Origin: a virus
Taxonomy: Duplodnaviria > Caudoviricetes
DNA: 64,000 nucleotides
Strand: one strand, 5' to 3'
IMG/VR virus record: IMGVR_UViG_3300021387_000161
Span: 81,523-145,522 of that record
The notes under the pieces are model-generated. The model was given only the letters and a program-made list of their open reading frames with translations, ran no database searches and was not told the DNA's origin. The position numbers were made by a program, and so were the translations under genes. Below are positions 1-64,000 of this stretch, piece by piece (within the stretch, counting starts at the first letter, position 1; each line of letters opens with the position of its first letter).

Positions 1-1686
1 ACTATCATTCGATTTAACATCTGTTATAACAGCATCTTCTTCCTTAAAAATAAGTCCTGGACTTGAGCAATCACCATATTTTATCTTCAATGGATTTAAA
101 TAACCAGTGTAACTTACTAAGGAATCTATAAAATTAGGATCTTCTCCTGGTCGTATTTGATAATTTAAATTTATAGTATAATAAGTTATCTTACCATTTA
201 TTTTCTGAACTGACATAGAAGTTATATAATTAGGAAATTTATCTCCTGTATTACCATATCCTCCTATAGTCACACCATTAAAATTTAATTCTATATAAGG
301 AGCCTCTACTAAACTTGGATAAGAAGTTAATGAAGCAGTACCAGATTTTCCTGAGAATAAACTTGGCTTGAATACAAAATTTGACGAAGCTACTACATTA
401 GTACCAGTTACTTGTACGTCAGTAGGGATTATACTGGAACCAGAAGATAAATTAACTGACATATTAGTTAAAAATGATTTAAGCTCTTCGTTATGTGCTT
501 TTCTAGCTTTCTCTTCTTCCGATTCTACTTCTTCTTGTTCAAACCATTTATACTTTTCAGAAGAAAATAATTGATCTATTGTAGTAAGAACTATAGCTCC
601 ACCAGAATCAACACCCATTATGGCTTCACCATCTTCTCCTACAACACCACCTCCATCTATTGGATATGATCCACCCGGGAACTTCGGTCTAGCTACTCTA
701 TATATTGCTGATATATCTCTAGTTCCTGATACAACTCTATCTGTAGATGGTCCAGCATTTCCTTCAATAGTATATAATGTTTTACCTTTAACTTTTTCTA
801 TTATACCTACATGGTCAGCTAATCCATTATGATTAGGATCTGTAGTAAATATATCTCCAGGTTTACATTTTGCAGCATTCTGCTCATTCTTTGCAAAACT
901 TCCTTTGAGTACCCAACTTCCACCACATTTAGTTACTGTATATTCTTGAAGATAATGTGCCATAGCAGAAGTTTTTGGAATTGCTTTATTATTCCCGAAT
1001 GTTTTATTTGCACACCAGGCAACGAACATAGCACACCATGATTCTCCATCCATACCAAACCATTTTCCATATTTTACATGGTTGTTTCCTGTCTCCTTTG
1101 TACCAACTTCTTTTTTAGCAGTAGCAACAAATGCTTGAGCGCCTGTACCCATTTTAGTAGTTGCTGAAGTTGTTTTTGCATTTGCTGAATTACCACTAGA
1201 AGGATTTGAAGCACCCCCAACATAAACCCAGGCATGTCCTCTAGACCCATTTTTTCTAACCATAATATCACCGGGTTTTATACTAGAGCTATCTGCATGA
1301 AATGCCATCTTTTTTAATTTACCATTTAAGGTTAAAGCATACATGTAAGTATCGTATGATGCACATCTAACAGCAGAAACACCTGCATATTTGCAGATTG
1401 CAGTTACTAATCCTGTACAATCTACTGGGACTGATTTTGCCTTGGCACCAGGTCTTCTTAATTTATTTATCTCACCTTCTTTTACTTTTTTTACCCAGGT
1501 AACATTTTTATTTCTATAAAAATATGCTTGACGACCTTCATAAGCTGCAAATGCACCTTTTAAGATAGCATTCTTTACTTTCTCAGAAGTTGGTCTAAAT
1601 ACAAAAGCTCTATTAAGTTGTTTCCCATATTGTCTATGTCTGCAACCTTTTCCGGTCATATCAATGACCATTATCTTCTTGCCCAT
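1..1686 (-). CDS. Baseplate hub-like protein with NlpC/P60-like and CHAP peptidoglycan hydrolase domains (3' end beyond window; absent from ORF track)
   Basis: Hand translation from ATG at 1686 is open to base 1. Motifs VDCTGLV...GHAWVYVG (NlpC/P60-like) and WCAMFVAW...DHVGIIEKV...TIEGN (CHAP). The C-terminal part (VEAPYIELNFNG...YQIRPGEDPNFID) is paralogous to 1686..4160. Confidence 0.8.
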   Translation of the reverse strand, partial: MGKKIMVIDMTGKGCRHRQYGKQLNRAFVFRPTSEKVKNAILKGAFAAYEGRQAYFYRNKNVTWVKKVKEGEINKLRRPGAKAKSVPVDCTGLVTAICKYAGVSAVRCASYDTYMYALTLNGKLKKMAFHADSSSIKPGDIMVRKNGSRGHAWVYVGGASNPSSGNSANAKTTSATTKMGTGAQAFVATAKKEVGTKETGNNHVKYGKWFGMDGESWCAMFVAWCANKTFGNNKAIPKTSAMAHYLQEYTVTKCGGSWVLKGSFAKNEQNAAKCKPGDIFTTDPNHNGLADHVGIIEKVKGKTLYTIEGNAGPSTDRVVSGTRDISAIYRVARPKFPGGSYPIDGGGVVGEDGEAIMGVDSGGAIVLTTIDQLFSSEKYKWFEQEEVESEEEKARKAHNEELKSFLTNMSVNLSSGSSIIPTDVQVTGTNVVASSNFVFKPSLFSGKSGTASLTSYPSLVEAPYIELNFNGVTIGGYGNTGDKFPNYITSMSVQKINGKITYYTINLNYQIRPGEDPNFIDSLVSYTGYLNPLKIKYGDCSSPGLIFKEEDAVITDVKSNDS

Positions 1687-4160
1687 TAATTAGCACCAAC
1701 CCTTGTTAAAGCCAACGTAGTTCTAAATCCTTCTCCTGATAATGTATCTTTCTGACCAGTTATTACATACACACCACTTGTTATATGCTTTTGACCATAA
1801 AAAACTACATTTACTAAAATATAATCCATAAGCATAACTGGTTTCATTAATCCTTTTAATGTTAATGAAGCATTTATAGGAAAATGAGTCATTTGAGTCC
1901 ACCAATTCTTTTGTATTTCATTTAATACTGACGATGAACTAATTAGATTAGGAGAATAATTTTTTATTTTATTACCACTATTATCTATGGAATAAATGTA
2001 TTCATCTGATACTGAAGCATTCTCATACAATAATGACCATGCTAATTGATTATCAACATTGAATCCCATAACATAATTATTATCTGGATAACCTACAGTT
2101 ACTTCAAATATATTATTCGTATTATATTCATTTAAAACTGTATTATTAAGTTCTCTTATATTAAAATATGATCCACCCATAGAATTATCAAAATCATTTT
2201 CATAAGATATATAATAAGTAGATTTTCTAATTACATCAGTAGTAGCATTAACTGAGTTACTCATTAAACTTACTAAATAATTTAAATATTCTACTGAATT
2301 TATATTTGTTTTTGATTCTATATCTAATACAGCATCGTTAGTTGGAATTAAATTCTTCGAGTATACTAAATCTCTATTTCTCATACCAGGAAAAGCATCC
2401 AATAATAATTTAGATGTTTCAGGTATATCATATAAAATAGAATTTATAACATTAGAAGGTTTATTTACTGATGCTGTAAAATTAACTTTATGAGATGTAA
2501 CTAATTCATTAGCAGATGTAGCATATATAGTGTATGATATTTTATTACTAACGTAGTCCCTATTCATAGAAACATTTGTTATAATTGCTTTCTCATCTCC
2601 ATATACTACATTTGAATTATAATCTCCATACTTTATCCCTATCTTATCATATCTTACACTAGATAATAATTTATCTATAAGATTAGGATCTTCACCAGGA
2701 CGTATTTGATGAACTAAATTAAAAGTATATTTATTTATCTCACCATTTATTTTATCTACTTCTAAACTTGATATATGATTTGGAAATTCGTCTACAGAAT
2801 TTTTATAAGTACCGATAGTTCTTCCATTAAAATCTATCTCAACAAATGGAGCTTCTACCATAGCAGCAGATATAGGAAATACTGAATTAGTATTTTTTAT
2901 TAATCTACCTCTTGCTGAAGAAGTAGAAGGCATACTAATATATGAATCAAATACTGCGACAGTAGAATGAGTATCATCTAATTTTATATTTTTTAAAAAG
3001 TCTTTAGTAGATTGCTGTTTAGCTTTTAATGCTTTTTGTTCTTCAGATTCTTGAGCTTCTGCTTCTTCTAACCATTTATAATTATTTGAGGAGTAAAGTT
3101 GAGAACTTCTTTCCTGCATATTAACGACAGCTTGAACATACTCATCTTCGTATATTCCTTCACCGTCGCCAGCACCTGACATTCTTTCGTCCCATGTCTT
3201 TGCATATTTAACTCTCGCAGACATGTTTGGAAGACCAGCTCTCTCAAACTTCTTTTCAAACTGCTCAGTCATTTCCTTTAAACTGAGCGATTCATTTTTT
3301 AGAACTTTATTAGCTGATTTTTCAGAATTCTTTAATTCATAAACTAAGTATGCTACTTGGCCATCAACACTATCCCATCTCTTAGCTTTTGAGTGTTCTT
3401 TGGCATATTTTTGCATCTTAGTTTTTCTTCCGAAAGTCCATTGACATAAACCTTCAGAACCATTTCCATCAAAGCTACCATTAGTCTTTACTCTGATACC
3501 AGATTCTTGCTGCATATTTCCAAGTACTGCACAGCAAGCTTTATGTGAATACCCATAACCTTGTAATTCAAAATAAACTTCAGCGCCTGTACCATACTTC
3601 TTTATATACCATGATTTATCATGAGCCGCTGATCCACCAGCCCCAACACCTTTTCCTGGAAATGTGATATACTGTAGACCATAACTACTACTATTAAATC
3701 CATGTGCCCAAGTGGAACCAAAATAACCTATTTTATTATCGCAAGGATCTATAATATAAAAATCAGAATCTTTTACATTATTCTCATTCTTACCGTCTCT
3801 AACCCCAATAACACATACATAATGATTAGCGTATGAGCCTTTAGTTGCTACTACAACTGGTTTTCCCTTTTTTAACTCCGCTATAATAGCTTTATATCTA
3901 CTTTTTACAGATCCACCACTATGAGATGTAACTTTCATAGTACCCCATTGACACATTGCAAAAGTGCCACCGTTGTATTTATTAGCTACAGCTTGATGTG
4001 ATGCTGGGTTTCCTGATACTCTACATTTTTTTTCTAATATAGTATACCCATACGCAACCGCATATACCCCACATTGCTGAGACCCTTGTTTGCCTAATAC
4101 TTTTTTAATTAATTGCTCATTATAACTTAATATCATATAAGCCTTCTTAATAATGTTCAA
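1686..4160 (-). CDS. Baseplate hub-like virion lysin: peptidase C39-like + phage tail lysozyme + hub domain
   Basis: QQCG...NHYV...IIDP (C39-like); GNMQQESG...GLCQWT..RK...FEKKFER (phage tail lysozyme); C-terminus SGVYVITGQKDTLSGEGFRTTLALTR resembles hub/gpD-like ends. Start may be 4136. Confidence 0.8.
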   Translation of the reverse strand: MNIIKKAYMILSYNEQLIKKVLGKQGSQQCGVYAVAYGYTILEKKCRVSGNPASHQAVANKYNGGTFAMCQWGTMKVTSHSGGSVKSRYKAIIAELKKGKPVVVATKGSYANHYVCVIGVRDGKNENNVKDSDFYIIDPCDNKIGYFGSTWAHGFNSSSYGLQYITFPGKGVGAGGSAAHDKSWYIKKYGTGAEVYFELQGYGYSHKACCAVLGNMQQESGIRVKTNGSFDGNGSEGLCQWTFGRKTKMQKYAKEHSKAKRWDSVDGQVAYLVYELKNSEKSANKVLKNESLSLKEMTEQFEKKFERAGLPNMSARVKYAKTWDERMSGAGDGEGIYEDEYVQAVVNMQERSSQLYSSNNYKWLEEAEAQESEEQKALKAKQQSTKDFLKNIKLDDTHSTVAVFDSYISMPSTSSARGRLIKNTNSVFPISAAMVEAPFVEIDFNGRTIGTYKNSVDEFPNHISSLEVDKINGEINKYTFNLVHQIRPGEDPNLIDKLLSSVRYDKIGIKYGDYNSNVVYGDEKAIITNVSMNRDYVSNKISYTIYATSANELVTSHKVNFTASVNKPSNVINSILYDIPETSKLLLDAFPGMRNRDLVYSKNLIPTNDAVLDIESKTNINSVEYLNYLVSLMSNSVNATTDVIRKSTYYISYENDFDNSMGGSYFNIRELNNTVLNEYNTNNIFEVTVGYPDNNYVMGFNVDNQLAWSLLYENASVSDEYIYSIDNSGNKIKNYSPNLISSSSVLNEIQKNWWTQMTHFPINASLTLKGLMKPVMLMDYILVNVVFYGQKHITSGVYVITGQKDTLSGEGFRTTLALTRVGAN

Positions 4161-4551
4161 ACTGTAAATTCTTACCCCTAGAAGGTAAGTATAAAATATC
4201 TCCAGGTTTTGGGTTTACAAATGGATCTATAATTCTATTATAATCACAAATAATCCAATACATAGTTGGATTATTATATTTTTCTAAAGCTATTGAATCG
4301 TATGTATCTCCTTCTTTAACAGTATAAGCTTCATAATCATCTGAATCTTTAAGCCAAGAAGAAGTTGACATATTATATTTTCCCTCAAGTCTATATGCTG
4401 GTAAACCAGTTTGAGGATCTAATTGTTGTATTCCATTACTATCTACTATTGGAACTTTTTTCTCACTTAACTTATTATAATAATATGAAAAACCATTATA
4501 ACGTGAAAAATAAGAACTTGTCTTTATTGTCTTAGTTGATAATACTTCCAT
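4147..4551 (-). CDS. LysM-like baseplate wedge protein (T4 gp53/P2 gpX-like)
   Basis: YTVKEGDTYDSIALEKYNNPTMYWIICDYNRIIDP...PGDILYLP; lies upstream of the hub gene. Confidence 0.75.
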   Translation of the reverse strand: MEVLSTKTIKTSSYFSRYNGFSYYYNKLSEKKVPIVDSNGIQQLDPQTGLPAYRLEGKYNMSTSSWLKDSDDYEAYTVKEGDTYDSIALEKYNNPTMYWIICDYNRIIDPFVNPKPGDILYLPSRGKNLQFEHY

Positions 4552-5100
4552 TTACCATGTCCCCAATCTTCTTCCACCTTTTCTAGCAGGAAGTATACTT
4601 GCTGTTTGTGGTTCTACTTCTGATATAGAGAAATTAAGATTTACTAGAGCATATTTTGACTCACCATCATAATTTAATATTGGTAAATTAAATGTTTTAC
4701 CAATACCACCAGTTACAACTCCTTTAATATAAATCTCATCTCTTATTTTTAAAGATACTATAGGAGGATTTACTACTTTATTGGCTTTTTCATAATCAGG
4801 CAATACTAATGCTTCTAAATTATTAATTAATTCCTCTACCATATCAGTAGATCCTGGATTAAATTCTTTGCATAAATCCCTATGTAAAGTAAATGATACT
4901 TGTACTGTTCTAGGACCTGAATTTTGGTAAGAATAAATAGGAGCACTTCTGCTTAAAGGGAAATTTGATGCAAAAGAAGCACTCATATTATCTGTAATAG
5001 AATCTGGATCTACTGGTATAACAAAACTCTTACCAGTATGATGAAAAATTATATAATTTTCAGTTGGTATTCTTTGTTTCTTTGATACCCTTATTGCCAT
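4552..5100 (-). CDS. Putative tail tube initiator/baseplate protein
   Basis: RSAPIYSYQNSGPRTVQVSFTL...LVLPDY...PPIV pattern resembles tube-initiator proteins of contractile tails; context. Confidence 0.55.
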   Translation of the reverse strand: MAIRVSKKQRIPTENYIIFHHTGKSFVIPVDPDSITDNMSASFASNFPLSRSAPIYSYQNSGPRTVQVSFTLHRDLCKEFNPGSTDMVEELINNLEALVLPDYEKANKVVNPPIVSLKIRDEIYIKGVVTGGIGKTFNLPILNYDGESKYALVNLNFSISEVEPQTASILPARKGGRRLGTW

Positions 5101-5109
5101 CTAATATCC

Positions 5110-7197
5110 TTATTCTTCCTCTTCTTCATATGTACCATCATATGCTATATTTTCATTTAATACGTCTCCGTCTAAGAAATCACTTCCTACTCTGAGACTC
5201 TTTTCTATATCGGTTGTTACATAACCTAAATTATCTCTTATATATTGTTTAGGGTAAGTATTTGCAAAATCAAATATTAATTGTCTGTATCTATCGCTCC
5301 AGTAATTAAATGTATATCTACTATCTAATACAGAAACAACTGATAAATCATCTGATAATCTATCCATATCATTATTGATAGTATCTAGATTACAAATTAC
5401 ATGCCATAATAGATACTGTATCAATGTTTCTGAGAATGGCCTTATTTTCTTAGTTTGAGTTTCCATAAGCATTAAATGATCTGTAAATAGATGATCTAAT
5501 CTTGATCTTGAAAATACTTCAAAATTATTATCGTTATAATATTTTTCTTTTGCTATGTCTGTATAATCACCCTCTAATATTATAATATTATGATCATATG
5601 ATGCTGGAACTTGAATTAACATATATAAATTATCCTCTATATAATCATACATACAACAGTTATCTTCTGTTATATCATAATTATAAGTCAAAGGTACTTC
5701 TGTTCTTTCTTTTTGATAGTATACTTTATCTGGATGTATATATGTATCTTCAGTGGGTACAAATTCACTATCAATAAATTCATACCATCTATTATCATCT
5801 TCTTTATCTACGTAATAATAAACTGTATCTTCATTATATACAGTAGAAGATGTGCATTGTATATAAGTATGATTTATTTCATCGTAAGTATAATATTTTT
5901 CTTTGTTACTATTAAAAATATTTCTACCAAAGAAAGTTTCATCTTTTGGACATTGTTTATATGATTTTGTAATATCCTCAAATGTACCTATACTAGGATC
6001 TAAGCTTTCAAATAGTTCATATTTAGGTTTAGGTAATATTAATTTATTATCACCTGTCTCATCTTGAACATAGACATCAGTATTAGCTTTTAACTCATAC
6101 TCACTACCATCATCTATTACAAATTTATAACCCGGTATATAATTTTTATTACCTATTAAATATGGATTATTATAATCAGCTACTATCCATGGACCACTTT
6201 TATTTCCATGTTCATCTACTGTTACATCTTCACTTTGTTTTCTAAAGGTAGGATAAGAACCAGCTGATGCTTCTCTATAGTATTTAGGATTATAATTTGA
6301 TGGTATTTCAGTATAAGCAAAACCAGAATAATTTATAACTTTATTCTTTGGAACATTATCAAACCTTATTTTTATAGGATGTCTAAATCTTAAGTTAGGT
6401 TCATTATGGATAACATCATTATGATTTAACTTTATATATTTATTAGTAACATCTAACCCATTACCGAACCTATTATTACTTAATGTTAATAATGTACCAT
6501 GTCTAATAAATGCAGGAGCAATGGTTGTCATACCAACATTATTCATACAAATAGTATAATCAGTATTAAATCTTATAGGTACCTTATATACCTTTGTTGA
6601 ATAATCTGCTGATGTCTTTCTTATCTCATCACTGGTTATATGTATATTTCTTAATAGTTGATTACTAAAACAATTATATAGAGGCATTAGATTTAAATCA
6701 TACATATCTCTAAGACCTCTTAAATACATACCTAAATGTTCATGCGTTTTATAATCATAACCCTCACTACTTGATAAGAAATTATAACATAGTTTATTAT
6801 TTCTTTCACCAAAATGATATTCACCCAATATACTAAATGAAGCTACGTTTGGTTCATACCAACCTAGTTCTCTTGGGTGTCTGTTATCACCATTTCTTCC
6901 TACTACTCTTTTATACCCATGTTTAGATTTTTCATAATATATCTGACCAGCTTTAATTTTTTCATCATCTGATTTTCTTAAAGTAGACTCTGGATATTCA
7001 TTAAAATCTAAATTAGCATTTTTTACCACTATATATCCACTATTAGTACATTTAATAATATTACACTTATAAATGTATATTCTATCTTTTAATATATAGT
7101 CATGCTCTCTTACTGTTCTAAATCTTGGTAAAAAAGTACTATTTAATAAGTTTTTAATAAAATAAGATTCATTTGAAACTTTGTTAAATTCTATCAT
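5110..7197 (-). CDS. Putative baseplate/tail structural protein with Tyr-rich repeats
   Basis: 695-aa ORF between tape measure and tube initiator; repeats GWYE and TEDT...KVYY. Confidence 0.45.
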   Translation of the reverse strand: MIEFNKVSNESYFIKNLLNSTFLPRFRTVREHDYILKDRIYIYKCNIIKCTNSGYIVVKNANLDFNEYPESTLRKSDDEKIKAGQIYYEKSKHGYKRVVGRNGDNRHPRELGWYEPNVASFSILGEYHFGERNNKLCYNFLSSSEGYDYKTHEHLGMYLRGLRDMYDLNLMPLYNCFSNQLLRNIHITSDEIRKTSADYSTKVYKVPIRFNTDYTICMNNVGMTTIAPAFIRHGTLLTLSNNRFGNGLDVTNKYIKLNHNDVIHNEPNLRFRHPIKIRFDNVPKNKVINYSGFAYTEIPSNYNPKYYREASAGSYPTFRKQSEDVTVDEHGNKSGPWIVADYNNPYLIGNKNYIPGYKFVIDDGSEYELKANTDVYVQDETGDNKLILPKPKYELFESLDPSIGTFEDITKSYKQCPKDETFFGRNIFNSNKEKYYTYDEINHTYIQCTSSTVYNEDTVYYYVDKEDDNRWYEFIDSEFVPTEDTYIHPDKVYYQKERTEVPLTYNYDITEDNCCMYDYIEDNLYMLIQVPASYDHNIIILEGDYTDIAKEKYYNDNNFEVFSRSRLDHLFTDHLMLMETQTKKIRPFSETLIQYLLWHVICNLDTINNDMDRLSDDLSVVSVLDSRYTFNYWSDRYRQLIFDFANTYPKQYIRDNLGYVTTDIEKSLRVGSDFLDGDVLNENIAYDGTYEEEEE

Positions 7198-7205
7198 TTA
7201 AAACC

Positions 7206-9617
7206 TTATAATGCAACTGCGTTTGCAGTATTTGTATTAGTTTTATTGTCTTTTGTACTATTGCTAGATTCATCTCCAGCATACTGGAATAAATTATCTT
7301 TAAGAACTTTATTTTCTCCAGTAAATGTAGATTCCATAGCATTCTCATCTGCAAATATTGAAGCAAATGATCTTAATGTATCATCAGTCATACCAGTTAG
7401 GAATACAGCAAATGCTTCCTTACCAGCTTCATTTTTCATTTTTAACTTATCTAATTCTTTTAATTTCTCTAATATAGGATCAGCTTCTGCTTCATCGCTA
7501 TCCCAACTTTTTCCAGAATAAGAAGCATATTCTTTCTGATACTCATTACTAGATTTTATAGAAGACATAGTATTTACTGTCTTAAAGTTAGAACCATTTG
7601 AGGTTATAGTAGCACTTATACTTGTAGAATTTCCTCCATAAGAAGGAGCACCATTTATAAGTGTTTCTAACCCTCTTCCAGGACCAGTCATTAATGATGG
7701 AATAGCCCTTAATGTTGATAATAGTCCTTTAAATTCTTGTCTAATTATATTTAATTCGGCAAGAGCACCTGCCCCTTTAACAATTAAAGATGCAGGACCC
7801 ATCTTAGCTGCAGGAGAAGCTGATATTTGATTAGCTACATCTACTATAACATTTGATATTTTCCATGATAAATAACTAGAAGCATCTTTTGCAATTGAAC
7901 TACCAAATGTAAATCTAGCATTATCCATAACATTTTGTATTTGTTCTGCTACTACTGTTCTTGCCGTTGATTGAACTTGCTGCAACTCATTAGATACCAT
8001 ACTTAAAGCTGAACCTTGATTTACATAAGTTAATCCACCCATCTTACTAGATAAATTTTTAAATGCTTGTAAATCAGCCATACTCATACCAAATAATTGA
8101 GTATATGAAGATGTTAATACATTATTATCTTTAGTGTTTGCTTCTATTTGAGTTAAATATTTTACTACAGCAGTTAATAGTTCATTTATATCTGAAGTAG
8201 ATAAACCTTGTTGCAATATATCTGCATAGTCCATGCCTATAGTGTCCATACTTAATAACACTAATCTTTGCAAATCTGAGTCAGAAGCAAGTGCTGATAC
8301 ATTACCAGAACCAAGTGCGTTTAATGCGTTAGCAATTTTACTAACTGTTCCTGAATCAACACCTGATTCATACATAGCTCCCATCCAAGTTTGCATAACA
8401 GAACTATATTCGGTAACATCTCTATCACCAGAAATTACAACAGCATCTGTTATAGCGTTTTGTATTCCACTAAACATGTCTTGCATATAAGTAGAATCTT
8501 TAAATACTCTATTTAATGTATTCCTTAATGCAATCTCTAAACCAAATTGGGTAGCTGTAACGTCTGTTTGTCTTAATTTTACTAATCTTAATAAACTTCC
8601 TTCCATAGAAGAAAAACTAGAAAGTGTTTTATCCTTTATAGTTTCTAATAATGCTCTTTGTTCTACATTATAGGTTATTCCTCTGGAAGTTAAATTTGCT
8701 ATCTGACTTATATAATCAGTTTGTTTTACAAATCTACTAAGTCCTAATGAATCAACTGTTCCTTCCATAGTGGATTCAAAAGTTTGACCAGTACCCTCTA
8801 ACGCAGCATTTATTCTTCCAACATTATTAGCTAATACGTTGGCAGCTTCTTCAACCCAACCATCTACAGATTTTCTTACTGCCATTGCAACATCTAAAAT
8901 TTTAGATGTAGTTTTTGCTATGATTCCTATAGGACCAGAAACTTTTCCTAAGTTTTTATCTATTTCCTCACCTAATATAGAAGCATGTTTATCTGATGCA
9001 ACAGATAAAGCTGCTTGCTGTGCCCATTCAGGGGCTTTACTTGCTTTTATAGCCTCTTCTATAGAATCTTGCTTATCTTTTCTTCTCTGTTGTATTTGAG
9101 AAATAGGTTGATTAGCTTCTGCCCTTTCTAGATCTTGTTGTTCTTCTGCTAACTGATCATATAATTCTCCAAGTTTTGCCAAATCCTTATTGGATTTTAT
9201 TTCTTTAGATTCTATATGGGCAATCTCAGCTTTAGTAGCTATAACATTTGCTAATGCGTCATCTATATCATATTGTAAAGAATTAGTAGCGTCAATAGCT
9301 TCTTGTGCTTTAACTATATCCTCTTTACCAAGTCTTTCCAAGGATTTTGCAACCTCAGACTTTCTTGACATAAGCCCATTTACAATACGTTCTTGCTGTT
9401 CTAGTTGGCTCTTTACTTCATAGTAACCATCATCGCCTTTAGAGAGTTGCGCAAATTGGTTATTAAGTTTTTCACGGATTCTAGTCTGCTCAACTAAATT
9501 ATTAGATATCATAGACAATCTTTTGGCTTCTTTTGCCGCAAATTGTTCCATATATCGATCTTCAGCTTGTCTTTTCTCTATACTTTTTAATATTTTATTT
9601 CCAGGGTTATTAGCCAT
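7206..9617 (-). CDS. Probable tape measure protein
   Basis: 803 aa, helical/coiled-coil, Ala/Ser/Gln-rich; follows chaperone genes and precedes baseplate genes. Confidence 0.6.
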   Translation of the reverse strand: MANNPGNKILKSIEKRQAEDRYMEQFAAKEAKRLSMISNNLVEQTRIREKLNNQFAQLSKGDDGYYEVKSQLEQQERIVNGLMSRKSEVAKSLERLGKEDIVKAQEAIDATNSLQYDIDDALANVIATKAEIAHIESKEIKSNKDLAKLGELYDQLAEEQQDLERAEANQPISQIQQRRKDKQDSIEEAIKASKAPEWAQQAALSVASDKHASILGEEIDKNLGKVSGPIGIIAKTTSKILDVAMAVRKSVDGWVEEAANVLANNVGRINAALEGTGQTFESTMEGTVDSLGLSRFVKQTDYISQIANLTSRGITYNVEQRALLETIKDKTLSSFSSMEGSLLRLVKLRQTDVTATQFGLEIALRNTLNRVFKDSTYMQDMFSGIQNAITDAVVISGDRDVTEYSSVMQTWMGAMYESGVDSGTVSKIANALNALGSGNVSALASDSDLQRLVLLSMDTIGMDYADILQQGLSTSDINELLTAVVKYLTQIEANTKDNNVLTSSYTQLFGMSMADLQAFKNLSSKMGGLTYVNQGSALSMVSNELQQVQSTARTVVAEQIQNVMDNARFTFGSSIAKDASSYLSWKISNVIVDVANQISASPAAKMGPASLIVKGAGALAELNIIRQEFKGLLSTLRAIPSLMTGPGRGLETLINGAPSYGGNSTSISATITSNGSNFKTVNTMSSIKSSNEYQKEYASYSGKSWDSDEAEADPILEKLKELDKLKMKNEAGKEAFAVFLTGMTDDTLRSFASIFADENAMESTFTGENKVLKDNLFQYAGDESSNSTKDNKTNTNTANAVAL

Positions 9618-9624
9618 TTATTGA

Positions 9625-9795
9625 CTATCCTCTTGCAGCTTTAGCTTTTTCAAACGCTGCATTTTGTTCTTTTAATTCTTCTGTTATAAACTTTAATATC
9701 ATCTTCCTTTCTAAAGGAGTTATCTCATCTAAATCTAAAAAAGATGTATGTATTTTATTTGAAATAATATATTTCTCTTTAGCTATATGCTCCAT
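9625..9795 (-). CDS. Small tail/baseplate assembly chaperone (gp51-like), or frameshift extension of the upstream gene
   Basis: MEHIAKEKYIISNKIHTSFLDLDEITPLERKMIL; its frame is open back into the upstream gene; no clear SD before ATG 9795. Confidence 0.5.
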   Translation of the reverse strand: MEHIAKEKYIISNKIHTSFLDLDEITPLERKMILKFITEELKEQNAAFEKAKAARG

Positions 9796-9814
9796 AAGAA
9801 TTGTCTTATCTCTA

Positions 9815-10570
9815 TTATAAGGTAGGAGTAGGTCTAAAAAATGATTGGTTGACACGAAAGGGAGCAATAAATGAAGAACCACATACACTACAATATGCTG
9901 TTGAATCTAACTCAATACCCATAGAATTATTTACCTGATCTATTCTGTATAAAATAGCATTAGAATCTGCCATAGGTAAATCTCTAATCCATTGTTCCAA
10001 TGAAATTGGATCTACATCTTCATCATCTATTTGTTCTATTGAAGCCATAATAGTATAAAGTACTGTAGCATTCTCATTATTATTCTTACGTCTCTTATTA
10101 TGGTCTCTTACTCTGGCATTAATTCTATCCAACATTCTAGGAGTTTGCATAGTTAATTTTATATGATTACCACTTACTGGTAAGTTAAATTCTAATAAAT
10201 CTACTAATGAATCATCATACTCACTAACTGGTAATTCATCTATATTTAATGTTACAGTATTTTCAAACCCACAATAAGGACATCTACATTGTAATTCATA
10301 TTCAGGACCAAATGTTACCACTCTTAACTTGTATAATAAATATTGAAAATCTCCTAAGCATAAATCATAAGAACTTATACCTAAATCTGATACTAAACAA
10401 TCATCTATAATCTGTGCCATTAATTTTTGATTTTCTTCTGTTGCAGATAATCTTAACATCTCATGTTTAGTTTTCATACTGCTAAGTTCTACTTCAGGAT
10501 TTACTTCTTCTTCATATACTAATCCATGTGAAGGTAAATATAGATTTTCAACTATTCTTGAATTTTCCAT
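9815..10570 (-). CDS. T4 gp26-like baseplate hub assembly chaperone with Zn ribbons
   Basis: LPSHGLVY, DLCLGDFQYLLYKLRVVTFG, CPYC and CSVC, ends ...SFFRP; AAGGAG SD. Confidence 0.7.
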   Translation of the reverse strand: MENSRIVENLYLPSHGLVYEEEVNPEVELSSMKTKHEMLRLSATEENQKLMAQIIDDCLVSDLGISSYDLCLGDFQYLLYKLRVVTFGPEYELQCRCPYCGFENTVTLNIDELPVSEYDDSLVDLLEFNLPVSGNHIKLTMQTPRMLDRINARVRDHNKRRKNNNENATVLYTIMASIEQIDDEDVDPISLEQWIRDLPMADSNAILYRIDQVNNSMGIELDSTAYCSVCGSSFIAPFRVNQSFFRPTPTL

Positions 10571-10601
10571 AAATAAATCATCTCCTTTTTCAGTTATTAT
10601 T

Positions 10602-10638
10602 AAAAAAAGTCAACACAAAACTAGGTTCATGTTGACTT
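10602..10638 (-). terminator. Intrinsic terminator-like hairpin inside the 5' leader of the tail operon
   Basis: AAGTCAACA (10607-10615) / TGTTGACTT (10630-10638) inverted repeat followed by a U-run on the minus strand. Confidence 0.6.
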
Positions 10639-10752
10639 ATTATACTCAACTGAATCTCATAATATAAATTTATCATTTATTAGTTATCATCTTAATATCA
10701 TTCGTTAGTTATCTGGTGAGATTCTATTCTTTAATTATCTAATTATTATATA

Positions 10753-10762
10753 TAATTTAGCA
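10753..10762 (-). promoter_or_regulatory. Putative phage late promoter TGCTAAATTA
   Basis: Exact 10-mer found in five intergenic regions, each at the head of a minus-strand operon. Confidence 0.65.
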
Positions 10763-10781
10763 ATATTTATATCTTATTTTA

Positions 10782-11615
10782 TTATTTATACAATAACTTT
10801 TTAAGATCTATATATGCTCCTGTGCAAGCACTTGTTGGTGTGTTATGTAGTTTATTTTTATCTACTTTTATTCCTCTATTCTCTACTATTTTCTTAGCTT
10901 CATCATATAAACCATTTTTTACAGCTTCATCAAACATGTTTTGGACTAAATGTATATTTGCTTTGGCTTGAGATTCATACAAATATTCATCATCATATTC
11001 TTCTTCGTCTCCAAAAGCACCTTCTAAATAATCTATTACATCATTAGCTAAATCTTCATCTCCATAATTATGTACTATTTCGCTCCATACTTCTCTTAAT
11101 GAAATATCATATGGGTATAAGCTACTATATTCTTTACAAACGTCATCAAAGAGTTCATAATCATAAGACTCATCTAATCCACTTCCATTTCTGTTTCTAC
11201 TATATATAATCCTGCCACCGTTTTGTTCAATAAAGTTTAATAGTTGAGATTTATCCATTGCTTTAACTTGTGATACAAGATGTATAAAGTCATCTGACGA
11301 AATACTCTGGCAATAAACTTCACCATAATCTGTATCATCATTAAATATTACAATACAATTTATAGAATTCAATACTTTATTCTTATTTTCATCATATATC
11401 ATTTTAGAACTTGAAAGTAATTTTATTTCTTTTCCATCACCTAATTTTATCCAATTTTTATCATTAAACTTTAACAATCCATGTCTGTTATCCGCCATTG
11501 GCATTGCACCGTTTATATCTTCCATAAATGATTCATTCAATCTTCTACTCTTCTTTTTTTCTTGCTCTATGCCACTCATAGCATATAATCTATCTGTAAA
11601 TTCATTTAATTTCAT
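10782..11615 (-). CDS. Acidic putative internal head (cargo) polyprotein
   Basis: MKLNE|...RRLNE|SFME|...GLDE|S...YLYE|S sites divide it into about three domains. Confidence 0.5.
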   Translation of the reverse strand: MKLNEFTDRLYAMSGIEQEKKKSRRLNESFMEDINGAMPMADNRHGLLKFNDKNWIKLGDGKEIKLLSSSKMIYDENKNKVLNSINCIVIFNDDTDYGEVYCQSISSDDFIHLVSQVKAMDKSQLLNFIEQNGGRIIYSRNRNGSGLDESYDYELFDDVCKEYSSLYPYDISLREVWSEIVHNYGDEDLANDVIDYLEGAFGDEEEYDDEYLYESQAKANIHLVQNMFDEAVKNGLYDEAKKIVENRGIKVDKNKLHNTPTSACTGAYIDLKKLLYK

Positions 11616-11616
11616 T

Positions 11617-12147
11617 TTATTTCTCCCTAATTTGGAATATATAACTATTTATTTTTATACTTTTAGTATCAACGCCCACGTTGTTAGGGAAAGATATATT
11701 ATTATATCTCATCTTTGCAGATGTAATTATCTCCTTATTGGAAAAATTTACAACATCTAGTGTTACTGTCAATGGAAAATTATCAAATTTATTAACTATA
11801 TTTTTCCCTTCATACTGATTTATAGTACAAGTTATATTATATCTTATAGGTACCACATCATAATTTTTAGTGTATTCTATAAATATATCACCCTGTGATG
11901 ATTCTTTTATATTATTTGGATCTATATTATTGTCTATACAGAACTCTTCGGCTTCATCATAATAAGAAAAGGGTTCGGTAATTATTTGTGATGGATGCCT
12001 ATCAGAAAAATTAGTTTTAGAAGAAAATTTAAACTTATCTTTTAGCTCTACTCCCTTAGGAAGACCATCAAGATTGTCTTTTATATTATATTTAATATTC
12101 TCATTTATATTTTTACTTTCAAGTAATAAATCGCTTAATATACTCAT
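11617..12147 (-). CDS. Putative internal head protein with LxE leader
   Basis: Begins MSILSDLLLE|SKNINE|N. Confidence 0.45.
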   Translation of the reverse strand: MSILSDLLLESKNINENIKYNIKDNLDGLPKGVELKDKFKFSSKTNFSDRHPSQIITEPFSYYDEAEEFCIDNNIDPNNIKESSQGDIFIEYTKNYDVVPIRYNITCTINQYEGKNIVNKFDNFPLTVTLDVVNFSNKEIITSAKMRYNNISFPNNVGVDTKSIKINSYIFQIREK

Positions 12148-13100
12148 TAATCTAAATCCATTTCTACTTGATCTTCAAATTCTTTATCTGGCTTTGTAAA
12201 CCTATATTCGTTATTAGGTTTAAACCTACCTTTTTCTCTCGCTAATTGATTAGCTTTACTAATCCTATCTCCTGTAACTTTAGGTCCTTCTTCTGTATCT
12301 TCTATATATAATCCTGCTTTTGTTACTTTATCATATGTGGTATCAGTAACTTCCCCATACTCTTCTATATCACTATCTACCATATCTTGATATTCATTTA
12401 TTCTATCACCTAAATTAGAATCACCAGTTACATCTGTAATATCTAATTGAACTTCGGCATCAGGATCATATGGTTGCTGATATATTGCAGGATATATATA
12501 TTTTTGATATAATCTTTCATCATGTTCTTTCATATATTCTATATAATTATATATAACAGAACTTACTTTTATTAACCAACTACTATCACTTAATGCTAGA
12601 TTTATATGTTTACAACCTGGACCTTTTGTATCATTAGGATTAGTTATATCAGATGGTCTTAATTCTGGAGCTCCTACTAATATATTATTTTTTGTAGCCC
12701 AATATTTACCTCTATATCTAAAATCAGGACAAGTACAGTTTATATAAACATTATCTGCGTTAAAAGCTCTTACAAGTGCCCTTGAAATTATTTTTCTATC
12801 TAAAGATACTCCACCGTTAAGGAAATTATGTAGTTCATCTAAAAAACCAGAAAAAGATATTCTTACTACGTATATATCTGTCTCACCTTTAACATCTATA
12901 TCAACATCAATAATATCATCTTTAAATAATTTATTCATGTCAATAGAATTAAAGTTTTTTACAGATGCAGCAAGTCTTGAATACAGTCTTCTTTGGTATC
13001 TATTTTTTCCTTTAAACTGATTCCATATAACATAAGGATCACCAGTTTTTGATCTTGATAATAATTGACTTCTTTTATCTTCTAATAGTATATTCTTCAT
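12147..13100 (-). CDS. SWIM zinc-finger protein with LxE leader
   Basis: CTCPDF...GCKH (CxC-xn-CxH SWIM motif); begins MKNILLE|D. Confidence 0.7.
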   Translation of the reverse strand: MKNILLEDKRSQLLSRSKTGDPYVIWNQFKGKNRYQRRLYSRLAASVKNFNSIDMNKLFKDDIIDVDIDVKGETDIYVVRISFSGFLDELHNFLNGGVSLDRKIISRALVRAFNADNVYINCTCPDFRYRGKYWATKNNILVGAPELRPSDITNPNDTKGPGCKHINLALSDSSWLIKVSSVIYNYIEYMKEHDERLYQKYIYPAIYQQPYDPDAEVQLDITDVTGDSNLGDRINEYQDMVDSDIEEYGEVTDTTYDKVTKAGLYIEDTEEGPKVTGDRISKANQLAREKGRFKPNNEYRFTKPDKEFEDQVEMDLD

Positions 13101-13112
13101 TACATTAATAAA

Positions 13113-13139
13113 TAAGGGTGAGTAATTTACTCACCCTTA
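13113..13139 (-). terminator. Intrinsic terminator after the tail tube gene
   Basis: AAGGGTGAGTA / TACTCACCCTT hairpin followed by TTATTTATT on the minus strand. Confidence 0.75.
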
Positions 13140-13151
13140 AACTCTCTTTAA

Positions 13152-13721
13152 TTAGGTTGTATATTCTGGGTAAGCTCTATCATATTCAATAGTAACTGTA
13201 ATTTCTCTGCTACCATCTTGATCTGCTGACATATCTTGTTCAGATATACTTGAAATCCAACATCCTTCTAATTTCCATGTTCTTACAACATGGTCATAGT
13301 CTGGTGGATATTCTAATAAAGTACAATCATACTTATAGTCTTTTTGTAATCCTACATGTTGATCTTTAGGATCGCCTGACAGTGCTTGCCAAGCCATAAG
13401 TATATCTTTTGTTTCAGCGCCTATAAAATCATAACAAACAAGAGATCCAGATGAATAAGAAATAACTCCTGCGTATTTTACAGCTGTATTACCTCTTCTT
13501 ACTTCAATTGCATTTTGTGAGAAATGAGGCACAGAAGTTCCTTTTACAGAAAGTCTTATATAATCACTTGCCTTAGGAAATGTTTTAGTATCACTACCCC
13601 AGGCTGTAATATTATTTAAGGCCGCAGGTATTACAAATTCAAAGTTATTACCTCTCTGAATTTCATAGATCTCTTTGTTGGCAGCAAAATGATGAGCACC
13701 TTGATCTTGTCTAATTGGCAT
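13152..13721 (-). CDS. Tail tube protein (T4 gp19-like)
   Basis: VKYAG...WKLEGCWISSI...ITVTIEYD; directly downstream of the sheath gene. Confidence 0.85.
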   Translation of the reverse strand: MPIRQDQGAHHFAANKEIYEIQRGNNFEFVIPAALNNITAWGSDTKTFPKASDYIRLSVKGTSVPHFSQNAIEVRRGNTAVKYAGVISYSSGSLVCYDFIGAETKDILMAWQALSGDPKDQHVGLQKDYKYDCTLLEYPPDYDHVVRTWKLEGCWISSISEQDMSADQDGSREITVTIEYDRAYPEYTT

Positions 13722-13734
13722 TATTTAATCCTCT

Positions 13735-15774
13735 CTATTCTACTTCTGCGACATCAACTTCATTGTTCTCTATTTGAACAGTTAAATCAAATACTTCAAC
13801 GGAGTTAATAGGTCTAATCTGTATATTGGCTAATATCATATATGCTGGAACAGGTTCACCTGATTCTGGATTTATATTGAATTTAGTTAATTTGTAATCA
13901 CTTAATATACTATTAGAAATCATAGTATCAAGTATTGGTGAAATTAAACTCTTAAATTGAATCCAAAGAATATCTGTATTTTGCTCAAACAGTAATTGTT
14001 GTGAAGCTTCGTATAAAGTCTTTTTAATATCCGAAACAACATTTCTTATATTTAAGAATGAAGTAGCTTTTGTACCATTTCTATTATTTCTTAATGTTCT
14101 ATTACCCCAGATACAATAACCATACTGTCTAATATATGTTATAGGGTTAATTGAAATTAATGAATAATCTGGAACTAAGTCTGATGGTACAGTTTGATAT
14201 GAATCTGCTACATTATTTGTTAAAGCATAATTAGTATGTAATGAACCGAAGTAAGGTATTTTACCTCTAGATACACCAGCTACTGCTAACCATGGAGTTT
14301 GATTATTCTTAACCTGTGTTGCTAACGAAGATAAGTAAGCAAGTGATGCTGGCATAAATACATTAGGATTTTGACCCCTATCACCTGCTATTGAAGAATG
14401 AGTACATTCATACCATGGTGTAAACATAGCACCATATGAGGCAGTAATAGAGGACATACTAGAGAATTGATCTCTTACTTGACTAATAACTGATAAAGTA
14501 TCTGATTCATAAATTGTTCTACCAGGATTATCTGTATGGTCTATTAATGCTACTGAATCATGTCTTTCATAAGCCATATTAATCATAGCTTCAGCTAATC
14601 CTGAGCTAACTTTAGTTACTCCAGTTACACTATCTGTTGATAATCTTCCATATTCAAAAGTAGGATAACCACCAGAAGTGATATATTTAATTGAATAATC
14701 ACCCATACTATCGAATGAATAATCTGGATTATCTGGATTACCCATAAATCTTTTTGATAATCCAGTATACATGCTATCTAATGATTCATCAGCTCCAATA
14801 TACCAAATAGTATCATCACTTGTTACATCTGCCAATGTTCTATACTGTATTGTAGGATTAGTACATTTTACGTATGAATTATTTGAAAAATAATACCAAC
14901 CCTGATCATATGGACTAATGTATGTATCAGTAGTACCACTTGACTCTGTAGTTGTTCCATACATTGCCAATGCTGAATTAAAATCACTAGCTAATTCTAC
15001 AATATCATAATTATTAGCACTGTTCATTTGTTCATAGTATACAGGCATACCTAATGATAATAGATATAAAGCATATCTATATCCAGGATCCATATCACCT
15101 ACAGCAAACATTGGTGATGTACTTTCTATTACTTGATAATAACTTTTTATAGAAGTTCCATCATTAGCAACGCCTATTTGTGTATCACTAGATTTATAAG
15201 GCGATGTAGTATTTCCACCTTCATACCAATTTTGTTCTAACGGACTTATGTTAGATTCATATACTAAGTTACCTGAATCTGGACCATATGTTTCTATATA
15301 TGTACTTCCATCTTCAACCGGCAAAGTAGAATAAGTTACAGTCCAACCGTCTGTATCAGAACCTGTAACTAAGAAATAATTTATACCGTCTTCAGGCTCC
15401 CAATCTACACCTACTTCATCTGAAGAAATATCTACTAATCTGTAGAAATGTGATAATCCATCTTCGTTATTCCTATCAGCAAATTTAGTTAAATTCATTG
15501 GAGTATTATCTAACACTAATGCTCTATAATTAGGAATTGCATAGGTTGGAAATCCATTTGATGTTAATGTAGCTTCTGGATAACCTTGTTCTGACGTAAA
15601 TGTTATAGGGCTATCGCCAAATAAATTTATAAATTGATATTTTGATGTAACTAATGTTGGAGTTCTAAACAAATCTGGATTATTTCCAAATCCTGGGACG
15701 TATGCTACATCATAGGAAGATAGTGTTTCCACATTAAATGTATTATCTTCTTCTCGAATTATAATTCTTTCCAT
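13735..15774 (-). CDS. Contractile tail sheath protein (gp18-like)
   Basis: PWLAVAGVSRG, INPI...IWGNRTL, LNIR, LLFEQN C-terminal sheath motifs. Confidence 0.9.
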   Translation of the reverse strand: MERIIIREEDNTFNVETLSSYDVAYVPGFGNNPDLFRTPTLVTSKYQFINLFGDSPITFTSEQGYPEATLTSNGFPTYAIPNYRALVLDNTPMNLTKFADRNNEDGLSHFYRLVDISSDEVGVDWEPEDGINYFLVTGSDTDGWTVTYSTLPVEDGSTYIETYGPDSGNLVYESNISPLEQNWYEGGNTTSPYKSSDTQIGVANDGTSIKSYYQVIESTSPMFAVGDMDPGYRYALYLLSLGMPVYYEQMNSANNYDIVELASDFNSALAMYGTTTESSGTTDTYISPYDQGWYYFSNNSYVKCTNPTIQYRTLADVTSDDTIWYIGADESLDSMYTGLSKRFMGNPDNPDYSFDSMGDYSIKYITSGGYPTFEYGRLSTDSVTGVTKVSSGLAEAMINMAYERHDSVALIDHTDNPGRTIYESDTLSVISQVRDQFSSMSSITASYGAMFTPWYECTHSSIAGDRGQNPNVFMPASLAYLSSLATQVKNNQTPWLAVAGVSRGKIPYFGSLHTNYALTNNVADSYQTVPSDLVPDYSLISINPITYIRQYGYCIWGNRTLRNNRNGTKATSFLNIRNVVSDIKKTLYEASQQLLFEQNTDILWIQFKSLISPILDTMISNSILSDYKLTKFNINPESGEPVPAYMILANIQIRPINSVEVFDLTVQIENNEVDVAEVE

Positions 15775-15805
15775 TAAATTTTAGTCTCCATTTTAATTGT
15801 AAGAA

Positions 15806-16513
15806 TTAAGAATTTTGTTGTTTCCAAGATGTACCTCCACAAATTGGACATACAGTAGGAGTTTCAAATGTTTGGTATGCATATCCACAATCTAAACATA
15901 CAAAATTCTTAACCTCGTATGTGTCATCTATCCTTATTTCAATTTCCGCGTTGCGGTGTTGTCTTACATCCCACAAATAAGCATCGTCTATAGAAATTAT
16001 AACAGACATAACTGTTAAATTACCTTCTATAAATCTTTCAGACATATTAGAATTATCATTTATAGTATTACTACCTAATGAAATTCTAGCGGTATGTTTC
16101 ATATCTGCGTCTGGAACGGAAACTGTCATTGCAGGATAATTAACTATGTTAAAAATCAAATTCCTCATCAGTATGTCTGCTTCTTCTGCTCTTCTTGCAT
16201 ATACATCTATTTGATATGTAAGAGATATTGGAATAGCATTTACTATCTTCATGGAATTCGTTTCTTCATCATATGATCTATCAATACCATCATATGATAG
16301 TGGCCTTCTTGTTCTTCCTTCATTTATTATTTCATAACCCATATCTCTACTGATAGATATTAAAGGTAACTTAATTTTAGAATCAGCATTTTCATCAGCT
16401 ATGAGTTCAAATAATCTTCTTGTTTCTGAAGGCCCATAAACTTGAGTTTTAGAACTAGAAGTCCATTTTTTAAATTTTTCTACTAATGCTTTATCATATA
16501 AATATGATGACAT
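15806..16513 (-). CDS. Tail terminator/sheath stabiliser (gp15-like) with C-terminal rubredoxin-like Zn ribbon
   Basis: KLPLISISR...PISLTYQIDVY; CLDCG...CPICG; position between neck and sheath. Confidence 0.65.
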   Translation of the reverse strand: MSSYLYDKALVEKFKKWTSSSKTQVYGPSETRRLFELIADENADSKIKLPLISISRDMGYEIINEGRTRRPLSYDGIDRSYDEETNSMKIVNAIPISLTYQIDVYARRAEEADILMRNLIFNIVNYPAMTVSVPDADMKHTARISLGSNTINDNSNMSERFIEGNLTVMSVIISIDDAYLWDVRQHRNAEIEIRIDDTYEVKNFVCLDCGYAYQTFETPTVCPICGGTSWKQQNS

Positions 16514-16516
16514 TTA

Positions 16517-17086
16517 TTAATCTCCATCTAAAGTTAATTGACTTTCTAATTCTTCAATCTCTGTAGTCATTGGTCTAATATTTTCTGTTCCTAATATATT
16601 AAGTTTTTCTGAATCAATTAATTCATCAATGTCTTTACCATTTGCTAATGATTCAAAATCATCAAAATATTCTGGAACTATTTCACAAGTTATAGATGAT
16701 GGATAAACTATTTCATTAACCATCTTAACTACTCTAAATAATCTTCCTTTACCATCATCTAGTCCACTTGGAACTATGAATAATGCTCCTTGTTGAAGTC
16801 CTGGTAAATCATAATCAACATGTATAAATGAAGAATTTTCATTTAACTCTGATACCCAACCTATTTTTCTTAATGTTTGCTGTGTTGGGTGTTCATCAAA
16901 TATACACCCAACCATAATTGGATCTTCATAATTAGATTCTAATTCTCTATAAGTTGTATATGTTTTACCAGTTTTGGGGGCTCTGTATAAAACCCTTATC
17001 CCTAAGAGCTTACACATTTCTCTAAAATATTGTCTATTTATCTTTATATCTGGAGTTAATAACTGACCATATTTTTGGTTTTCCAT
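16517..17086 (-). CDS. Neck/head-closure protein (gp14-like)
   Basis: EMCKLLGIRVLY...; position upstream of the gp15-like gene. Confidence 0.55.
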   Translation of the reverse strand: MENQKYGQLLTPDIKINRQYFREMCKLLGIRVLYRAPKTGKTYTTYRELESNYEDPIMVGCIFDEHPTQQTLRKIGWVSELNENSSFIHVDYDLPGLQQGALFIVPSGLDDGKGRLFRVVKMVNEIVYPSSITCEIVPEYFDDFESLANGKDIDELIDSEKLNILGTENIRPMTTEIEELESQLTLDGD

Positions 17087-17107
17087 TTATTATCTCCTGT
17101 TGTTATG

Positions 17108-17701
17108 TTATTCACTTATAAATAACCATACTATTGGTTTGTTATTATCATCAAAACCAATAGGTTTAGGATATACCCAAAAGTTATTAGTAAGTAATTC
17201 TTTAGGAATATTTTCTTTATTAAGATATTTGTCGTCTATACTAGAAATATCACATAATGAGAATATATACTCATCCCATAAATCAAGAATATTTACAGGC
17301 TTTATATCATCATTATAATCACCCATTGGATGTTTAATATAGTTTTGATACTGAAGAAGTGTTGGATCTATTATTTTTGTATTTTTACGAAAACCCTCAC
17401 TAAAAGCTTTTTCTGAATTATTTATATGTAATACAGTATGATCACTACTAAATATGTTTACATAACCATCTGTAACATCGAATGCTCCAATATAAACATG
17501 ATTTATAATTTCTAAGCCTAATTTATTTACTATTTCAGGCTCATTATTCATTATATATTCACATACTTCTTCACATATAGGACGTTGAAAATAGTCACTA
17601 GAAAATTCATCTGCAAGAGAAAATTCTAAATATTCCTTTATATTTTTATAATTGTTATCTTCTAGAATAAAAGCCTCATGAATCGCGTTATTTATATCCA
17701 T
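17108..17701 (-). CDS. Putative internal head protein with IxE leader
   Basis: Begins MDINNAIHE|AFILE|D. Confidence 0.45.
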   Translation of the reverse strand: MDINNAIHEAFILEDNNYKNIKEYLEFSLADEFSSDYFQRPICEEVCEYIMNNEPEIVNKLGLEIINHVYIGAFDVTDGYVNIFSSDHTVLHINNSEKAFSEGFRKNTKIIDPTLLQYQNYIKHPMGDYNDDIKPVNILDLWDEYIFSLCDISSIDDKYLNKENIPKELLTNNFWVYPKPIGFDDNNKPIVWLFISE

Positions 17702-17714
17702 GATTATTTCCTCT

Positions 17715-18257
17715 TTAAAGGTTGAAATGGTTTAACATATCATCGTATAACTGATCATGGTCGCTGATCCAATTAATTAAATCTGATAATTGATAATGTG
17801 CTAACTCTTCATCACAATACTTATCATTAACATCAATATGGAAGAAATTACATATATCCTCAAATGCTTGGTTATGATCACTAAGCCAATCAATTAGTTC
17901 ACGTTTATTAATATGATAAATAGAACGTGGTTGTCTTGCCTCATCAATCTTTGTTGACTCGTCCAATTCAGGAAAATCATCTTTATAATGTTGACTATAG
18001 ACATCCGTTATATCTTCTATGTTGCTACCTAGTAATTCAACACCCTCTAAGCCATGTTTTAATTCCCACTCAAACCCAGACATTATATCGTCTGGTTGTG
18101 AATTAGGTTCCTCGGAATCTGTATCATACATAATATCAAATGATATTTGTGCTACCCTCTTTGCTCCTTCAGTAAGTTTTACAGATTCTTTTCCTGTATT
18201 ACTAGAATCTTCTTCCAATCTTAACGATTCCTGTAATATTTCTGTAATACTTTTCAT
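17715..18257 (-). CDS. Putative two-module internal head protein
   Basis: MKSITE|ILQE|SLRLEE|...KLTE|G ... LDE|STKIDE|A; internal repeat LIDWLSDHNQ / LINWISDHDQ. Confidence 0.5.
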   Translation of the reverse strand: MKSITEILQESLRLEEDSSNTGKESVKLTEGAKRVAQISFDIMYDTDSEEPNSQPDDIMSGFEWELKHGLEGVELLGSNIEDITDVYSQHYKDDFPELDESTKIDEARQPRSIYHINKRELIDWLSDHNQAFEDICNFFHIDVNDKYCDEELAHYQLSDLINWISDHDQLYDDMLNHFNL

Positions 18258-18261
18258 TGTC

Positions 18262-20091
18262 TTATTTCCTTTTTACTGTACCGTAAACTCTTACAGATTC
18301 ATTAAGATCATTCTTGCCCTTGTAATTATAATTTAATGATTCACAAACAAGTGATTTATCGTTTACAGAACAATTAAGTTTAAAAGTTTTTTTGCCCTTA
18401 CTTATTTGCTTATTATAACCTTCAAGTTTTAATTTGCCATTTTCAGAAGTTTTAGGAGAGAAAACAAATTGAGTATCTTTTTCATTACCTGAATCAAATC
18501 CAATTTTACCTTCTATGATAAACTCTTTACTTTCATTTAAAGAAATATTAGAAGTTTTAAATGAAGTTACATTTTCGTAACATCTTTTAAGATAAGATTC
18601 ACCTAATTCATCAAATGATTCCTCATCAAATTCCTCAAAATCTTCATCTGATTCAGGTTCTTCTAAATCAAAATCTTCGTCTGAAAATTCTTCTTCAGGA
18701 ATTTCTTCTTCATCTTCTTCGTCATTTAATTCAACGGCATCTTCTACATCAAGCTCTGTATCAGGCTCGATAGGAGCTATCATTTCTTCACCTTCAAAAG
18801 GTTCTTCTACTGATTCATCTTCTTTAGGAGAAGTTTCAACAACTACACCACCATCTTCTTTAGTGGTCATTGTGATATTTTCATCGTCTGTATTTATTGA
18901 AACATCTTCAATACCTTCTTCAAGCTCTTTCTTATCTTCACAGCCTTCTGAGAAAGTATCTTGGATCTTATCTCCAATCTTACCACCTACAAAACTACCA
19001 ACAGCACCACCAACAGGACCACCTATTGCAGTTCCTACTGCCTTTCCAGCAAGTTTACCGCCAATAGTTCCTTCAACACCTTCTTCAACTTTTTCAGCTG
19101 GAGTAATTAATGAAACCATTTCTTTCTGTTCATCTGCAGGAGCTCTTAAGAAAATCTCATCAACAGGTTCTGTTTCATCACCATACTTTGACAAAATAGC
19201 ATACATCTTATCAAAACCAGGATTATTAGCATTATTTGCATCATCATGGTACTTTAGAAATGTATCTACAAGACCTTCTTCCATAATTTCTGGGTCACCA
19301 CATTCTTCTAAAGATTCATCTAATTTATAAGAATATTCAACTTTCTTACCTTTTCTTAGTTTTTTATCTTCTCTTTTTAATTCGGCTATAGTGGCTTTAG
19401 CTTCTCTTTCTGTTTTTACCCTTGCTATTTCACCATCTACATCTGATTCTACTACCCATGGAGTACCTTGCTTCTTGGCTTCATTTAACTCTGTGTACTT
19501 TGGCCCACGAATCTCATCATTGCCTTCTAAATCATCAACAGCAGCAATTGGTCCATCAGCACCATTAATTTCTTCATCCCCACGAAGTTCTTTTACTTCA
19601 TCAGCTTTAAGACCTTCTTCTAATTCTTCGTCATCTTCAGGTTCTTCGGCTTCTATTTCAATGTCAACTTCTTCTTCCTCAGGAATTTCTCCAGTTTCAA
19701 CATCTTCAAGATCAACATCTTCTTCTTCCTGATAAGGTTTTACTTCACCTATAATAGTATAACCTTCATTTGACATACAATAAGGACATTCTATTTCTGT
19801 GCAACATAATCCATCTTCATCTTCTGTAATATCTTCTTTATTAAAGAATACATTACTATGACATACATTACAATCTAATATTACTTTGCCTATATAGGAC
19901 TGCTTTAAATCTTCTTTAGCTTCAGCTTCTAAATCATATACATCAGAAATTAATTCATCATCCTCTGCAGCATTAATAGTATCTAAAAAAGATTCTGTAT
20001 TTTCAGGATTAATAGCATCTAATGAAAGTTCTTCCACATCTTCAGTTAAATAAACTTGTTTGAATGCCTCTTGAATAAAACTATTATTCAT
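18262..20091 (-). CDS. Very acidic prohead core/cargo polyprotein with Zn ribbon and glycine-zipper segment
   Basis: CNVC...CPYC; many LxE/IxE sites; GGKLAGKAVGTAIGGPVGGAVGSFVGG. Confidence 0.5.
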   Translation of the reverse strand: MNNSFIQEAFKQVYLTEDVEELSLDAINPENTESFLDTINAAEDDELISDVYDLEAEAKEDLKQSYIGKVILDCNVCHSNVFFNKEDITEDEDGLCCTEIECPYCMSNEGYTIIGEVKPYQEEEDVDLEDVETGEIPEEEEVDIEIEAEEPEDDEELEEGLKADEVKELRGDEEINGADGPIAAVDDLEGNDEIRGPKYTELNEAKKQGTPWVVESDVDGEIARVKTEREAKATIAELKREDKKLRKGKKVEYSYKLDESLEECGDPEIMEEGLVDTFLKYHDDANNANNPGFDKMYAILSKYGDETEPVDEIFLRAPADEQKEMVSLITPAEKVEEGVEGTIGGKLAGKAVGTAIGGPVGGAVGSFVGGKIGDKIQDTFSEGCEDKKELEEGIEDVSINTDDENITMTTKEDGGVVVETSPKEDESVEEPFEGEEMIAPIEPDTELDVEDAVELNDEEDEEEIPEEEFSDEDFDLEEPESDEDFEEFDEESFDELGESYLKRCYENVTSFKTSNISLNESKEFIIEGKIGFDSGNEKDTQFVFSPKTSENGKLKLEGYNKQISKGKKTFKLNCSVNDKSLVCESLNYNYKGKNDLNESVRVYGTVKRK

Positions 20092-20106
20092 TAAATTAAT
20101 CTCCTA

Positions 20107-20841
20107 TTAATCTATAGGGTATGTTAGTTCTGAATTTTGAAGTAACATCTCCCTTAAATTATTTAATTCTTCTCTTCCTTCAGCAAGGATTGTGTCACCA
20201 TCTCCTTGCCATAAAGCATTACTTTGTGTGTATCTCGTTCTTATTCTTCCAACTGTAACTTTAGTTAAAGCTATAGCTAGTCTCATAAGCATATCTATCC
20301 AATATGTAGATTTAATTTCATCTACATCATGAATAACAGGAATATATTCTATAGTTATATTTGCTGGAGTCCCATTTGGAACATTTATATATAACTTATT
20401 TGAATCTTTATCAAATCTAAACGCTAAATCTGTAGATGTAGTATTCCTCATTTGTTGTAATGTTGTCCAAGCTCCATAATTGTATACGGCATCTTGGAAA
20501 TACATTATATTACCCATACCACTTAATAATTGCCATTGAGCAACTTGCATAGGATCAACAGAGGATTCACCAGCCTCAGTAGTACCAGCTAAATCTTCAG
20601 TTCTATATACCATAACTACAGAATTAACATCTATACTTACATTATTAGTATCTTCTGGATTAGATAAATCTATACAAGATTTATAAGGTATTGTTATCAA
20701 TCTTGCATGATTTATATATCTTTGAAGTTCTCTTAATGCACTTTTGATAATTTTATTCAACGTATCATCATCTAACTCAGATTCCAAAATATCCCCAGTT
20801 AATTTTAATCTTATCTCATCTCTAAAATCATCAATATGCAT
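20107..20841 (-). CDS. Neck protein (T4 gp13-like)
   Basis: IRLKLTG...ELDDDTLNKII..AL; W...LAIALTK..VGRIRTRY...DGDTILAEGREELNNL pattern. Confidence 0.75.
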   Translation of the reverse strand: MHIDDFRDEIRLKLTGDILESELDDDTLNKIIKSALRELQRYINHARLITIPYKSCIDLSNPEDTNNVSIDVNSVVMVYRTEDLAGTTEAGESSVDPMQVAQWQLLSGMGNIMYFQDAVYNYGAWTTLQQMRNTTSTDLAFRFDKDSNKLYINVPNGTPANITIEYIPVIHDVDEIKSTYWIDMLMRLAIALTKVTVGRIRTRYTQSNALWQGDGDTILAEGREELNNLREMLLQNSELTYPID

Positions 20842-20861
20842 TATTTTACCTTAATAAATAT

Positions 20862-21398
20862 TTATGGTTGTGTTTGTTCTTCAGGAGCAGCATTTACTGT
20901 GATAGTGAAGCTGTCTTCAAAGTCATATGCTGAAACAACAACTTCAGTGATGTCAGTTGTTAATACTGTACCTGCTTCTGGAGAAGTTGTATACTCATTA
21001 TACGCAAGAAGATCAGTTACTTCTTTCGTACCATCAGTTCCAATAACAGTAACAACCATTCCTGTTAAATCTAATTCTTCACCTGCAGTATAGACTGTCT
21101 TTGTAGGAGGAGTGGTAACTTCGATTGCTGTCATTGTAATTTCTGGTTCAGATTCTTCTTCAATCTCTTTACCAATAATCTGTGTATCACCAATAAATAC
21201 ATTTACAGCTTTATTATCAGATACTCTATAAATTCCACCTTTACCATCATCTTTATAAGTATCTTTTTCTACTAATTCTAATTCGGTGCCTTCAGCATCT
21301 TTATAAGTTAATTGTACATCGGATTGTGTAGGTTGAGTACCAGTTGCATTACCAAAAAGATGTCTTACACCTTCAACTTTCTTTTCATATACTAGCAT
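20862..21398 (-). CDS. Bacterial Ig-like (Big_3) domain protein, possible head decoration
   Basis: TAIEVTTPPTKTVYTAGEELDLTGMVVTV..TDGT. Confidence 0.75.
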   Translation of the reverse strand: MLVYEKKVEGVRHLFGNATGTQPTQSDVQLTYKDAEGTELELVEKDTYKDDGKGGIYRVSDNKAVNVFIGDTQIIGKEIEEESEPEITMTAIEVTTPPTKTVYTAGEELDLTGMVVTVIGTDGTKEVTDLLAYNEYTTSPEAGTVLTTDITEVVVSAYDFEDSFTITVNAAPEEQTQP

Positions 21399-21426
21399 TA
21401 ATTATCTTAACCTTTCACTAGTTAAT

Positions 21427-22182
21427 CTATTCACCAAAATTATACATTAAATCTTCAGCTAATGCTTCTACTAATTTTTGTGCATACATATCGTAAGAAG
21501 TAGTGCCTCCATCTTCTTTACACCAATCTAAATTATATTCTGGTATTTCTGAAGCAACCACTTGTGCGATATTAGTAATAAACTCATTATCTAATTTATC
21601 TCTTAAAAAATTAACTACTTTGTTATAAATATCATCTTCAATATCTTCAGTTAATTCTTTAGATTCATTTTTGATACGCTCGTCATGATACTTTTTAGCA
21701 TCATCAAATACACCACCAGGTTTATAAACATAAATAGAAGTTTGAGGTTTATAGTAGGATCTATTTTTGCCAAACGAGTTCTTCCATTCATTACATGCCG
21801 CTCTTGCTTCTTCCTTTGAATCAAATAAGGTACCATTTAAATCATTACCACCGACGAATCCCCCTCGTGTAGTAACAATATATTTTTTCCCTGATTCATC
21901 CTCGTTTAAAACTTCATTTAAATCTTCTGAATGACCTTCATCCTCACCATTATCTATAGAATAGAAATATCCATCTTTTCTTGCCTGATTAATATCTTCT
22001 TTTGAACCCATGAATCTATACAAGCATTCATCGCCTTGTCTACCCATTTTTTGACATTCAAGATTATATTCAGCAGCAAACTCAAATGGATCTTCTTCAG
22101 TTTGACCCCACCATTCATCTACATATGATTCATTAAGTTTATATTTTCTTTCTAAACTTTCTACTAAGTTTCTCATTCTCAT
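21427..22182 (-). CDS. Putative three-module internal head polyprotein
   Basis: Leader MRMRNLVE|SLERKYKLNE|S; internal DLNE|VLNE|D and ELTE|D. Confidence 0.5.
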   Translation of the reverse strand: MRMRNLVESLERKYKLNESYVDEWWGQTEEDPFEFAAEYNLECQKMGRQGDECLYRFMGSKEDINQARKDGYFYSIDNGEDEGHSEDLNEVLNEDESGKKYIVTTRGGFVGGNDLNGTLFDSKEEARAACNEWKNSFGKNRSYYKPQTSIYVYKPGGVFDDAKKYHDERIKNESKELTEDIEDDIYNKVVNFLRDKLDNEFITNIAQVVASEIPEYNLDWCKEDGGTTSYDMYAQKLVEALAEDLMYNFGE

Positions 22183-22185
22183 TTT

Positions 22186-23289
22186 TTATATCCAATCTAT
22201 TGTTGAATTAAATATATTACTTGTTTCATTTTCTACTTTATCACGATAATTATCAAGACGGTTTAACTCATATTGGGCAATATATTGTAAATCACTAGTT
22301 TTTCTATCATCTGTTCTATTAGGATCATTAACAATCCTACCTACAGATCTTACTATATCTGTATATACACTCACATAATTACGTAACAGAGAAGCAATAT
22401 CATTAACTCTTCCGTAGTCATTATAAGAGCTTATATCGTGATCACCTGAATCATCACTAGGTAATATATTAATATTTGATGTGTAATTACCTAATTCTTG
22501 ATATGCATCTTTTATATAAATCTCATGTTCTTTTAAGAGTTGAGGAAGTTTATTAACTTTTAATTTATTTAATTCATCTGCATATCTTTCGATAGAAGGA
22601 ATTTGTTCATAGCCTGATTTATCAACGCCTGAACGCCAGTTTTTTCTTCTAAATAAATCTCTATTATCTCTATCAAAATATTTACCAGATCTATTAGAAC
22701 TTTTATCAACATTTGCTCTACTGCGTTGCTTGTCCATAGAAAAATTATTCGGATCATTTCCGTCAATATAGGCAAAAGATTTACATTGTGGTAATAATTT
22801 ATCTATGTCATAAGCACCAAATGTTTTTCTACCACCAAGTTTTTCATCATCATTAAAACCTGGAGCGTATACTTTCCCATTATCAAATAATAATATAGGA
22901 ATATTAGGAGATTGCATCCTAGGATCATTAGATGATTTTGGAACAGGTCCTTCTATAACTTTTACAGTATCTAAACTTATACCCCTATCTCTGAATTTAG
23001 AAAATAAAGATGGATCTGGATCATATGGATCTAAATTTCTGTATTCCGGCTTGTCACCAAACTCAGGATTTTTCTTGTCATAATCACCCCTTCTTAACTT
23101 CTGTCTAGGCTCATGTGCATTGCCACCAAGATCTCTTTGGACAAGATTACCCGTGTTAGAATATTTTGTGGTTAACAATCTTTTTTCTAGCCAATCTGGC
23201 ATATCATCACTTATCTTTTCTGTTAATGATCTACTTTCATGTAGTTTATATTTATTTTCAAGACTTTCAGTTAAATCTTTTATTCTCAT
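22186..23289 (-). CDS. Putative internal head protein
   Basis: Leader MRIKDLTE|SLENKYKLHE|SRSLTE|K, nearly the same as the neighbour's leader. Confidence 0.5.
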   Translation of the reverse strand: MRIKDLTESLENKYKLHESRSLTEKISDDMPDWLEKRLLTTKYSNTGNLVQRDLGGNAHEPRQKLRRGDYDKKNPEFGDKPEYRNLDPYDPDPSLFSKFRDRGISLDTVKVIEGPVPKSSNDPRMQSPNIPILLFDNGKVYAPGFNDDEKLGGRKTFGAYDIDKLLPQCKSFAYIDGNDPNNFSMDKQRSRANVDKSSNRSGKYFDRDNRDLFRRKNWRSGVDKSGYEQIPSIERYADELNKLKVNKLPQLLKEHEIYIKDAYQELGNYTSNINILPSDDSGDHDISSYNDYGRVNDIASLLRNYVSVYTDIVRSVGRIVNDPNRTDDRKTSDLQYIAQYELNRLDNYRDKVENETSNIFNSTIDWI

Positions 23290-23303
23290 TATTTATACCT
23301 TTA

Positions 23304-23837
23304 TTAAAGTTCTGCTTCTTCGGAGTCATTAGATGTAGGTTGTCTAAATAAATGTTCCTTATACCAAGGTATTTCATTCTTTTTACATTTTAATCTAGTA
23401 CCACCTGTTCTTTCTTCAGCATATATAATAACATCATCATTACTACCAAATATTTTTTCTCCAAGTATTCTTACAGAATTAGGTAAAAATACCTGTTTAA
23501 GTTGTGGACAATCACTAAAAGCGTTATCCCCTATAGTTGATACTGAATCTCCTATATTCACTGAAGTCAAGTTAGCACAATTATAAAAAGCTCTATTTCC
23601 TATTTTCGTTATATGATCAGGTATAGTTATTGTATCAAACTCAGCACCATTAAACATACCAGCAGGTATTGATTCAATATAGTTAAATACATCTATACCA
23701 TTCTCCATTAAGAATTGCATTATACGACCTAACATATTACTCTGAGTATTTTTACAAAACCCAACTATATCATTATTTTTTAAATATTGTTTACCGTCTG
23801 TTATTTTCTGCTTTTCATCGTCTGTTAATTTTATCAT
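23304..23837 (-). CDS. BspA-type leucine-rich repeat (LRR_5) protein
   Basis: ITIPDHITKIGNRAFYNCANLTSVNIGDSVSTIGDNAFSDC. Confidence 0.85.
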   Translation of the reverse strand: MIKLTDDEKQKITDGKQYLKNNDIVGFCKNTQSNMLGRIMQFLMENGIDVFNYIESIPAGMFNGAEFDTITIPDHITKIGNRAFYNCANLTSVNIGDSVSTIGDNAFSDCPQLKQVFLPNSVRILGEKIFGSNDDVIIYAEERTGGTRLKCKKNEIPWYKEHLFRQPTSNDSEEAEL

Positions 23838-23849
23838 TTATTACTACCT

Positions 23850-24800
23850 TTAAAAATCAAATATTCTTGATTGTTTCTTTCCCTTTAAATGTTTTATTAA
23901 GTCTAAAGATCTTAATCCGCCTTTAAATAATAACCATACGGCACCAGGAACTTTTATTTCTGGTGCTTCTGCTACATCACCGAAGTGATCGAAATCAGCA
24001 TCAGTCATTACTATAACATTATCAGGTTTCGTTGACATGATATGATATATAAGATCAGCTCCTGCACCAGTACCCCTCTCTTGTCTAGCTGGCTCTGGAG
24101 TATCGTGGATATGATTTGCAAAATAATACAAATCAATTTCTATCTCTCCACGATCAACATAGTTATTTAATATACCTATTGCTTCTTCGCCTAGTTTAAT
24201 ATCATTTGAACCCCAACTTGCTGATTGGTCAAAGTAAACATTTATTTTAGGAATCTTTGTATTATCATCAATCATACGTCCAGGTCTTATAATTCCTGAA
24301 CCTTCGTAAGACGGATCTTCTCTTTTATAAGTTCTATCTCTTATTTCTTTAACTTGATTAGCAATAAATCTATTTAATGACTGTCTAAACTTTTGCATAG
24401 AAGAAGAATACTTCTTCCGTTCTTTTTCACTTGCACTCTTTTTATCTCTATATTTTTTCTTTGTTTCTTTATCAAGATGATGTTTATCTTCAGATGATAT
24501 TTCATCTGCCATAGAATCATCACCAAGCATATTTTTTATATCATCTAATCTTTGTTGACGCTCTTCTTCTGTTTCTTCTTCATACTCATCATCTTCTTCT
24601 TTTTCTTTTTCTATTTGAGCATCACGTTCTTCTTGTTCTTTATTTTGAAACTCCTCATCACCTTTATCACCTATTTGAGGAGTTGTATTACCAATTTTAA
24701 CTAATTGTGTACCATCAAATATGTACATATCTCCAGTAGCATCATCTACATAAATATGTACATCTCTTTCATTGGTATTTTGTTTTACATTATCTGGCAC
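23850..24800 (-). CDS. VWA-like domain protein (DUF2201 C-terminal type)
   Basis: MIDAS-like VYFDQSASW, RGT, VIVMTDAD, AVW. Confidence 0.75.
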   Translation of the reverse strand: MPDNVKQNTNERDVHIYVDDATGDMYIFDGTQLVKIGNTTPQIGDKGDEEFQNKEQEERDAQIEKEKEEDDEYEEETEEERQQRLDDIKNMLGDDSMADEISSEDKHHLDKETKKKYRDKKSASEKERKKYSSSMQKFRQSLNRFIANQVKEIRDRTYKREDPSYEGSGIIRPGRMIDDNTKIPKINVYFDQSASWGSNDIKLGEEAIGILNNYVDRGEIEIDLYYFANHIHDTPEPARQERGTGAGADLIYHIMSTKPDNVIVMTDADFDHFGDVAEAPEIKVPGAVWLLFKGGLRSLDLIKHLKGKKQSRIFDF

Positions 24801-24802
24801 TT

Positions 24803-25450
24803 TTAAACTCCTCTTGTAGGTACAAACTGACTACCGTCCCACTCGAAAGTTTTTCCAGTAGATATGTCCCTAAATAATTGACCCTTATCTGGTACTTTAA
24901 ATTTTGGACGAGGTTTAGAATCATTTTTTTGATTGTTAGGCGGTTGTTGATTACTTTGATTATTAGATTGTTGCTGATTGCTTTGATCTGATGTTTGTTC
25001 TTGACCATTTTCATTAGAATTATCTGAATTTGCGTTGGAACTTTCTGATGAAGCATCTCCACTATCACCCTGGTTAGAACTACCATCTTCTTGATTATTT
25101 TGAGAATTACCTTGTTGAGATCCTTGTTGATTATTATCATTTGATGATTGTTGGCCACCACTTTGGTTATTAGATTGTTGATTACCCTGGTTGCCACCAC
25201 CTGATGATTGTTTCCCATTCCCACCAGCACTAGAAGATTGTGATTGATTAGATTGCTTGTTATCTTTATCCTCACCGCTACTAGAGCTACTTTGGTTATC
25301 TTTTGAATCTTCGCCATTAAGACTACCAAAGTTTGATTTCTTTAACTCATAAGGATTTCCATTCATATCTAGAAATGTTTGAAGATCTTGTATGGACCCA
25401 TGATGGATATGAGTTCCTTTTAACTTATTTCTAACTTCATCCATATCCAT
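24803..25450 (-). CDS. Q/N/S/G-rich low-complexity protein
   Basis: About 130 residues mostly Q, N, S, G, D; lies between the peptidase and VWA genes. Confidence 0.7.
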   Translation of the reverse strand: MDMDEVRNKLKGTHIHHGSIQDLQTFLDMNGNPYELKKSNFGSLNGEDSKDNQSSSSSGEDKDNKQSNQSQSSSAGGNGKQSSGGGNQGNQQSNNQSGGQQSSNDNNQQGSQQGNSQNNQEDGSSNQGDSGDASSESSNANSDNSNENGQEQTSDQSNQQQSNNQSNQQPPNNQKNDSKPRPKFKVPDKGQLFRDISTGKTFEWDGSQFVPTRGV

Positions 25451-26146
25451 TTAAAATCTCCTCTCAAGCTCATCCAAAATTTCTTGTGATGAATATATAG
25501 TTCCATCACTACTTATAAATACATCTACACCAAATGATTTAGCAACATCTGCAACGGTTTTATCGTGTTCTGAAAGCATATAACCAGAAATAACATTATC
25601 TTCTGGTTTTTGATTCTGCCTTTCTTGTCTCAACTTACCAAACATTTCTTCTACAGATAAATCTACCCAATCAGGATGATCATCTTCTGTTACTAATCCA
25701 GATAATGTTCTACCATTTAACATAATGTTTCTAATGGTTTTTTTATCCCTTTCAGTATAACCTCTATTAGAAATTTCATAATCTGCTGCAATATTAAAAT
25801 CTACATTTTTATGTAAATCTTTTTTAAGCTCGTTTATAGTTAAATCATCTAAATCATCTGGATCTAATCCTCTATCTCTTGCAAGTTTATCTAATAATCT
25901 TTTCTCATGTCTTAAATAGTCATGAAGTATCTCATGTCTTATTATAACAGATATTTGATTCTCATCTAACCCTCTATTAGCAACAATTACGCCTCTGTTA
26001 GGATCAAGATAAGCTACTACACTTGGATCACTTGTAAAGTTAAACTCAAATTTTGAAAATATCTTTGCGTATGTAGGGTACCCATCTGAAGCTAAAACTC
26101 TACCAAGGTAATTCTTTGCTATTTTTTCTTCTTTTGTCATAGACAT
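25451..26146 (-). CDS. Putative metallopeptidase (DUF2201 N-terminal type)
   Basis: IIRHEILH (HExxH) followed by FNIAADYEISN. Confidence 0.75.
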   Translation of the reverse strand: MSMTKEEKIAKNYLGRVLASDGYPTYAKIFSKFEFNFTSDPSVVAYLDPNRGVIVANRGLDENQISVIIRHEILHDYLRHEKRLLDKLARDRGLDPDDLDDLTINELKKDLHKNVDFNIAADYEISNRGYTERDKKTIRNIMLNGRTLSGLVTEDDHPDWVDLSVEEMFGKLRQERQNQKPEDNVISGYMLSEHDKTVADVAKSFGVDVFISSDGTIYSSQEILDELERRF

Positions 26147-26163
26147 TATATAACTACCTCATA

Positions 26164-27267
26164 TTACAAAAGATCTGAGATTTGATCGTATATACTCTTC
26201 TGAGCTCTCTGTGCAGCTTTTGCCGCCGCAAATGGATTTTCATCACCATACTTCAATGCATCGTTAGCTTTATCATCTACATCTACATAGTCAGATAATA
26301 TATCTTCCACTACATTTAATTTTTCTGGATTACAGAAACCACTCCAGTTATCAAGTAATGATTCCTTTGTACCATCAGTAGCAGTTAATAAACGTGAAAA
26401 AGATCTAGGATTAAGAACTGGAATACCTTCGTCTTGTGCAATTTCTTCCTCTTCATCACCATCAAATTCAAATCTTGGATCTGATAATAACTTTTTAGCT
26501 AATTCTAATCTTCCTCTTATTACAGGAATTCTTTCAGGTTTACCAAGCTCTTTTAATTTTTCAATTTGTTTACCAAACTTATACTCAAAGTGTTCAATAC
26601 TTTCCTGAGGATTAGATTCTACTTCTACTGTTTTAAATCTTGATCTCATCGGGTTATCTAAGCTGTTAACTTCATTACCTGATTTATTAGGATTTATAGC
26701 AGCGATAGTAAATAAAAATCCTTTTAATAATCTTTTACCGGAAGGTTGTGTCTGGTCATTTATAACATGGTCATTAATTAATGTTAATAAAGCACCAGCT
26801 ACATCTTTTCTAGCTCTGTTTAATTCATCTAAGAATAATACAGAATTAGGTTTATCTAATTCATCAAATTCTGTATTTGATAATTTAGTAACTGTGTTAG
26901 TAGCGTTACCTTCATCATCATATCTTCTTGCTACTACACCACCTAAATCTGAAGGATCCATAGTTTTAGCATCTTTTTCTACTAAGTTAATGCCTCTTTG
27001 TTGTGCCCATTTTTTAACGGTATAGGTTTTTCCTGTACCACCTCTTCCAACAAATAGTACATTAACGCCACCAATCTCACCAAAGTCATTGGCTTCTCTA
27101 GCAGCTTCTAATGCCTTATCTAATTCTCTACCCATCATTCCAAGAGGTTCTTCGCCGTCTATAACTTGGCCTGCTTTTATATCTTTAGCAGCAGATTTAA
27201 CTTGACCCCCATATTCTTTAGCTGCTTGTTCTATAGTAGCCTCATTTAAAGCTTTGTTAATCTTCAT
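26164..27267 (-). CDS. MoxR-like AAA+ ATPase
   Basis: GRGGTGKT Walker A, LFLDELNRA Walker B, AAINP, LDNPMRSRF, NPRS; begins MKINKALNE|A. Confidence 0.85.
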   Translation of the reverse strand: MKINKALNEATIEQAAKEYGGQVKSAAKDIKAGQVIDGEEPLGMMGRELDKALEAAREANDFGEIGGVNVLFVGRGGTGKTYTVKKWAQQRGINLVEKDAKTMDPSDLGGVVARRYDDEGNATNTVTKLSNTEFDELDKPNSVLFLDELNRARKDVAGALLTLINDHVINDQTQPSGKRLLKGFLFTIAAINPNKSGNEVNSLDNPMRSRFKTVEVESNPQESIEHFEYKFGKQIEKLKELGKPERIPVIRGRLELAKKLLSDPRFEFDGDEEEEIAQDEGIPVLNPRSFSRLLTATDGTKESLLDNWSGFCNPEKLNVVEDILSDYVDVDDKANDALKYGDENPFAAAKAAQRAQKSIYDQISDLL

Positions 27268-27275
27268 TAAAATCC

Positions 27276-27791
27276 TTATTCCGAATCTTTCTGTTTTAAT
27301 AATTCTGCTTTTATTTTACTAACTGGGGTATTCTTAAGAGAACTTACTCGTTTAAGTCTCCAATCTTCATGTTTGAGCATATCCTCTGTGATTATTTCAT
27401 CTTTATCAAATCCTGCCCAGTTCTTGTAATATTCTACTACTCTTTGTAAATGTTCATCTGGATCCCAGCCACGTCTCTTTGGTTCTGACATCTTTTTCTC
27501 ACACCCCTCTAAGGATTCATTTATATTATCTTCTTTTCCTAATACTATTGCTTTCGCTTTAGCAGGAGGTATATCTTGCTGTAATAACTCGTAAAATTCA
27601 TCCATAGCTTCTTCGTTTGTTTTTTCTACTGGTAATTCGTTTGAATCTATCATATCTTCAACTTCACCAGCAGATATTTTTGCATCGGCTATATCAGTGG
27701 ATAAATCTTCATTTAATATTTTATTACTATCTTGTAATTCAATATTGTATTTATTTTTAAGGCTTTTATAAATAGCACTTTCAAAACTCAT
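27276..27791 (-). CDS. Putative internal head protein, first gene of a late operon
   Basis: SLKNKYNIE leader resembles 21427/22186; ILNE|D and INE|S sites. Confidence 0.45.
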   Translation of the reverse strand: MSFESAIYKSLKNKYNIELQDSNKILNEDLSTDIADAKISAGEVEDMIDSNELPVEKTNEEAMDEFYELLQQDIPPAKAKAIVLGKEDNINESLEGCEKKMSEPKRRGWDPDEHLQRVVEYYKNWAGFDKDEIITEDMLKHEDWRLKRVSSLKNTPVSKIKAELLKQKDSE

Positions 27792-27838
27792 TAGTTATCC
27801 TTTTAAGATAATTTAAAATACTTCATAATATTATATAA

Positions 27839-27848
27839 TAATTTAGCA
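27839..27848 (-). promoter_or_regulatory. Putative phage late promoter TGCTAAATTA
   Basis: Exact copy, just downstream of a terminator and upstream of the MoxR-neck-sheath operon. Confidence 0.65.
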
Positions 27849-27870
27849 TTATTTGTTAATATTTTATACT

Positions 27871-27900
27871 AAAAAAGTGACTAAAACTTATAGTCACTTT
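27871..27900 (-). terminator. Intrinsic terminator ending the early island
   Basis: AAAGTGACTA / TAGTCACTTT hairpin with a U-run on the minus strand. Confidence 0.7.
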
Positions 27901-28052
27901 AATTCAACCCTAACCCCAACTTTTATATCTTTATTTGTACTATTATATTTTGCTACTTCTGCAAATCTTACAGCAGTATTTTCGTCTGTAAACTCAAATG
28001 TTTCGTTTTCTATATATACTATATATACAAATTCTTTTTTATTCTTTGTCAT
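27894..28052 (-). CDS. Small hypothetical protein (52 aa, not in ORF track)
   Basis: Hand translation MTKNKKEFVYIVYIENETFEFTDENTAVRFAEVAK...; fills the gap before the terminator. Confidence 0.5.
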   Translation of the reverse strand: MTKNKKEFVYIVYIENETFEFTDENTAVRFAEVAKYNSTNKDIKVGVRVELK

Positions 28053-28449
28053 CTTCAATATTTTCTTCTACTACTTCTAAATCTGGTACTTGTGGTTCAG
28101 ATTCAGATTCTGGAACTATGATATAATCAGTATAATTAAACCATTCATCGTATACGATATTTCCCAAGATTCTTACTGGGGCATCTGTATTTTGTACAGC
28201 TACTCTAACATATTGATCTGTTAATTCTTTGAACTCTTCTACGTGTAATGTTGACATCAAATCAATAAGAGATCTTGTCCCATCAAATTCAGTATCATTA
28301 AGATCGTAATCTCCATAATTACAACCCCAACCATCACCTGAAATAACTAATCTTAAAATGAGTTTATTTTCTTCATGTCTTAAAATAGCATTTTCAATTT
28401 TACCATTAAGAATAACATAATTTTCTTCATTCAATGTTTTTAAATTCAT
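28039..28449 (-). CDS. Hypothetical protein
   Basis: 136-aa ORF translationally coupled to its neighbours. Confidence 0.6.
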   Translation of the reverse strand: MNLKTLNEENYVILNGKIENAILRHEENKLILRLVISGDGWGCNYGDYDLNDTEFDGTRSLIDLMSTLHVEEFKELTDQYVRVAVQNTDAPVRILGNIVYDEWFNYTDYIIVPESESEPQVPDLEVVEENIEDDKE

Positions 28450-29023
28450 TAAGTTTATATTCCTCTCTATATTCTTTAAATCTTATCTTTATATCATTTA
28501 TAACAGATTCAATACTAATTGGTTTACATTCTTGTGCATCTAATGACACATTATACATAAATGGTGAATCATCATAAAATTTATTTTTATCATGAGTGTG
28601 TCCATGTAAATTTAAAACTCTTTGTTTCAATGCCTTATCGTCATAATTAGTTGTTATAGTAGGGTAATGTGAAAGAAAAAAATGATAACCATTATATTTT
28701 AGCATTTCAGCATACCCTATAACATTAAACCCACAATCATGATATATACTAATTCTATTATAAGAATCATGATTACCTAATATAATATTTATATTCCCTT
28801 GTAACTCTGATAACAAATATTTATTTTCTAATAGTTTATCTTGACTTGGTCCTCCTAAACATAAATCGCCAAGTATATAGACAATATCATCTTTAGATAT
28901 AAATTTATTATACGCTTCAATTATTGATTCATTCATTTCTATAACATTATGAAATCCTCTTGGTTTGTATAAAAACTCTTTATCATGATTAAAATGTAAA
29001 TCTGATGTAAACCAAATAGTCAT
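28427..29023 (-). CDS. Calcineurin-like metallophosphoesterase
   Basis: SDLHFNH, LGD, GNHD, SHYP, HGHTH. Confidence 0.9.
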   Translation of the reverse strand: MTIWFTSDLHFNHDKEFLYKPRGFHNVIEMNESIIEAYNKFISKDDIVYILGDLCLGGPSQDKLLENKYLLSELQGNINIILGNHDSYNRISIYHDCGFNVIGYAEMLKYNGYHFFLSHYPTITTNYDDKALKQRVLNLHGHTHDKNKFYDDSPFMYNVSLDAQECKPISIESVINDIKIRFKEYREEYKLNEFKNIE

Positions 29024-29025
29024 AA

Positions 29026-29508
29026 TTATCTCCTATAATCTATATGCAGTATATCCAAATATGGATTAATACCTAATCCTACTTCATCATTAGTTGGATC
29101 AGTAAATCTTTTGTAAGCATTTTTTATAACTTTCTCAGGAACTCTTCTTATGCCTTCTCTTAAAGAATTTCTCTGTAAGCAAACATTCAATGGAGTATTC
29201 ATAACTATAGGAACTATATCAACCCCCTCTAAGTTTAAAGAATTCATTAACTTTAATCTTGATACACCAGTAAGATGTGTTGCATCAGCATATACGTTTT
29301 TACCACTATCCAATTCCTTCTGTATAGTTTCTGTAAAAAGTTTAAATACTTCGTCCTCTTTATCAAAGTACTTATCATTATCTTCTAGTAATGAAAACCT
29401 TATATCATCTCTAGAAACGACAACAGAGTTTTTTAAATTATCTATATTTCTTAAAAAATAACTTTTACCAGAACCAGGACATCCTACCATGATAAAAAGA
29501 ACTGACAT
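29026..29508 (-). CDS. Polynucleotide kinase (P-loop, AAA_33 type)
   Basis: GCPGSGKS, SRDDIR, DATH, CLQRN..R...VP; start reassigned to ATG 29508 with AAGGAG SD. Confidence 0.8.
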   Translation of the reverse strand: MSVLFIMVGCPGSGKSYFLRNIDNLKNSVVVSRDDIRFSLLEDNDKYFDKEDEVFKLFTETIQKELDSGKNVYADATHLTGVSRLKLMNSLNLEGVDIVPIVMNTPLNVCLQRNSLREGIRRVPEKVIKNAYKRFTDPTNDEVGLGINPYLDILHIDYRR

Positions 29509-29509
29509 A

Positions 29510-30703
29510 CTATTCTCCTTTACGAAGTAAATACTCTCTAGATACATTTTTAAAACTAAACATCGGTTCTGTAGATTTATAATATACATAACCTTCTCTT
29601 CTACATTTAGTTAATCCTTCACAAACTTGTGAATCATAATAACCGTCTGCAGTTAATTTAAACTCTTCTAAGTCATCTGGTAATGTATACAATTCATTTT
29701 CAATAGGTACAGATTCCATAAAGTAAGAATCCCAAACCTTCTTAGCATCTCTTATATCATACATACCTTTTTCACTATCTATCATATGAAATAGATATAA
29801 ATGATTTTCTTTTAATTTATGAGGATTACCTTGAATCTTAGGCCCACAAATCTCTCCTTGCCAACATACATAATCTAAATCTGTATGCTTTTGAAGATAA
29901 TCATATAAACATTTTTCTATATTCTTTCGAATAGCCATTTCCCAATATGGATTATCTTCACCAAAAAATGTTTCTTGTTCTGGTTTTAACATTCTAACAT
30001 TTCTTGAACACACATAAAATTCAAATTTATTCTTACCTTTTCTTTCAAGAATATATGTAGCACTCGAACCATCACACTTCTGTGTTCTAATAAACGGAGT
30101 TTTATCTTCAAGAACCCATGGCATATTCTCAACTCTTTCTTGATCAGTTTTATGAATATGATCAAATTTAGTAGGAAATCTTCTATCATTATCTTTCTTT
30201 TTACCATATAAGAAAAACATGATTTTCTTACCAAAAGATCTACGCATCATCCAACGAGCCCATTTTTTCTTAAACACATCTGGTCTACGTTGTACCATAG
30301 ATTGGTATTTATCTATACCTTTTCCTTTTCGCTTATTATCATCAGCTACAGAATATTTAATTCCTAAAATATCTGTAACATCTACACCAACTTTATTAGG
30401 AACCTCAACATCAAATACATCAATTGGTAATGCTAAACCTTGTGATATAACTTTAAACTTACCAAGCTTCATAGTTTTAACTTTAAAATGCTTTGGTCGT
30501 AGAAACTCAGACCATTCCTTCTCCGGAACTTTAGAATCTATTTCGATATATACACATATATCACCCTCATGGAACTCTCCAATTTTTGCAATACATGTCC
30601 AACCTAACACGCCGATAAGTTCAATATTATCAGCACCCTCGATCGGTTTTACCCATTCAATTTTTTCTGTATGTGCTAATGCACGCTTACCATTTACTAT
30701 CAT
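29510..30703 (-). CDS. RNA ligase, DRB0094/Rnl5-like
   Basis: N-terminal PIEGADNIE...YIEIDS domain; KTDQERVEN, KCDGSS (motif I), SRN, QGEICG, REGYV, SFK. Confidence 0.85.
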   Translation of the reverse strand: MIVNGKRALAHTEKIEWVKPIEGADNIELIGVLGWTCIAKIGEFHEGDICVYIEIDSKVPEKEWSEFLRPKHFKVKTMKLGKFKVISQGLALPIDVFDVEVPNKVGVDVTDILGIKYSVADDNKRKGKGIDKYQSMVQRRPDVFKKKWARWMMRRSFGKKIMFFLYGKKKDNDRRFPTKFDHIHKTDQERVENMPWVLEDKTPFIRTQKCDGSSATYILERKGKNKFEFYVCSRNVRMLKPEQETFFGEDNPYWEMAIRKNIEKCLYDYLQKHTDLDYVCWQGEICGPKIQGNPHKLKENHLYLFHMIDSEKGMYDIRDAKKVWDSYFMESVPIENELYTLPDDLEEFKLTADGYYDSQVCEGLTKCRREGYVYYKSTEPMFSFKNVSREYLLRKGE

Positions 30704-30720
30704 AATTTACACCTTAATAA

Positions 30721-31125
30721 TTATTTATCATTCTCATCTTTTTTATGTTTTATAGTATATGTATAAGTATCTTTATTAGATTTTAATGGACTCTTTGATA
30801 TAACTTTATCAAGACAATCCTCATTTTTATTAACTGTAATACAAGTACTGCCAGTATTCAACTTACTGCCATCTATTGTTATATGATTATCCGCAGTAGA
30901 TGTAGCCGTTGTAATTGCTGAAGTAGTCAGAGGATCTGTAGCAGTACTAAACCAATTATAATAATATGGATAAGGCTTATATCTATAAGGCGTATTATAG
31001 TAATAATATCTATTACTACCATCATTAAAACCTTCATTATAAATCTCGTCTAATACTTCTTTTAATTCTGATTCAGTAAATTCTATTTTTCCATATTTAT
31101 TTTTCTTAAAAACTTTACTTTTCAT
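30721..31125 (-). CDS. Hypothetical protein
   Basis: ORF track 30721..31167; likely start MKSKVF at 31125. Confidence 0.5.
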   Translation of the reverse strand: MKSKVFKKNKYGKIEFTESELKEVLDEIYNEGFNDGSNRYYYYNTPYRYKPYPYYYNWFSTATDPLTTSAITTATSTADNHITIDGSKLNTGSTCITVNKNEDCLDKVISKSPLKSNKDTYTYTIKHKKDENDK

Positions 31126-31285
31126 TTGGTTTTTTATTCCTTTCATACAACATTTCACGTATATCATCTAATTTATCATTATAGAATTCATGCAATTTAC
31201 ATTCTCTTTTATAAGAGATGTATTCTTCTGTTACAAACCCAATCAACCATCCTCCAAAAGAACAAATAATATAATTAATGAACAT
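31115..31285 (-). CDS. Small single-TM protein (56 aa, not in ORF track)
   Basis: MFINYIICSFGGWLIGFVTEEYISYKRECKLHEFYNDKLDDIREMLYERNKKPNEK; TAATG coupling and GAGG SD. Confidence 0.55.
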   Translation of the reverse strand: MFINYIICSFGGWLIGFVTEEYISYKRECKLHEFYNDKLDDIREMLYERNKKPNEK

Positions 31286-31452
31286 TATCTTACCTCATCA
31301 TTTTTCCTCAATTGATATAACAATTCAACTGTATCATCTAATTGTTTATCATACTCCATAAGCTTTTCTGTGTATATATGATGTGAAACTGCTTCAGCTA
31401 TAATTCCACCAATACACATACCAGCTAATACACAAATAACATTAATCAACAT
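31285..31452 (-). CDS. Small single-TM protein (55 aa, not in ORF track)
   Basis: MLINVICVLAGMCIGGIIAEAVSHHIYTEKLMEYDKQLDDTVELLYQLRKNDEVR; AAGGAGG SD. Confidence 0.6.
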   Translation of the reverse strand: MLINVICVLAGMCIGGIIAEAVSHHIYTEKLMEYDKQLDDTVELLYQLRKNDEVR

Positions 31453-32362
31453 GTTTAGTACCCTCCTTATCTAATGTAAAAAATAATAACTCATATGAAT
31501 AAGGCAAAGTTTTAAATTGTTCTACTAACCATCTCCATTCTGATAATTTATGATTATGTCTTTGATGAATTATATTTAATACATTTTCATAATTCATTGT
31601 AATAGTTCTTGTCTGTAACCAAGATTCTGGCAACCATCTAATTAATTCTTTCCAATATCGTTTGTCTTTTGTTTCTAAATATGCAAGTCTTAATTCTTCA
31701 AGAAATTGTATAATAGTAGGTTCATTGTAAGAATCCATACCAGATGTCTCTACCATATCTTTAATACACATATTATATGTATACCAATTATCCCCATGAT
31801 CATCTACCCCATTAAGATAAATTAAATCAGGATTATAATCATCTATCTCAAAACAATCTAATGTGATTGGTTTAGAAGTTAATTTATGCATTGTTGAAGT
31901 TGAATTAGCTACTGTCCCAACTTTATATGTATCAAATTCTTTCCAAAAGTATAAAGGAGCTGTTAGATCAAATGATACAATTATTTGACGAAGAAATTTA
32001 CGATGTTCGCCTCCCGCTTTTATTAACTTTTGTGCTAATTCTAAATCTTTAGGTCCTAATAAAGCAATGTTTCCTAAACTTGGATCTGCTTTACTTCGAC
32101 TTAATAAACAATTATCAAATAACCAAATCGTATAATTAGACAGTAGTTTTTTATATTCCTCTGATTCTTTATCAGTAATAGGATTTTCTCTATACGTATT
32201 ATAATGATCAATCCAACTACTAGCTACTTCTTCGTAAGTTTGTGTATTATATATTTTTGATATATCAAATATACTATCACTTCTATCCCAACTTTCTTTT
32301 GGGTTACGCATACCTCTAAATGCGCATTTAAAATTATGTACTTCTAAATTTTTTATTATCAT
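31442..32362 (-). CDS. ThyX/Thy1-like protein (divergent flavin-dependent thymidylate synthase fold)
   Basis: HRKFLRQI...APLYFWKEFDTYKVG...STSTMH, LPESW, NYENV...QRHNHKLSEW; lacks canonical RHRx7S. Confidence 0.65.
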   Translation of the reverse strand: MIIKNLEVHNFKCAFRGMRNPKESWDRSDSIFDISKIYNTQTYEEVASSWIDHYNTYRENPITDKESEEYKKLLSNYTIWLFDNCLLSRSKADPSLGNIALLGPKDLELAQKLIKAGGEHRKFLRQIIVSFDLTAPLYFWKEFDTYKVGTVANSTSTMHKLTSKPITLDCFEIDDYNPDLIYLNGVDDHGDNWYTYNMCIKDMVETSGMDSYNEPTIIQFLEELRLAYLETKDKRYWKELIRWLPESWLQTRTITMNYENVLNIIHQRHNHKLSEWRWLVEQFKTLPYSYELLFFTLDKEGTKHVD

Positions 32363-32366
32363 ACAT

Positions 32367-32435
32367 TCACCTATAAGAAACGAATATTGTAATTACTAAT
32401 AGTACTGCTATAATAATGATTTCATATATAGTCAT
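32367..32435 (-). CDS. Putative 22-aa membrane micropeptide
   Basis: MTIYEIIIIAVLLVITIFVSYR with GGAGG SD; fills the intergenic gap. Confidence 0.4.
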   Translation of the reverse strand: MTIYEIIIIAVLLVITIFVSYR

Positions 32436-32437
32436 TA

Positions 32438-32887
32438 TTATTTTTCCTCCCAAATATCTATGAGATCTTCAATTTCAATTTCTTCTTCTTCACAAATATC
32501 TTCTAATGATTTAGGATTTATTTCCTCAACAACATCCCCGTTTTCATCCATATATAATGTATTACCTTGCTGTCTAGCTTCCAGAGCTCTTATTCCCATT
32601 TCAGCATAAGCATCTCTCCTGCCATTTGAATATGCCCTATGTTCATAGGCTTCTTTCTTTCTTACAGGATCATCAAAATCTTCAAGAACTTTTTCTGCAT
32701 TTTTTATAACTTCATCACAAGTTTCTTTAATATCTGCAAGTTCTTTCTTATAAGATTCTGCTACCTGCCTAGTCATATTTAAACTTTCTTGTGATCGATC
32801 ATACAATTTAACATATTTCTTATACTCAGTTTCATATGTGTTGATTCTAAAAATTTTAATAATGATCCTTTGAAATTTATTATTCAT
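32438..32887 (-). CDS. Hypothetical protein
   Basis: 149-aa ORF with AAGGAGG SD and upstream promoter. Confidence 0.65.
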   Translation of the reverse strand: MNNKFQRIIIKIFRINTYETEYKKYVKLYDRSQESLNMTRQVAESYKKELADIKETCDEVIKNAEKVLEDFDDPVRKKEAYEHRAYSNGRRDAYAEMGIRALEARQQGNTLYMDENGDVVEEINPKSLEDICEEEEIEIEDLIDIWEEK

Positions 32888-32915
32888 ATCTTATTCCTCC
32901 TTATATTATATAGTT

Positions 32916-32944
32916 ATTATATAATACTATTTTATATTTGTAAA
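32916..32944 (-). promoter_or_regulatory. Sigma-A-type promoter
   Basis: TTTACA-N17-TATAAT. Confidence 0.75.
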
Positions 32945-32953
32945 TAAACAAAA

Positions 32954-32985
32954 TTAAAAGGTCCTTAATATTAAGGACCTTTTAA
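32954..32985. terminator. Perfect 32-bp palindrome, probable terminator
   Basis: TTAAAAGGTCCTTAATATTAAGGACCTTTTAA directly after a stop codon. Confidence 0.7.
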
Positions 32986-33348
32986 CTAGGAGGAAACAAC
33001 TGGAGAAAACTTCTTATTCTCCTTCAACAAAAGCCGTTTATAATTGGCAAGTTCTCTTTTTTTAGTTGGATTATATTCTGTAGTATATCTCATCCTTCTA
33101 TACAAGTCTCGTTTTCTAAGTTTCTCTGACTCATTATAGGATTCAACACAAGCTCTTTTTACAGTATCCCAGGAAACTGAAAAATAATCTGCAATATAGC
33201 TGATACTCTTACCAGCATTATACATCTGAATCATTCTACGTCTAAGTGATTTAGTAACTTTCCTACGTCTGTCATAATTTGTACCAGCAATGTGTACTAC
33301 CTTATTAACTACAGAATCTGAGGAATTGATAATGTCTTTTCTTGTCAT
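32986..33348 (-). CDS. HTH DNA-binding protein
   Basis: MIQMYNAGKSISYIADYFSVSWDTVKR. Confidence 0.7.
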   Translation of the reverse strand: MTRKDIINSSDSVVNKVVHIAGTNYDRRRKVTKSLRRRMIQMYNAGKSISYIADYFSVSWDTVKRACVESYNESEKLRKRDLYRRMRYTTEYNPTKKRELANYKRLLLKENKKFSPVVSS

Positions 33349-33394
33349 AACTTGTCTCCTTTCAATATCTTGAACTATTATTTATTACGATATA

Positions 33395-33423
33395 ATTATA
33401 ATACACTTTATATTAAATGTAAA
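33395..33423 (-). promoter_or_regulatory. Sigma-A-type promoter
   Basis: TTTACA-N17-TATAAT. Confidence 0.75.
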
Positions 33424-33445
33424 TATTAAACTTAAATTATTTCTA

Positions 33446-33610
33446 TTAACTGTAAAATCCACCTAATATCAACAACCCAAAAACAATAACAAAACCAATT
33501 ATGGTATCTTTACAATTCCACGTACCAGTTTTAGGTTGTCCAGATTTAGACAATGCAATTATAAAAGATAATCCTAACCAAATGGTTAACAAAATTTTTC
33601 CTATAAGCAT
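33446..33610 (-). CDS. Small two-TM protein (54 aa, not in ORF track)
   Basis: MLIGKILLTIWLGLSFIIALSKSGQPKTGTWNCKDTIIGFVIVFGLLILGGFYS. Confidence 0.55.
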   Translation of the reverse strand: MLIGKILLTIWLGLSFIIALSKSGQPKTGTWNCKDTIIGFVIVFGLLILGGFYS

Positions 33611-33631
33611 ATCATTACCTACTTTCTTTAT

Positions 33632-33856
33632 TTATACCTCGTCGCTCCATTTTCCATTTCTTAAGTATACTGGAAAATCATCAGGAATTGGGCTACCACA
33701 AAATGGACAAAAGTTATACTTCTCATGTACTTCATAATCTTCCCATTGTACTTGTGCGTTTTCAACTACTTTTCCACAATTATCACATAAATAATCTACT
33801 TTATATAAGATACCACTCCATTGGTTACCATCTGTGTGTCTTAAAAACTTCTTCAT
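33632..33856 (-). CDS. Zn-ribbon protein
   Basis: CDNCG...FCPFCG. Confidence 0.65.
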   Translation of the reverse strand: MKKFLRHTDGNQWSGILYKVDYLCDNCGKVVENAQVQWEDYEVHEKYNFCPFCGSPIPDDFPVYLRNGKWSDEV

Positions 33857-33861
33857 TATAC

Positions 33862-34065
33862 TTATTCTCCATATAAAGACTTAAATTCATCATCAATCTG
33901 TTTTAAAAATATATCTTTAAGTCTAGCTTTAACTACTTCTTCTCCACACTTATCACAGCATATTCCTTCTTTTTTAATAGGCCAAGGATTATTCCCATAC
34001 CCAGTAAATTCTTTGCCACATATACAGCATACATGCTTTTTATTATTCATCGTCTTCCTCCTCAT
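33862..34065 (-). CDS. Small Zn-binding protein
   Basis: CCICGKEFTGYGNNPWP...CCDKC; start may be MNNKK. Confidence 0.65.
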   Translation of the reverse strand: MRRKTMNNKKHVCCICGKEFTGYGNNPWPIKKEGICCDKCGEEVVKARLKDIFLKQIDDEFKSLYGE

Positions 34066-34153
34066 AAGCTAATGAACAATTATCACAATTACAACAGCAC
34101 ATGCTATTCTGTTCACATTTACTTTCTGTCCATGCCCACATACTTACACTCAT
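34043..34153 (-). CDS. Cys-rich 36-aa peptide
   Basis: MSVSMWAWTESKCEQNSMCCCNCDNCSLAYEEEDDE with AAGGAGGT SD; start reassigned. Confidence 0.55.
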   Translation of the reverse strand: MSVSMWAWTESKCEQNSMCCCNCDNCSLAYEEEDDE

Positions 34154-34166
34154 TTCTATTACCTCC

Positions 34167-34370
34167 TTAATTCTCAATATAACACTCAACATCACCCATC
34201 TGCAAAGACAAAGATTTAGCATCATAAAGTTCTCCAAAGTACAAATGACTCTCAAAAAGATCTTTGTAAATACCACTAGGAACTTTAGTATATGAATCGG
34301 ATTCATCTCCTACTACAAATATAGTAGTACCACCCTTCATATTATTAAGTGTCTCCAAAGTCGCTTTCAT
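34167..34370 (-). CDS. Hypothetical protein
   Basis: 67 aa with AGGAGGT SD. Confidence 0.6.
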   Translation of the reverse strand: MKATLETLNNMKGGTTIFVVGDESDSYTKVPSGIYKDLFESHLYFGELYDAKSLSLQMGDVECYIEN

Positions 34371-34381
34371 AATATTACCTC

Positions 34382-34579
34382 CTACATAAAATTATCAATA
34401 GGATAAACCTTTCCTAAATTAAACCCTTCCTCATACCAACAATGATCCGAAATACTTGGAACATCTATAATTAAATGATCATCATAAACTTCTTTTACAG
34501 TACTTTCTTCAAAATCACCGTTGTCTAATCTACAATAAACTTTTTGATCTTTATGAAATATATGAGTTAAATTTACCAT
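34382..34579 (-). CDS. Hypothetical protein (SH3/Tudor-like beta pattern)
   Basis: 65 aa with AAGGAGG SD and upstream promoter. Confidence 0.6.
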   Translation of the reverse strand: MVNLTHIFHKDQKVYCRLDNGDFEESTVKEVYDDHLIIDVPSISDHCWYEEGFNLGKVYPIDNFM

Positions 34580-34602
34580 ATTACTTCCTCCTTACATTAT
34601 TT

Positions 34603-34631
34603 ATAATATACTAAATACATAACATTGTAAA
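34603..34631 (-). promoter_or_regulatory. Sigma-A-type promoter
   Basis: TTTACA-N17-TATTAT. Confidence 0.65.
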
Positions 34632-34633
34632 TA

Positions 34634-35170
34634 TTATTCGAAATAATAATATAATCCAGACATTTCTTCAGTAATGATAACATCTATAAAACATCCATAG
34701 TCATTTCTAACGAAGCTACCAACTACTGTTTCATACTTATTATATTTTTCTTTGTATTCTTTGTAGGAAACAGTTTTTACTTCCTTAACATTTGATATTC
34801 TACATCTCTGTAAATCACGTTTTATGTCTTGTATATCTTCTTCTGTCAAAACACCATGACTTATATTTTCAACTTTACATCTAGTAAGAACTATCTGTTC
34901 TTCTCCTTTGTAGTTTGAAATATCTTTAACACATGCCTTTATAACAACTTTATCTCCTACATCACATGGTTCAAAAGTATTATCATCTAATGAAATTCCA
35001 AGAGATACTGAAGTCTTCCATACATATACATTACGTTCTGTATCAACAAACTTATAAATATGTCTGCACCCATCATCGTAATAATGTCTAGGTTCTACAC
35101 CATAAACTATATCATCTATAAGAACTAACTCCGTTTTTATCTTATCCTTAATATCCAACATTGTTTTCAC
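34634..35170 (-). CDS. Hypothetical protein, OB-fold-like
   Basis: YKFVDTERNVYVWKTS...VGDKVVIKACVKD...YKGEEQIVLTRCK. Confidence 0.55.
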   Translation of the reverse strand: MKTMLDIKDKIKTELVLIDDIVYGVEPRHYYDDGCRHIYKFVDTERNVYVWKTSVSLGISLDDNTFEPCDVGDKVVIKACVKDISNYKGEEQIVLTRCKVENISHGVLTEEDIQDIKRDLQRCRISNVKEVKTVSYKEYKEKYNKYETVVGSFVRNDYGCFIDVIITEEMSGLYYYFE

Positions 35171-35187
35171 CTTCCTTTCCTATAATT

Positions 35188-35216
35188 ATAATAACATATC
35201 CCATTATAAATGTACA
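35188..35216 (-). promoter_or_regulatory. Sigma-A-type promoter with extended -10
   Basis: TGTACA-N17-TATTAT with TGn; near-duplicate at 57472-57500. Confidence 0.65.
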
Positions 35217-35229
35217 TACTTTTTATAAA

Positions 35230-35266
35230 AAAATAAAAAAAAACACCTACTTTTTAGTAGGTGTTT
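35230..35266 (-). terminator. Intrinsic terminator
   Basis: AAACACCTACT / AGTAGGTGTTT hairpin with a long U-run on the minus strand. Confidence 0.8.
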
Positions 35267-35286
35267 CCTATCATACTATAGATTAT

Positions 35287-36774
35287 TTATTCTGTTTCTA
35301 TTTCTTTATGTTTACAAAGTATCATTATAATAAGCTGTAAAGTTAAGAAAGCAATCATTATTAATGTCCATTGATCAACTAATACCATCGGAAGAGTCAT
35401 ATCTTCTGTGATTAAGAATACAAATCCAGTTACTATAGCTACTACAATACTAATTATTCTTCCAAGCATTCTATTCCTTATTTCTAATTCATCGCTTTCT
35501 TTTCGTTTATTGATTAAAGCAAATATTAACAAAATAATAGTAATTAAGAAAGTTAGTAATGTTGCTATTAAATTAATTAATGCCCAACTGCCTTCTTGTT
35601 GAATAATACTTCTAGGTGGGTCGTTATTTTGTACTACTTTTGTTTGTACATAATTATCTTCTGTAATAACATGATTAATAATTGATGGTGTATTATTCTT
35701 AATTATTGGTTTATCAAACAATGATAAATAAGATAGATATTCTAAATATGCTCTTTTTTCTGGATATGATAAAGCATTAAAAACTTCCAGATCTAATACA
35801 GGCATAACAGGTATATTTGCATATTCAAATGGAGTTTTTAATTCATAAAAAGATGTCCATTGATATTCATACACCATACTTATATCTTCAAATGACCAAT
35901 AATATTCATTAGTACTATTAGCATAACTAATTTGATGAGTATCACCATTTTGCCAATCAGTAACTACATCTGCCGTAGGATATTCCTGTAATATAGAAAA
36001 TGAATTACTCCATACTCCATAAGTATGATTACTATCTGTATTATAAAAGAATAAACATGATACATCATTTATAACATCTGATTTAGGTGCCATTCCATAA
36101 AAAATAATTGTATCATTAGCATCTATTTCAAAATCAATACTGTTAAATATATTAGCAGCTGGGAAATTATGTTCTAAATGAACTGGTATCATTCTACCGG
36201 ATTTATTTTCAGCTTCTATTATTGTGTATGTATCTGTAATAGTAACTTTAGGGGCATTTGTATTTCTTTGTACAGAATTATTTACTGATTCCTCATCAAC
36301 ACCTAAAGCAATGTGATAATTCTTAACTGAAGTATTATATCGCTCTACATAATCATTATAATTTTTAACAGCTTCATTATACTGATCTAATGAATCGTAT
36401 CTAGGATCAGCTAGAACTCGTTCCTCAAAAGCTTTATCCTTATCATATTGTTCTTTTTCAATATCATATTGCTTTTGTTTTTCTTCGTTGACTTTATCAA
36501 CTCTTTCTTGTTCTAATTTGTTTTGCTCGTCGATGTCTTTTACAGCAGTATTATATTCTTCATCTACCGCTTGATTGTATTCCTTTGCTTGCTCGTTATA
36601 ATCTTTTACTTCTTCGTTGTATTCTTTTATCTTGTTGTTATCTTTATAATTTTCAACTTTTGGTTTTGTTGGCTCTGTAGGAGGATTATCCAAATCTGCG
36701 TCAGCAAAACTGTAAAAAGGAACTGAAAAAATAAAGATAATTGCAAGACAAATACCTAGTATTTTTCTTCTCAT
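35287..36774 (-). CDS. Host-like secreted, membrane-anchored surface protein
   Basis: Sec signal peptide (MRRKILG...SFA-DA), Tyr-periodic coiled-coil stalk, three C-terminal TM helices. Confidence 0.7.
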   Translation of the reverse strand: MRRKILGICLAIIFIFSVPFYSFADADLDNPPTEPTKPKVENYKDNNKIKEYNEEVKDYNEQAKEYNQAVDEEYNTAVKDIDEQNKLEQERVDKVNEEKQKQYDIEKEQYDKDKAFEERVLADPRYDSLDQYNEAVKNYNDYVERYNTSVKNYHIALGVDEESVNNSVQRNTNAPKVTITDTYTIIEAENKSGRMIPVHLEHNFPAANIFNSIDFEIDANDTIIFYGMAPKSDVINDVSCLFFYNTDSNHTYGVWSNSFSILQEYPTADVVTDWQNGDTHQISYANSTNEYYWSFEDISMVYEYQWTSFYELKTPFEYANIPVMPVLDLEVFNALSYPEKRAYLEYLSYLSLFDKPIIKNNTPSIINHVITEDNYVQTKVVQNNDPPRSIIQQEGSWALINLIATLLTFLITIILLIFALINKRKESDELEIRNRMLGRIISIVVAIVTGFVFLITEDMTLPMVLVDQWTLIMIAFLTLQLIIMILCKHKEIETE

Positions 36775-36938
36775 TTTATTTTTCCTCTACTTATATTAAT
36801 CTTTTCAGTATTTTTACACGTTTGGAAAATAACTGCCCTACAATTATATTAAAAATCCTATTTGTATTCATTTATTACCATATTAATTAAGTGTTGTATC
36901 TAACAGCCATAACCTTACGTTGTAATTGAACAATATAA

Positions 36939-36948
36939 TAATTTAGCA
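36939..36948 (-). promoter_or_regulatory. Putative phage late promoter TGCTAAATTA
   Basis: Exact copy of the motif. Confidence 0.55.
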
Positions 36949-36962
36949 TATCATTTTAAATT

Positions 36963-36991
36963 ATTATATACTATTATTACAATATTGTAAA
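36963..36991 (-). promoter_or_regulatory. Sigma-A-type promoter
   Basis: TTTACA-N17-TATAAT. Confidence 0.7.
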
Positions 36992-36992
36992 T

Positions 36993-37020
36993 AAAAAAGA
37001 GTGGATTTCTCCACTCTTTT
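36993..37020 (-). terminator. Intrinsic terminator after the major capsid gene
   Basis: AAAAGAGTGGA / TCCACTCTTTT hairpin plus U-run. Confidence 0.8.
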
Positions 37021-37049
37021 AGTATGTTTAATGTAATTAACTAAATCTT

Positions 37050-38354
37050 TTATGCTACTATAGCACCTTTGATTAACAGATCTTTATTTAAGATCTTGCA
37101 ATCATACATAGTTGACCAACCTTGACTCATTCCGCCATCAGCAAATCCAAGTAACTGAGTTGGAACTACTGGCATATATGGAGCATAGATACCAGCTGCA
37201 GCCTGCATAGCACCTTGGTTAACGCCAAGAATGAAAGTTCCAGCTTCGATATTAGGAGTTACGAATACTTTCATACCAGCTATAGTTCCTGCAAAGTAAG
37301 GACCATTAATGTCTGATACTGAAGCAGCTTGGAATCCAGGAACGAACTGAAGAACTGGCATTACATTTGAAGCAACTAACATGAAGTTAGGAGTAAACTT
37401 CTTAGTTCTGTCATAAAGTGCCATCTTGTACTCTTCTAACTTAGCAGCAAATGCAGCATAGTGATCAGCTAAGTTAACGCCTACAGGAAGAGTTTTACTA
37501 AAGTTAGCTACTGCAGCTACTGGTTGTGCGGCATCAATTAACATATTACAAATTTCAGTATCGATTTCATATGATAACTGACCAACAGCTTGTTCAGCTA
37601 AACCGTCAGCTAAATCGAAACCGTAATCTGTCTTAGCTTGGAAAGCTGCCATCTGGCTGTAGAATACAGCAATTCTTCTAGCTCTAGCTTCAAGACCGAT
37701 ATTCTTTAATTCTGCCTTTAAAGTAGGAAGAGTTTCTTGAGGAATAATTACGTTGTCATACTTATAAGCAATCTTCTTAACAGTACCTGAAACTGTAGCA
37801 GTTACAGTACCATCTTCAGCTACTGAAACGGCAGTAGCTTCAAGGTCAACACCGTCAGCATCAAGTAACTTAACACTATCTTCAACTACTGGCGTAAATG
37901 CAACTTTAGTTGTTCCAGAAGTAAAAGTATCAACTGGTTCTACAACTGCTTGACCAGTGTAGTTAACATCTACATCACCAAGAGCCCAAATATTATTTGT
38001 TAAATCGCCTTCACTTGATTCACCCTTAGTAGTTCCTTTTACATACTCGATATATGCTACATTACCATACATTGAGCTCATAGGACTTACATGTACTAAA
38101 TCAAAAGCGATTAAGTTAGGAAGACCAACATTAGTTAAAGCGATACAAAATCTCTTGTAATCTCCCATTGCTGATCTTTGAGTTCCCATTGAAGAATCAA
38201 AAGCCTCATTGAGGAATTTATTAACATTGTCTAAACATTTTGCAACAGTGATTTTTCTCATGTTATCCATGGATTCACCGTTGTGTCTATTTTGATATAC
38301 AGCCTCTGCTAACTGTAATTTTTTTGAATATTTTTCTAATAATCTATTTGCCAT
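37050..38354 (-). CDS. Major capsid protein (T4 gp23-like)
   Basis: PNLIAFDLVHVSPM, EARARRI, QLSYEIDTEI, GIYAPYMP; downstream of the protease; predicted propeptide cleavage FLNE50|A. Confidence 0.92.
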   Translation of the reverse strand: MANRLLEKYSKKLQLAEAVYQNRHNGESMDNMRKITVAKCLDNVNKFLNEAFDSSMGTQRSAMGDYKRFCIALTNVGLPNLIAFDLVHVSPMSSMYGNVAYIEYVKGTTKGESSEGDLTNNIWALGDVDVNYTGQAVVEPVDTFTSGTTKVAFTPVVEDSVKLLDADGVDLEATAVSVAEDGTVTATVSGTVKKIAYKYDNVIIPQETLPTLKAELKNIGLEARARRIAVFYSQMAAFQAKTDYGFDLADGLAEQAVGQLSYEIDTEICNMLIDAAQPVAAVANFSKTLPVGVNLADHYAAFAAKLEEYKMALYDRTKKFTPNFMLVASNVMPVLQFVPGFQAASVSDINGPYFAGTIAGMKVFVTPNIEAGTFILGVNQGAMQAAAGIYAPYMPVVPTQLLGFADGGMSQGWSTMYDCKILNKDLLIKGAIVA

Positions 38355-38396
38355 AATATTTATTTCCTTTATTTAATTGTCAATATTATTGTAATT

Positions 38397-41183
38397 TTAT
38401 CTTATAAACGCCTCCGCAACTTTTAAATCATAATCCGTTATTTCATCTTCTGGATTAGCTCCTACTAATCCGTTATTAATATTTTTAGCGTTAATTTTAA
38501 TATTCTCATTTAATACTTGAGAACTAAAAGGCAAATTACTCATATTGAACTTATATTCTTGTAAATCTTCACATATTTTATCTATATCGTTAAATGAGTA
38601 GGATTTAGGAAGTCTATTAACAATTTCATCTGGTTTTACACCAAGTCTAACTGCCTGTGACTCTACATATCTCTTTACAGAGTTTTTAGCTACTCTGCGA
38701 TATTTTTCTATGATCTGATTCTGCTGTTCTAATTTTTTAGAGTAGTTTTCTCTTACTTGTTCTAAATCTTTTTGACCGTTTTCATATTTTTCTTCTAATT
38801 GTTTTATGTCATTTTCTTTAGAACTTAATTGATCTTTATATTCACTTATTTGTTCATTTAAAGATCGTATCTTTGAATTTTTCCTGTCTACTGATTCATT
38901 TAATATAGAAATATCTTTGTGTAGATCTTTATTTTCTGAACTCTTAGACTGTATGGATTCATTCAAAGTTGAAATCTTACCTTCGGCTTGTGCTTTATTA
39001 TCTTTTAATAATTGTTCAGCTTTAGATAATTTTTCAGTTAAAACTTTTACTTCTTTAGTTTTCTTAGATAACTTAGTTATCTTTTGTTTGTAAGTATCTA
39101 AATCTTCTTTTAATTCCATTTCTTTTGCATAGCTAACTGAAAGTTTTTCTTGAAGATTCTTTACTTTTTCCTCTAAAGTTTTATTAAGTTTTAATATATT
39201 TTGAAGTTGTTCTACCATAGCCATGTCATTGTCACCTGCTAATTCAACTTTTTCTTCATTACCGGCATTAATAATATCTAAATTATCAGTACCGAATTTA
39301 TCAAATAACTCATCACGAGTATATTTTTCTTCTGTTAATGGTTCACCATATTTTTTCTCATAGTTATCATTATCAAAATCTATTTGTTCATCTGATGGTT
39401 CATCCCAAGGAATATCTTTACTATGAGATTTTACATAATCCATAACTCTTTGAAGATTAGCTTCCTCCATATAAAAATCTTCATCTTCATAATCAGGATT
39501 AGCATTTTCTTCATTATACATATTTACAGCACCACGTACCGCATCTTCTATAGAAGAACCATTTTTGATTTCTACTAATGCTGTTTCAACAGCACTTTGT
39601 TCAGTACTATTTAAGTCTTCCCAATATGGAGCGAAGAAATCCATATCTTCTTCGTCTTCACTCTCATTTAAAGATTCTTGAAAGAAAATAGTACAACCAG
39701 GATCAGATGTATGATCATAAATATCATATTTCTTACCCTGTGCTTCTAAATCATCTGTGAAATCTCTTATCATTCCACTTTGTTTTTCTCTATCATCAAA
39801 CTGCTTAAAATTATGATTATATGCTACGTCTAATCTATGAAAATCAGTATCCCAAGATTCTCTTTCTGGTTCTTCATCTTCTAATGCTTCTTCTACTGTT
39901 TCCTCATCTTCTTCATTACTTTGAATAGTATTATTATCTTGTTGATTAGATTGAGTTTCAGTAGTAGCTATATCTTCTTCATCTTTAATATCTTCTTTAT
40001 TCTTTAAAATTTCACTAGGTTTCTCCGTTGGTTTAGTTTCTTCTCTACCTACTTGCTCTTCATTCAGCTTTCCTTCTATAATATTAACAATTGGACCATC
40101 TTCAGACCAATTATCAGATGTTGAAGGTGGATAAGCAAAAGCATGCCAGTTTTGATAATTAGTTCTAATATAACCATTATCCTTATCAAAATTAGCCCTG
40201 TTGAATTCTGCTAATGAAGCTGGAAGACCATTATATTTAAGGGCTTGCTGTAGTTCTTCAATAGTATCAAAGTTCTCATAACTCTTGTTGCTACTTAAAG
40301 AGAACTCCCAACCATCTTCAAATGGTTTATAAAGATAATAGTTTATTTCATAACCGCCTTCTTTAAGCAGGCTTTCTTTGAAGAACTGACCATTTGGATT
40401 AAATCTATCAATATATTCTTTAGCATTTTTTAATGAATTAAGTGTAGTTTGATTATCAAGATCCCCAACTATATATTTCTTAGTATCTGGATCATAATAT
40501 ATATCTTCATCATGATATGTCTCTACAAATCTCCAGTTGTCATCAATATCTAATTCATCGAGAGCTTCTTCCATTATTCTTCTATCTGTATCAGAAGCAT
40601 TTTTAAGAGCTTCACTTAATATAGTTTTTAACTTATTATTCGATTTAGTGTTTAAGCTTTCATTAAACTGTAATCTGGCATCTTCACACGCCGGAATTAA
40701 TACTAAATCAAAGGCATTTAATGTATAAGTATCAGGATCTACTGATTCCTCACCGGAAAAATCTTGAATTAAATCACCCTCACCTCTTGAAGAAATACCA
40801 AATTTAAATCCATATTTACCAAGCTGATAGGCTATTTGACCACATGGAGTATCAAGTATATCTACTGATGCTACTAAATGTCCATTTGAATCCTTTTTAG
40901 GAGGTTCTGGCATCATAATAGCAATCTTAGTAGGATCAGTTTCTGATCTATTCTCTGGATGCTGCAACTCCCCAGGAAGTCCACCATTTTTAAACATTTC
41001 CTTAACTAAAGGAGAGTCAAATGCTTTTTCCCATAATTTATCTGAATATTTCCTACCATTTCTAGTTCCTTTAGTAAAACTAGCAATAGGACCAGTCAAT
41101 CTGGCTAGTATACCTCTAGCTTCTTTTTCTTCTGGGCTCAATTCTTGAAATTGTAAATCTTCGTGTTTTAATGATTCTAACAT
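38397..41183 (-). CDS. Prohead protease (T4 gp21-like) fused to inserted modules and a coiled-coil scaffold
   Basis: NGRKYS, GELQHP, FGISSRGEG, FDLV..PA protease motifs in the first ~175 aa; C-terminal coiled coil; 928 aa. Confidence 0.88.
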   Translation of the reverse strand: MLESLKHEDLQFQELSPEEKEARGILARLTGPIASFTKGTRNGRKYSDKLWEKAFDSPLVKEMFKNGGLPGELQHPENRSETDPTKIAIMMPEPPKKDSNGHLVASVDILDTPCGQIAYQLGKYGFKFGISSRGEGDLIQDFSGEESVDPDTYTLNAFDLVLIPACEDARLQFNESLNTKSNNKLKTILSEALKNASDTDRRIMEEALDELDIDDNWRFVETYHDEDIYYDPDTKKYIVGDLDNQTTLNSLKNAKEYIDRFNPNGQFFKESLLKEGGYEINYYLYKPFEDGWEFSLSSNKSYENFDTIEELQQALKYNGLPASLAEFNRANFDKDNGYIRTNYQNWHAFAYPPSTSDNWSEDGPIVNIIEGKLNEEQVGREETKPTEKPSEILKNKEDIKDEEDIATTETQSNQQDNNTIQSNEEDEETVEEALEDEEPERESWDTDFHRLDVAYNHNFKQFDDREKQSGMIRDFTDDLEAQGKKYDIYDHTSDPGCTIFFQESLNESEDEEDMDFFAPYWEDLNSTEQSAVETALVEIKNGSSIEDAVRGAVNMYNEENANPDYEDEDFYMEEANLQRVMDYVKSHSKDIPWDEPSDEQIDFDNDNYEKKYGEPLTEEKYTRDELFDKFGTDNLDIINAGNEEKVELAGDNDMAMVEQLQNILKLNKTLEEKVKNLQEKLSVSYAKEMELKEDLDTYKQKITKLSKKTKEVKVLTEKLSKAEQLLKDNKAQAEGKISTLNESIQSKSSENKDLHKDISILNESVDRKNSKIRSLNEQISEYKDQLSSKENDIKQLEEKYENGQKDLEQVRENYSKKLEQQNQIIEKYRRVAKNSVKRYVESQAVRLGVKPDEIVNRLPKSYSFNDIDKICEDLQEYKFNMSNLPFSSQVLNENIKINAKNINNGLVGANPEDEITDYDLKVAEAFIR

Positions 41184-41190
41184 TTATATA

Positions 41191-41553
41191 TTACCTGTAT
41201 ATTAATTCTCTTACTTGGTCCCAATTATATTTTGAAGAATCCCATGCAACAACGTCCAGTATATATATTAAATAATCTTCAGAGTCATAATTTGAAAGTC
41301 TAGTGAAATGATAATCGAAATCATTAGAATCAGCATATTCTCTAAATTTCCAATAAGTCCACCCGTCGAAATCAACAGGCCTTGGAACTTCTAATTGAAA
41401 TTGAGTTATAGTATCATTGGCAAGACCTGACTTTACCTTATTTACGAATTCATTAAAAACAGTATCTTTTAATTGATGAATATCATATTCTTCATTTATT
41501 ATTCTATAATCAACTTCAGTAACTCTATATAAACTTTCTTCTATTCTACTCAC
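41191..41553 (-). CDS. Putative internal head protein with IxE/VxE leader
   Basis: Begins MSRIEE|SLYRVTE|VDYRIINE|E. Confidence 0.45.
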   Translation of the reverse strand: MSRIEESLYRVTEVDYRIINEEYDIHQLKDTVFNEFVNKVKSGLANDTITQFQLEVPRPVDFDGWTYWKFREYADSNDFDYHFTRLSNYDSEDYLIYILDVVAWDSSKYNWDQVRELIYR

Positions 41554-41562
41554 TCTTTATCC

Positions 41563-41820
41563 TTAATCGTGATAATATCTTCTTTCTTTATACATCTTTT
41601 TCAGTTGCTTTCTTCTTGCAACTTTAGCTGCTTTTCTTCTTTTATCACCTTTACTTACGTAATACATTCTATCTTGACATTCTTTTAAAATACCTTCATT
41701 TATAACTTTTTTTCTGAATAATTTTATAGCAGCCTCGACATTATCTGCACATGCATCTTTATATTCTGCATATGATTTATAATCATTCTTATTAATTTTC
41801 TTTACATAAACTTGTGCCAA
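41563..41820 (-). CDS. rpsU: Ribosomal protein bS21 homologue
   Basis: NVEAAIKLFRKKVINEGILKECQDRMYYVSKGDKRRKAAKVARRK matches the bS21 pattern; TTG start with GAGG SD. Confidence 0.85.
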   Translation of the reverse strand: MAQVYVKKINKNDYKSYAEYKDACADNVEAAIKLFRKKVINEGILKECQDRMYYVSKGDKRRKAAKVARRKQLKKMYKERRYYHD

Positions 41821-41866
41821 GTTTAATCACATCCTCTCTTAGTTGTTATTTTTAATATTTATATAT

Positions 41867-41876
41867 TAATTTAGCA
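41867..41876 (-). promoter_or_regulatory. Putative phage late promoter TGCTAAATTA
   Basis: Exact copy at the head of the bS21-protease-capsid operon. Confidence 0.65.
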
Positions 41877-41915
41877 ATAAATTTAACTATTTTATTATAA
41901 TTATTTTATTATTAA

Positions 41916-42380
41916 TTATTTACTTATTTCCTCTAATAGTTTTAGATCTATCTTAAATATATTAAGAAGTTTTTGACAAGGAATTATATCCCCTGTCTTA
42001 TAATAATTTAATAAACATCTAGATATAGAATCAAATCTTGCTTGTTTTAAAAATGAAATATCATCTAACATTTTATAATATAATAATATTTGTTGCTGTA
42101 ATGCTCCTAAACAACAAATGAGTTCTTTTGGCTCTAACTCTGTTTCGTTAACTATATTTTTATATAATTTAGAATGACCTGAGTTATAACTCTTTCTTAG
42201 TTTTTCATAAAAGCTTCTAAGATTTAATTCTTTGTTATCATTTATAAACTTAATAATTTCTATTGTAGGTTCTGAAGAAATTATTAATCTCTTTATGTGA
42301 CCTTCTATTTCTTCTCTTTTATCTGGATATAATTCTTTTAAGTCTATCAATAATAATAAACAATCATTTTTAGTTATCAT
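41916..42380 (-). CDS. Hypothetical protein
   Basis: 154-aa ORF with AAGGAG SD, downstream of the portal gene. Confidence 0.65.
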   Translation of the reverse strand: MITKNDCLLLLIDLKELYPDKREEIEGHIKRLIISSEPTIEIIKFINDNKELNLRSFYEKLRKSYNSGHSKLYKNIVNETELEPKELICCLGALQQQILLYYKMLDDISFLKQARFDSISRCLLNYYKTGDIIPCQKLLNIFKIDLKLLEEISK

Positions 42381-42416
42381 TAATTATTTCTCCTTGGTAT
42401 AACCAAATGAATTAAA

Positions 42417-44303
42417 CTACATTTCAGTAAAATCTCCTGCACCTAAATCAGATGGGGTTGGAAGTTCATCTCCACCAGATTCTTCTGAACCAAAATCATC
42501 TCCTAGATCTCCAAAATCATCACCACCGTCATCAAAATCAAAATCTCCATCAAGATCTGATCCACCAAAATCTCCACCAAGATCATCACCGAACATATCA
42601 TCATCGAAAGAATCATCACCGCCTGTGTCTTGTTCTTCCGCATCTGATTCTAACCCGTCAATAGTATCTTGAATGAGCTGTATAACTTCTTGATTAGATA
42701 TTACTTTTGATAGTAATGATTTTAACATTTTAAGCTTAATAATTGGATCCTCTATATCTCCAACCATTCTCATAATATCATCAGTTATTTGTATTTCAGC
42801 TGATAAACTATCTCTCTTATCTAATTCTTCTTGAGTAACTGGTTCTTGCATCTGTAAAGTAAACTTATTTACATAAGAATCAAGTCCTCTATCTATTAAT
42901 AAAATATTAATGCAGTCTGTTAACATTTGTTTTATAGTAGATTGTATTCTTTTTACAGTTTTTGCATATCTAGATGATACTATTGATAATGAAGTACCAC
43001 CATTAAATCCAGTTGCATCATCTGTATCGCCTAAATATTGTTTAGGAATTTTTAAACTACCATAAAATTTATTCTTAAAGTAATCAATATCTGCAATATC
43101 TCTTACATTAACATCACCACCAATTTGCTGTGTATTAATAGCACCAATACCATTTCTAGTAGGAACATAAATATTATTTTCCATAGCACCTGGATTAGTG
43201 TATTCAGACATCTTATCGTTGTCACTAATAGAAGTTTTCTGTTCTACTAATGATTTAATTCTTTGTAAATACGGCTGAACTCTTTCTTTTGGCATGTCCG
43301 CTACTTCAACTTCTATCACTCTTAAAATAGATGACTTAGTTAATCTATTTAAAAGTAATGCGTTTTCTAAAAGCATCATCTGTCGCCATATTTTATAGGA
43401 ACTATATAGTAATGATTGACCTCTATTTACAGAAAATATATTAACATCATCTGTTTCTAAATCACCATCATTAAATATTTGTACTTGTTCTGGTATTCTA
43501 GGAGTATCATCTAACAACGCAGCATGTACATAACTTACAGCATTATAAATTTCTATATCTTTCTTTCTTAATTTATATAGATAATAAGAAGATATTAATG
43601 GATTATCCTGCTGCATCATTGTAGGAAGTTCATTTGTTTTTATATAGGCATAACTTTTTCCAAACTTAGTTAACTCAAACATCTCTCCAGGATTTGGCAC
43701 CATTTCAACAAAATTGACTAGTCTATCATCTGAAGAATATCCCTTTAATACAACATTTTCCTTCAGTTGTTCTGGTTCTGGTTGATCCCCCAACTTTGTA
43801 AATGCTTCATTTAATTTACTCTTCTGATCTTTTTCTAAAAGACTATCTTCAAAATCTGATTGTCTGAAGAGCTTTAAATATAAATCTCCATATTTACATA
43901 AAGAATATACCCATCTATAAATATTCTTTTCTACATTCAAACTTTTTAATAAAAAAGTTATATAACTAGAAACATTAGCATCACTTGATTCTACCCAGAC
44001 CGTTTGTCCTTGTTCATTTGTTTCTGTAGAATCTTCTGCATATATTTCTAGTATTGCAGCAACTGTAGAATCTTGTGCCATTGTATCAAGTACTTGATAC
44101 AAGGACTCTCTACTATGTGACAGTTGAGAAAAACTATTTATTGATGTTATATCAATACTAGTAGAAGTTGCTGCTTCTATAATATCATTAAAAAATTGAT
44201 TATTAGTATCTAACCCTGTCGGTGTTTCTGGCACAGGCTGCGCATTTATTTTGTTACCTATTTTAGTATTATCTTTATTAAAGATAGTATCATTATCTGG
44301 CAT
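42417..44303 (-). CDS. Portal protein (T4 gp20-like)
   Basis: LCKYGDLYL, GQSLL...WRQMMLLENALLLNRL, DIDYFKNKFYGSLKIPKQYL; acidic C-terminal tail. Confidence 0.9.
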   Translation of the reverse strand: MPDNDTIFNKDNTKIGNKINAQPVPETPTGLDTNNQFFNDIIEAATSTSIDITSINSFSQLSHSRESLYQVLDTMAQDSTVAAILEIYAEDSTETNEQGQTVWVESSDANVSSYITFLLKSLNVEKNIYRWVYSLCKYGDLYLKLFRQSDFEDSLLEKDQKSKLNEAFTKLGDQPEPEQLKENVVLKGYSSDDRLVNFVEMVPNPGEMFELTKFGKSYAYIKTNELPTMMQQDNPLISSYYLYKLRKKDIEIYNAVSYVHAALLDDTPRIPEQVQIFNDGDLETDDVNIFSVNRGQSLLYSSYKIWRQMMLLENALLLNRLTKSSILRVIEVEVADMPKERVQPYLQRIKSLVEQKTSISDNDKMSEYTNPGAMENNIYVPTRNGIGAINTQQIGGDVNVRDIADIDYFKNKFYGSLKIPKQYLGDTDDATGFNGGTSLSIVSSRYAKTVKRIQSTIKQMLTDCINILLIDRGLDSYVNKFTLQMQEPVTQEELDKRDSLSAEIQITDDIMRMVGDIEDPIIKLKMLKSLLSKVISNQEVIQLIQDTIDGLESDAEEQDTGGDDSFDDDMFGDDLGGDFGGSDLDGDFDFDDGGDDFGDLGDDFGSEESGGDELPTPSDLGAGDFTEM

Positions 44304-44314
44304 TTAATTACCTC

Positions 44315-46342
44315 TTAAATTACTAAACAATCACCAAACAAAGCATAATCAGTAGTAGAAGCCCCTAAACCAAAATCAGTATACATAGTATCTTTATTTA
44401 AACTTTGTCCAAATGCATTAGATACTCGTTTAAGTTCTTCCTCAAAATCTACTGTTATTTGCTGTTTATTATCTGCTATTTCTGATGAACTAGATACATT
44501 TATGATTGTATCAATAGTTTCACCAAATTCAAAATTAAACTCTTCTCCATGTTGGGATGCATTCCATATAGCACCACATAATGCGTCTGCTGAGTCTTTT
44601 GAATTTATCCCAGAAGGAGTATGATCTATTTTTCCATTAGAATTATTTCTTTCTAACCCTAGTAACTCTTCTGTTAATAAAGTATTTTCAAACAATTCTA
44701 ATCGTTCTTCATATATTGTTGATTTTAAATATTGATAAGGTAAGCATATATTATCTTTAACCCTATCTACAGATATTGTTTCAGCTTCATACCCTTTTCC
44801 AATTAATTGCTGTTTCATATCTGCACTTTGGTATGTATCAAATGATATGCCTTTTATATTAAATCCATTTTCTTTGAGCCAATAAATAAACTGTCTATTC
44901 TTTTCAAAACTTATTTGATAGCCTTTAGGTGCTTTTATAGATACAACAAAAGCCGTTCTATAATATAATTCTTTTGAAGGTGGTTGACCTTCTACGGGAG
45001 GTTTTTTACCTCTTATCCAAACACCTGCTAATCCTGTTTTGTCCCCTGATATAGACATATCTAAATGTATATATAATGGATATTGAAGTAATGTTTTATC
45101 AATACTTTCTAAATCAAAGAAATCATAATATTGATTTTTATCCTCTGGATTATTCCCTATTTCTAATATATCTGAAGAAAATGGATTTTTAAATTCTTTG
45201 TGTTTTATTGCTGCTATTCTTGGTCCAGATAAGTATCTACTGCTACTAGTAGTAGATATTCCAGCTATATCAGTTAATGCAATATCTATATCATCAATAA
45301 AGTTTTCATAATATCCCATTGGTACATCAATAACTTTAAATCCTCTATCACGATATATTTGTACATCATTTTCAGTAGCAGTTAATGGTATAACCTCTGA
45401 AGATAAAAATTTATTCCCTATAGCAACTTTAAATTTGGAACTGCTGTTTTTATCCTCTCTAATTACCCATTGTGGTTCATCTATTACTAATGTAGTTTTA
45501 CTTTCATTCTGTTTCTTACTTTCAATGAAAGTCTCCATATAAGATTGTTCTGTTCTTTTAGATGAAGCTAATATTAATAATGTAGGATTTTTATCACCCT
45601 TCATAAATCTGGACTGCATACGAGCAGAAGCAGTATTTACTAAAGCTTTCGCTTTTTCTTTCTGCTTTTCTACATCTTGATTTGGTTGAAATGAAATTTC
45701 ATCGAAGAATGCACTAAATACAGCACGACCAATTATATGTCTACTTAATGAACCAGCTATTAACTCTATATTTTTACTAGGACTCCATTCAACATTAATA
45801 TCTCCTCTAACAGTACCTTTTGATAAAAACCAATCAGAGGATTGTAATAGTTGTTGAAGTTTATCCCAAGCTACACCTTTACTTGCATCTAATGTAATAT
45901 TCATTACTGCAAAAGTTATTTTATCTATTGGCTGTAATCCATAATATACATACGGATCTTTTAAGCATAACATTCTGTATAGTTCATATAACATACATAA
46001 TACTGCCATAAAAGATTTACCAATACCAATAGAACCAGTTAAAGCAAGAGTATTATAACTAGCTGGTTTTAAAGGATCTGGAAAAATTTGTTTTAACGTA
46101 TTTACCCAAAATGGAAATACAGTAAATTTTCCTTCATCGTTTATTAACCCATTTCCAAGATATTTCTTATCTTTTAAAAAAGTTTCAATATCTACTGGTA
46201 TTTCTTCATAATCTTCTAATATTAACTTATTATATTCTTCCGATTGACCAGTAGTAGATAATTGTGTTATTATCTTTAAAACTTCTTCTTTTTCTTCTCT
46301 GCTTAAACTATTTAATTCTTTAAGGTTATCTAAATTTGTCAT
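44315..46342 (-). CDS. terL: Terminase large subunit
   Basis: GSIGIGKS Walker A, FFDE Walker B, HLDMSISGD and KDSADA nuclease motifs; adjacent to portal. Confidence 0.9.
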   Translation of the reverse strand: MTNLDNLKELNSLSREEKEEVLKIITQLSTTGQSEEYNKLILEDYEEIPVDIETFLKDKKYLGNGLINDEGKFTVFPFWVNTLKQIFPDPLKPASYNTLALTGSIGIGKSFMAVLCMLYELYRMLCLKDPYVYYGLQPIDKITFAVMNITLDASKGVAWDKLQQLLQSSDWFLSKGTVRGDINVEWSPSKNIELIAGSLSRHIIGRAVFSAFFDEISFQPNQDVEKQKEKAKALVNTASARMQSRFMKGDKNPTLLILASSKRTEQSYMETFIESKKQNESKTTLVIDEPQWVIREDKNSSSKFKVAIGNKFLSSEVIPLTATENDVQIYRDRGFKVIDVPMGYYENFIDDIDIALTDIAGISTTSSSRYLSGPRIAAIKHKEFKNPFSSDILEIGNNPEDKNQYYDFFDLESIDKTLLQYPLYIHLDMSISGDKTGLAGVWIRGKKPPVEGQPPSKELYYRTAFVVSIKAPKGYQISFEKNRQFIYWLKENGFNIKGISFDTYQSADMKQQLIGKGYEAETISVDRVKDNICLPYQYLKSTIYEERLELFENTLLTEELLGLERNNSNGKIDHTPSGINSKDSADALCGAIWNASQHGEEFNFEFGETIDTIINVSSSSEIADNKQQITVDFEEELKRVSNAFGQSLNKDTMYTDFGLGASTTDYALFGDCLVI

Positions 46343-46345
46343 ACC

Positions 46346-48103
46346 TTATAATTTCCACCCATCTTTTGTATATACATAGGATAGAGCCATATTCCATTTA
46401 CCATTATAATAAATATACGGCATTGCTAATTTCCATGTATTGTCAACATATATATAAATTGTTGTGTAGTATTCATAATATGGGTATAATTGTAATTCAC
46501 TAGTTCCTGTATATTCTTCACCTTCGTAGGTAAATAATTTTTTAAATTTATCCTTAAAATCTGAATAATCAAATATAACATTACCAGATGTAGGATAAAT
46601 TTTATACCCATTACCGACATAATATCCAGGACCATTTATGATTGACCATGTTGAAGTTGAGGTTGAAGAACTATAATTCCTATGACTCTGAGTTTTTGAT
46701 AGTCCTTGAATATTAAATGCTTCATTAGGAAAAGCAGCCCCTTTTCTAGGTAATGGTGACGAAGGATTATCAGGCGGCATAGTCATCCACCCAACTAGTT
46801 TGAATCCTGGATTAAATGAAATTTCATCCTTTTGTAACTTTACTAATGGCCATCTCATATTAAAAACACTATCAGTTTCATAATCTGTAGTTAAACTACC
46901 ATCTTCCCCATAAGAACTTGGCAAGAAGAATGTAACTTTATTCTTTGCTGGTTTAAATATAGGATAGAACCAAACTTCTTGCTTTTCTGAATATCGACTA
47001 TACCATTCAGAACAAGAAGAATCACCATTTTCATCTACTAAATAATCTCTATAGTTTCCAGGTCCATCTGTTCTACATTGCCACCCACAGAATACATAAC
47101 CATTTGGTATGACACCCTTATTTTCAATTAAACTTGCATTTGGAAGATTTGTTTTTTTCCTATATGATTCTTTAGTTTCTGGATCTTCAAGAATACAAAA
47201 AGTATATTGATATAAACCAAAATCGACTTCTTCATTTTTATAATTATAAAATCTATATCGACATGTTTTTGGATACCATACAGCAAATAAATCTATATTT
47301 TTAGATACTGTTATAGCGCTGCCAGGATTATACTTAGATAAAAATTGTGTGTTAACTATTAAACTCGTTGGAATTTCTTCCTCATATGATTCAATAGTAC
47401 CACTATCATCTACAACAACAGGTTCACCAGCTATAGAATCATCAGGCTCAGGTGTTGTTTGCTCTTCACCAGAACCTGGTTCTGGATTTGCTTGTCCTTC
47501 ATCAGGAGTCGATGAATCTGATCTAGATTCTTCCCATGCAGATATATAATCTACATCTGTCCAACCTTTAAACTCATAAAAATGACTTGATAATCCTAAA
47601 TTAGGTATTGTAAATTTATTACCTTTGTAACAAGATTTTTCAGTTATATTATTTGTTAAAACTGGGTCGAAAGTAATATCATATTCAACATTTGAAGGTA
47701 TTTTTAAACTACCAATTTTAGTTTTACCAACAACACCAGTACTTCTTGGATCCCAAGAATTAGTTCTACCTGGCCAAACTCTTTGGTTTCTATACCAGAA
47801 ATTTAATGATGTAGTAGAGTCGCCTACTCCAGAAATAGTAATATTACCCTGTCTAGTTCTAGTAGCATGAGTACCTTTTGCTTGATATGTGCCTCCAGCT
47901 ACTTTTTTACCTTTAGGATGATATATACTAAATTTATTATGTCTAGAACCGTATGGATAATTATCTGTGCCTTTAGATTTTACATATAATTTATAATGTA
48001 CTTTTACCTTATCGCCATCTCTTGATTTATATGTAATTGTAAGTTTTTGGTACTGGCCAGGTAAAGTCCCTGCTTTACTCCATGTTTTAGTAATTTTAGC
48101 CAT
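46346..48103 (-). CDS. Putative virion protein with InlB B-repeat/Flg_new-like domains
   Basis: YEFKGWT, GYVFCGW, GFKLVGW, IDLFAVW; C-terminal YIYYNGKW repeats. Confidence 0.55.
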   Translation of the reverse strand: MAKITKTWSKAGTLPGQYQKLTITYKSRDGDKVKVHYKLYVKSKGTDNYPYGSRHNKFSIYHPKGKKVAGGTYQAKGTHATRTRQGNITISGVGDSTTSLNFWYRNQRVWPGRTNSWDPRSTGVVGKTKIGSLKIPSNVEYDITFDPVLTNNITEKSCYKGNKFTIPNLGLSSHFYEFKGWTDVDYISAWEESRSDSSTPDEGQANPEPGSGEEQTTPEPDDSIAGEPVVVDDSGTIESYEEEIPTSLIVNTQFLSKYNPGSAITVSKNIDLFAVWYPKTCRYRFYNYKNEEVDFGLYQYTFCILEDPETKESYRKKTNLPNASLIENKGVIPNGYVFCGWQCRTDGPGNYRDYLVDENGDSSCSEWYSRYSEKQEVWFYPIFKPAKNKVTFFLPSSYGEDGSLTTDYETDSVFNMRWPLVKLQKDEISFNPGFKLVGWMTMPPDNPSSPLPRKGAAFPNEAFNIQGLSKTQSHRNYSSSTSTSTWSIINGPGYYVGNGYKIYPTSGNVIFDYSDFKDKFKKLFTYEGEEYTGTSELQLYPYYEYYTTIYIYVDNTWKLAMPYIYYNGKWNMALSYVYTKDGWKL

Positions 48104-48113
48104 TTACATTTCC

Positions 48114-49310
48114 TTACAGTATTTTAAAATATACAGCACCTATATCTGATTCGCCATTTCTATTTGTAGGTATACCTGATGGCTCATTTGTACCATACGT
48201 AAACCCAAGATTCTTTCTTGCTTCTGATTGTATATCAGCACTGGTACCACCATGTCTTATTGGAATTTTATAATTAGTTTTAGATCTATATACTGTTCTT
48301 GAACCATTTTCATTTATTGAGCCGTCTTCATTAGTATCTTTAGACTTCCCAAGCAATACTAAATTATCCATATTATCTAAAGATGTGTCATCAGACTGCG
48401 AATCTGCAACTACACTAGATACAACAGGTTGTTTTATATTTACACCATCATTAGTTTTTACATTCGCTATTAAACTGTTTGTAACATTAAGGTTACCTAT
48501 ATCACCTTTTGTTGGACCACCAACTCTGAATACAAACTTATCGCCAAGTTCTGCAAGTAAATGATAATATGTTCTTGCGGATAAAAATGATTCATAACCA
48601 GTTTTATCTCTATTGAATATCATAGATATAAAATGTCCACCTTGATCTAAACCACAGAAAGGTATAAAAAATCTACCAGGTGATACCCAAAGTGTATTAC
48701 CATAGTATTCAAAACTTAGCATTTGTTTATTAGTATTAAAGGTATCTTCCTTTATGTTATTTATTCTTATAACTTCTTTCTCTAACATAAAGTAATATTG
48801 CTTTCCTCCATCAACTTCTGTATCTGGAGAAGGAATAAAACTACCTTCTGAATACTCATAGTATCCCTTATCGGCAGGACTCCCAGTTGGATTATTAACT
48901 ACTGAATATAAATTATCTAATTGAATTTCTTTACAATATATTTTTGAAAAGTTAGCAAGATCAGAATAATTATTAGTAGTTATATTTGAGTTTTTTTCAT
49001 CTGGTACTGTAATATCTAATCCCCATACAACGCATGGGAATCCTTCAGGTGCACCAGATAGATCATATGATTTCCCAACCTCTCTATCGTAATCAATATT
49101 AATACCGCCACCTACAAATTTTATTATATCACCAAGTAGAGCTGACCAAGCCCAACTTTTGTTACCTGTTGTATTATCTGTAGTAAATACAAAAGGAGCT
49201 TCAATAGAAGATACCAACCCACAAAAATCATTATTAGCAAAATTAAATAATTCAGCTACTTTTTCAGCATTTAATGACTGATATTTTGTATTATATACCC
49301 TAATTGCCAT
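48114..49310 (-). CDS. Putative tail/virion structural protein
   Basis: PIRHGGT.A....ARKNLGF.YGT..P......GAVYFKI tail-fibre-type end; Tyr repeat motif. Confidence 0.5.
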   Translation of the reverse strand: MAIRVYNTKYQSLNAEKVAELFNFANNDFCGLVSSIEAPFVFTTDNTTGNKSWAWSALLGDIIKFVGGGINIDYDREVGKSYDLSGAPEGFPCVVWGLDITVPDEKNSNITTNNYSDLANFSKIYCKEIQLDNLYSVVNNPTGSPADKGYYEYSEGSFIPSPDTEVDGGKQYYFMLEKEVIRINNIKEDTFNTNKQMLSFEYYGNTLWVSPGRFFIPFCGLDQGGHFISMIFNRDKTGYESFLSARTYYHLLAELGDKFVFRVGGPTKGDIGNLNVTNSLIANVKTNDGVNIKQPVVSSVVADSQSDDTSLDNMDNLVLLGKSKDTNEDGSINENGSRTVYRSKTNYKIPIRHGGTSADIQSEARKNLGFTYGTNEPSGIPTNRNGESDIGAVYFKIL

Positions 49311-49322
49311 TAATAGTTTTCC

Positions 49323-49703
49323 TTAATTATCTTGATATACTGCTGTTAATACTATATCATCATAACCTTCCATAACAGCAGTTTTTAATTCTGTATAATC
49401 TTCTTGAGATATAATTACTGTTTTATCTCCATAACTAAATTCCCAACCAGAAAATGTTTTATCTTCTATTTGTTCTGGTACTGGAAATTTAATTCTATTT
49501 TTATTTGGTGAATAAACTTCATCTGAAAGTAAATCGTTATTAACAGAATAAAATCTTAATCTGAATACAATAGGTTCAATATATTCTTTAACTAATTTTC
49601 TATCATACTTTTTCTTAAGATAATTTTTATTTCTTCTATCCCACTTAAATGGGTATTCATAACAAAATAATTCACTTTCATATGAATCGTATTTATTAGT
49701 CAT
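49323..49703 (-). CDS. Small protein with InlB B-repeat-like domain
   Basis: PVPEQIEDKTFSGW...DIVLTAVY; start reassigned to MTNKY at 49703. Confidence 0.5.
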   Translation of the reverse strand: MTNKYDSYESELFCYEYPFKWDRRNKNYLKKKYDRKLVKEYIEPIVFRLRFYSVNNDLLSDEVYSPNKNRIKFPVPEQIEDKTFSGWEFSYGDKTVIISQEDYTELKTAVMEGYDDIVLTAVYQDN

Positions 49704-51195
49704 TTTCTGTCCAATTAAAATTTTGCATCGCATTGGATAATTCATTGACTTCATATCCAAGCGTTTTTATAATACTAGCAGAAGTATCAAATCCATCTGA
49801 AGTATTATCTGCTAAAGAATAATAAGCTTGTTTCAGTTCTTGAAGAATTTTTTTCATTTCTGATCTAAAATCATCTTTAGAAGTCAAGTCTTCGTTTAAA
49901 GTACTTTCTGATAGTAACTTTTGACCTTCTTCTTTAGTTAAATGGTGTTTACTAACTAAATTTTTAACGTATTGTTCAGGTGACCAATCTTTTGGCATCT
50001 TGCCTTCTTTAAATCTTTTTATCTGTTCTTTTGCTATATCAAACTTAACAGACTCTGTCATTAAATTACCATCTCTAGTAAAAGATAATTTAAACAATCT
50101 ATTTACTAAATCACCAATTTCTTCGCCAGTTACATGATCATCTTTAGCAAATACTTTAGATAGCGTTTTTAATGCTCTAGATATAAATTCTTTTTTATCC
50201 TCATCAGATATTTTAAATTTATTTTCAAATTCTTTTTTTGATAAAAAATTTATCAATTGCTTTTCTAACACAGCTTTCTTGTCTCCAAAAGCTTCTGTTA
50301 GAGATTCATTATACTCTTCCCACTCACCATCGTCTATAAAATGAAATTCAAACCACTCTAAAGCTTGAGCCCATTCATCAGGAGTTACCTGCTTATTTCG
50401 CCACTTAAATGCTACATCTTCTAACGCATGATAAACATCACTATTGAAATTCTGGATTTCGCCTTGTGATAAATCTTCAGCTAAGTTTGTAACATTTTTA
50501 AAAAAATCATCGTATGCATACTTAAAAGCTGCTTCCATTTCTTCTCTAGTCACATTCTGATATTTCCGGAATACTTCCTCAATAGCATCACTTATATCAA
50601 CATTTAAACATAATTGACCATGCTCACTAAGGTCTTCACCTAAGGGCATGACATCTTCATCAAATAATGCCTCACTCAGATGCATAGCTTTAAGAGCTTT
50701 TGAAGTTACCTTCTTACCAGTCTCACCTTCTTTAGGAATTGTTTCTTTAGCTAACTTCTCATTTTCTTTTAAAGCAGCTTCTTTTTCTTTATCATCTCTT
50801 TCTTTATCTTCAACTGCTTTCCCAAATACAGGATCAACATTTGTTGACACCTTTTCTGGAACATTAGGGAAATTTTCACTTAATTTCATTTCTTCTACCT
50901 TTATATCTGTATTATCTAATTCGTCAATAGCTTCTTGTTTACCATCATCTATTGATTTAGCATTTGGGGAAATTAGCTCAACCAGCTGTTGTAATTTCCC
51001 AACATTCTTATTTTCATCTTCTAGTATGCTTTGAATTACTGGTACTAAATCTTCATAACCTTCTTCATTTAAGTTAACAATAATACTGTTAAAATCTCTT
51101 ATATTATCCCACTTTTTATTAATAGAATCTATAATAATATCAGATATACCAGTAACAACATTTATATCTGCATTTTCTTTTAACTTTAACTTCAT
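49696..51195 (-). CDS. Acidic putative internal head polyprotein
   Basis: MKLKLKE|N, KLSE|N, HLSE|A, NLAE|D, SLTE|A, LMTE|S, LLSE|STLNE|D. Confidence 0.55.
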   Translation of the reverse strand: MKLKLKENADINVVTGISDIIIDSINKKWDNIRDFNSIIVNLNEEGYEDLVPVIQSILEDENKNVGKLQQLVELISPNAKSIDDGKQEAIDELDNTDIKVEEMKLSENFPNVPEKVSTNVDPVFGKAVEDKERDDKEKEAALKENEKLAKETIPKEGETGKKVTSKALKAMHLSEALFDEDVMPLGEDLSEHGQLCLNVDISDAIEEVFRKYQNVTREEMEAAFKYAYDDFFKNVTNLAEDLSQGEIQNFNSDVYHALEDVAFKWRNKQVTPDEWAQALEWFEFHFIDDGEWEEYNESLTEAFGDKKAVLEKQLINFLSKKEFENKFKISDEDKKEFISRALKTLSKVFAKDDHVTGEEIGDLVNRLFKLSFTRDGNLMTESVKFDIAKEQIKRFKEGKMPKDWSPEQYVKNLVSKHHLTKEEGQKLLSESTLNEDLTSKDDFRSEMKKILQELKQAYYSLADNTSDGFDTSASIIKTLGYEVNELSNAMQNFNWTEND

Positions 51196-51217
51196 ATAAA
51201 TCCTTTATAAGACTGTA

Positions 51218-52504
51218 TTATAAGTTATAAATTCTTATGGTATGATCAGCTACATAAGAATCACTACCATCATCATCTGTTACATGTTGCCAGATTTTAT
51301 AATCAAGTCCCTTATTATCTAACCACTCTTTAGCATAGTAGTCAAATCTTGCGTGATCGTGTTTCCAATCACCACTTATACTAAATGTAATAGTGTTATC
51401 AAATTGAGCATCATACCAAAAATCTCTTACCCAAACTTTATCTTCTATATAATCATCTAACTCGTATGCTATCTCTTTAAGTTTATTAAATGATTCTTCA
51501 TCAAAAGCTTCTGTTATTTTCCCATCAATAACAGCATAAAATACAAAAGCAGTTCTTGTATTTTTCTTTTGTTCATACTCTGGGTCAAGGTTGGATAATA
51601 CAGGTTCCTTTTCTATATCTAGATATATATCATGAGATTCTAATGAACGTAATTCTTTTAAGAACTTTTCTGAAAAATCTTTTCCTATGGCTTCAACTAC
51701 AAAGCAATCAACAGTTCTTACCATTCGCTCTAATTCTGGATAATATCTATCATGGTAACTTTCTGCTACTTTTACATGATACTTTTCAAATATTCTTAAA
51801 ATATAATCTTCATAAATACCTACAAGAGATTCATTTAATTTATTAAATGATTCTTCATCTACATCTTCTGTAAATGATTCTTTAATAATTACTTGACAAG
51901 TATCATAATCTTTGATTATCTCACAATTATAGTTAAGATTATCTAATATGTTTTTAATCTTTAATGCTGTCTTTGGGCCGACATCGTTAATAGCACCATA
52001 CTCTACAGTTTCTATTATTCCATTATCACTTAGAATATCTTCAATTTCTTTATCAAAGTTCTTATTGATGGAATCTCTTGATGAATATACTTTTTCTTCA
52101 TTTAAGGATTCATTAGCCCTGTCTTGCGCCACCATACCAGTCATATAAGTATTTACTTCTTCAGCAGTTTTAGCTTTTCTAACAAATCTAGCTAGATCAT
52201 TTTTCTGTTGAGCAGATAATGTAGTCTTAACCGATTCAAACAACATTTCTAACTCATACGTGTTACAATTTTCATCAAACTCTTTTCTATCAAATCTTTT
52301 TAATGATTCCACTAAGGAATGGTAGTTATAATTACTATCTTCTATTTTCACTATATCTTCCTTTGGATGTTTTTTAGCATAGTTTCTTACTTCTTCAGCC
52401 GACATAGCCACATATACAGTATCACCATTACTATTCAAACCATAGTATTGAGTTAAATTTTCTTTTATTTCTTTTCCAACTGTATATTTCTTTACATCAC
52501 TCAT
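51218..52504 (-). CDS. Acidic putative internal head polyprotein
   Basis: IKE|N, LVE|S, LFE|S, LNE|E, IKE|SFTE|D, LNE|S, ITE|A; duplicated DEESFNKL. Confidence 0.55.
   Translation of the reverse strand: MSDVKKYTVGKEIKENLTQYYGLNSNGDTVYVAMSAEEVRNYAKKHPKEDIVKIEDSNYNYHSLVESLKRFDRKEFDENCNTYELEMLFESVKTTLSAQQKNDLARFVRKAKTAEEVNTYMTGMVAQDRANESLNEEKVYSSRDSINKNFDKEIEDILSDNGIIETVEYGAINDVGPKTALKIKNILDNLNYNCEIIKDYDTCQVIIKESFTEDVDEESFNKLNESLVGIYEDYILRIFEKYHVKVAESYHDRYYPELERMVRTVDCFVVEAIGKDFSEKFLKELRSLESHDIYLDIEKEPVLSNLDPEYEQKKNTRTAFVFYAVIDGKITEAFDEESFNKLKEIAYELDDYIEDKVWVRDFWYDAQFDNTITFSISGDWKHDHARFDYYAKEWLDNKGLDYKIWQHVTDDDGSDSYVADHTIRIYNL
51482..51859. repeat. 21-bp direct repeat pair inside a CDS
   Basis: TTTATTAAATGATTCTTCATC at 51482-51502 and 51839-51859, 357 bp (119 codons) apart. 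Confidence 0.85.
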
Positions 52505-52854
52505 TCTCCAGATCCTCCAGACATTTCGCCAGCAGCTTCACCACCAACGTCCATATTTTTATTAAATGTATCTATTCCTTTACCTTGGTCTGGAAGTATA
52601 GGAGATAATCCAGTCATAGGTAATTCGGCTTGTTTCTTTTTCTTTTTATACTCTTCGGATAATTCATTTTTATATTGCTTTTTAAAATATTTTATATCTG
52701 CATCTCTATCTTTAGAATTACCAGAATAAGCATAATCTACTTCATTATCTTCTAAATCTTTAACTTGTGTAATATAATTTTTAGAATATTTATCATACCA
52801 AGAATCTATATATAATTCATTGTTAATTTCAATTCTCTTCTCTATTAATATCAT
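52501..52854 (-). CDS. Hypothetical protein, possible head cargo
   Basis: Begins MILIE|K; in the late operon. Confidence 0.5.
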   Translation of the reverse strand: MILIEKRIEINNELYIDSWYDKYSKNYITQVKDLEDNEVDYAYSGNSKDRDADIKYFKKQYKNELSEEYKKKKKQAELPMTGLSPILPDQGKGIDTFNKNMDVGGEAAGEMSGGSGE

Positions 52855-53747
52855 TAGTTATACTCTTTCAATACTTCATCTATATATTTTCCAACATCTT
52901 TATATTTTGTATGAGCTATTTTAGCCTTATTCATAGATGTGTTACTTTCTATATCAGATTCTTTATTAAATAAACTCTTTTCAACAGAACATAAATATAA
53001 ATGTTTCTTAAGATCTATATGACTTAATGCTTTTTCATTCTTTAATACAACTTGATAACCTAAATGAGTTGCTGATATTGCATATAAACATTGAAGATCA
53101 GTTATTTCTCCATTAATAAATGAATCTATTATTTCAAATAAATTATTATCGGCTATAGGAGCATATACATAATCACAATTATCAATTTGCTCCTTTATTT
53201 CTTTTAATCTTGGAGTATCTAAATAATCATCAAGTTTATTTCTACATAAAGCGACAGCAAGCATCCAATCTACATCTACATTAAATCTTGCTTCTATTAA
53301 ATCTGATTTATCAAATGTAAAAATATATAATGATGAATTAATATCATTAGCTACCCACATACCTGCTTGTGAAATATCTTCTCCTAAATAGAATCCATCA
53401 CCAAAATCATTACTACTACCAGGAGCTTTTTTAAGTATTATATCACCAGTAATAGGGATATGAGCGCCATGACTTTTTATTGATATATTTCCTTTATTAT
53501 ATTCATCTTCTGCTTCTAGCCATGAAATTTCATTTAAGTATAAATTATGATTATAAGCAAAATTATATATATTCTCGAGTTGAATTTTATCTGGTATTAA
53601 TCTACCAGCTTTCATATCTGTAAATTCATCAGGAGTTAAATCTATCTGCCTATATAATTTCTCATAATCTTCTTCTGTCTCTATAAAAAGATCTTCTATA
53701 ATTTGTAGATCTTTTGTTATTTCTGTATAACTATTATCTAATATCAA
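52854..53747 (-). CDS. DUF3990-family protein (ADP-ribosyltransferase-like fold) with degenerate N-terminal HTH
   Basis: SHG...NDFGDGFYLG...QA..W, YAPIAD, LGYQ. Confidence 0.7.
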   Translation of the reverse strand: MILDNSYTEITKDLQIIEDLFIETEEDYEKLYRQIDLTPDEFTDMKAGRLIPDKIQLENIYNFAYNHNLYLNEISWLEAEDEYNKGNISIKSHGAHIPITGDIILKKAPGSSNDFGDGFYLGEDISQAGMWVANDINSSLYIFTFDKSDLIEARFNVDVDWMLAVALCRNKLDDYLDTPRLKEIKEQIDNCDYVYAPIADNNLFEIIDSFINGEITDLQCLYAISATHLGYQVVLKNEKALSHIDLKKHLYLCSVEKSLFNKESDIESNTSMNKAKIAHTKYKDVGKYIDEVLKEYN

Positions 53748-53772
53748 TATAAATCCTAAACTTAACTATATA

Positions 53773-53878
53773 TATTATTAATATGTATTATTAATATGTA
53801 ATATTATCTTTAACAATTTTGTTAATAGGGTATTAACATTTTTGTTAATAGGGTATTAACAATTTTGTTAATACGTAA
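53773..53878. repeat. Three 23-bp palindromic tandem repeats plus two AT-rich 13-mers (origin- or operator-like)
   Basis: TTAACA(A/T)TTTTGTTAATA(GG/C)GTA at 53810, 53833 and 53856; TATTATTAATATG at 53773 and 53786. Confidence 0.85.
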
Positions 53879-53886
53879 GAAAAAAA

Positions 53887-54264
53887 TTAAATAAAGTCAG
53901 ATTGTCTAACCCCAACGTCTTCATTTTCTTTAGCAGTTATTATCTGTTCTCTTGCTTCTTCCTCATAATCATTCTGAACACAGTCTTGTATATAATCATT
54001 TAGATCAGCAATATCAGGAATATCATCATGCTCATCAAATTCATCTATTAGTAATTCATAAGCAAAATCTAAATCAGCATTATTCTTAAACTCCTCAGGT
54101 GCTATTTGTTTAGCAAAATTAATAACATCTTCAGCAGATAAATATGTATCTATATAATGCCTAATATCATCATCAGAAACTTCTACTTCTTCTGTATATG
54201 TCTCAAAATCATTTTCTCCAGTCTGAAATTCAGTTTCAACATTCATGTATTTTTCTATTAGCAT
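53887..54264 (-). CDS. Acidic hypothetical protein, possible head cargo
   Basis: Begins MLIE|K; first gene after the late motif. Confidence 0.55.
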   Translation of the reverse strand: MLIEKYMNVETEFQTGENDFETYTEEVEVSDDDIRHYIDTYLSAEDVINFAKQIAPEEFKNNADLDFAYELLIDEFDEHDDIPDIADLNDYIQDCVQNDYEEEAREQIITAKENEDVGVRQSDFI

Positions 54265-54302
54265 ATCTATATCCTTAATATGATTAATTTCAATAATATA
54301 AA

Positions 54303-54312
54303 TAATTTAGCA
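54303..54312 (-). promoter_or_regulatory. Putative phage late promoter TGCTAAATTA
   Basis: Exact copy downstream of a terminator, heading the operon that leads to terminase/portal. Confidence 0.65.
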
Positions 54313-54355
54313 ATATATGAACTAATTAGATAATTTTAACAATAGAATTTAATTA

Positions 54356-54381
54356 AAAATGGGATTAAATATTAATCCCAT
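54356..54381 (-). terminator. Intrinsic terminator
   Basis: ATGGGATTAA / TTAATCCCAT hairpin plus U-run. Confidence 0.65.
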
Positions 54382-54881
54382 AAATCTTCTATATATTTTT
54401 CTAATTCTTTTAATGCTTTATGTCTTGCTTTATGTTGTAATTTATCTTTTTCTAACTCATCCTCTAACCATTCTTTTCTAGCATCTTCAGTTTCTTTAGA
54501 ATCTTTACCATATTGATCCAAATAATCCAAGTATTTATCAAAAGATTTCTCAGTTATTTGAGATTCTTCAAAATTAGACATTTCACATAACTTTATAATA
54601 TATTCTAACTTTCTTTGCCAATCTTCATATGATGTCCATCCAGGATAACTATTACCCGCATCTTTTAAGAATTTAAGACCATTTTCCATAGCCACCATAA
54701 TGAAATAATTAAAATCCCATGCATCATACTGTGATACACCATACTTTGCTCTCTGCACCATAGCTTTAATACGTATTTTAAAACATCTTATATTTTTTAT
54801 AATTCTTCTTGCAGGATAATCTAACTTAAATAAATTACTATAATCACATAAATTTAAATGATCAAACTTCTTTCTCTTCAT
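54372..54881 (-). CDS. Hypothetical protein
   Basis: 169-aa ORF coupled to the upstream gene. Confidence 0.65.
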   Translation of the reverse strand: MKRKKFDHLNLCDYSNLFKLDYPARRIIKNIRCFKIRIKAMVQRAKYGVSQYDAWDFNYFIMVAMENGLKFLKDAGNSYPGWTSYEDWQRKLEYIIKLCEMSNFEESQITEKSFDKYLDYLDQYGKDSKETEDARKEWLEDELEKDKLQHKARHKALKELEKYIEDLWD

Positions 54882-55086
54882 TTTTAAACTCCACTAATTT
54901 ATTTAGGTACCATTGACCTTTTTTAAGATCTTCTAAACCGTTTTTCTTTCTGTATCTAGAAAGATATTTTAATACATTACCAACTAAATATCCTTCAAAC
55001 TGTTCACTTGTTAATTTATCTTCCAAATAATCTATAACTTCTATTTTACCAACGTAATGTGCTGGGTGATTTACCATATCTGTCAT
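54862..55086 (-). CDS. DUF3310 (SaV-like) protein
   Basis: DMVNHPAHY...IEVID...GNVLKYLSRY..KNGLEDLKK..WYL. Confidence 0.9.
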   Translation of the reverse strand: MTDMVNHPAHYVGKIEVIDYLEDKLTSEQFEGYLVGNVLKYLSRYRKKNGLEDLKKGQWYLNKLVEFKNEEKEV

Positions 55087-55087
55087 A

Positions 55088-55732
55088 TTAAGTATACATC
55101 TCCTTCTTTAATTTTTTAGCTGCCTTTATATATTCTTCCCATAATCCAGATTTATGAACAAATTCTTTAGCGTTCAATCTAGATGATTTTTGTGCCTCTT
55201 TCAAATTATTATTCTCAAGAAATTCTGAAGCAAGTTTTCTTCCAAACTGCATCTTTTCTGTTTTAGTAAGCCCATTCGTTATTTTATTTAACTTATCAAG
55301 ATCATTATCATTAATATCATAATTAACCTTTGGTAAATTCCTATTGGAGTTCCACTTAATAGAAGCACCACTCGTTTTAGGTTTAACTATGGTTGCTATT
55401 TTTTTCATATCTTCATCATTAAAGAATATTAATCCATCTTCTCCAACTATATCTAATTTTAGATATATAGATTTATATTTGTCTTTCAATTCTTTATATA
55501 CATTTCTAGCAGTACTTGCTTTATTATAAAAACATATAACTAGTTTACCATCTTCATAAGTATGCTTGATAATACTTTTTCCTCTACTGCATGGTATATA
55601 TAAATCATCATATGAACTATCTATACTTCCGTTTTCATCCTTTGGAAAATCATTGGTATCTAAATCTAAGTAACCTAAAACTCTATAGGTACCAGTATAC
55701 TTTTCCAAATATCTAAACATTTTTTTACACAT
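55088..55732 (-). CDS. Hypothetical protein
   Basis: 214-aa ORF in the early island. Confidence 0.65.
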   Translation of the reverse strand: MCKKMFRYLEKYTGTYRVLGYLDLDTNDFPKDENGSIDSSYDDLYIPCSRGKSIIKHTYEDGKLVICFYNKASTARNVYKELKDKYKSIYLKLDIVGEDGLIFFNDEDMKKIATIVKPKTSGASIKWNSNRNLPKVNYDINDNDLDKLNKITNGLTKTEKMQFGRKLASEFLENNNLKEAQKSSRLNAKEFVHKSGLWEEYIKAAKKLKKEMYT

Positions 55733-55743
55733 AACTTGACACC

Positions 55744-56055
55744 TTAAATTACCATACCCAATAAATATGCCCCTCCAATTAATACTATTGCTATAATAAC
55801 ACCAATTATACTATAAACAGGATGTTCTTTTAGACTAATATTATTACTCCTATAACCGTTAAATGTTACAGTATCAACTTTATATTTATCATTTTTATAT
55901 TTATCTTCTCTTATCTTATCATTAGCAGCATCCATTAACGCCATTTTTGACATTGACTCATATCTAATTGCTTCCGATTCGTTACCACTATTTCTAGATA
56001 TATAAGAATTCCATTCATACTTTCTTGCAAGATCTAAATTAGATTTTGAGCTCAT
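55744..56055 (-). CDS. Hypothetical membrane protein
   Basis: C-terminal hydrophobic helix. Confidence 0.6.
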   Translation of the reverse strand: MSSKSNLDLARKYEWNSYISRNSGNESEAIRYESMSKMALMDAANDKIREDKYKNDKYKVDTVTFNGYRSNNISLKEHPVYSIIGVIIAIVLIGGAYLLGMVI

Positions 56056-56057
56056 AA

Positions 56058-56276
56058 TTATTCTCCTTTCAAATTCTTTATCATTTCCGTTCTTTGCTCT
56101 TCATCCATATAGGCTATTTTGCAACTTTCATTTATAACAGCTATTGCTTCTTCTTGTGATAAATTAAACTCTGTTTCTAATACTGTAATTAATTGTACAA
56201 CTAAATGAGTAAACTCAACACATATTGATTTAGCTGTTCCTTCAACATAGGCAATATTATTTTCAACCCTAAGCAT
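56058..56276 (-). CDS. Hypothetical protein
   Basis: 72 aa with GAGG SD. Confidence 0.6.
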   Translation of the reverse strand: MLRVENNIAYVEGTAKSICVEFTHLVVQLITVLETEFNLSQEEAIAVINESCKIAYMDEEQRTEMIKNLKGE

Positions 56277-56281
56277 AATTA

Positions 56282-57199
56282 TTACCTCAATGCTTTGTAG
56301 AAATTATCTAGTACGATATTTCCATTAACTAGATTACACCAACTATTTTCATAATAATTAGCAGTATTTCTAATTGGCTGTTTATGACTAATTAAATCAG
56401 ACATAGCATTTAGTGCCCCATAAGCTGTACCTTTATATTTAATAATATCCTGTTCGTTATAACATTTTATGAAATTATCTTTCATAATAGATACATTTTT
56501 AATCTTTCTTTCAGAATCTTTAAGTGGATCAACAGGAAACAGATTATCAAATATATCTTCTATTTTATCATCCGTTACTTTAATATGTGCTAACCTATCA
56601 AGCTCAATTCTTAATTCTAACATGTAATCATTTACAAGACCCAACGTGTATTTGGCTTCCTCCAATTTTGTATAAATACTTCTAGTATGTTTCGTTGTCC
56701 ATGATCTTTCTGCTCGTTTAAGTGCCAGATTAAGCATATTAGCACAAACAACCCTAATTGGAGTCATCATTACTTTAACACCAGATGATCCATCATGTGA
56801 ATTAACAAATACTACATTAGTATCTATATCGTCTCCAAGAATATCTTGTGATTCAAATTTACCCATAATCCATATAGATTTACCATTTCTAAAGCTACCA
56901 GCTTTATCAAACATAAATCCATCATCAGTTAGATCATTTACAAATTCAAAAGCTTCTTTATTTTGTACAATACTATATTTATCTGATACAATACCTAAAA
57001 GATTTCCATTACGTTCATTTACATTAGCTCTAAATCCTGGATATTCTCTACCATTTTCATCATATAATGATTTTGATAAAACATTCCAATCCATATCTGC
57101 TGCAACCAGTGCTTCTTCTATTGAAGTAGACTTTGAAATATCTACTGTTCCAAACGCATTTACATAAGGTAATTCTCTATTCATAAAACTCATAATCAA
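56282..57199 (-). CDS. DUF932 (TIGR03299-like) phage/plasmid protein
   Basis: LGIVSDKYSIVQNKEAFEF, NSHDGS, TPIRVVCANML, KHT. Confidence 0.88.
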   Translation of the reverse strand: MIMSFMNRELPYVNAFGTVDISKSTSIEEALVAADMDWNVLSKSLYDENGREYPGFRANVNERNGNLLGIVSDKYSIVQNKEAFEFVNDLTDDGFMFDKAGSFRNGKSIWIMGKFESQDILGDDIDTNVVFVNSHDGSSGVKVMMTPIRVVCANMLNLALKRAERSWTTKHTRSIYTKLEEAKYTLGLVNDYMLELRIELDRLAHIKVTDDKIEDIFDNLFPVDPLKDSERKIKNVSIMKDNFIKCYNEQDIIKYKGTAYGALNAMSDLISHKQPIRNTANYYENSWCNLVNGNIVLDNFYKALR

Positions 57200-57215
57200 A
57201 CCTCCTTAACAAACA

Positions 57216-57243
57216 AAAGTAGAGATAGAAATTAATCTATCTC
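57216..57243 (-). terminator. Possible intrinsic terminator
   Basis: AGAGATAGA / TCTATCTCT hairpin followed by ACTTTTGTTT on the minus strand. Confidence 0.5.
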
Positions 57244-57428
57244 TAAACTGCAATTTTATAAAATCCTGGTCTACCCAACGTAAGGTAAATAGAAATAGTT
57301 GTAGGTTTCATATCTAACATCTCAGCTAATTCTGAAACGCTATCAGCTACTGCTATTGGCAACTCGTATTCATCTTTAGTAGTTGCCATGTACAAATACT
57401 TTAACTTCTTTCCATCAACTTCTAACAT
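57243..57428 (-). CDS. Small putative DNA-binding protein
   Basis: YMATTKDEYELPIAVADSVSELAEMLDM; AAGGAGGT SD. Confidence 0.6.
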   Translation of the reverse strand: MLEVDGKKLKYLYMATTKDEYELPIAVADSVSELAEMLDMKPTTISIYLTLGRPGFYKIAV

Positions 57429-57471
57429 CTTATTTACCTCCTTAATGTTACTAACTACTCTTCCTATAAGT

Positions 57472-57500
57472 ATAATAACATATTCTGGAGATAATGTACA
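57472..57500 (-). promoter_or_regulatory. Sigma-A-type promoter with extended -10
   Basis: TGTACA-N17-TATTAT; flanks shared with 35188-35216. Confidence 0.65.
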
Positions 57501-57506
57501 TACTTT

Positions 57507-57812
57507 TTAAAAACTTTTTTCTATTTCTTTACCATTTAAATTATAAATTTCCTGATTTAAATCAATACCATAAATTTGTGCTCTAATTTCTAATAACTGC
57601 TGGTATTCACCCATTCTATCAAGCTGCATAGATAAAATTCCTGTAGGACAAGGATCCTCATCATTAGAATCTTCTTCCCAAAGATAATCTAATAGTTTAT
57701 CTATTCTAGTTACTAATTGAGCATACTCAGCGATAAATCTTTTTTTCCAATCGTCACTGCACATATATTCTGCTGATTTTTCAAGACTATCTAATACTAC
57801 TAATTCTTCCAT
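57507..57812 (-). CDS. crAss001_48-related small protein
   Basis: DWKKRFIAEYAQL..RIDKL...L..QL..M..Y...LEIRA; start reassigned to MEELV at 57812 with AGGAG SD. Confidence 0.6.
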   Translation of the reverse strand: MEELVVLDSLEKSAEYMCSDDWKKRFIAEYAQLVTRIDKLLDYLWEEDSNDEDPCPTGILSMQLDRMGEYQQLLEIRAQIYGIDLNQEIYNLNGKEIEKSF

Positions 57813-57860
57813 TATAATTATTCTCCTATGTAAGTATAAAAAAAATAGTTTATCAATATA

Positions 57861-57889
57861 ATTATATACTAATAAACTATTTTTGTAAA
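57861..57889 (-). promoter_or_regulatory. Sigma-A-type promoter overlapped by a 13-bp inverted repeat
   Basis: TTTACA-N17-TATAAT; AAAAATAGTTTAT (57841) / ATAAACTATTTTT (57872). Confidence 0.65.
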
Positions 57890-57913
57890 CATTGTGTAAT
57901 TTTATTAAGTAAC

Positions 57914-58291
57914 TTATTTTCTGGGGAGCTCTTCCATACATAGTTTAAATTCTTCATAAACAACTGTATTGCCATCTGCCTCCTCATAGGCTTCTCCTAT
58001 TAGTTTATAAGCAACTAAATCTTCCGATGGAATATATCCTTGCTGTCTATACTTATGATTTAAGCTGTTTAATCGTTCCCTAGCAGTTGCTTTAGCTAGA
58101 TTATTATTCTTTTCACCAAATTCGGCTATTTTTTTGATTTCTTGCTTGATCTCGCTCACGGTATTTTTTAACTCTTGTAAATCTTTGGTTTTTTGTGAAT
58201 TCTTATCAATTACTTTAGAAAAACACATCCACAAACCATTCGATCCTATAATAGCAACCACCACAGCTGTTAAAAATTCTATCATTGTCAT
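57914..58291 (-). CDS. Holin/antiholin-like single-TM coiled-coil protein
   Basis: N-terminal TM (AVVVAIIGSNGLW), coiled coil, Y..QGYI...Y..ADGN; next to the endolysin. Confidence 0.55.
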   Translation of the reverse strand: MTMIEFLTAVVVAIIGSNGLWMCFSKVIDKNSQKTKDLQELKNTVSEIKQEIKKIAEFGEKNNNLAKATARERLNSLNHKYRQQGYIPSEDLVAYKLIGEAYEEADGNTVVYEEFKLCMEELPRK

Positions 58292-58417
58292 TTAAATTTC
58301 CCTAAACTAGTCAACTTTTAAAATATGTATATGTTAAAAGGAATACCCACCAGACCTTCTACACAGCTCCCCTAAATAACAAAGCTGTCCCCGACATTAA
58401 ATCACATGGTTAATTTC

Positions 58418-60403
58418 TTATTTTGGCATTAAAACTTCTAAAGTTTCAAATGCTACATTAGATTTATTAAATTTGGCCTTAGATAGATAGTCAAAATGTT
58501 TCATAACAAAGAATCTTATGCCACGACCAGCTTCTACAAAATTATTATTTCCTACATACATAAGAGCATGTTGTGACTTAATTTTTCCTTTACTATCTTT
58601 TTTCTTATATCTTACTACACAGCCTGGTTTTAATACACCCTTTACAATTTTCTTACCTTTCCATATAATTTCACATTGTGAAATCTCAGGAAATTCTTCA
58701 TTAACACCAGCAAGAACTTTTACTTTAATACCTAACGCTGCATATAAAACTGCATTTAAATTATACCCACAATCTGAATAAGCTATCTTACTAGTATATC
58801 CACGTTCATTTAAAGCTTCTTTCATCTTAGCTGTAGGAGCGCCAGTACTGTAATCATATTTTTCTGTTTTAGTATTTAGAGGCCAAGCTAGTTCAATCGC
58901 TTTTTCACATACTAAATCAGCATTTGTCTTAGTAACTTCTGGTTCAACAGGAGTAGGTGTTGGATCTTCTTGCTTTTTGACAAGATCTTTTTTTGTTTTA
59001 TTAACATCTACAGATCCTGATATTCCAGAAACTTTACCGCTAGAACTATATTGCCATAAGTCATAATCCATAGAAGCTTTGCTAGCATACTGAGCTAACC
59101 ATATTAAATACTTTTTCTTTAAAGTATCTAGGTTTAGATAATTTGAAAAAGTAGAATAGTTAGCATATAACATAGGTACGTAACCATTATCTTTAACTAC
59201 ATCACAAAAGGCACTAACTATTTCTGTACATTTTGATTTTCCAAGTGATTTAGCTTTGCTTGAAGATAGTCTTCCACCGAATTCCCAGTCACATACTACA
59301 GGAAGTGTTATAGAAGATTTATACGGCTTTAATATATCACACATATATTGTGCTTCTTTTTTAGCTTCCGTTACTGAAATAGCTTGTGAATAGTGATAAG
59401 CTCCAACTGCAATATTATTCTTTACTGCTTCCTTTAAATTAGTAACAAAAGTACTATCTTTTGACATTGAAAAAGTTGATTGAGAAGTATATGATGTTCT
59501 TAATATAGCACCATCAACTTTATCCTTTTTTACTTTTGCCCAATCAATAGTATGCTGCCAATAGGAAACATCTACTATTTTATATTCTTTTGTTTCTACT
59601 GAGGGAGTAGTTTGCTTTTGTTTATAAGCGTTTGCATGATTATAAGATTTAGTACCATAAACTCCATCTTTGGTTAATCCTTCTGCTACCTGGAATTTTT
59701 CAACTGCTTCCTCAGTTGCTTCACCAAACTCTTTATCAATTTTAAGTTTTATACCAAGATACCAATTTAAAAATTTCTGTAAATATTCAACTTGGATACC
59801 AGAGGAACCTCTCTTTAAAGTAGGTTTAGCGATAGTGTCACTATATTTACCTGTAGGTTTAGGAACTGGTTTTTCTTCTTTCTTCTTAGCTAATCCTACC
59901 CAAACTTTAGGGATCAACCCTTTCATTTGAGTTTCATATGTATACCAGCCAGTATGATTTCTTCCACCACTATCTCTAGTATATAATTTATGCTTGCCAT
60001 TTTCTACTTTATAATTTGTTACAGCTACATAATGGCCACTCGTTGTCCAAGTAATACCACCTCTTGAACCACTTCTAAATAAGAATACAGCACAATAACC
60101 TTTATCTAAATATTTCCAAACATTAGTCATAGAAGAACTAACATTTATTTCTTTTACATCAGTTAATCCAAAATGTTTCATAGCTGCTGGAATTCCAGCC
60201 CATGCAGTGCCGTTATTTCTTATAGCATATCCTTTAGACTTCATAAATTTAGCAACGTCCCAAGGATTTGTTTTTCCATCTACTGCATAAGCAAGCATAG
60301 CCACAGATGTTGGTCCACACCCGGCCGTAGCCATTGAGGAAGAGCCATTATAATTTTTACTGCCCCATCTGGAATCTGCTTGTTTATAAGTAATATAACC
60401 CAT
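58418..60403 (-). CDS. Multi-domain endolysin: peptidase C39-like + PG-binding + GH25 + NlpC/P60-like
   Basis: YKQADSRW...GCGPTSVAM...GHYV; LKRGSSG..V..LQ..L...DG.YG; VDVSYWQ...DWE...WLAQY...WQYSS.G...VDVN; SDCG...HALMYVG. Confidence 0.88.
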   Translation of the reverse strand: MGYITYKQADSRWGSKNYNGSSSMATAGCGPTSVAMLAYAVDGKTNPWDVAKFMKSKGYAIRNNGTAWAGIPAAMKHFGLTDVKEINVSSSMTNVWKYLDKGYCAVFLFRSGSRGGITWTTSGHYVAVTNYKVENGKHKLYTRDSGGRNHTGWYTYETQMKGLIPKVWVGLAKKKEEKPVPKPTGKYSDTIAKPTLKRGSSGIQVEYLQKFLNWYLGIKLKIDKEFGEATEEAVEKFQVAEGLTKDGVYGTKSYNHANAYKQKQTTPSVETKEYKIVDVSYWQHTIDWAKVKKDKVDGAILRTSYTSQSTFSMSKDSTFVTNLKEAVKNNIAVGAYHYSQAISVTEAKKEAQYMCDILKPYKSSITLPVVCDWEFGGRLSSSKAKSLGKSKCTEIVSAFCDVVKDNGYVPMLYANYSTFSNYLNLDTLKKKYLIWLAQYASKASMDYDLWQYSSSGKVSGISGSVDVNKTKKDLVKKQEDPTPTPVEPEVTKTNADLVCEKAIELAWPLNTKTEKYDYSTGAPTAKMKEALNERGYTSKIAYSDCGYNLNAVLYAALGIKVKVLAGVNEEFPEISQCEIIWKGKKIVKGVLKPGCVVRYKKKDSKGKIKSQHALMYVGNNNFVEAGRGIRFFVMKHFDYLSKAKFNKSNVAFETLEVLMPK

Positions 60404-60406
60404 TAA

Positions 60407-60715
60407 TTATTCCTCTTCTTTTTCTTCTACTTCATCATAAAAATTCTCACCAACAAACTTCTTACCTGTCTTAAGAATTTTATTCATCTTCTTCTTTAAT
60501 CTCATTTCACCAGTTGCTTCACTATTTTCTTTTGAAGTTGGCATGTTATAGTACCATACTAATATTCCCATAATTGCAGAAACAACTGCTAATATCTGTC
60601 CTTCATTTATGCCTAAGTCTATTCCAACGAAAACTTTAATAAAGTCCAGAATAGCTACTATTAAAGCAACTATCGTCATAGTACATTCTTTTCTGTTTTG
60701 AATTAAGTATTTCAT
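60407..60715 (-). CDS. Holin, SPP1-family-like
   Basis: Two TM helices then WYYNMPTSKE...; directly upstream of the lysin. Confidence 0.7.
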   Translation of the reverse strand: MKYLIQNRKECTMTIVALIVAILDFIKVFVGIDLGINEGQILAVVSAIMGILVWYYNMPTSKENSEATGEMRLKKKMNKILKTGKKFVGENFYDEVEEKEEE

Positions 60716-60724
60716 TAAAACTCC

Positions 60725-62293
60725 TTATATAATCATAAAAGGTGATAAACCATTTGTTTTATTAGAAGCAGCTGATCCAGATGGATAAGATACTTTATCC
60801 AGAATTACTGAAGTTTTTTGTGGCTTTATATAAGCAAAACTTGTAGTACTGCCTTTGCTAGGAGAAGCTGTCCAATAATTAATTTTAGTTCCGTCACTCT
60901 TCTCTTTTATATGCGCACCATCTTTATCTTTATCTTTATAATATTCCCAAGTATCATATGTATTAGATTCCCTTATTGTACTTGTTACTCTAGCATTAAG
61001 AACATGTTTTTCTAAAGGCAACGCTATAGTATCTGTAAACTCCGTAGTTCCTTCTGTACCACCTTCATTACCAACTTCCCATTTAAATGGTTGTAATATA
61101 TCTTGAATATCTTTAGGAAGAGATAAAAAATATCCTCTATTACACCACTCTCGTCTAGAGGTACCTCCCCAAGATCTAGCATTTGAACCGACTTCAGTAG
61201 TTACTGATTTCGTCTTACCATTAACAGTTTTTTTCTCAGTTTTTGTTTTTGCCAATAGTTTGCCACTAGTATTTAAACACTCATCTTGACATACAATGAA
61301 TACAGGTTTCTGGTTAGGTATTTCAGGATCATCTTCATCAGACCCAGTTGCTAAAGAAAATCCTTTTATATCACCATTATATTCAGATGCTTTATGAGCT
61401 AATACTAAATGTACCGTCTGTTGTGGATGTTCTTCAGCTACTGACCATTCAGCGTCAGTAAATTTAGTTGTTAAACATGTTGCATTTGCTTTAAACCAAT
61501 TAATTAATTCTTCATTTTGAACATCTTCTCCATCAGTTATTTTTATTTCTTGATATGGAGACAATACTTTACTACCATTAACCTTATAATAAGATAAACT
61601 CTTATAATTCTTTTTAGGAGAAGGAACAACCCATTTTGAAGATGTTATCTTTCCTTCTGAATCTTTCGTGTTATAAAAAACTAAAGATGTTTCATAACTA
61701 GTATCCTTTTCTTTTATATAACACATAGAATCTGAATGTCTTAAAGAATCTTTAGCTAATGCGTTATAAGAACCAACCCACTCTTTTAAAGGATCTTTCC
61801 CTTTCTTTTTAGTTGCTTTTGTAGTACCACCAGAAGATACTTTATAATAAGAAAAATTTATTCTCCATTTCTTTTTACCATCAGAATAATCTGGAAGAGA
61901 ATCAGTATCTATTATTTTTGCTGCATCTGGTTTTCTACCTTTAAATACCCAAGTAGTACCAGCTAATGATTTCATGCCAGCTTTTGAAATCGGTTTTAAT
62001 GTAACCTCTCTCTTAGAACCTATTTTCCAGCCTTCATCATTATAAAGATTTACTATACCAGCTCTATGTCTTTCAAGAGCTCTTTTAAGACCTTCAGCTG
62101 AAGCTTTTGCCCAAGGTTCTACAGTTCTATCTAAAAAGACTTCACTACAAGATCCATCAGAATTTCCAAGTAATATTTTACAAATACTTTGATCTCCAAA
62201 GTAAACTTGTTTGATAGTATTATTACCAAATTTTAATGCTTTAAGTTCTTCTGTATTAGCCACTATATTTAACCTTTTATAAGATATAACCAA
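60725..62293 (-). CDS. Tail fibre/receptor-binding-like protein with DUF6273-like C-terminal domain
   Basis: W..GSKREVTL, SWGGTSRREWCN, YWTASP...FAYI...A....GLSPF. Confidence 0.55.
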   Translation of the reverse strand: MVISYKRLNIVANTEELKALKFGNNTIKQVYFGDQSICKILLGNSDGSCSEVFLDRTVEPWAKASAEGLKRALERHRAGIVNLYNDEGWKIGSKREVTLKPISKAGMKSLAGTTWVFKGRKPDAAKIIDTDSLPDYSDGKKKWRINFSYYKVSSGGTTKATKKKGKDPLKEWVGSYNALAKDSLRHSDSMCYIKEKDTSYETSLVFYNTKDSEGKITSSKWVVPSPKKNYKSLSYYKVNGSKVLSPYQEIKITDGEDVQNEELINWFKANATCLTTKFTDAEWSVAEEHPQQTVHLVLAHKASEYNGDIKGFSLATGSDEDDPEIPNQKPVFIVCQDECLNTSGKLLAKTKTEKKTVNGKTKSVTTEVGSNARSWGGTSRREWCNRGYFLSLPKDIQDILQPFKWEVGNEGGTEGTTEFTDTIALPLEKHVLNARVTSTIRESNTYDTWEYYKDKDKDGAHIKEKSDGTKINYWTASPSKGSTTSFAYIKPQKTSVILDKVSYPSGSAASNKTNGLSPFMII

Positions 62294-63666
62294 TTTTCCT
62301 GATACGCAAAGTCAGCTGGAGGTTGCTCATCTAAAACAACTATTTTCATTTGATTATCACCTAGTTCAGGTTGTCCATCAGTAGTTGTATAAAATTTTAT
62401 AAATTCATTCTGTTCTTCTGTTACTACTCCTGACGTTCTCTTTTTCCAAGTACCATCACCACAAAGAACATAATTTGCTACTGAATCTCCTGTTTCTAAT
62501 TGTAAATCTTTTGTAGTAGGGGCAAATCCATCATTTTTATTTGAAAATACTTCATGTGTATGATCTTCCGCAGCCGCATTTACTAATGTAGCTGGAGCTG
62601 TTTCTGTAGCAGGAGATTGTGGTAATACATATTTAATAGATCTTATATCTCTTACTAAAGTTTTTAGATCTATAGTTTCTATCTTTTCAATCTCATAAGC
62701 TTTAGCTTCTTTAGGATTTGTAGGAGCTGGATTTATAGCTATATAGTTATTATTATTTAAGCTATAATAAGTTTTTCCAGTTTGTGGACTAGTATCAGAT
62801 GTTAATATGTATACAGGTGTCTCACCTTGTTGAGATCTTATAACATTAAATTGAGTTCCATATACTTCATTTGAATTAACATAAGAAGAATGAATTATTA
62901 AACCATTATTATTAGTCTTTAAGAATCCAGAAGTAGTAACTATTTGATTTAAATCATTTAACATCTTACCATCTACTGTAATTCTTCCATGTCTATGATC
63001 AGCTAACGCTTTATTATCTAATTGATCTTCTAAACTTGTTATATCACTTATTGAATGTATATGATTAGAATCAGATTTTCCATTTAATGCATTAACTATT
63101 GCTGATTCTGATAATACTGCATCTGCTGAAGGTTCTTCTCCTATTACTGAATGAAAAGGATGACCTACATCAGAAGGAACAGCTATTAAATCTGCATAAC
63201 TACCACTTCTTGCAATAGGAGCTAAATCAGAGTTTAACTTAGTAGTTATCATATTATTTATATAATTAGCATCTATAGAAAGAGTACCTGAAGATACTAT
63301 AGGTCCACCATTAGTGGTTAAACCAGCACCAGCTGTTATTGATGTTACAGTACCATAAGCATCATCACCAGATGGTATTACATGCCAGCCAGTATTACTT
63401 CCTGTATATACAAGTAAATCTCCAGGTTTTGTTCGTAAACTAGTAGAAGCATTTACTATTATAACTGCATCTGCTTGATAAACATCCCCAATACTTGGAT
63501 TTGAAATATCTGCCATTCTACTAACAGATCCTTTAAATCTCATTCCTTCAGATATAGAATTTATAGCATTGGCATTATTCTCTATACCAGTTTCTATGTG
63601 ATTTAAATTACCTGCACTTAGTGCAGTTTCACCATTTCTCCATGGTGTTTTTTCATATTCAACCAT
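62269..63666 (-). CDS. Tail fibre protein
   Basis: LSAGNLNHIETGI, GTVTSITAGAGL, LAPIARSGSYADL, HxH repeats (HIH, HRH, HTH), LCGDGTW. Confidence 0.75.
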   Translation of the reverse strand: MVEYEKTPWRNGETALSAGNLNHIETGIENNANAINSISEGMRFKGSVSRMADISNPSIGDVYQADAVIIVNASTSLRTKPGDLLVYTGSNTGWHVIPSGDDAYGTVTSITAGAGLTTNGGPIVSSGTLSIDANYINNMITTKLNSDLAPIARSGSYADLIAVPSDVGHPFHSVIGEEPSADAVLSESAIVNALNGKSDSNHIHSISDITSLEDQLDNKALADHRHGRITVDGKMLNDLNQIVTTSGFLKTNNNGLIIHSSYVNSNEVYGTQFNVIRSQQGETPVYILTSDTSPQTGKTYYSLNNNNYIAINPAPTNPKEAKAYEIEKIETIDLKTLVRDIRSIKYVLPQSPATETAPATLVNAAAEDHTHEVFSNKNDGFAPTTKDLQLETGDSVANYVLCGDGTWKKRTSGVVTEEQNEFIKFYTTTDGQPELGDNQMKIVVLDEQPPADFAYQENWLYLIKG

Positions 63667-63728
63667 TATTGTCCTATCAAAATATATTTAAAATACTATT
63701 ATATATAATTTATCTTATTTTATTTATT

Positions 63729-63998
63729 CTATACACTCATATTTCTTGGGGCTATTGGAAAAAATTCTACGCTAAAAGTACTTCCAGTTGCCATAGCTCC
63801 ACCAGCGGTACCACATAAATAAATTGCACCTTCTAATGTATTTGAATTAGTACCTTCTGTAAAAGTATTACATTGAATTTGATGAGTTGCAATTGGTCCA
63901 GTACCACCAAGTGTTCCAGACATTAATTCAAAAGGCCCAGACAATAATTTCTTTTTATCTGTTATTGTGAACTCACAAATTTTTCTTTTAACAGATGT
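63729..63998 (-). CDS. Hypothetical (probably virion) protein, 5' end beyond window
   Basis: Frame is open from the window edge to the stop at 63729. Confidence 0.5.
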   Translation of the reverse strand, partial: TSVKRKICEFTITDKKKLLSGPFELMSGTLGGTGPIATHQIQCNTFTEGTNSNTLEGAIYLCGTAGGAMATGSTFSVEFFPIAPRNMSV

Positions 63999-64000
63999 AC

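Follow-up and report, generated by a model that had tools for sequence, protein, structure and literature searches.

Why do so many otherwise unrelated late proteins of this phage begin with a short leader ending in [L/I]-x-E? The window analysed here (64,000 nucleotides) makes up the right-hand 64 kb of a myovirus genome of 145.5 kb and 30% GC. The lineage is uncultured and new, known solely via metagenomes, and apparently of ruminant-gut origin.

Leader-bearing genes of the late operon

A tight leader was defined as [LI]xE[SA] with the Glu at residue 12 or earlier, and expectations were taken from within-protein shuffles. The candidate genes of the operon w27791–w10782 are listed below; a slash follows the Glu of each motif.

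27276..27791, minus strand (w27276): opens the late operon; leader degenerate (FE4/S, SLKNKYNIE18, ILNE28/D), from sequence
26164..27267, minus strand (w26164): MoxR-type AAA+ ATPase, leader MKINKALNE9/A (Pfam AAA_5, 2e-11)
22186..23289, minus strand (w22186): 367-aa protein, double leader MRIKDLTE8/SLENKYKLHE18/S, conserved in 20 homologs
21427..22182, minus strand (w21427): 251-aa protein, leader MRMRNLVE8/SLERKYKLNE18/S, 19-aa leader in common with w22186
18262..20091, minus strand (w18262): 609-aa modular protein, net charge -114, leader FIQE8/A..LTE17/D (leader conservation, AF2)
17715..18257, minus strand (w17715): 180-aa acidic orphan, leader MKSITEILQE10/SLRLE15/E (tight-motif match)
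17108..17701, minus strand (w17108): 197-aa acidic orphan, leader MDINNAIHE9/AFILE14/D (tight-motif match)
12147..13100, minus strand (w12147): 317-aa protein with a SWIM-like CxC...CxH motif, leader MKNILLE7/D (family conservation)
11617..12147, minus strand (w11617): 176-aa protein, leader MSILSDLLLE10/S (tight-motif match)
10782..11615, minus strand (w10782): 277-aa acidic protein, MKLNE5/F...RRLNE28/S, motifs kept in the ortholog of relative L016

The N-termini quoted in the earlier note were all found at the given gene starts on the minus strand. Seven of the 20 operon genes carry a tight leader (w11617, w17108, w17715, w18262, w21427, w22186, and w26164) against 0.29 expected (Poisson 3e-8), and the proposed N-terminal enrichment held after correction for composition. 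Outside the operon, 3 of 140 genes match (about 1.8 expected). The operon, with 20 of 160 genes, thus takes 7 of the 10 genome-wide tight matches (hypergeometric 1.6e-5, or 9e-5 when the two paralogous leaders count as one). Looser versions occur in w12147 (MKNILLE/D), w10782 (MKLNE/F, RLNE28/S), and w27276. The count of about 15 leader genes given in the earlier note was too high; seven are firm and three to four probable. The leader is absent from the sheath, tube, gp13-like neck protein, hub, tail, and early genes, bearing out what had been said of tail and early proteins, and no recognisable neck or tail protein within the operon bears one. Acidity, which had been taken as a hallmark, does not single out the set, since most proteins of the phage are acidic. 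As a positive control, the same regex applied to T4 returned ipII, ipIII, gp22, and gp24, plus gp2 and one protein without known function.

The operon is bounded by two copies of a motif that is a candidate late promoter element:

27839..27848, minus strand: TGCTAAATTA motif upstream of the leader operon (9 genome copies, all on the coding strand)
10753..10762, minus strand: the same motif closing the operon on its downstream side, immediately ahead of the hub gene (same motif search)

The copies in the window end at 54312, 41876, 36948, 27848, and 10762.

The leader is kept in four protein families. In the AAA+ family, [LIVFM]xE with the Glu at residue 14 or earlier was found in 119 of 120 representatives (34.5 expected); 110 of them have Leu at P3, and the Glu position ranges from residue 5 to 12. 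The corresponding figure for the SWIM-like family of w12147 is 112 of 120 members (20.8 expected), with variable leader length. In these two families conservation extends past the motif, so some of the leader may form part of the mature fold. For w22186, E8 and S9 are invariant in 20 homologs with identity down to 33%, L6, L10, E11, Y14, L16, and E18 are nearly invariant, and the second LxE/S unit occurs in one to three copies. The w18262 leader is invariant in four orthologs, to 49% identity. The enrichment recurs in two distant contigs, with leaders in 7/13 operon genes vs 3/21 upstream in L020, and in 6/13 vs 2/30 in L021. These counts include orthologs of leaderless window genes (a vWA analog, MRLNE/A, and a low-complexity protein, MKKNVLLE/A). 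At the w27276 position, L020 and L021 carry clear leaders (MNIRDALYE/S and MGFLHDAIME/S). Structure prediction puts the leaders into N-terminal stretches with pLDDT <50, outside the folded parts (residues 1–25 of w22186 in the AF2 model).

The leader is also portable. The similarity between w21427 and w22186 is limited to residues 1–19 (68% identity), their bodies being unrelated, and besides this pair no similarity was detectable among the leader-bearing proteins. The L016 ortholog of w10782 keeps both motifs in altered form (MKLQE/F, RILTE/A) at approximately 25% overall identity; w11617 has no ortholog in L016. Genes w17108 and w17715 share one hypervariable slot, and at the w17715 slot the relatives hold an 81-aa ORF (L016), a 191-aa leader-bearing ORF (L020), or ArdA (L021). 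The atlas gave no lead for w17715, and no functional lead was obtained for w17108. Gene w12147, located between tube and hub, weakly matches a 'tail protein' PHROG; HSE3, a distant cultured relative, has no gene in that interval. Since w10782, w11617, and w12147 are encoded between tube and hub, a head location is not obvious for these three.

The genes at 46–54 kb are not members of the leader set. This block has no tight leader (0.12 expected) and three loose ones (1.5 expected). The examples cited from it earlier (LKE/N at 51195; LIE at 52854 and 54264) do not rise above chance, which is their best explanation.

Head module and candidate internal cleavage motifs

[quoted passage not shown]

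42417..44303, minus strand: T4-type portal protein (Pfam Portal_T4, 1e-45)
41191..41553, minus strand (w41191): 120-aa acidic protein, MSRIEE6/S..VTE13 (tight-motif match)
38397..41183, minus strand: prohead protease-scaffold fusion, 928 aa (Pfam Peptidase_S77, 5e-8)
37050..38354, minus strand: Gp23-family MCP (Pfam Gp23, 5e-29)

The fusion matches phrog_207, head maturation protease (8e-31), and consists of an S77 domain (approximately residues 1–175), a variable cassette middle, and a C-terminal coiled coil (coiled-coil-like stretch at residues 711–856). His75 and Ser131 are unchanged in six homologs with identity down to 33%. In the MCP, the predicted propeptide sites are LAE17/A and FLNE50/A. 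Alignment with T4 gp23/gp23* placed the T4 mature N-terminus near residue 41, so FLNE50/A sits about 10 residues off the position aligned with the T4 maturation site. The motif [FY][LM]NE/AF is kept in MCPs to 39% identity, in agreement with the capsid site named in the earlier note. Gene w41191, flanked by the portal and protease genes, occupies the place that genes 67/68 have in T4 (order 20-67-68-21-22-23), and has no counterpart in the relatives examined (L002, L009, and L010).

The earlier note also proposed that motifs in linkers cut several gene products into many small proteins. Internal linker sites are marginally enriched, on a genome-wide motif background that is already 1.3–1.5x the shuffles; the top single protein, w51218 (5 vs 0.66), was not significant after a 160-test correction. 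Support was qualitative and limited to w18262 and the protease-scaffold fusion, whose mosaic middle has indel junctions adjoining [LIVM]xE motifs. The w18262 protein comprises the leader, a Zn-ribbon module, optional cassettes, and a C-terminal beta-barrel. Its module 205–259 is flanked by LNE204/A and LDE259/S, and both motifs remain in the module-less L020 protein. According to AF2, order and disorder meet at sites 8, 204, and 259, whereas 498, 520, and 598 lie within a folded domain. For processing at several sites, this protein is the leading candidate.

Proposed mechanism and alternative readings

We think it likely that the leaders are T4-type capsid-targeting or propeptide sequences of approximately 7–10 proteins encoded in one late operon. 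T4 gp21 cuts after L/I-X-E, and in IPIII the first 10 residues make up the capsid-targeting sequence (CTS), within which residues 8 and 10 are determinants of processing (PMC9026906). Both that sequence and the leaders here span 8–10 residues with a hydrophobic P3 and Glu at P1. A point against this reading is that P1' Asp and Asn, which are common here, were not documented as T4-like in this analysis. The T4-like part of the earlier proposal gains from the Peptidase_S77 protease, the Gp23-family MCP, the IPIII-like geometry, the unrelated bodies, the family-wide motif, and the location of the leaders in low-confidence tails. Its 'much larger cargo set' was not borne out: 7–10 candidates are about T4's processed set and fewer than the 19 processed proteins reported for phiKZ-type phages (PMC9026906).

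The tag would consist of 8–10 residues, Met followed by basic or polar residues and then [L/I]-x-E, often with a second [L/I]-x-E 5–10 residues on. By analogy with T4 IPIII, it may dock the protein on the scaffold core of the assembling prohead, which would be built from the coiled-coil C-terminus of the protease-scaffold fusion. The S77 protease, activated within the prohead, would cut after the Glu residues and free the mature proteins; the same cutting would remove the ~50-residue MCP propeptide at FLNE50/A and fragment the scaffold. The mature proteins might be retained and ejected with the DNA, or might serve in assembly and then be expelled. The set is mixed: the MoxR-type AAA+ ATPase probably acts in head assembly, w18262 is hyper-acidic and modular, and the fast-evolving orphans could be ejected effectors; that they are ejected and play an anti-defence role is speculation on our part. 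HSE3 has the same protease yet a single obvious leader-bearing gene, which means that the presence of this protease does not by itself foretell a leader set.

The full version of the earlier proposal, a greatly expanded ejected cargo including the 46–54 kb genes and several polyproteins, acting as anti-defence or host-takeover effectors, seems unlikely to us. It draws on the ArdA anti-restriction gene in the hypervariable slot of L021, on the divergence of the leader-bearing genes, which is far faster than that of structural genes, on motif sites bracketing cassettes in w18262 and the protease-scaffold fusion, and on the diverse internal proteins of T-even phages, which have just a CTS in common (PMC3012670). 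However, the L021 ArdA has no leader, none of the candidate leader-bearing proteins has a recognisable anti-defence domain, and among the substrates is a MoxR-type ATPase, which the literature ties to virion assembly and not to host takeover (PMC7824862). The lack of leader excess at 46–54 kb, the marginal internal sites, half of the tight sites of w18262 lying within a folded domain, and a set no larger than that of T4 or phiKZ also count against it. It is improbable that the motif is read not by S77 but by the operon's MoxR ATPase/zincin-like peptidase/vWA module (w23850–w27267), as a general virion-assembly chaperone or processing tag. This module is encoded within the leader operon, some leader-bearing genes sit among tail genes, and phage MoxR-metallopeptidase-vWA systems have been proposed to process structural proteins (Iyer et al., PMC7824862). 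Yet the motif is the known gp21 specificity, the MCP bears it at the expected propeptide position, and the ATPase itself is tagged, as are its partners in relatives. The w25451 peptidase assignment is weak (DUF6782, E 0.045), and no such module was seen in the 49 kb of HSE3 examined, though its gp066 and MCP have leader-like sites.

We give still less credence to a conserved structural or interaction helix without proteolysis, such as one by which late proteins oligomerise or dock to the portal or neck. In its favour, residues 4–14 of w18262 form a short helix in the AF2 prediction, and post-motif residues are conserved in several families. Against this, L-x-E is kept although its distance from Met1 varies (residues 5 to 12), the unit is tandemly duplicated, the motif agrees with the protease specificity, and such N-termini in the T4 control are mostly genuine gp21 substrates. 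That chance, or the composition of an AT-rich proteome with much Glu, Leu, and Ile, explains the motif is scarcely credible. By expectation, roughly one in two 30-residue N-termini has a loose [LIFV]xE, motif counts exceed shuffles genome-wide, and one out-of-window match, a Ro60-like protein, is probably accidental; for the operon, chance is effectively refuted by P values of ~1e-5 to 1e-8, replication in independent contigs, and family-wide conservation.

Relation to known systems

The closest relatives of the T4-type leader system proposed here are T4 IPI, IPII, IPIII, and Alt, which carry a CTS and are processed by gp21. The S77 protease, Gp23 MCP, and portal families are in common, the cleavage motif is the same, and the leader length is equal (MKTYQEFIAE/A in IPII/IPIII vs MKSITEILQE/S here). 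In both, the leader is common to otherwise unrelated, fast-evolving proteins, and one regex recovers both sets. The T4 IP genes lie apart from the neck and tail genes, whereas those here are inside a neck/sheath operon. Many leaders here have a second motif unit, and the substrates include an AAA+ ATPase and the 609-aa hyper-acidic modular protein. Protease and scaffold form a single 928-aa protein here but are separate in T4 (gp21 and gp22), and the present system is known from sequence alone.

The T4 core proteins gp22, gp67, and gp68, scaffold parts that gp21 fragments and that are expelled, are acidic with several L/I-x-E sites, as here; gp22 begins MLKEQLIAE/A, and w41191 matches genes 67/68 in position. 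No sequence similarity to these three was found among the proteins here, and unlike them the scaffold is fused with the protease and has variable cassettes in its middle. In the giant phages phiKZ, 201phi2-1, and SPN3US, many head proteins, inner-body and ejection proteins included, are cut after the Glu of a three-residue motif, and the enzyme is a diverged gp21 homolog; their propeptides have multiple sites, and the prohead protease itself is made with a propeptide (PMC10052503, PMC9026906). There, P3 is Ser/Ala/Gly (A-X-E in SPN3US), propeptides are mostly 111–254 residues, and genomes exceed 200 kb, in contrast to Leu/Ile (as in T4), 8–20 residues, and 145 kb here.

T4-related jumbo phages encode a MoxR AAA+/metallopeptidase-vWA pair with a proposed role in virion assembly (Iyer et al. 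2021, PMC7824862). Similarly, an AAA_5/MoxR-type ATPase is followed here by zincin-like and vWA-like genes in the virion-gene region, but the partner is split over three genes. The ATPase clade is metagenome-only, with best cultured matches at ~30% identity across the AAA core, and its near-universal [L]xE leader was previously undescribed. The T4-type reading would thus place a known mechanism in a new phage lineage, with a MoxR-type ATPase as an unexpected substrate.

Head module and late operon

The contig (145,522 bp, ~30% G+C) carries nearly all of its genes on the minus strand. [quoted passage not shown] Genes are named by window coordinate (prefix w).

Features of the head region and the late operon (window positions)
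44315-46342: large terminase
42417-44303, minus strand: portal (Portal_T4, 1e-45)
38397-41183, minus strand: S77 protease fusion of 928 aa, with the protease as its N-terminus (PF03420, 33 bits vs a cutoff of 27; phrog_207, 8e-31)
37050-38354, minus strand: MCP (Pfam Gp23, 5e-29, 102 bits)
28039-36774: inserted block of small early-looking genes, between the MCP gene and the 20-gene block
w27791 to w10782, minus strand: 20-gene block, including a MoxR-type AAA+ ATPase, an LRR protein, a gp13-like neck protein, sheath and tube
10753-10762, minus strand: copy of TGCTAAATTA
27839-27848, minus strand: copy of TGCTAAATTA
36939-36948, minus strand: copy of TGCTAAATTA
41867-41876, minus strand: copy of TGCTAAATTA
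54303-54312, minus strand: copy of TGCTAAATTA

At the nucleotide level, the head region matched none of 50,697 phage records. Cultured relatives were detectable at the protein level only, Bacillus phage HSE3, Listeria phage LIS04, Streptococcus phage GXN1 and Bacillus phage SP-15 being the nearest, and the MCP showed less than 30% identity to that of any cultured phage. Uncultured relatives include a complete 144.9-kb contig with an MCP identity of 84%. Four relatives have the MCP gene split into two ORFs near residues 75-118 by ~1.1-1.3 kb of inserted DNA (contigs L007:195-2653, L008:2290-4719, L009:8688-11038 and L010:8541-10987), which looks like an intron or a mobile element; unlike in these contigs, the MCP gene of the window is uninterrupted. 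Three tandem paralogs of 816-916 aa occupy window positions 1-4136 and the gene upstream of the window (genome 77943-85658). They share ~40% identity across their C-terminal 500-690 residues and probably serve in receptor binding or as fibres.

Both Pfam and PHROGs identify the prohead protease as a Peptidase_S77 (gp21-family) enzyme; with the same PF03420 model, T4 gp21 scores 372 bits. His75 and Ser131 (GISSRG) did not vary among 6 homologs, the most distant of which shared 33% identity. A conserved, coiled-coil-like segment forms the last 270 residues of the protease protein and is therefore likely, judging from the sequence, to be a scaffold. In the MCP, a predicted propeptide site of the L/I-x-E type, FLNE50|A (the bar marks the predicted cut), lies upstream of the conserved core. 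The motif [FY][LM]NE|AF was conserved down to 39% identity. FLNE50|A precedes the conserved PNLIAFD block by 20 residues, and the mature N-terminus of T4 precedes it by 30.

The ten-base motif TGCTAAATTA has 9 copies in the 145-kb genome. All are on the coding strand, and most precede the first gene of an operon by 48-190 nt; the motif is a candidate late promoter element. Its copies at w27848 and w10762 bracket the leader-rich block exactly; the 20 genes therefore probably form one late transcription unit. The motif also directly precedes a ribosomal protein S21-like gene of 85 aa (window 41563-41820, minus strand; phrog_21469, 2e-6), located between the portal and protease genes. In Bacteroidetes phages, bS21 genes adjoin terminase, portal, protease and MCP on the opposite strand (PMC9723584), whereas the S21-like gene here lies on the same strand as the head genes.

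Enrichment and conservation of the leader

Genes were called genome-wide with starts chosen for RBS support, giving 160 minus-strand genes of at least 60 aa, and expected motif counts were obtained by shuffling the residues within each protein. In its loose form, [LIFV]xE within the first 30 residues, the motif is uninformative (75 observed vs 69 expected genome-wide). The tight leader, [LI]xE[SA] with Glu no later than residue 12, was found in 10 genes: 7 in the 20-gene block, where 0.29 were expected, and 3 among the other 140 genes, where the expectation was ~1.8. The operon enrichment corresponds to a Poisson P of 3e-8 and a hypergeometric P of 1.6e-5 (9e-5 with two paralogous leaders counted once).

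Leader-bearing genes of the 20-gene block (minus strand)
w11617, w17108, w17715, w18262, w21427, w22186, w26164: tight leaders, [LI]xE[SA] with Glu at residues 8-10
w12147 (MKNILLE|D), w10782 (MKLNE|F, RLNE28|S), w27276: looser leaders

The recognisable neck and tail proteins of the block (sheath, tube, the gp13-like protein, w15806 and w16517) carry no leader, in agreement with the earlier note, which had described tail proteins as leaderless. That note had also listed ~15 late genes with leaders. An enrichment held for the operon, with 7 of 20 genes; the note's examples at 46-54 kb (LKE|N, LIE) showed no excess over chance, and these genes were dropped from the set. Charge and pI were rejected as discriminators because nearly all proteins here are acidic. 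The genome hit g13176-14687, outside the window, was rejected as a leader protein as well; it is Ro60/TROVE-like, matches phrog_850 from residue 1 and was taken as an expected chance hit. A 307-aa protein outside the window (genome 15974-16897; L018:3075-3998, minus strand) starts with MIYDYIVE|ANLLE|SEELLE|D. It belongs to phrog_5268, shows a weak Zeta_toxin/P-loop kinase match and has TGCTAAATTA 172 nt upstream. This protein may belong to the leader set in spite of its distance from the operon; in T4, the ip and alt genes are likewise dispersed.

All-against-all BLASTP showed the leader-bearing proteins to be mutually dissimilar, save for a 19-residue leader common to w21427 and w22186. Together with the family alignments, it revealed a leader common to otherwise unrelated proteins and kept while their bodies diverge. 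Across 20 homologs of w22186, with identities as low as 33%, E8 and S9 never change, L6, L10, E11, Y14, L16 and E18 hardly do, and one to three tandem copies of a second LxE|S unit follow. In the SWIM-like w12147 family, 112 of 120 members had [LIVFM]xE with Glu within the first 14 residues (20.8 expected), and the leader of w18262 was invariant in 4 orthologs, down to 49% identity. An ortholog of w10782 at ~25% identity kept both motifs through the sequence change. As regards w12147 itself (window 12147-13100, minus strand), residues ~122-165 hold a zinc-finger motif of the SWIM-like form CxC...CxH, preceded by a basic N-terminal stretch, KGKNRYQRRLYSR; the w12147 family has at least 735 metagenome members and no Pfam domain.

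The same operon recurs in two distant relatives, L020 and L021, which were reached through the ATPase. Leaders were present in 7/13 operon genes vs 3/21 upstream genes in L020, and in 6/13 vs 2/30 in L021. Some orthologs bear a leader where the copy in the window has none, such as the vWA analog (MRLNE|A) and the low-complexity protein of the 144.9-kb relative (MKKNVLLE|A). In AF2 models, the leaders of w22186 (residues 1-25) and w18262 (residues 1-36) had pLDDT values below 50 and lay outside the folded parts.

The w26164 ATPase matched Pfam AAA_5 above the cutoff (2.3e-11); the bpMoxR and AAA_3 models scored below theirs. Among cluster representatives of this AAA+ family, down to ~40% identity, 119 of 120 carried [LIVFM]xE with Glu no later than residue 14, as against 34.5 expected. 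P3, the first residue of the site, was Leu in 110 of the 119. The position of the Glu ranged over residues 5-12; what is constrained is therefore the motif rather than a place in the structure. Tblastn of the ATPase against cultured phages found none at E≤1e-10, and at 1e-3 only rV5-type MoxR cores with ~30% identity. Zincin-like, low-complexity and vWA-like genes are its neighbours. Together they constitute a MoxR system; for systems of this kind in T4-related jumbo phages, Iyer et al. proposed a role in virion assembly (PMC7824862). The almost universal tagging of the ATPase family suggests that, as far as the sequences tell, the AAA+ chaperone would act inside the prohead. In a third distant contig (L022:1086-20976), a leader-bearing ATPase lies amid more than 12 paralogous BspA-type LRR_5 genes, which have a different repeated N-terminal signature, the common motif F[IV]E..I.LID.

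As a positive control, the same gene caller and regex were applied to T4 (NC_000866, 258 ORFs). Six ORFs matched. Four of them, ipII, ipIII, gp22 and gp24, are well-established substrates of gp21; the other two are arn.4 and gp2, the DNA-end protector, a head-internal protein. Gp2 (gene 2, NC_000866 76061-76885) matched because its N-terminus reads MAIFQIINE|S. Portability, conservation, replication, exposure and the T4 control are five lines of evidence that the leader motif is functional. The leaders are probably prohead-targeting propeptides cleaved by the protease.

Modular proteins and possible multi-site processing

The earlier note had also proposed that several of these genes encode polyproteins. 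Internal motif sites exceeded the shuffles only 1.3-1.5-fold genome-wide, and 0 single proteins passed multiple-test correction. The internal excess of w51218 (5 vs 0.66) failed correction for background and multiple testing, and is partly due to an internal DEESFNKL duplication. The structure prediction suggested in the note was run on w18262, a protein of 609 aa with a net charge of -114. The AF2 model showed ordered islands at residues ~60-119 (Zn ribbon), 209-260, 395-424 and 484-609, with disorder between them. Sites 8, 204 and 259 are conserved and fall at order/disorder boundaries; sites 498, 520 and 598 are within the folded barrel at the C-terminus. One module is flanked exactly by LNE204|A and LDE259|S, and both motifs persist in L020, from which the module is absent. 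In the 144.9-kb relative, a linker motif of w18262 is triplicated. VIA-align returned only generic small beta-barrels for residues 481-609 (Z≤6.9). The copy of w18262 in the window (18262-20091, minus strand), and only this copy, has a glycine-zipper-like segment, GGKLAGKAVGTAIGGPVGGAVGSFVGGKIG, at residues ~365-395, which accounts for weak PHROG matches to tape-measure and tail-lysin families.

Among relatives, the length of the protease-scaffold protein ranges between 559 and 1151 aa, and its mosaic middle part is built of cassettes, with VEE|A, VDE|SLTE|A and PLTE|E next to the cassette junctions. Both proteins look modular, with motifs at their junctions. Multi-site processing of these two is plausible, at slightly under an even chance; for the remaining proteins it is unsupported.

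Comparison with T4 and the possible cargo

T4 gp21 cleaves after L/I-X-E. In IPIII, residues 1-10 form the capsid-targeting sequence (CTS), of which residues 8 and 10 determine processing (PMC9026906). The leaders here share this geometry, the Glu of [LI]xE[SA] being at residues 8-10 in seven proteins. An Asp at CTS position 10 in T4 prevents processing yet leaves targeting intact. Protease, MCP and portal belong to the same families as in T4, motif and leader length are the same, and, as in T4, the leader is all that the leader-bearing proteins have in common (PMC3012670). By this analogy, the mechanism here would be that of the CTS/gp21 system. We also considered inner-body or ejection proteins of the phiKZ type. 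These are cleaved at S/A/G-x-E and have propeptides of more than 100 aa; P3 is Ala or Ser in phiKZ and SPN3US. In contrast, P3 here is Leu or Ile and the leaders span 8-20 residues, and this alternative was rejected. New here are the lineage, the placement in a neck/sheath operon, the frequent double unit, the fused protease-scaffold with its cassettes, and the tagged AAA+ ATPase family.

Pfam and PHROGs gave no functional lead for w10782, w11617, w17108, w17715, w21427 and w22186. The protein atlas contained no usable match for w17715 and only unnamed clusters for w17108, and a Foldseek search of the PDB with the w22186 model (mean pLDDT 62) returned nothing at E≤0.001. Divergence of the leader-bearing genes is much more rapid than that of adjacent structural genes (42-64% or absent vs 58-87%), a pattern compatible with conflict-driven evolution, and the slot of w17108 and w17715 is hypervariable among relatives. 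In L021, this slot, inside the neck operon, holds an ArdA anti-restriction gene (PF07275, L021:17652-18350). The N-terminus of this ArdA has no [LI]xE leader; it was therefore rejected as direct evidence of packaged anti-restriction and counts only as positional context. The earlier note had envisaged a much larger cargo set. The 7-10 proteins here are not more than known sets contain, and the full reading of an ejected anti-defence polyprotein cargo is unlikely.

A broader scheme, which we regard as improbable, concerns an uncultured clade of 130-270-kb T4-like phages, apparently of the ruminant gut. A portable [L/I]-x-E tag of 8-10 residues would load the ATP-driven MoxR chaperone into the capsid and, in some members, its vWA and linker partners. 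Hypervariable acidic proteins would be loaded too; their genes lie in the slot occupied by ArdA in one of the relatives. Some of these proteins would enter the host together with the DNA, to act against restriction or in takeover.

For uncultured T4-like phages, an S77 protease combined with N-terminal [LI]xE[SA] offers a sequence-only rule for probable head-internal proteins; on T4, four known gp21 substrates were among its six matches. If the leaders work as in T4, they would represent a second, independent minimal peptide tag that places arbitrary proteins in a phage head, in a lineage far removed from T4. Such a tag would be useful for studying the evolution of capsid cargo and for protein-delivery engineering.

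Follow-up and report, generated by a model that had tools for sequence, protein, structure and literature searches.

A phage prohead protease-scaffold gene with an exchangeable array of small modules between its conserved ends

Results

A protease-scaffold gene between the portal and capsid genes

The DNA analyzed here (the window; 64,000 nucleotides, positions 81,523 to 145,522 of IMG/VR record IMGVR_UViG_3300021387_000161) comes from an uncultured 145-kb phage. On its minus strand it encodes a 928-aa ORF with an ATG start (38397..41183), with the portal gene (42417-44303) on one side and the major capsid gene (37050-38354) on the other. The small ORFs that separate it from the portal gene are one for bS21 and two without a family match in Pfam or PHROG; similarity of these small ORFs to the cassettes described below was not found. 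The ORF and its parts are listed below in the order of translation, followed by the capsid gene (a slash marks a proposed cut).

38397..41183, minus strand: whole ORF P0001, proposed polyprotein of protease, cassette array and scaffold (ORF calls)
40659..41183, minus strand: gp21-like S77 prohead serine protease core, aa 1-175, ending in the conserved QFNE/S (PF03420)
40542..40658, minus strand: module a, aa 176-214, two helices, containing MEE/ALDE (phrog_207 match to aa 210)
40359..40541, minus strand: module A with its C-terminal linker FFKE/SLLKE/, aa 215-275, four strands and a helix (AlphaFold)
40059..40358, minus strand: cassette B, a rare swappable module, aa 276-375, ending KLNE/E (AlphaFold and relatives)
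39888..40058, minus strand: EQVGREETK motif, then an acidic disordered linker, aa 376-432, ending VEE/A (pLDDT <50)
39663..39887, minus strand: module D, aa 433-507, helix-strand-helix-strand-strand, ending FFQE/SLNE/ (AlphaFold)
39330..39662, minus strand: module F with the acidic tail G, aa 508-618, ending PLTE/E (AlphaFold)
39219..39329, minus strand: module H, aa 619-655, starting KYTRDELFDKFGTD, lead-in to the scaffold (kept in most relatives)
38397..39218, minus strand: coiled-coil scaffold, aa 656-928, and stop codon (sub-threshold coiled-coil Pfam matches)
37050..38354, minus strand: major capsid protein, gp23-like (Pfam Gp23, E 5e-29, domain from aa 67)

The N-terminus is a prohead protease

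The N-terminal part matches Pfam Peptidase_S77 (PF03420) over aa 40-169 with 33 bits, above the cut-off of 27, and the PHROG family phrog_207 ('head maturation protease') over aa 3-210 (E 7.8e-31). The His motif GELQH75P and the Ser motif GIS131S132RG align with GELNAP and GVASRG of T4 gp21 (5JBL). Across 40 family members both motifs hardly vary. By HMM threshold and catalytic His and Ser motifs the protein is thus predicted to belong to Peptidase S77. A first-pass annotation of this DNA had placed the protease at about aa 1-175. The N-terminal position was borne out, and the unit probably runs to about aa 210 instead, since the phrog_207 match extends that far. Matches to known phages reach aa 210-250. 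Module a, with helices at aa 184-210 in the AlphaFold model (pLDDT 65-73), is probably the protease's own C-terminal extension.

The C-terminus is a probable coiled-coil scaffold

A coiled coil occupies approximately aa 660-840 and is followed by a conserved C-terminal segment of about 90 aa. Across relatives the C-terminal part is 45-100% identical, and five further L-[NT]-E sites lie in the scaffold part. The assignment of the last ~270 aa to a coiled-coil scaffold agrees with the present analysis: aa 656-928 are of coiled-coil type, with only sub-threshold Pfam matches, and aa 656-850 match 57 coiled-coil-type profiles, all below threshold. Phage_scaffold (PF06810) stayed under its cut-off of 35 bits (16.7 bits, E 0.0076), and relatives were similarly below. 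As a coiled-coil protein adjoining the capsid gene, it is the sole such scaffold candidate in the head module.

In the window the sequence AGGTGA lies 7 nt upstream of the ATG of Met654. In L005, the closest relative compared at the DNA level, this hexamer reads AGATGA, and most family members lack a Met at this position (DGA[LIV][VI]EQLQ). A nested scaffold start was therefore downgraded, as neither the Shine-Dalgarno-like site nor the Met is conserved.

The middle region is built of small predicted domains

The two ends are separated by a middle region of about 480 aa that is strongly acidic (net charge -78). AlphaFold predicts four confident small domains in it: A at aa 218-261 (pLDDT 83-90), the core of cassette B at aa 282-355 (pLDDT 81-94), D at aa 447-501 (pLDDT 82-88) and F at aa 515-587 (pLDDT 77-91). 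Module F consists of three helices and carries a net charge of -13. The helices of module H (aa 623-640) are predicted at pLDDT 62-69. Most cassettes have a pI of 4-5. The first-pass annotation had described the segments as globular-looking, which fits A, B, D and F; aa 376-440, in contrast, form a disordered acidic stretch, in which 42% of the residues at aa 401-450 are acidic. The EQVGREETK motif ('lk') at the start of this linker is conserved across the family.

Candidate cut-site motifs are concentrated at module junctions

The cut motifs proposed in the first-pass annotation were all found in place: FNE/S (aa 173-176), MEE/ALDE (204-210), FKE/SLLKE/G (268-276), KLNE/E (372-376), VEE/A (430-433), FQE/SLNE/S (501-508) and PLTE/E (615-619). 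Because 39 [LIVMF]xE occur within the 928 aa, the loose motif alone is weak evidence. The strict form L-[NT]-E is 6.6x enriched in the ORF (0.86 per 100 aa, compared to 0.13 in the minus-strand ORFs of the genome). Some other ORFs of the genome are punctuated by L-x-E as well. In the family, [LIVM]-x-E, mostly as L-N/T-E, is present at 123 of 138 distinct junctions. The density of [LIVM]xE is 7.3 per 100 aa at junctions and 2.24 in module interiors (3.3x, Fisher p 5e-30), a statistic that is partly circular, since some seed modules were cut at motifs, and that is drawn from related sequences. P3 is occupied by Leu in 120 of 181 cases and P2 mostly by N or T; A, E, D, S or G stand at P1'. The tandem site FFQE/SLNE/ after module D is kept regardless of which module comes next.

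The N-terminal ~50 aa of the major capsid protein end in FLNE/A (LNEA, aa 48-51), a site of the same type as the cassette junctions. This N-terminal segment is likely a propeptide. Several sites in the protease-scaffold protein have F at P3 (FNE, FKE, FQE), unlike the classical T4 preference, which counts against the explanation that we favor below.

Cassettes are exchanged between conserved ends

Homologues of the protein number at least 714. Among 118 relatives, 43 distinct module orders were observed, built from at least 16 cassette families, and the length of the middle varied from 169 to 754 aa. Two members, P0036 (617 aa) and P0117 (609 aa), have almost no middle. The family probably infects low-GC Bacillota. 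The N-terminal 175 aa are 94-100% identical in the 35 closest proteins. Modules were mapped from seeds, as single-linkage clustering collapsed into one giant cluster because linkers are shared among modules. Each of the cassettes B, J, O and P was found in two slots; within the family, B was found only in P0007, in the same slot, and in P0024, in another one. Module A is present in nearly all relatives.

Exchange is most directly seen in L005, which matches the window at 99.1% identity in the 6.8 kb upstream and at 98.4% in the 3.1 kb downstream. Here, cassette C stands exactly in the place of B (aa 262-374), and one additional cassette (E) sits exactly at the SLNE/ that follows module D. Cassette E is bordered by the near-repeat GAATCTTTAAATGA / GAATCTTTAACCGA, and coding sequence for E-S-L-N/T-E is repeated there. 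Synteny is intact in L005 and in L007.

Conserved ends with a variable, cassette-like middle had been anticipated for the orthologues, and this is what the alignment revealed; the middle is neither colinear across relatives nor a single domain nor fully disordered. The first-pass annotation had further proposed that foreign domains inserted into the prohead protein would be packaged with it and released on maturation, and to the extent that sequence can tell this is supported. The term foreign suits B, which is rare and swapped, and to some degree G, whereas A, D and F occur in almost all family members and are not foreign.

Searches for function, fold and stand-alone copies

Cassette B also exists as stand-alone proteins of 63-108 aa and inside unrelated multi-module proteins (P0122 and P0124-P0126, 44-51% identity). 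For A, D, F, G and H, a search for short stand-alone relatives yielded no more than two fragments, whose contigs measure 524 and 901 bp. No copies of the family cassettes were detected elsewhere in the genome, where the sole match was a weak one to cassette T (E 0.007).

Pfam and PHROG searches with P0001, its parts and eight cassette-rich relatives returned only the protease and coiled-coil noise; no module was matched. Pfam scans of P0001 and its parts did not reveal an LPD-type family either. In Foldseek searches of the PDB no solved fold was recovered (E >= 1 for the model of the middle, E >= 0.3 for B), and the best Z-scores in wide VIA-align searches, 5.6 for the middle and 3.9 for B, were both within noise. 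The ESM Atlas gave no usable match for B or for D+F. Low-level rows of the fold searches named an anti-Cas complex for A and T7 Ocr for F; these were not taken as evidence. Inteins and homing elements were dismissed: the cassettes are 50-120 aa long, lack nuclease and splicing motifs and gave no Pfam matches.

Discussion

The gene is best explained as a single polyprotein of a T4 gp21-type protease, an array of small modules and a coiled-coil scaffold, and we consider this explanation probable. In the proposed scheme, the major capsid protein and the coiled-coil part would assemble together. Since the modules are placed between protease and scaffold, each copy of the polyprotein in the prohead core would carry them inside, and a separate targeting peptide would be unnecessary. 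After closure of the shell, the protease would cut after Glu at L/I/V/M-x-E, mostly L-N/T-E and often in the tandem form phi-x-E-S-L-N-E, at sites that occupy nearly all junctions between modules, with predicted cuts after aa 175, 270/275, 375, 432, 503/507 and 618. The protease would thereby be set free and the scaffold cut up, and each module would be left inside the capsid as a separate, mostly acidic protein of 5-12 kDa. The repeated junction-coding DNA could serve as in-frame recombination points for the gain, loss, replacement and slot changes of cassettes. The released modules might then travel inside the capsid as cargo and pass into the host together with the DNA, as the internal proteins of T4 do; most plausibly the modules would act against host defences.

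This last step leads to a reading that we hold tentatively: the gene may be a cargo rack, in which anti-defence or host-takeover proteins are recombined in at the repeated linkers, packed, freed and co-injected. If so, a capsid would contain tens to hundreds of copies of each module without any targeting signal. Modules A, D and F, being family-specific and near-universal, speak against a cargo role and may serve assembly instead.

Alternatively, the modules could be disposable filler of the scaffold core that sets its volume, charge or geometry, is degraded or expelled before or during packaging and never reaches the host; the variability would then reflect drift and recombination in a weakly constrained region. 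The acidity of the middle fits material that is expelled on DNA entry, as is the case for scaffold cores, and counts against our favored explanation. Filler would also accommodate the family-specific and colinear A, D and F, as well as the plain coiled coil that occupies the same position in cultured relatives, and the core proteins of T4 are cleaved into pieces that exit the capsid (PMC5694885). Yet filler need not consist of compact folded domains (pLDDT 80-94), and B exists free-standing and within unrelated proteins. The existence of members with almost no middle, P0036 and P0117, indicates that the modules are not required to build a core. Cut sites fall between domains and are scarcer within them, so that processing would preserve rather than shred the domains, and the turnover of cassettes between 99% identical genomes suggests selection for change. 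On balance we regard mere filler as unlikely.

Two further accounts are much weaker candidates. Chimeric metagenome assemblies could have produced the apparent variability, or the scaffold could come mainly from a nested start, leaving the full-length form with its passengers a minor product, and it is true that all relatives are metagenomic and that the window has AGGTGA before Met654. The variants are, however, in frame and keep the junction motifs on many independent contigs from several sources, some of 100-160 kb, and gene order around the locus is undisturbed in L005 and L007. The altered hexamer in L005 and the missing Met in most of the family argue against dual expression, and even a minor full-length species would still deliver cargo, given that T4 gp21 is present in ~100 copies (PMC5694885). 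Taken together, artefact or dual expression is improbable. Slightly more doubtful still is a role of the modules as protease regulators, that is, intramolecular prodomains or inhibitors that keep the enzyme latent until the prohead is complete and whose removal activates it. PepSY domains are associated with peptidase propeptides, and cassette B is marginally similar to PepSY-repeat proteins (E ~6e-4). This signal is at the noise limit, though, and Pfam gives nothing in B, which most members lack anyway. Module a does carry cut sites directly after the protease, and the prohead proteases of phiKZ and SPN3US are autoprocessed C-terminally (PMC5694885). A regulator would nevertheless be expected to be conserved, whereas at least 16 unrelated families are swapped here across several slots.

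Should the modules of the polyprotein indeed be released and injected, they would represent a new genetic route for proteins into the host ahead of gene expression, with loading achieved by belonging to the scaffold and not by a targeting peptide. The population would then hold a library of at least 16 exchangeable cassettes within one essential gene. This would clearly exemplify in-frame cassette exchange where linker-coding sequence is repeated, and the small modules, unannotated and with folds that appear to be new, would be candidates for counter-defence functions. It would also suggest a simple design rule by which foreign proteins might be packed into capsids; as a cargo rack, the gene would be a hypervariable equivalent, in one gene, of the internal-protein loci of T4 and a natural template for such loading. 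If the modules are core filler only, the locus is an unusually plastic essential assembly gene that demonstrates the sequence tolerance of a scaffold.

Comparison with known systems

T4 packs ~1000 copies of internal proteins by means of a cleavable targeting sequence, and these form a diverse set of anti-restriction proteins (PMC3012670; PMC5694885). The likeness to the present locus would lie in the principle that the prohead core takes up diverse small proteins, which the maturation protease then frees (PMC3012670; PMC5694885). T4 gp21, whose substrates are gp22, gp23 and IPI-III, belongs to the same protease family, the gene order of portal, protease and gp23-like capsid gene is the same, and the sites are of the same type (hydrophobic-x-Glu, then the cut), as at the end of the capsid leader here (LNE/A). 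In T4, however, protease, scaffold and each internal protein are encoded by separate genes, and each cargo has its own targeting peptide of 10-20 aa, N-terminal and ending in L-x-E. The modules described here lie inside one ORF and so differ from internal proteins of the T4 type; the candidate cargo consists of in-frame cassettes of the protease-scaffold chain, 1:1 with the scaffold, and cassettes are exchanged at repeats in the linkers of a single gene. The modules are acidic, in contrast to the internal proteins of T4, which use lysines to contact DNA (PMC3012670). The resemblance would thus be one of proposed release mode and not of gene form or sequence.

Herpesvirus UL26 / UL26.5 and lambda C / Nu3 likewise link an N-terminal maturation protease to a scaffold; the protease excises itself, and the scaffold carries it into the procapsid. 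These systems depend on a nested in-frame scaffold gene; at the locus studied here a nested start is weakly indicated and not conserved. The linkers of UL26 and lambda C are not known to carry exchangeable folded passenger domains. Another parallel is offered by the polyvalent proteins of phages and conjugative elements, reportedly described by Iyer and colleagues in 2017. Together with the capsid-packaged P1 Dar anti-restriction proteins, they are strings of small, shuffled, mostly uncharacterised domains delivered with DNA, as the modules here would be. Of these modules, only cassette B is common to other multi-module proteins, which may add to the likeness. Polyvalent and Dar proteins differ in that they are not part of a protease or scaffold, are not punctuated by maturation-protease sites and usually contain recognisable enzymatic domains.

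The nearest cultured phages have counterpart ORFs: gp031 of Bacillus phage SP-15 (568 aa), LIS04_60 of a Listeria phage (559 aa) and a 558-aa ORF of Streptococcus phage vB_SagM-GXN1. They share a homologous protease N-terminus (32-44% identity over ~aa 5-250) and a long C-terminal extension, and they stand directly before the capsid gene, as here. The first-pass annotation had contrasted the fusion with the separate protease and scaffold of T4. This is correct for T4 and overstates the novelty of the fusion, which is the normal arrangement in these nearest cultured phages. A full-text literature search of limited scope found descriptions of protease-scaffold fusions and of processing in T4 and giant phages, but none of a cassette array within a gene of this kind. 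The ORFs of SP-15, LIS04 and GXN1 continue from the protease into coiled-coil or low-complexity sequence, without a globular cassette array, and are 360-370 aa shorter. The protease-scaffold fusion is therefore already found in cultured relatives, and it is the cassette array that appears to be new.

Gene neighbourhood and conserved ends

The virus record comprises 145,522 bp with direct terminal repeats, is estimated to be complete and has a G+C content of ~30%. Pfam and PHROG scans placed the gene under study among the head genes, which follow on the coding strand in the order terminase, portal, three small ORFs, P0001 and major capsid protein:

44315-46342, large terminase
42417-44303, T4 gp20-like portal
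38397-41183 (-), P0001, a single ORF of 928 aa
37050-38354, gp23-like major capsid protein

The N-terminus of P0001 is recognizable as a gp21-type prohead protease. Pfam Peptidase_S77 matched aa 40-169 (33 bits, cut-off 27) and phrog_207 'head maturation protease' matched aa 3-210 (E 8e-31). The region could be aligned with T4 gp21 (5JBL). The alignment takes in GELQHP and GISSRG, two motifs that hardly vary among 40 family members. For the last 273 aa, the Pfam scan yielded only sub-threshold matches of coiled-coil type to 57 families, among them Phage_scaffold (E 0.0076). This end is mildly basic, while aa 176-655 carry a net charge of -78.

Several neighbouring ORFs were noted. Between the portal and protease genes, 41563-41820 (-) encodes an 85-aa homologue of ribosomal protein bS21 with a TTG start (Pfam Ribosomal_S21, E 1.6e-11, aa 27-72). 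Immediately upstream of the protease gene, a 120-aa ORF rich in aromatics (41191-41553, -) contains IINE/E at aa 19-22 (slashes mark putative cuts), resembling a short cleavable leader; neither Pfam nor PHROG gave a match for it, and it does not resemble the cassettes. The ORF that immediately follows the capsid gene (495 aa; 35287-36774, -) combines a signal-peptide-like N-terminus, MRRKILGICLAIIFIFSVPFYSFA, with E/K/N-rich repetitive sequence and, near the C-terminus, a weak sub-threshold Pfam match to a 7TM region as its sole match. Its features suggest a moron-type surface protein.

The middle is a string of exchangeable modules

A search of 5.8 billion proteins returned 714 homologues, every one metagenomic and 510-1624 aa long; comparisons drew on the best 120. 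In the 35 closest among the matches listed, identity to P0001 was 94-100% over the first 175 aa and 63-100% over the scaffold part, whereas the middle of the relatives listed varied from 169 to 754 aa. Seed-based module mapping revealed 43 distinct architectures in 118 proteins (from the best 120 of 714 matches). The first-pass annotation, which had predicted orthologues with conserved ends and a variable, cassette-like middle, was thus borne out. The common backbone is protease-a-A-[slot 1]-EQVGREETK and acidic linker-[slot 2]-D-[slot 3]-F-[slot 4]-H-[slot 5]-scaffold. The slots hold cassettes of ~50-120 aa from at least 16 families unrelated to one another (B, C, E, I-K, M-V), plus further, unassigned segments; P0001 itself reads a-A-B-lk-D-F-G-H. 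Cassettes also change slots: B occupies slot 1 in P0001 and its relative P0007 and slot 4 in P0024, J and P each occur in slots 3 and 4, and O in slots 2 and 3. Since A, D and F are each absent from some family members and one 617-aa relative (P0036) has almost no middle, these modules are not strictly needed.

The middle was modelled with AlphaFold2 (aa 176-660, 40-sequence alignment; model numbering + 175 = P0001).

Modules of the P0001 middle in the AlphaFold2 model
aa 184-210, a, two helices, pLDDT 65-73
aa 218-261, A, four strands and a helix, pLDDT 83-90
aa 376-440, acidic, disordered linker, pLDDT <50
aa 447-501, D, helix-strand-helix-strand-strand, pLDDT 82-88
aa 515-587, F, three helices, pLDDT 77-91
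aa 623-640, H, short helices, pLDDT 62-69

Cassette B did not resolve in this model because its alignment was too shallow; a separate model built with ten homologues had a confidently predicted core at aa 282-355 (pLDDT 81-94, pTM 0.62). According to these models the middle consists of four or more compact mini-domains in a row, with linkers, and is neither a single domain nor wholly disordered, two of the outcomes that would have spoken against the first reading. The modules had no match in Pfam or PHROG and no significant neighbour in structure searches.

Cassette B was run with HMMER against all of 1.84 billion representatives and gave nine matches in total. It was found as stand-alone proteins of 63, 101 and 108 aa and as an internal module, at differing positions, of four unrelated multi-module proteins; two marginal matches were PepSY-repeat proteins. 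On account of these stand-alone forms and varied positions, cassette B is, judged by its sequence distribution, an autonomous, mobile small domain. Short relatives of A, D, F, G and H were sought, and none was found beyond contig-end fragments. The four metagenomic multi-module proteins (P0122, P0124, P0125, P0126) share the N-terminus MEFINTG...LVQKEV.V.GKNG..FTRKQWV and contain repeated 'ITWKE.D..INWMR' modules with weak PHROG matches (transcriptional regulator or ParB-like annotations). They may represent another class of shuffled small-domain proteins.

Cassettes are exchanged at putative cut-site motifs

Comparison at the DNA level with L005, a locus on another viral contig, resolved individual exchanges:

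6.8 kb upstream through codon 261: 99.1% identical
codons 262-374 (cassette B): no similarity, L005 carrying another 242-nt segment (cassette C)
codons 375-507: 96.7% identical
past codon 507: ~170 nt extra in L005 (cassette E)
next 3.1 kb, into the capsid gene and past it: 98.4% identical

The right edge of the B/C swap lies exactly at ...KLNE/EQVG in the window and ...PLVE/EQVG in L005, and cassette E is inserted exactly at FFQE-SLNE/. The near-repeat GAATCTTTAAATGA ... GAATCTTTAACCGA, coding for E-S-L-N-E and E-S-L-T-E, borders this insertion on both sides, which suggests that repeated linker-coding DNA serves as the recombination substrate. L007, a locus from a 144.9-kb genome, keeps synteny at 76-81% DNA identity, and its version of the gene (1153 aa) has other inserts.

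Cleavage by gp21 after Glu in L/I-x-E is established (Black, Showe and Steven 1994). A position check found every cut motif named in the first-pass annotation where it had been placed in P0001. In 34 proteins, 123 of 138 distinct module junctions contained at least one [LIVM]-x-E. The motif density was 7.3 per 100 aa at junctions versus 2.24 in module interiors (odds ratio 3.4; Fisher p 5e-30, which overstates independence, as the sequences share ancestry and motifs were used to cut some of the seeds); the L005 breakpoints are independent of seed choice. At the junctions the consensus reads L-(N/T/E)-E, with A, E, D, S or G as the next residue. P0001 has eight copies of the strict L-[NT]-E (0.86 per 100 aa, versus 0.13 for all minus-strand ORFs of the genome); five of these sites lie in the scaffold part, as expected for a chopped-up scaffold. 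The capsid protein has FLNE/A at aa 48-51, shortly before the Gp23 domain start at aa 67; this site, seen in the sequence, is placed much like the propeptide removal in T4 gp23 (PMC5694885). Giant-phage proteases related to gp21 use A/S-x-E sites (PMC5694885).

ORFs rich in L-x-E, SLNE or LTE were also seen at 21427-22182, 49696-51195, 51218-52504, 10782-11615 and 18262-20091 (all -), and the 251-aa ORF among them has the genome's highest L[NT]E density (1.59 per 100 aa). The punctuated ORFs matched no Pfam family, and BLAST revealed no cassettes that they share with the protease-scaffold family. The same protease may have additional substrates, or cargo polyproteins, in these ORFs.

Possible role of the modules

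We propose that the scaffold end would bring the polyprotein into the prohead core, that the protease end would cut the junction sites once the shell is complete, and that the folded modules, poor in internal sites, would be freed as 5-12 kDa proteins. From the architecture and from the T4 internal proteins, a hyperdiverse anti-restriction set packed at ~1000 copies and loaded by a cleavable targeting sequence (PMC3012670), capsid-internal cargo for co-injection is the role that we favour as most likely.

The main rival is that the modules are acidic core filler that is expelled. The strongly negative charge of the middle and the near-universal A, D and F of the backbone would suit such a filler, but its domains are folded and site-poor, short family members dispense with modules, and turnover is fast between 99%-identical genomes; we consider this reading rather unlikely. 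A protease-regulating prodomain is a minor alternative, as is an artefact or nested start, the latter opposed by the loss, even in L005, of the Shine-Dalgarno-like AGGTGA ahead of Met654.

Comparison with known systems

Searches of databases and literature did not turn up exchangeable folded cassettes arrayed in frame between protease and scaffold and punctuated by the protease's own sites; this array appears to be the new part of the system. S77 proteases, protease-scaffold fusions and protease-released capsid cargo are already known. Such fusions also occur in herpesvirus UL26 and lambda C/Nu3, and released cargo is known from T4 internal proteins and giant-phage ejection proteins. In known phages the match was confined to P0001 aa 5-250. 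The nearest were Streptococcus phage GXN1, Listeria phage LIS04 and Bacillus phages SP-15 and HSE3, which were also nearest by capsid protein (27-30% identity). The SP-15 capsid gene (KT624200.1 25479-27996) is annotated as two joined pieces with an endonuclease gene between them, an intron or intein-like arrangement, which explains why the match to the capsid protein of the window covered only the C-terminal half. In SP-15, LIS04 and GXN1 the capsid gene is immediately preceded by the protease homologue, an ORF of 558-568 aa, and in GXN1 coiled-coil or low-complexity sequence directly follows the protease. A protease with a scaffold-like tail is therefore the norm of this lineage and the fusion as such is not new; compared with the ORFs of these cultured relatives, P0001 contains ~360 aa of other material.
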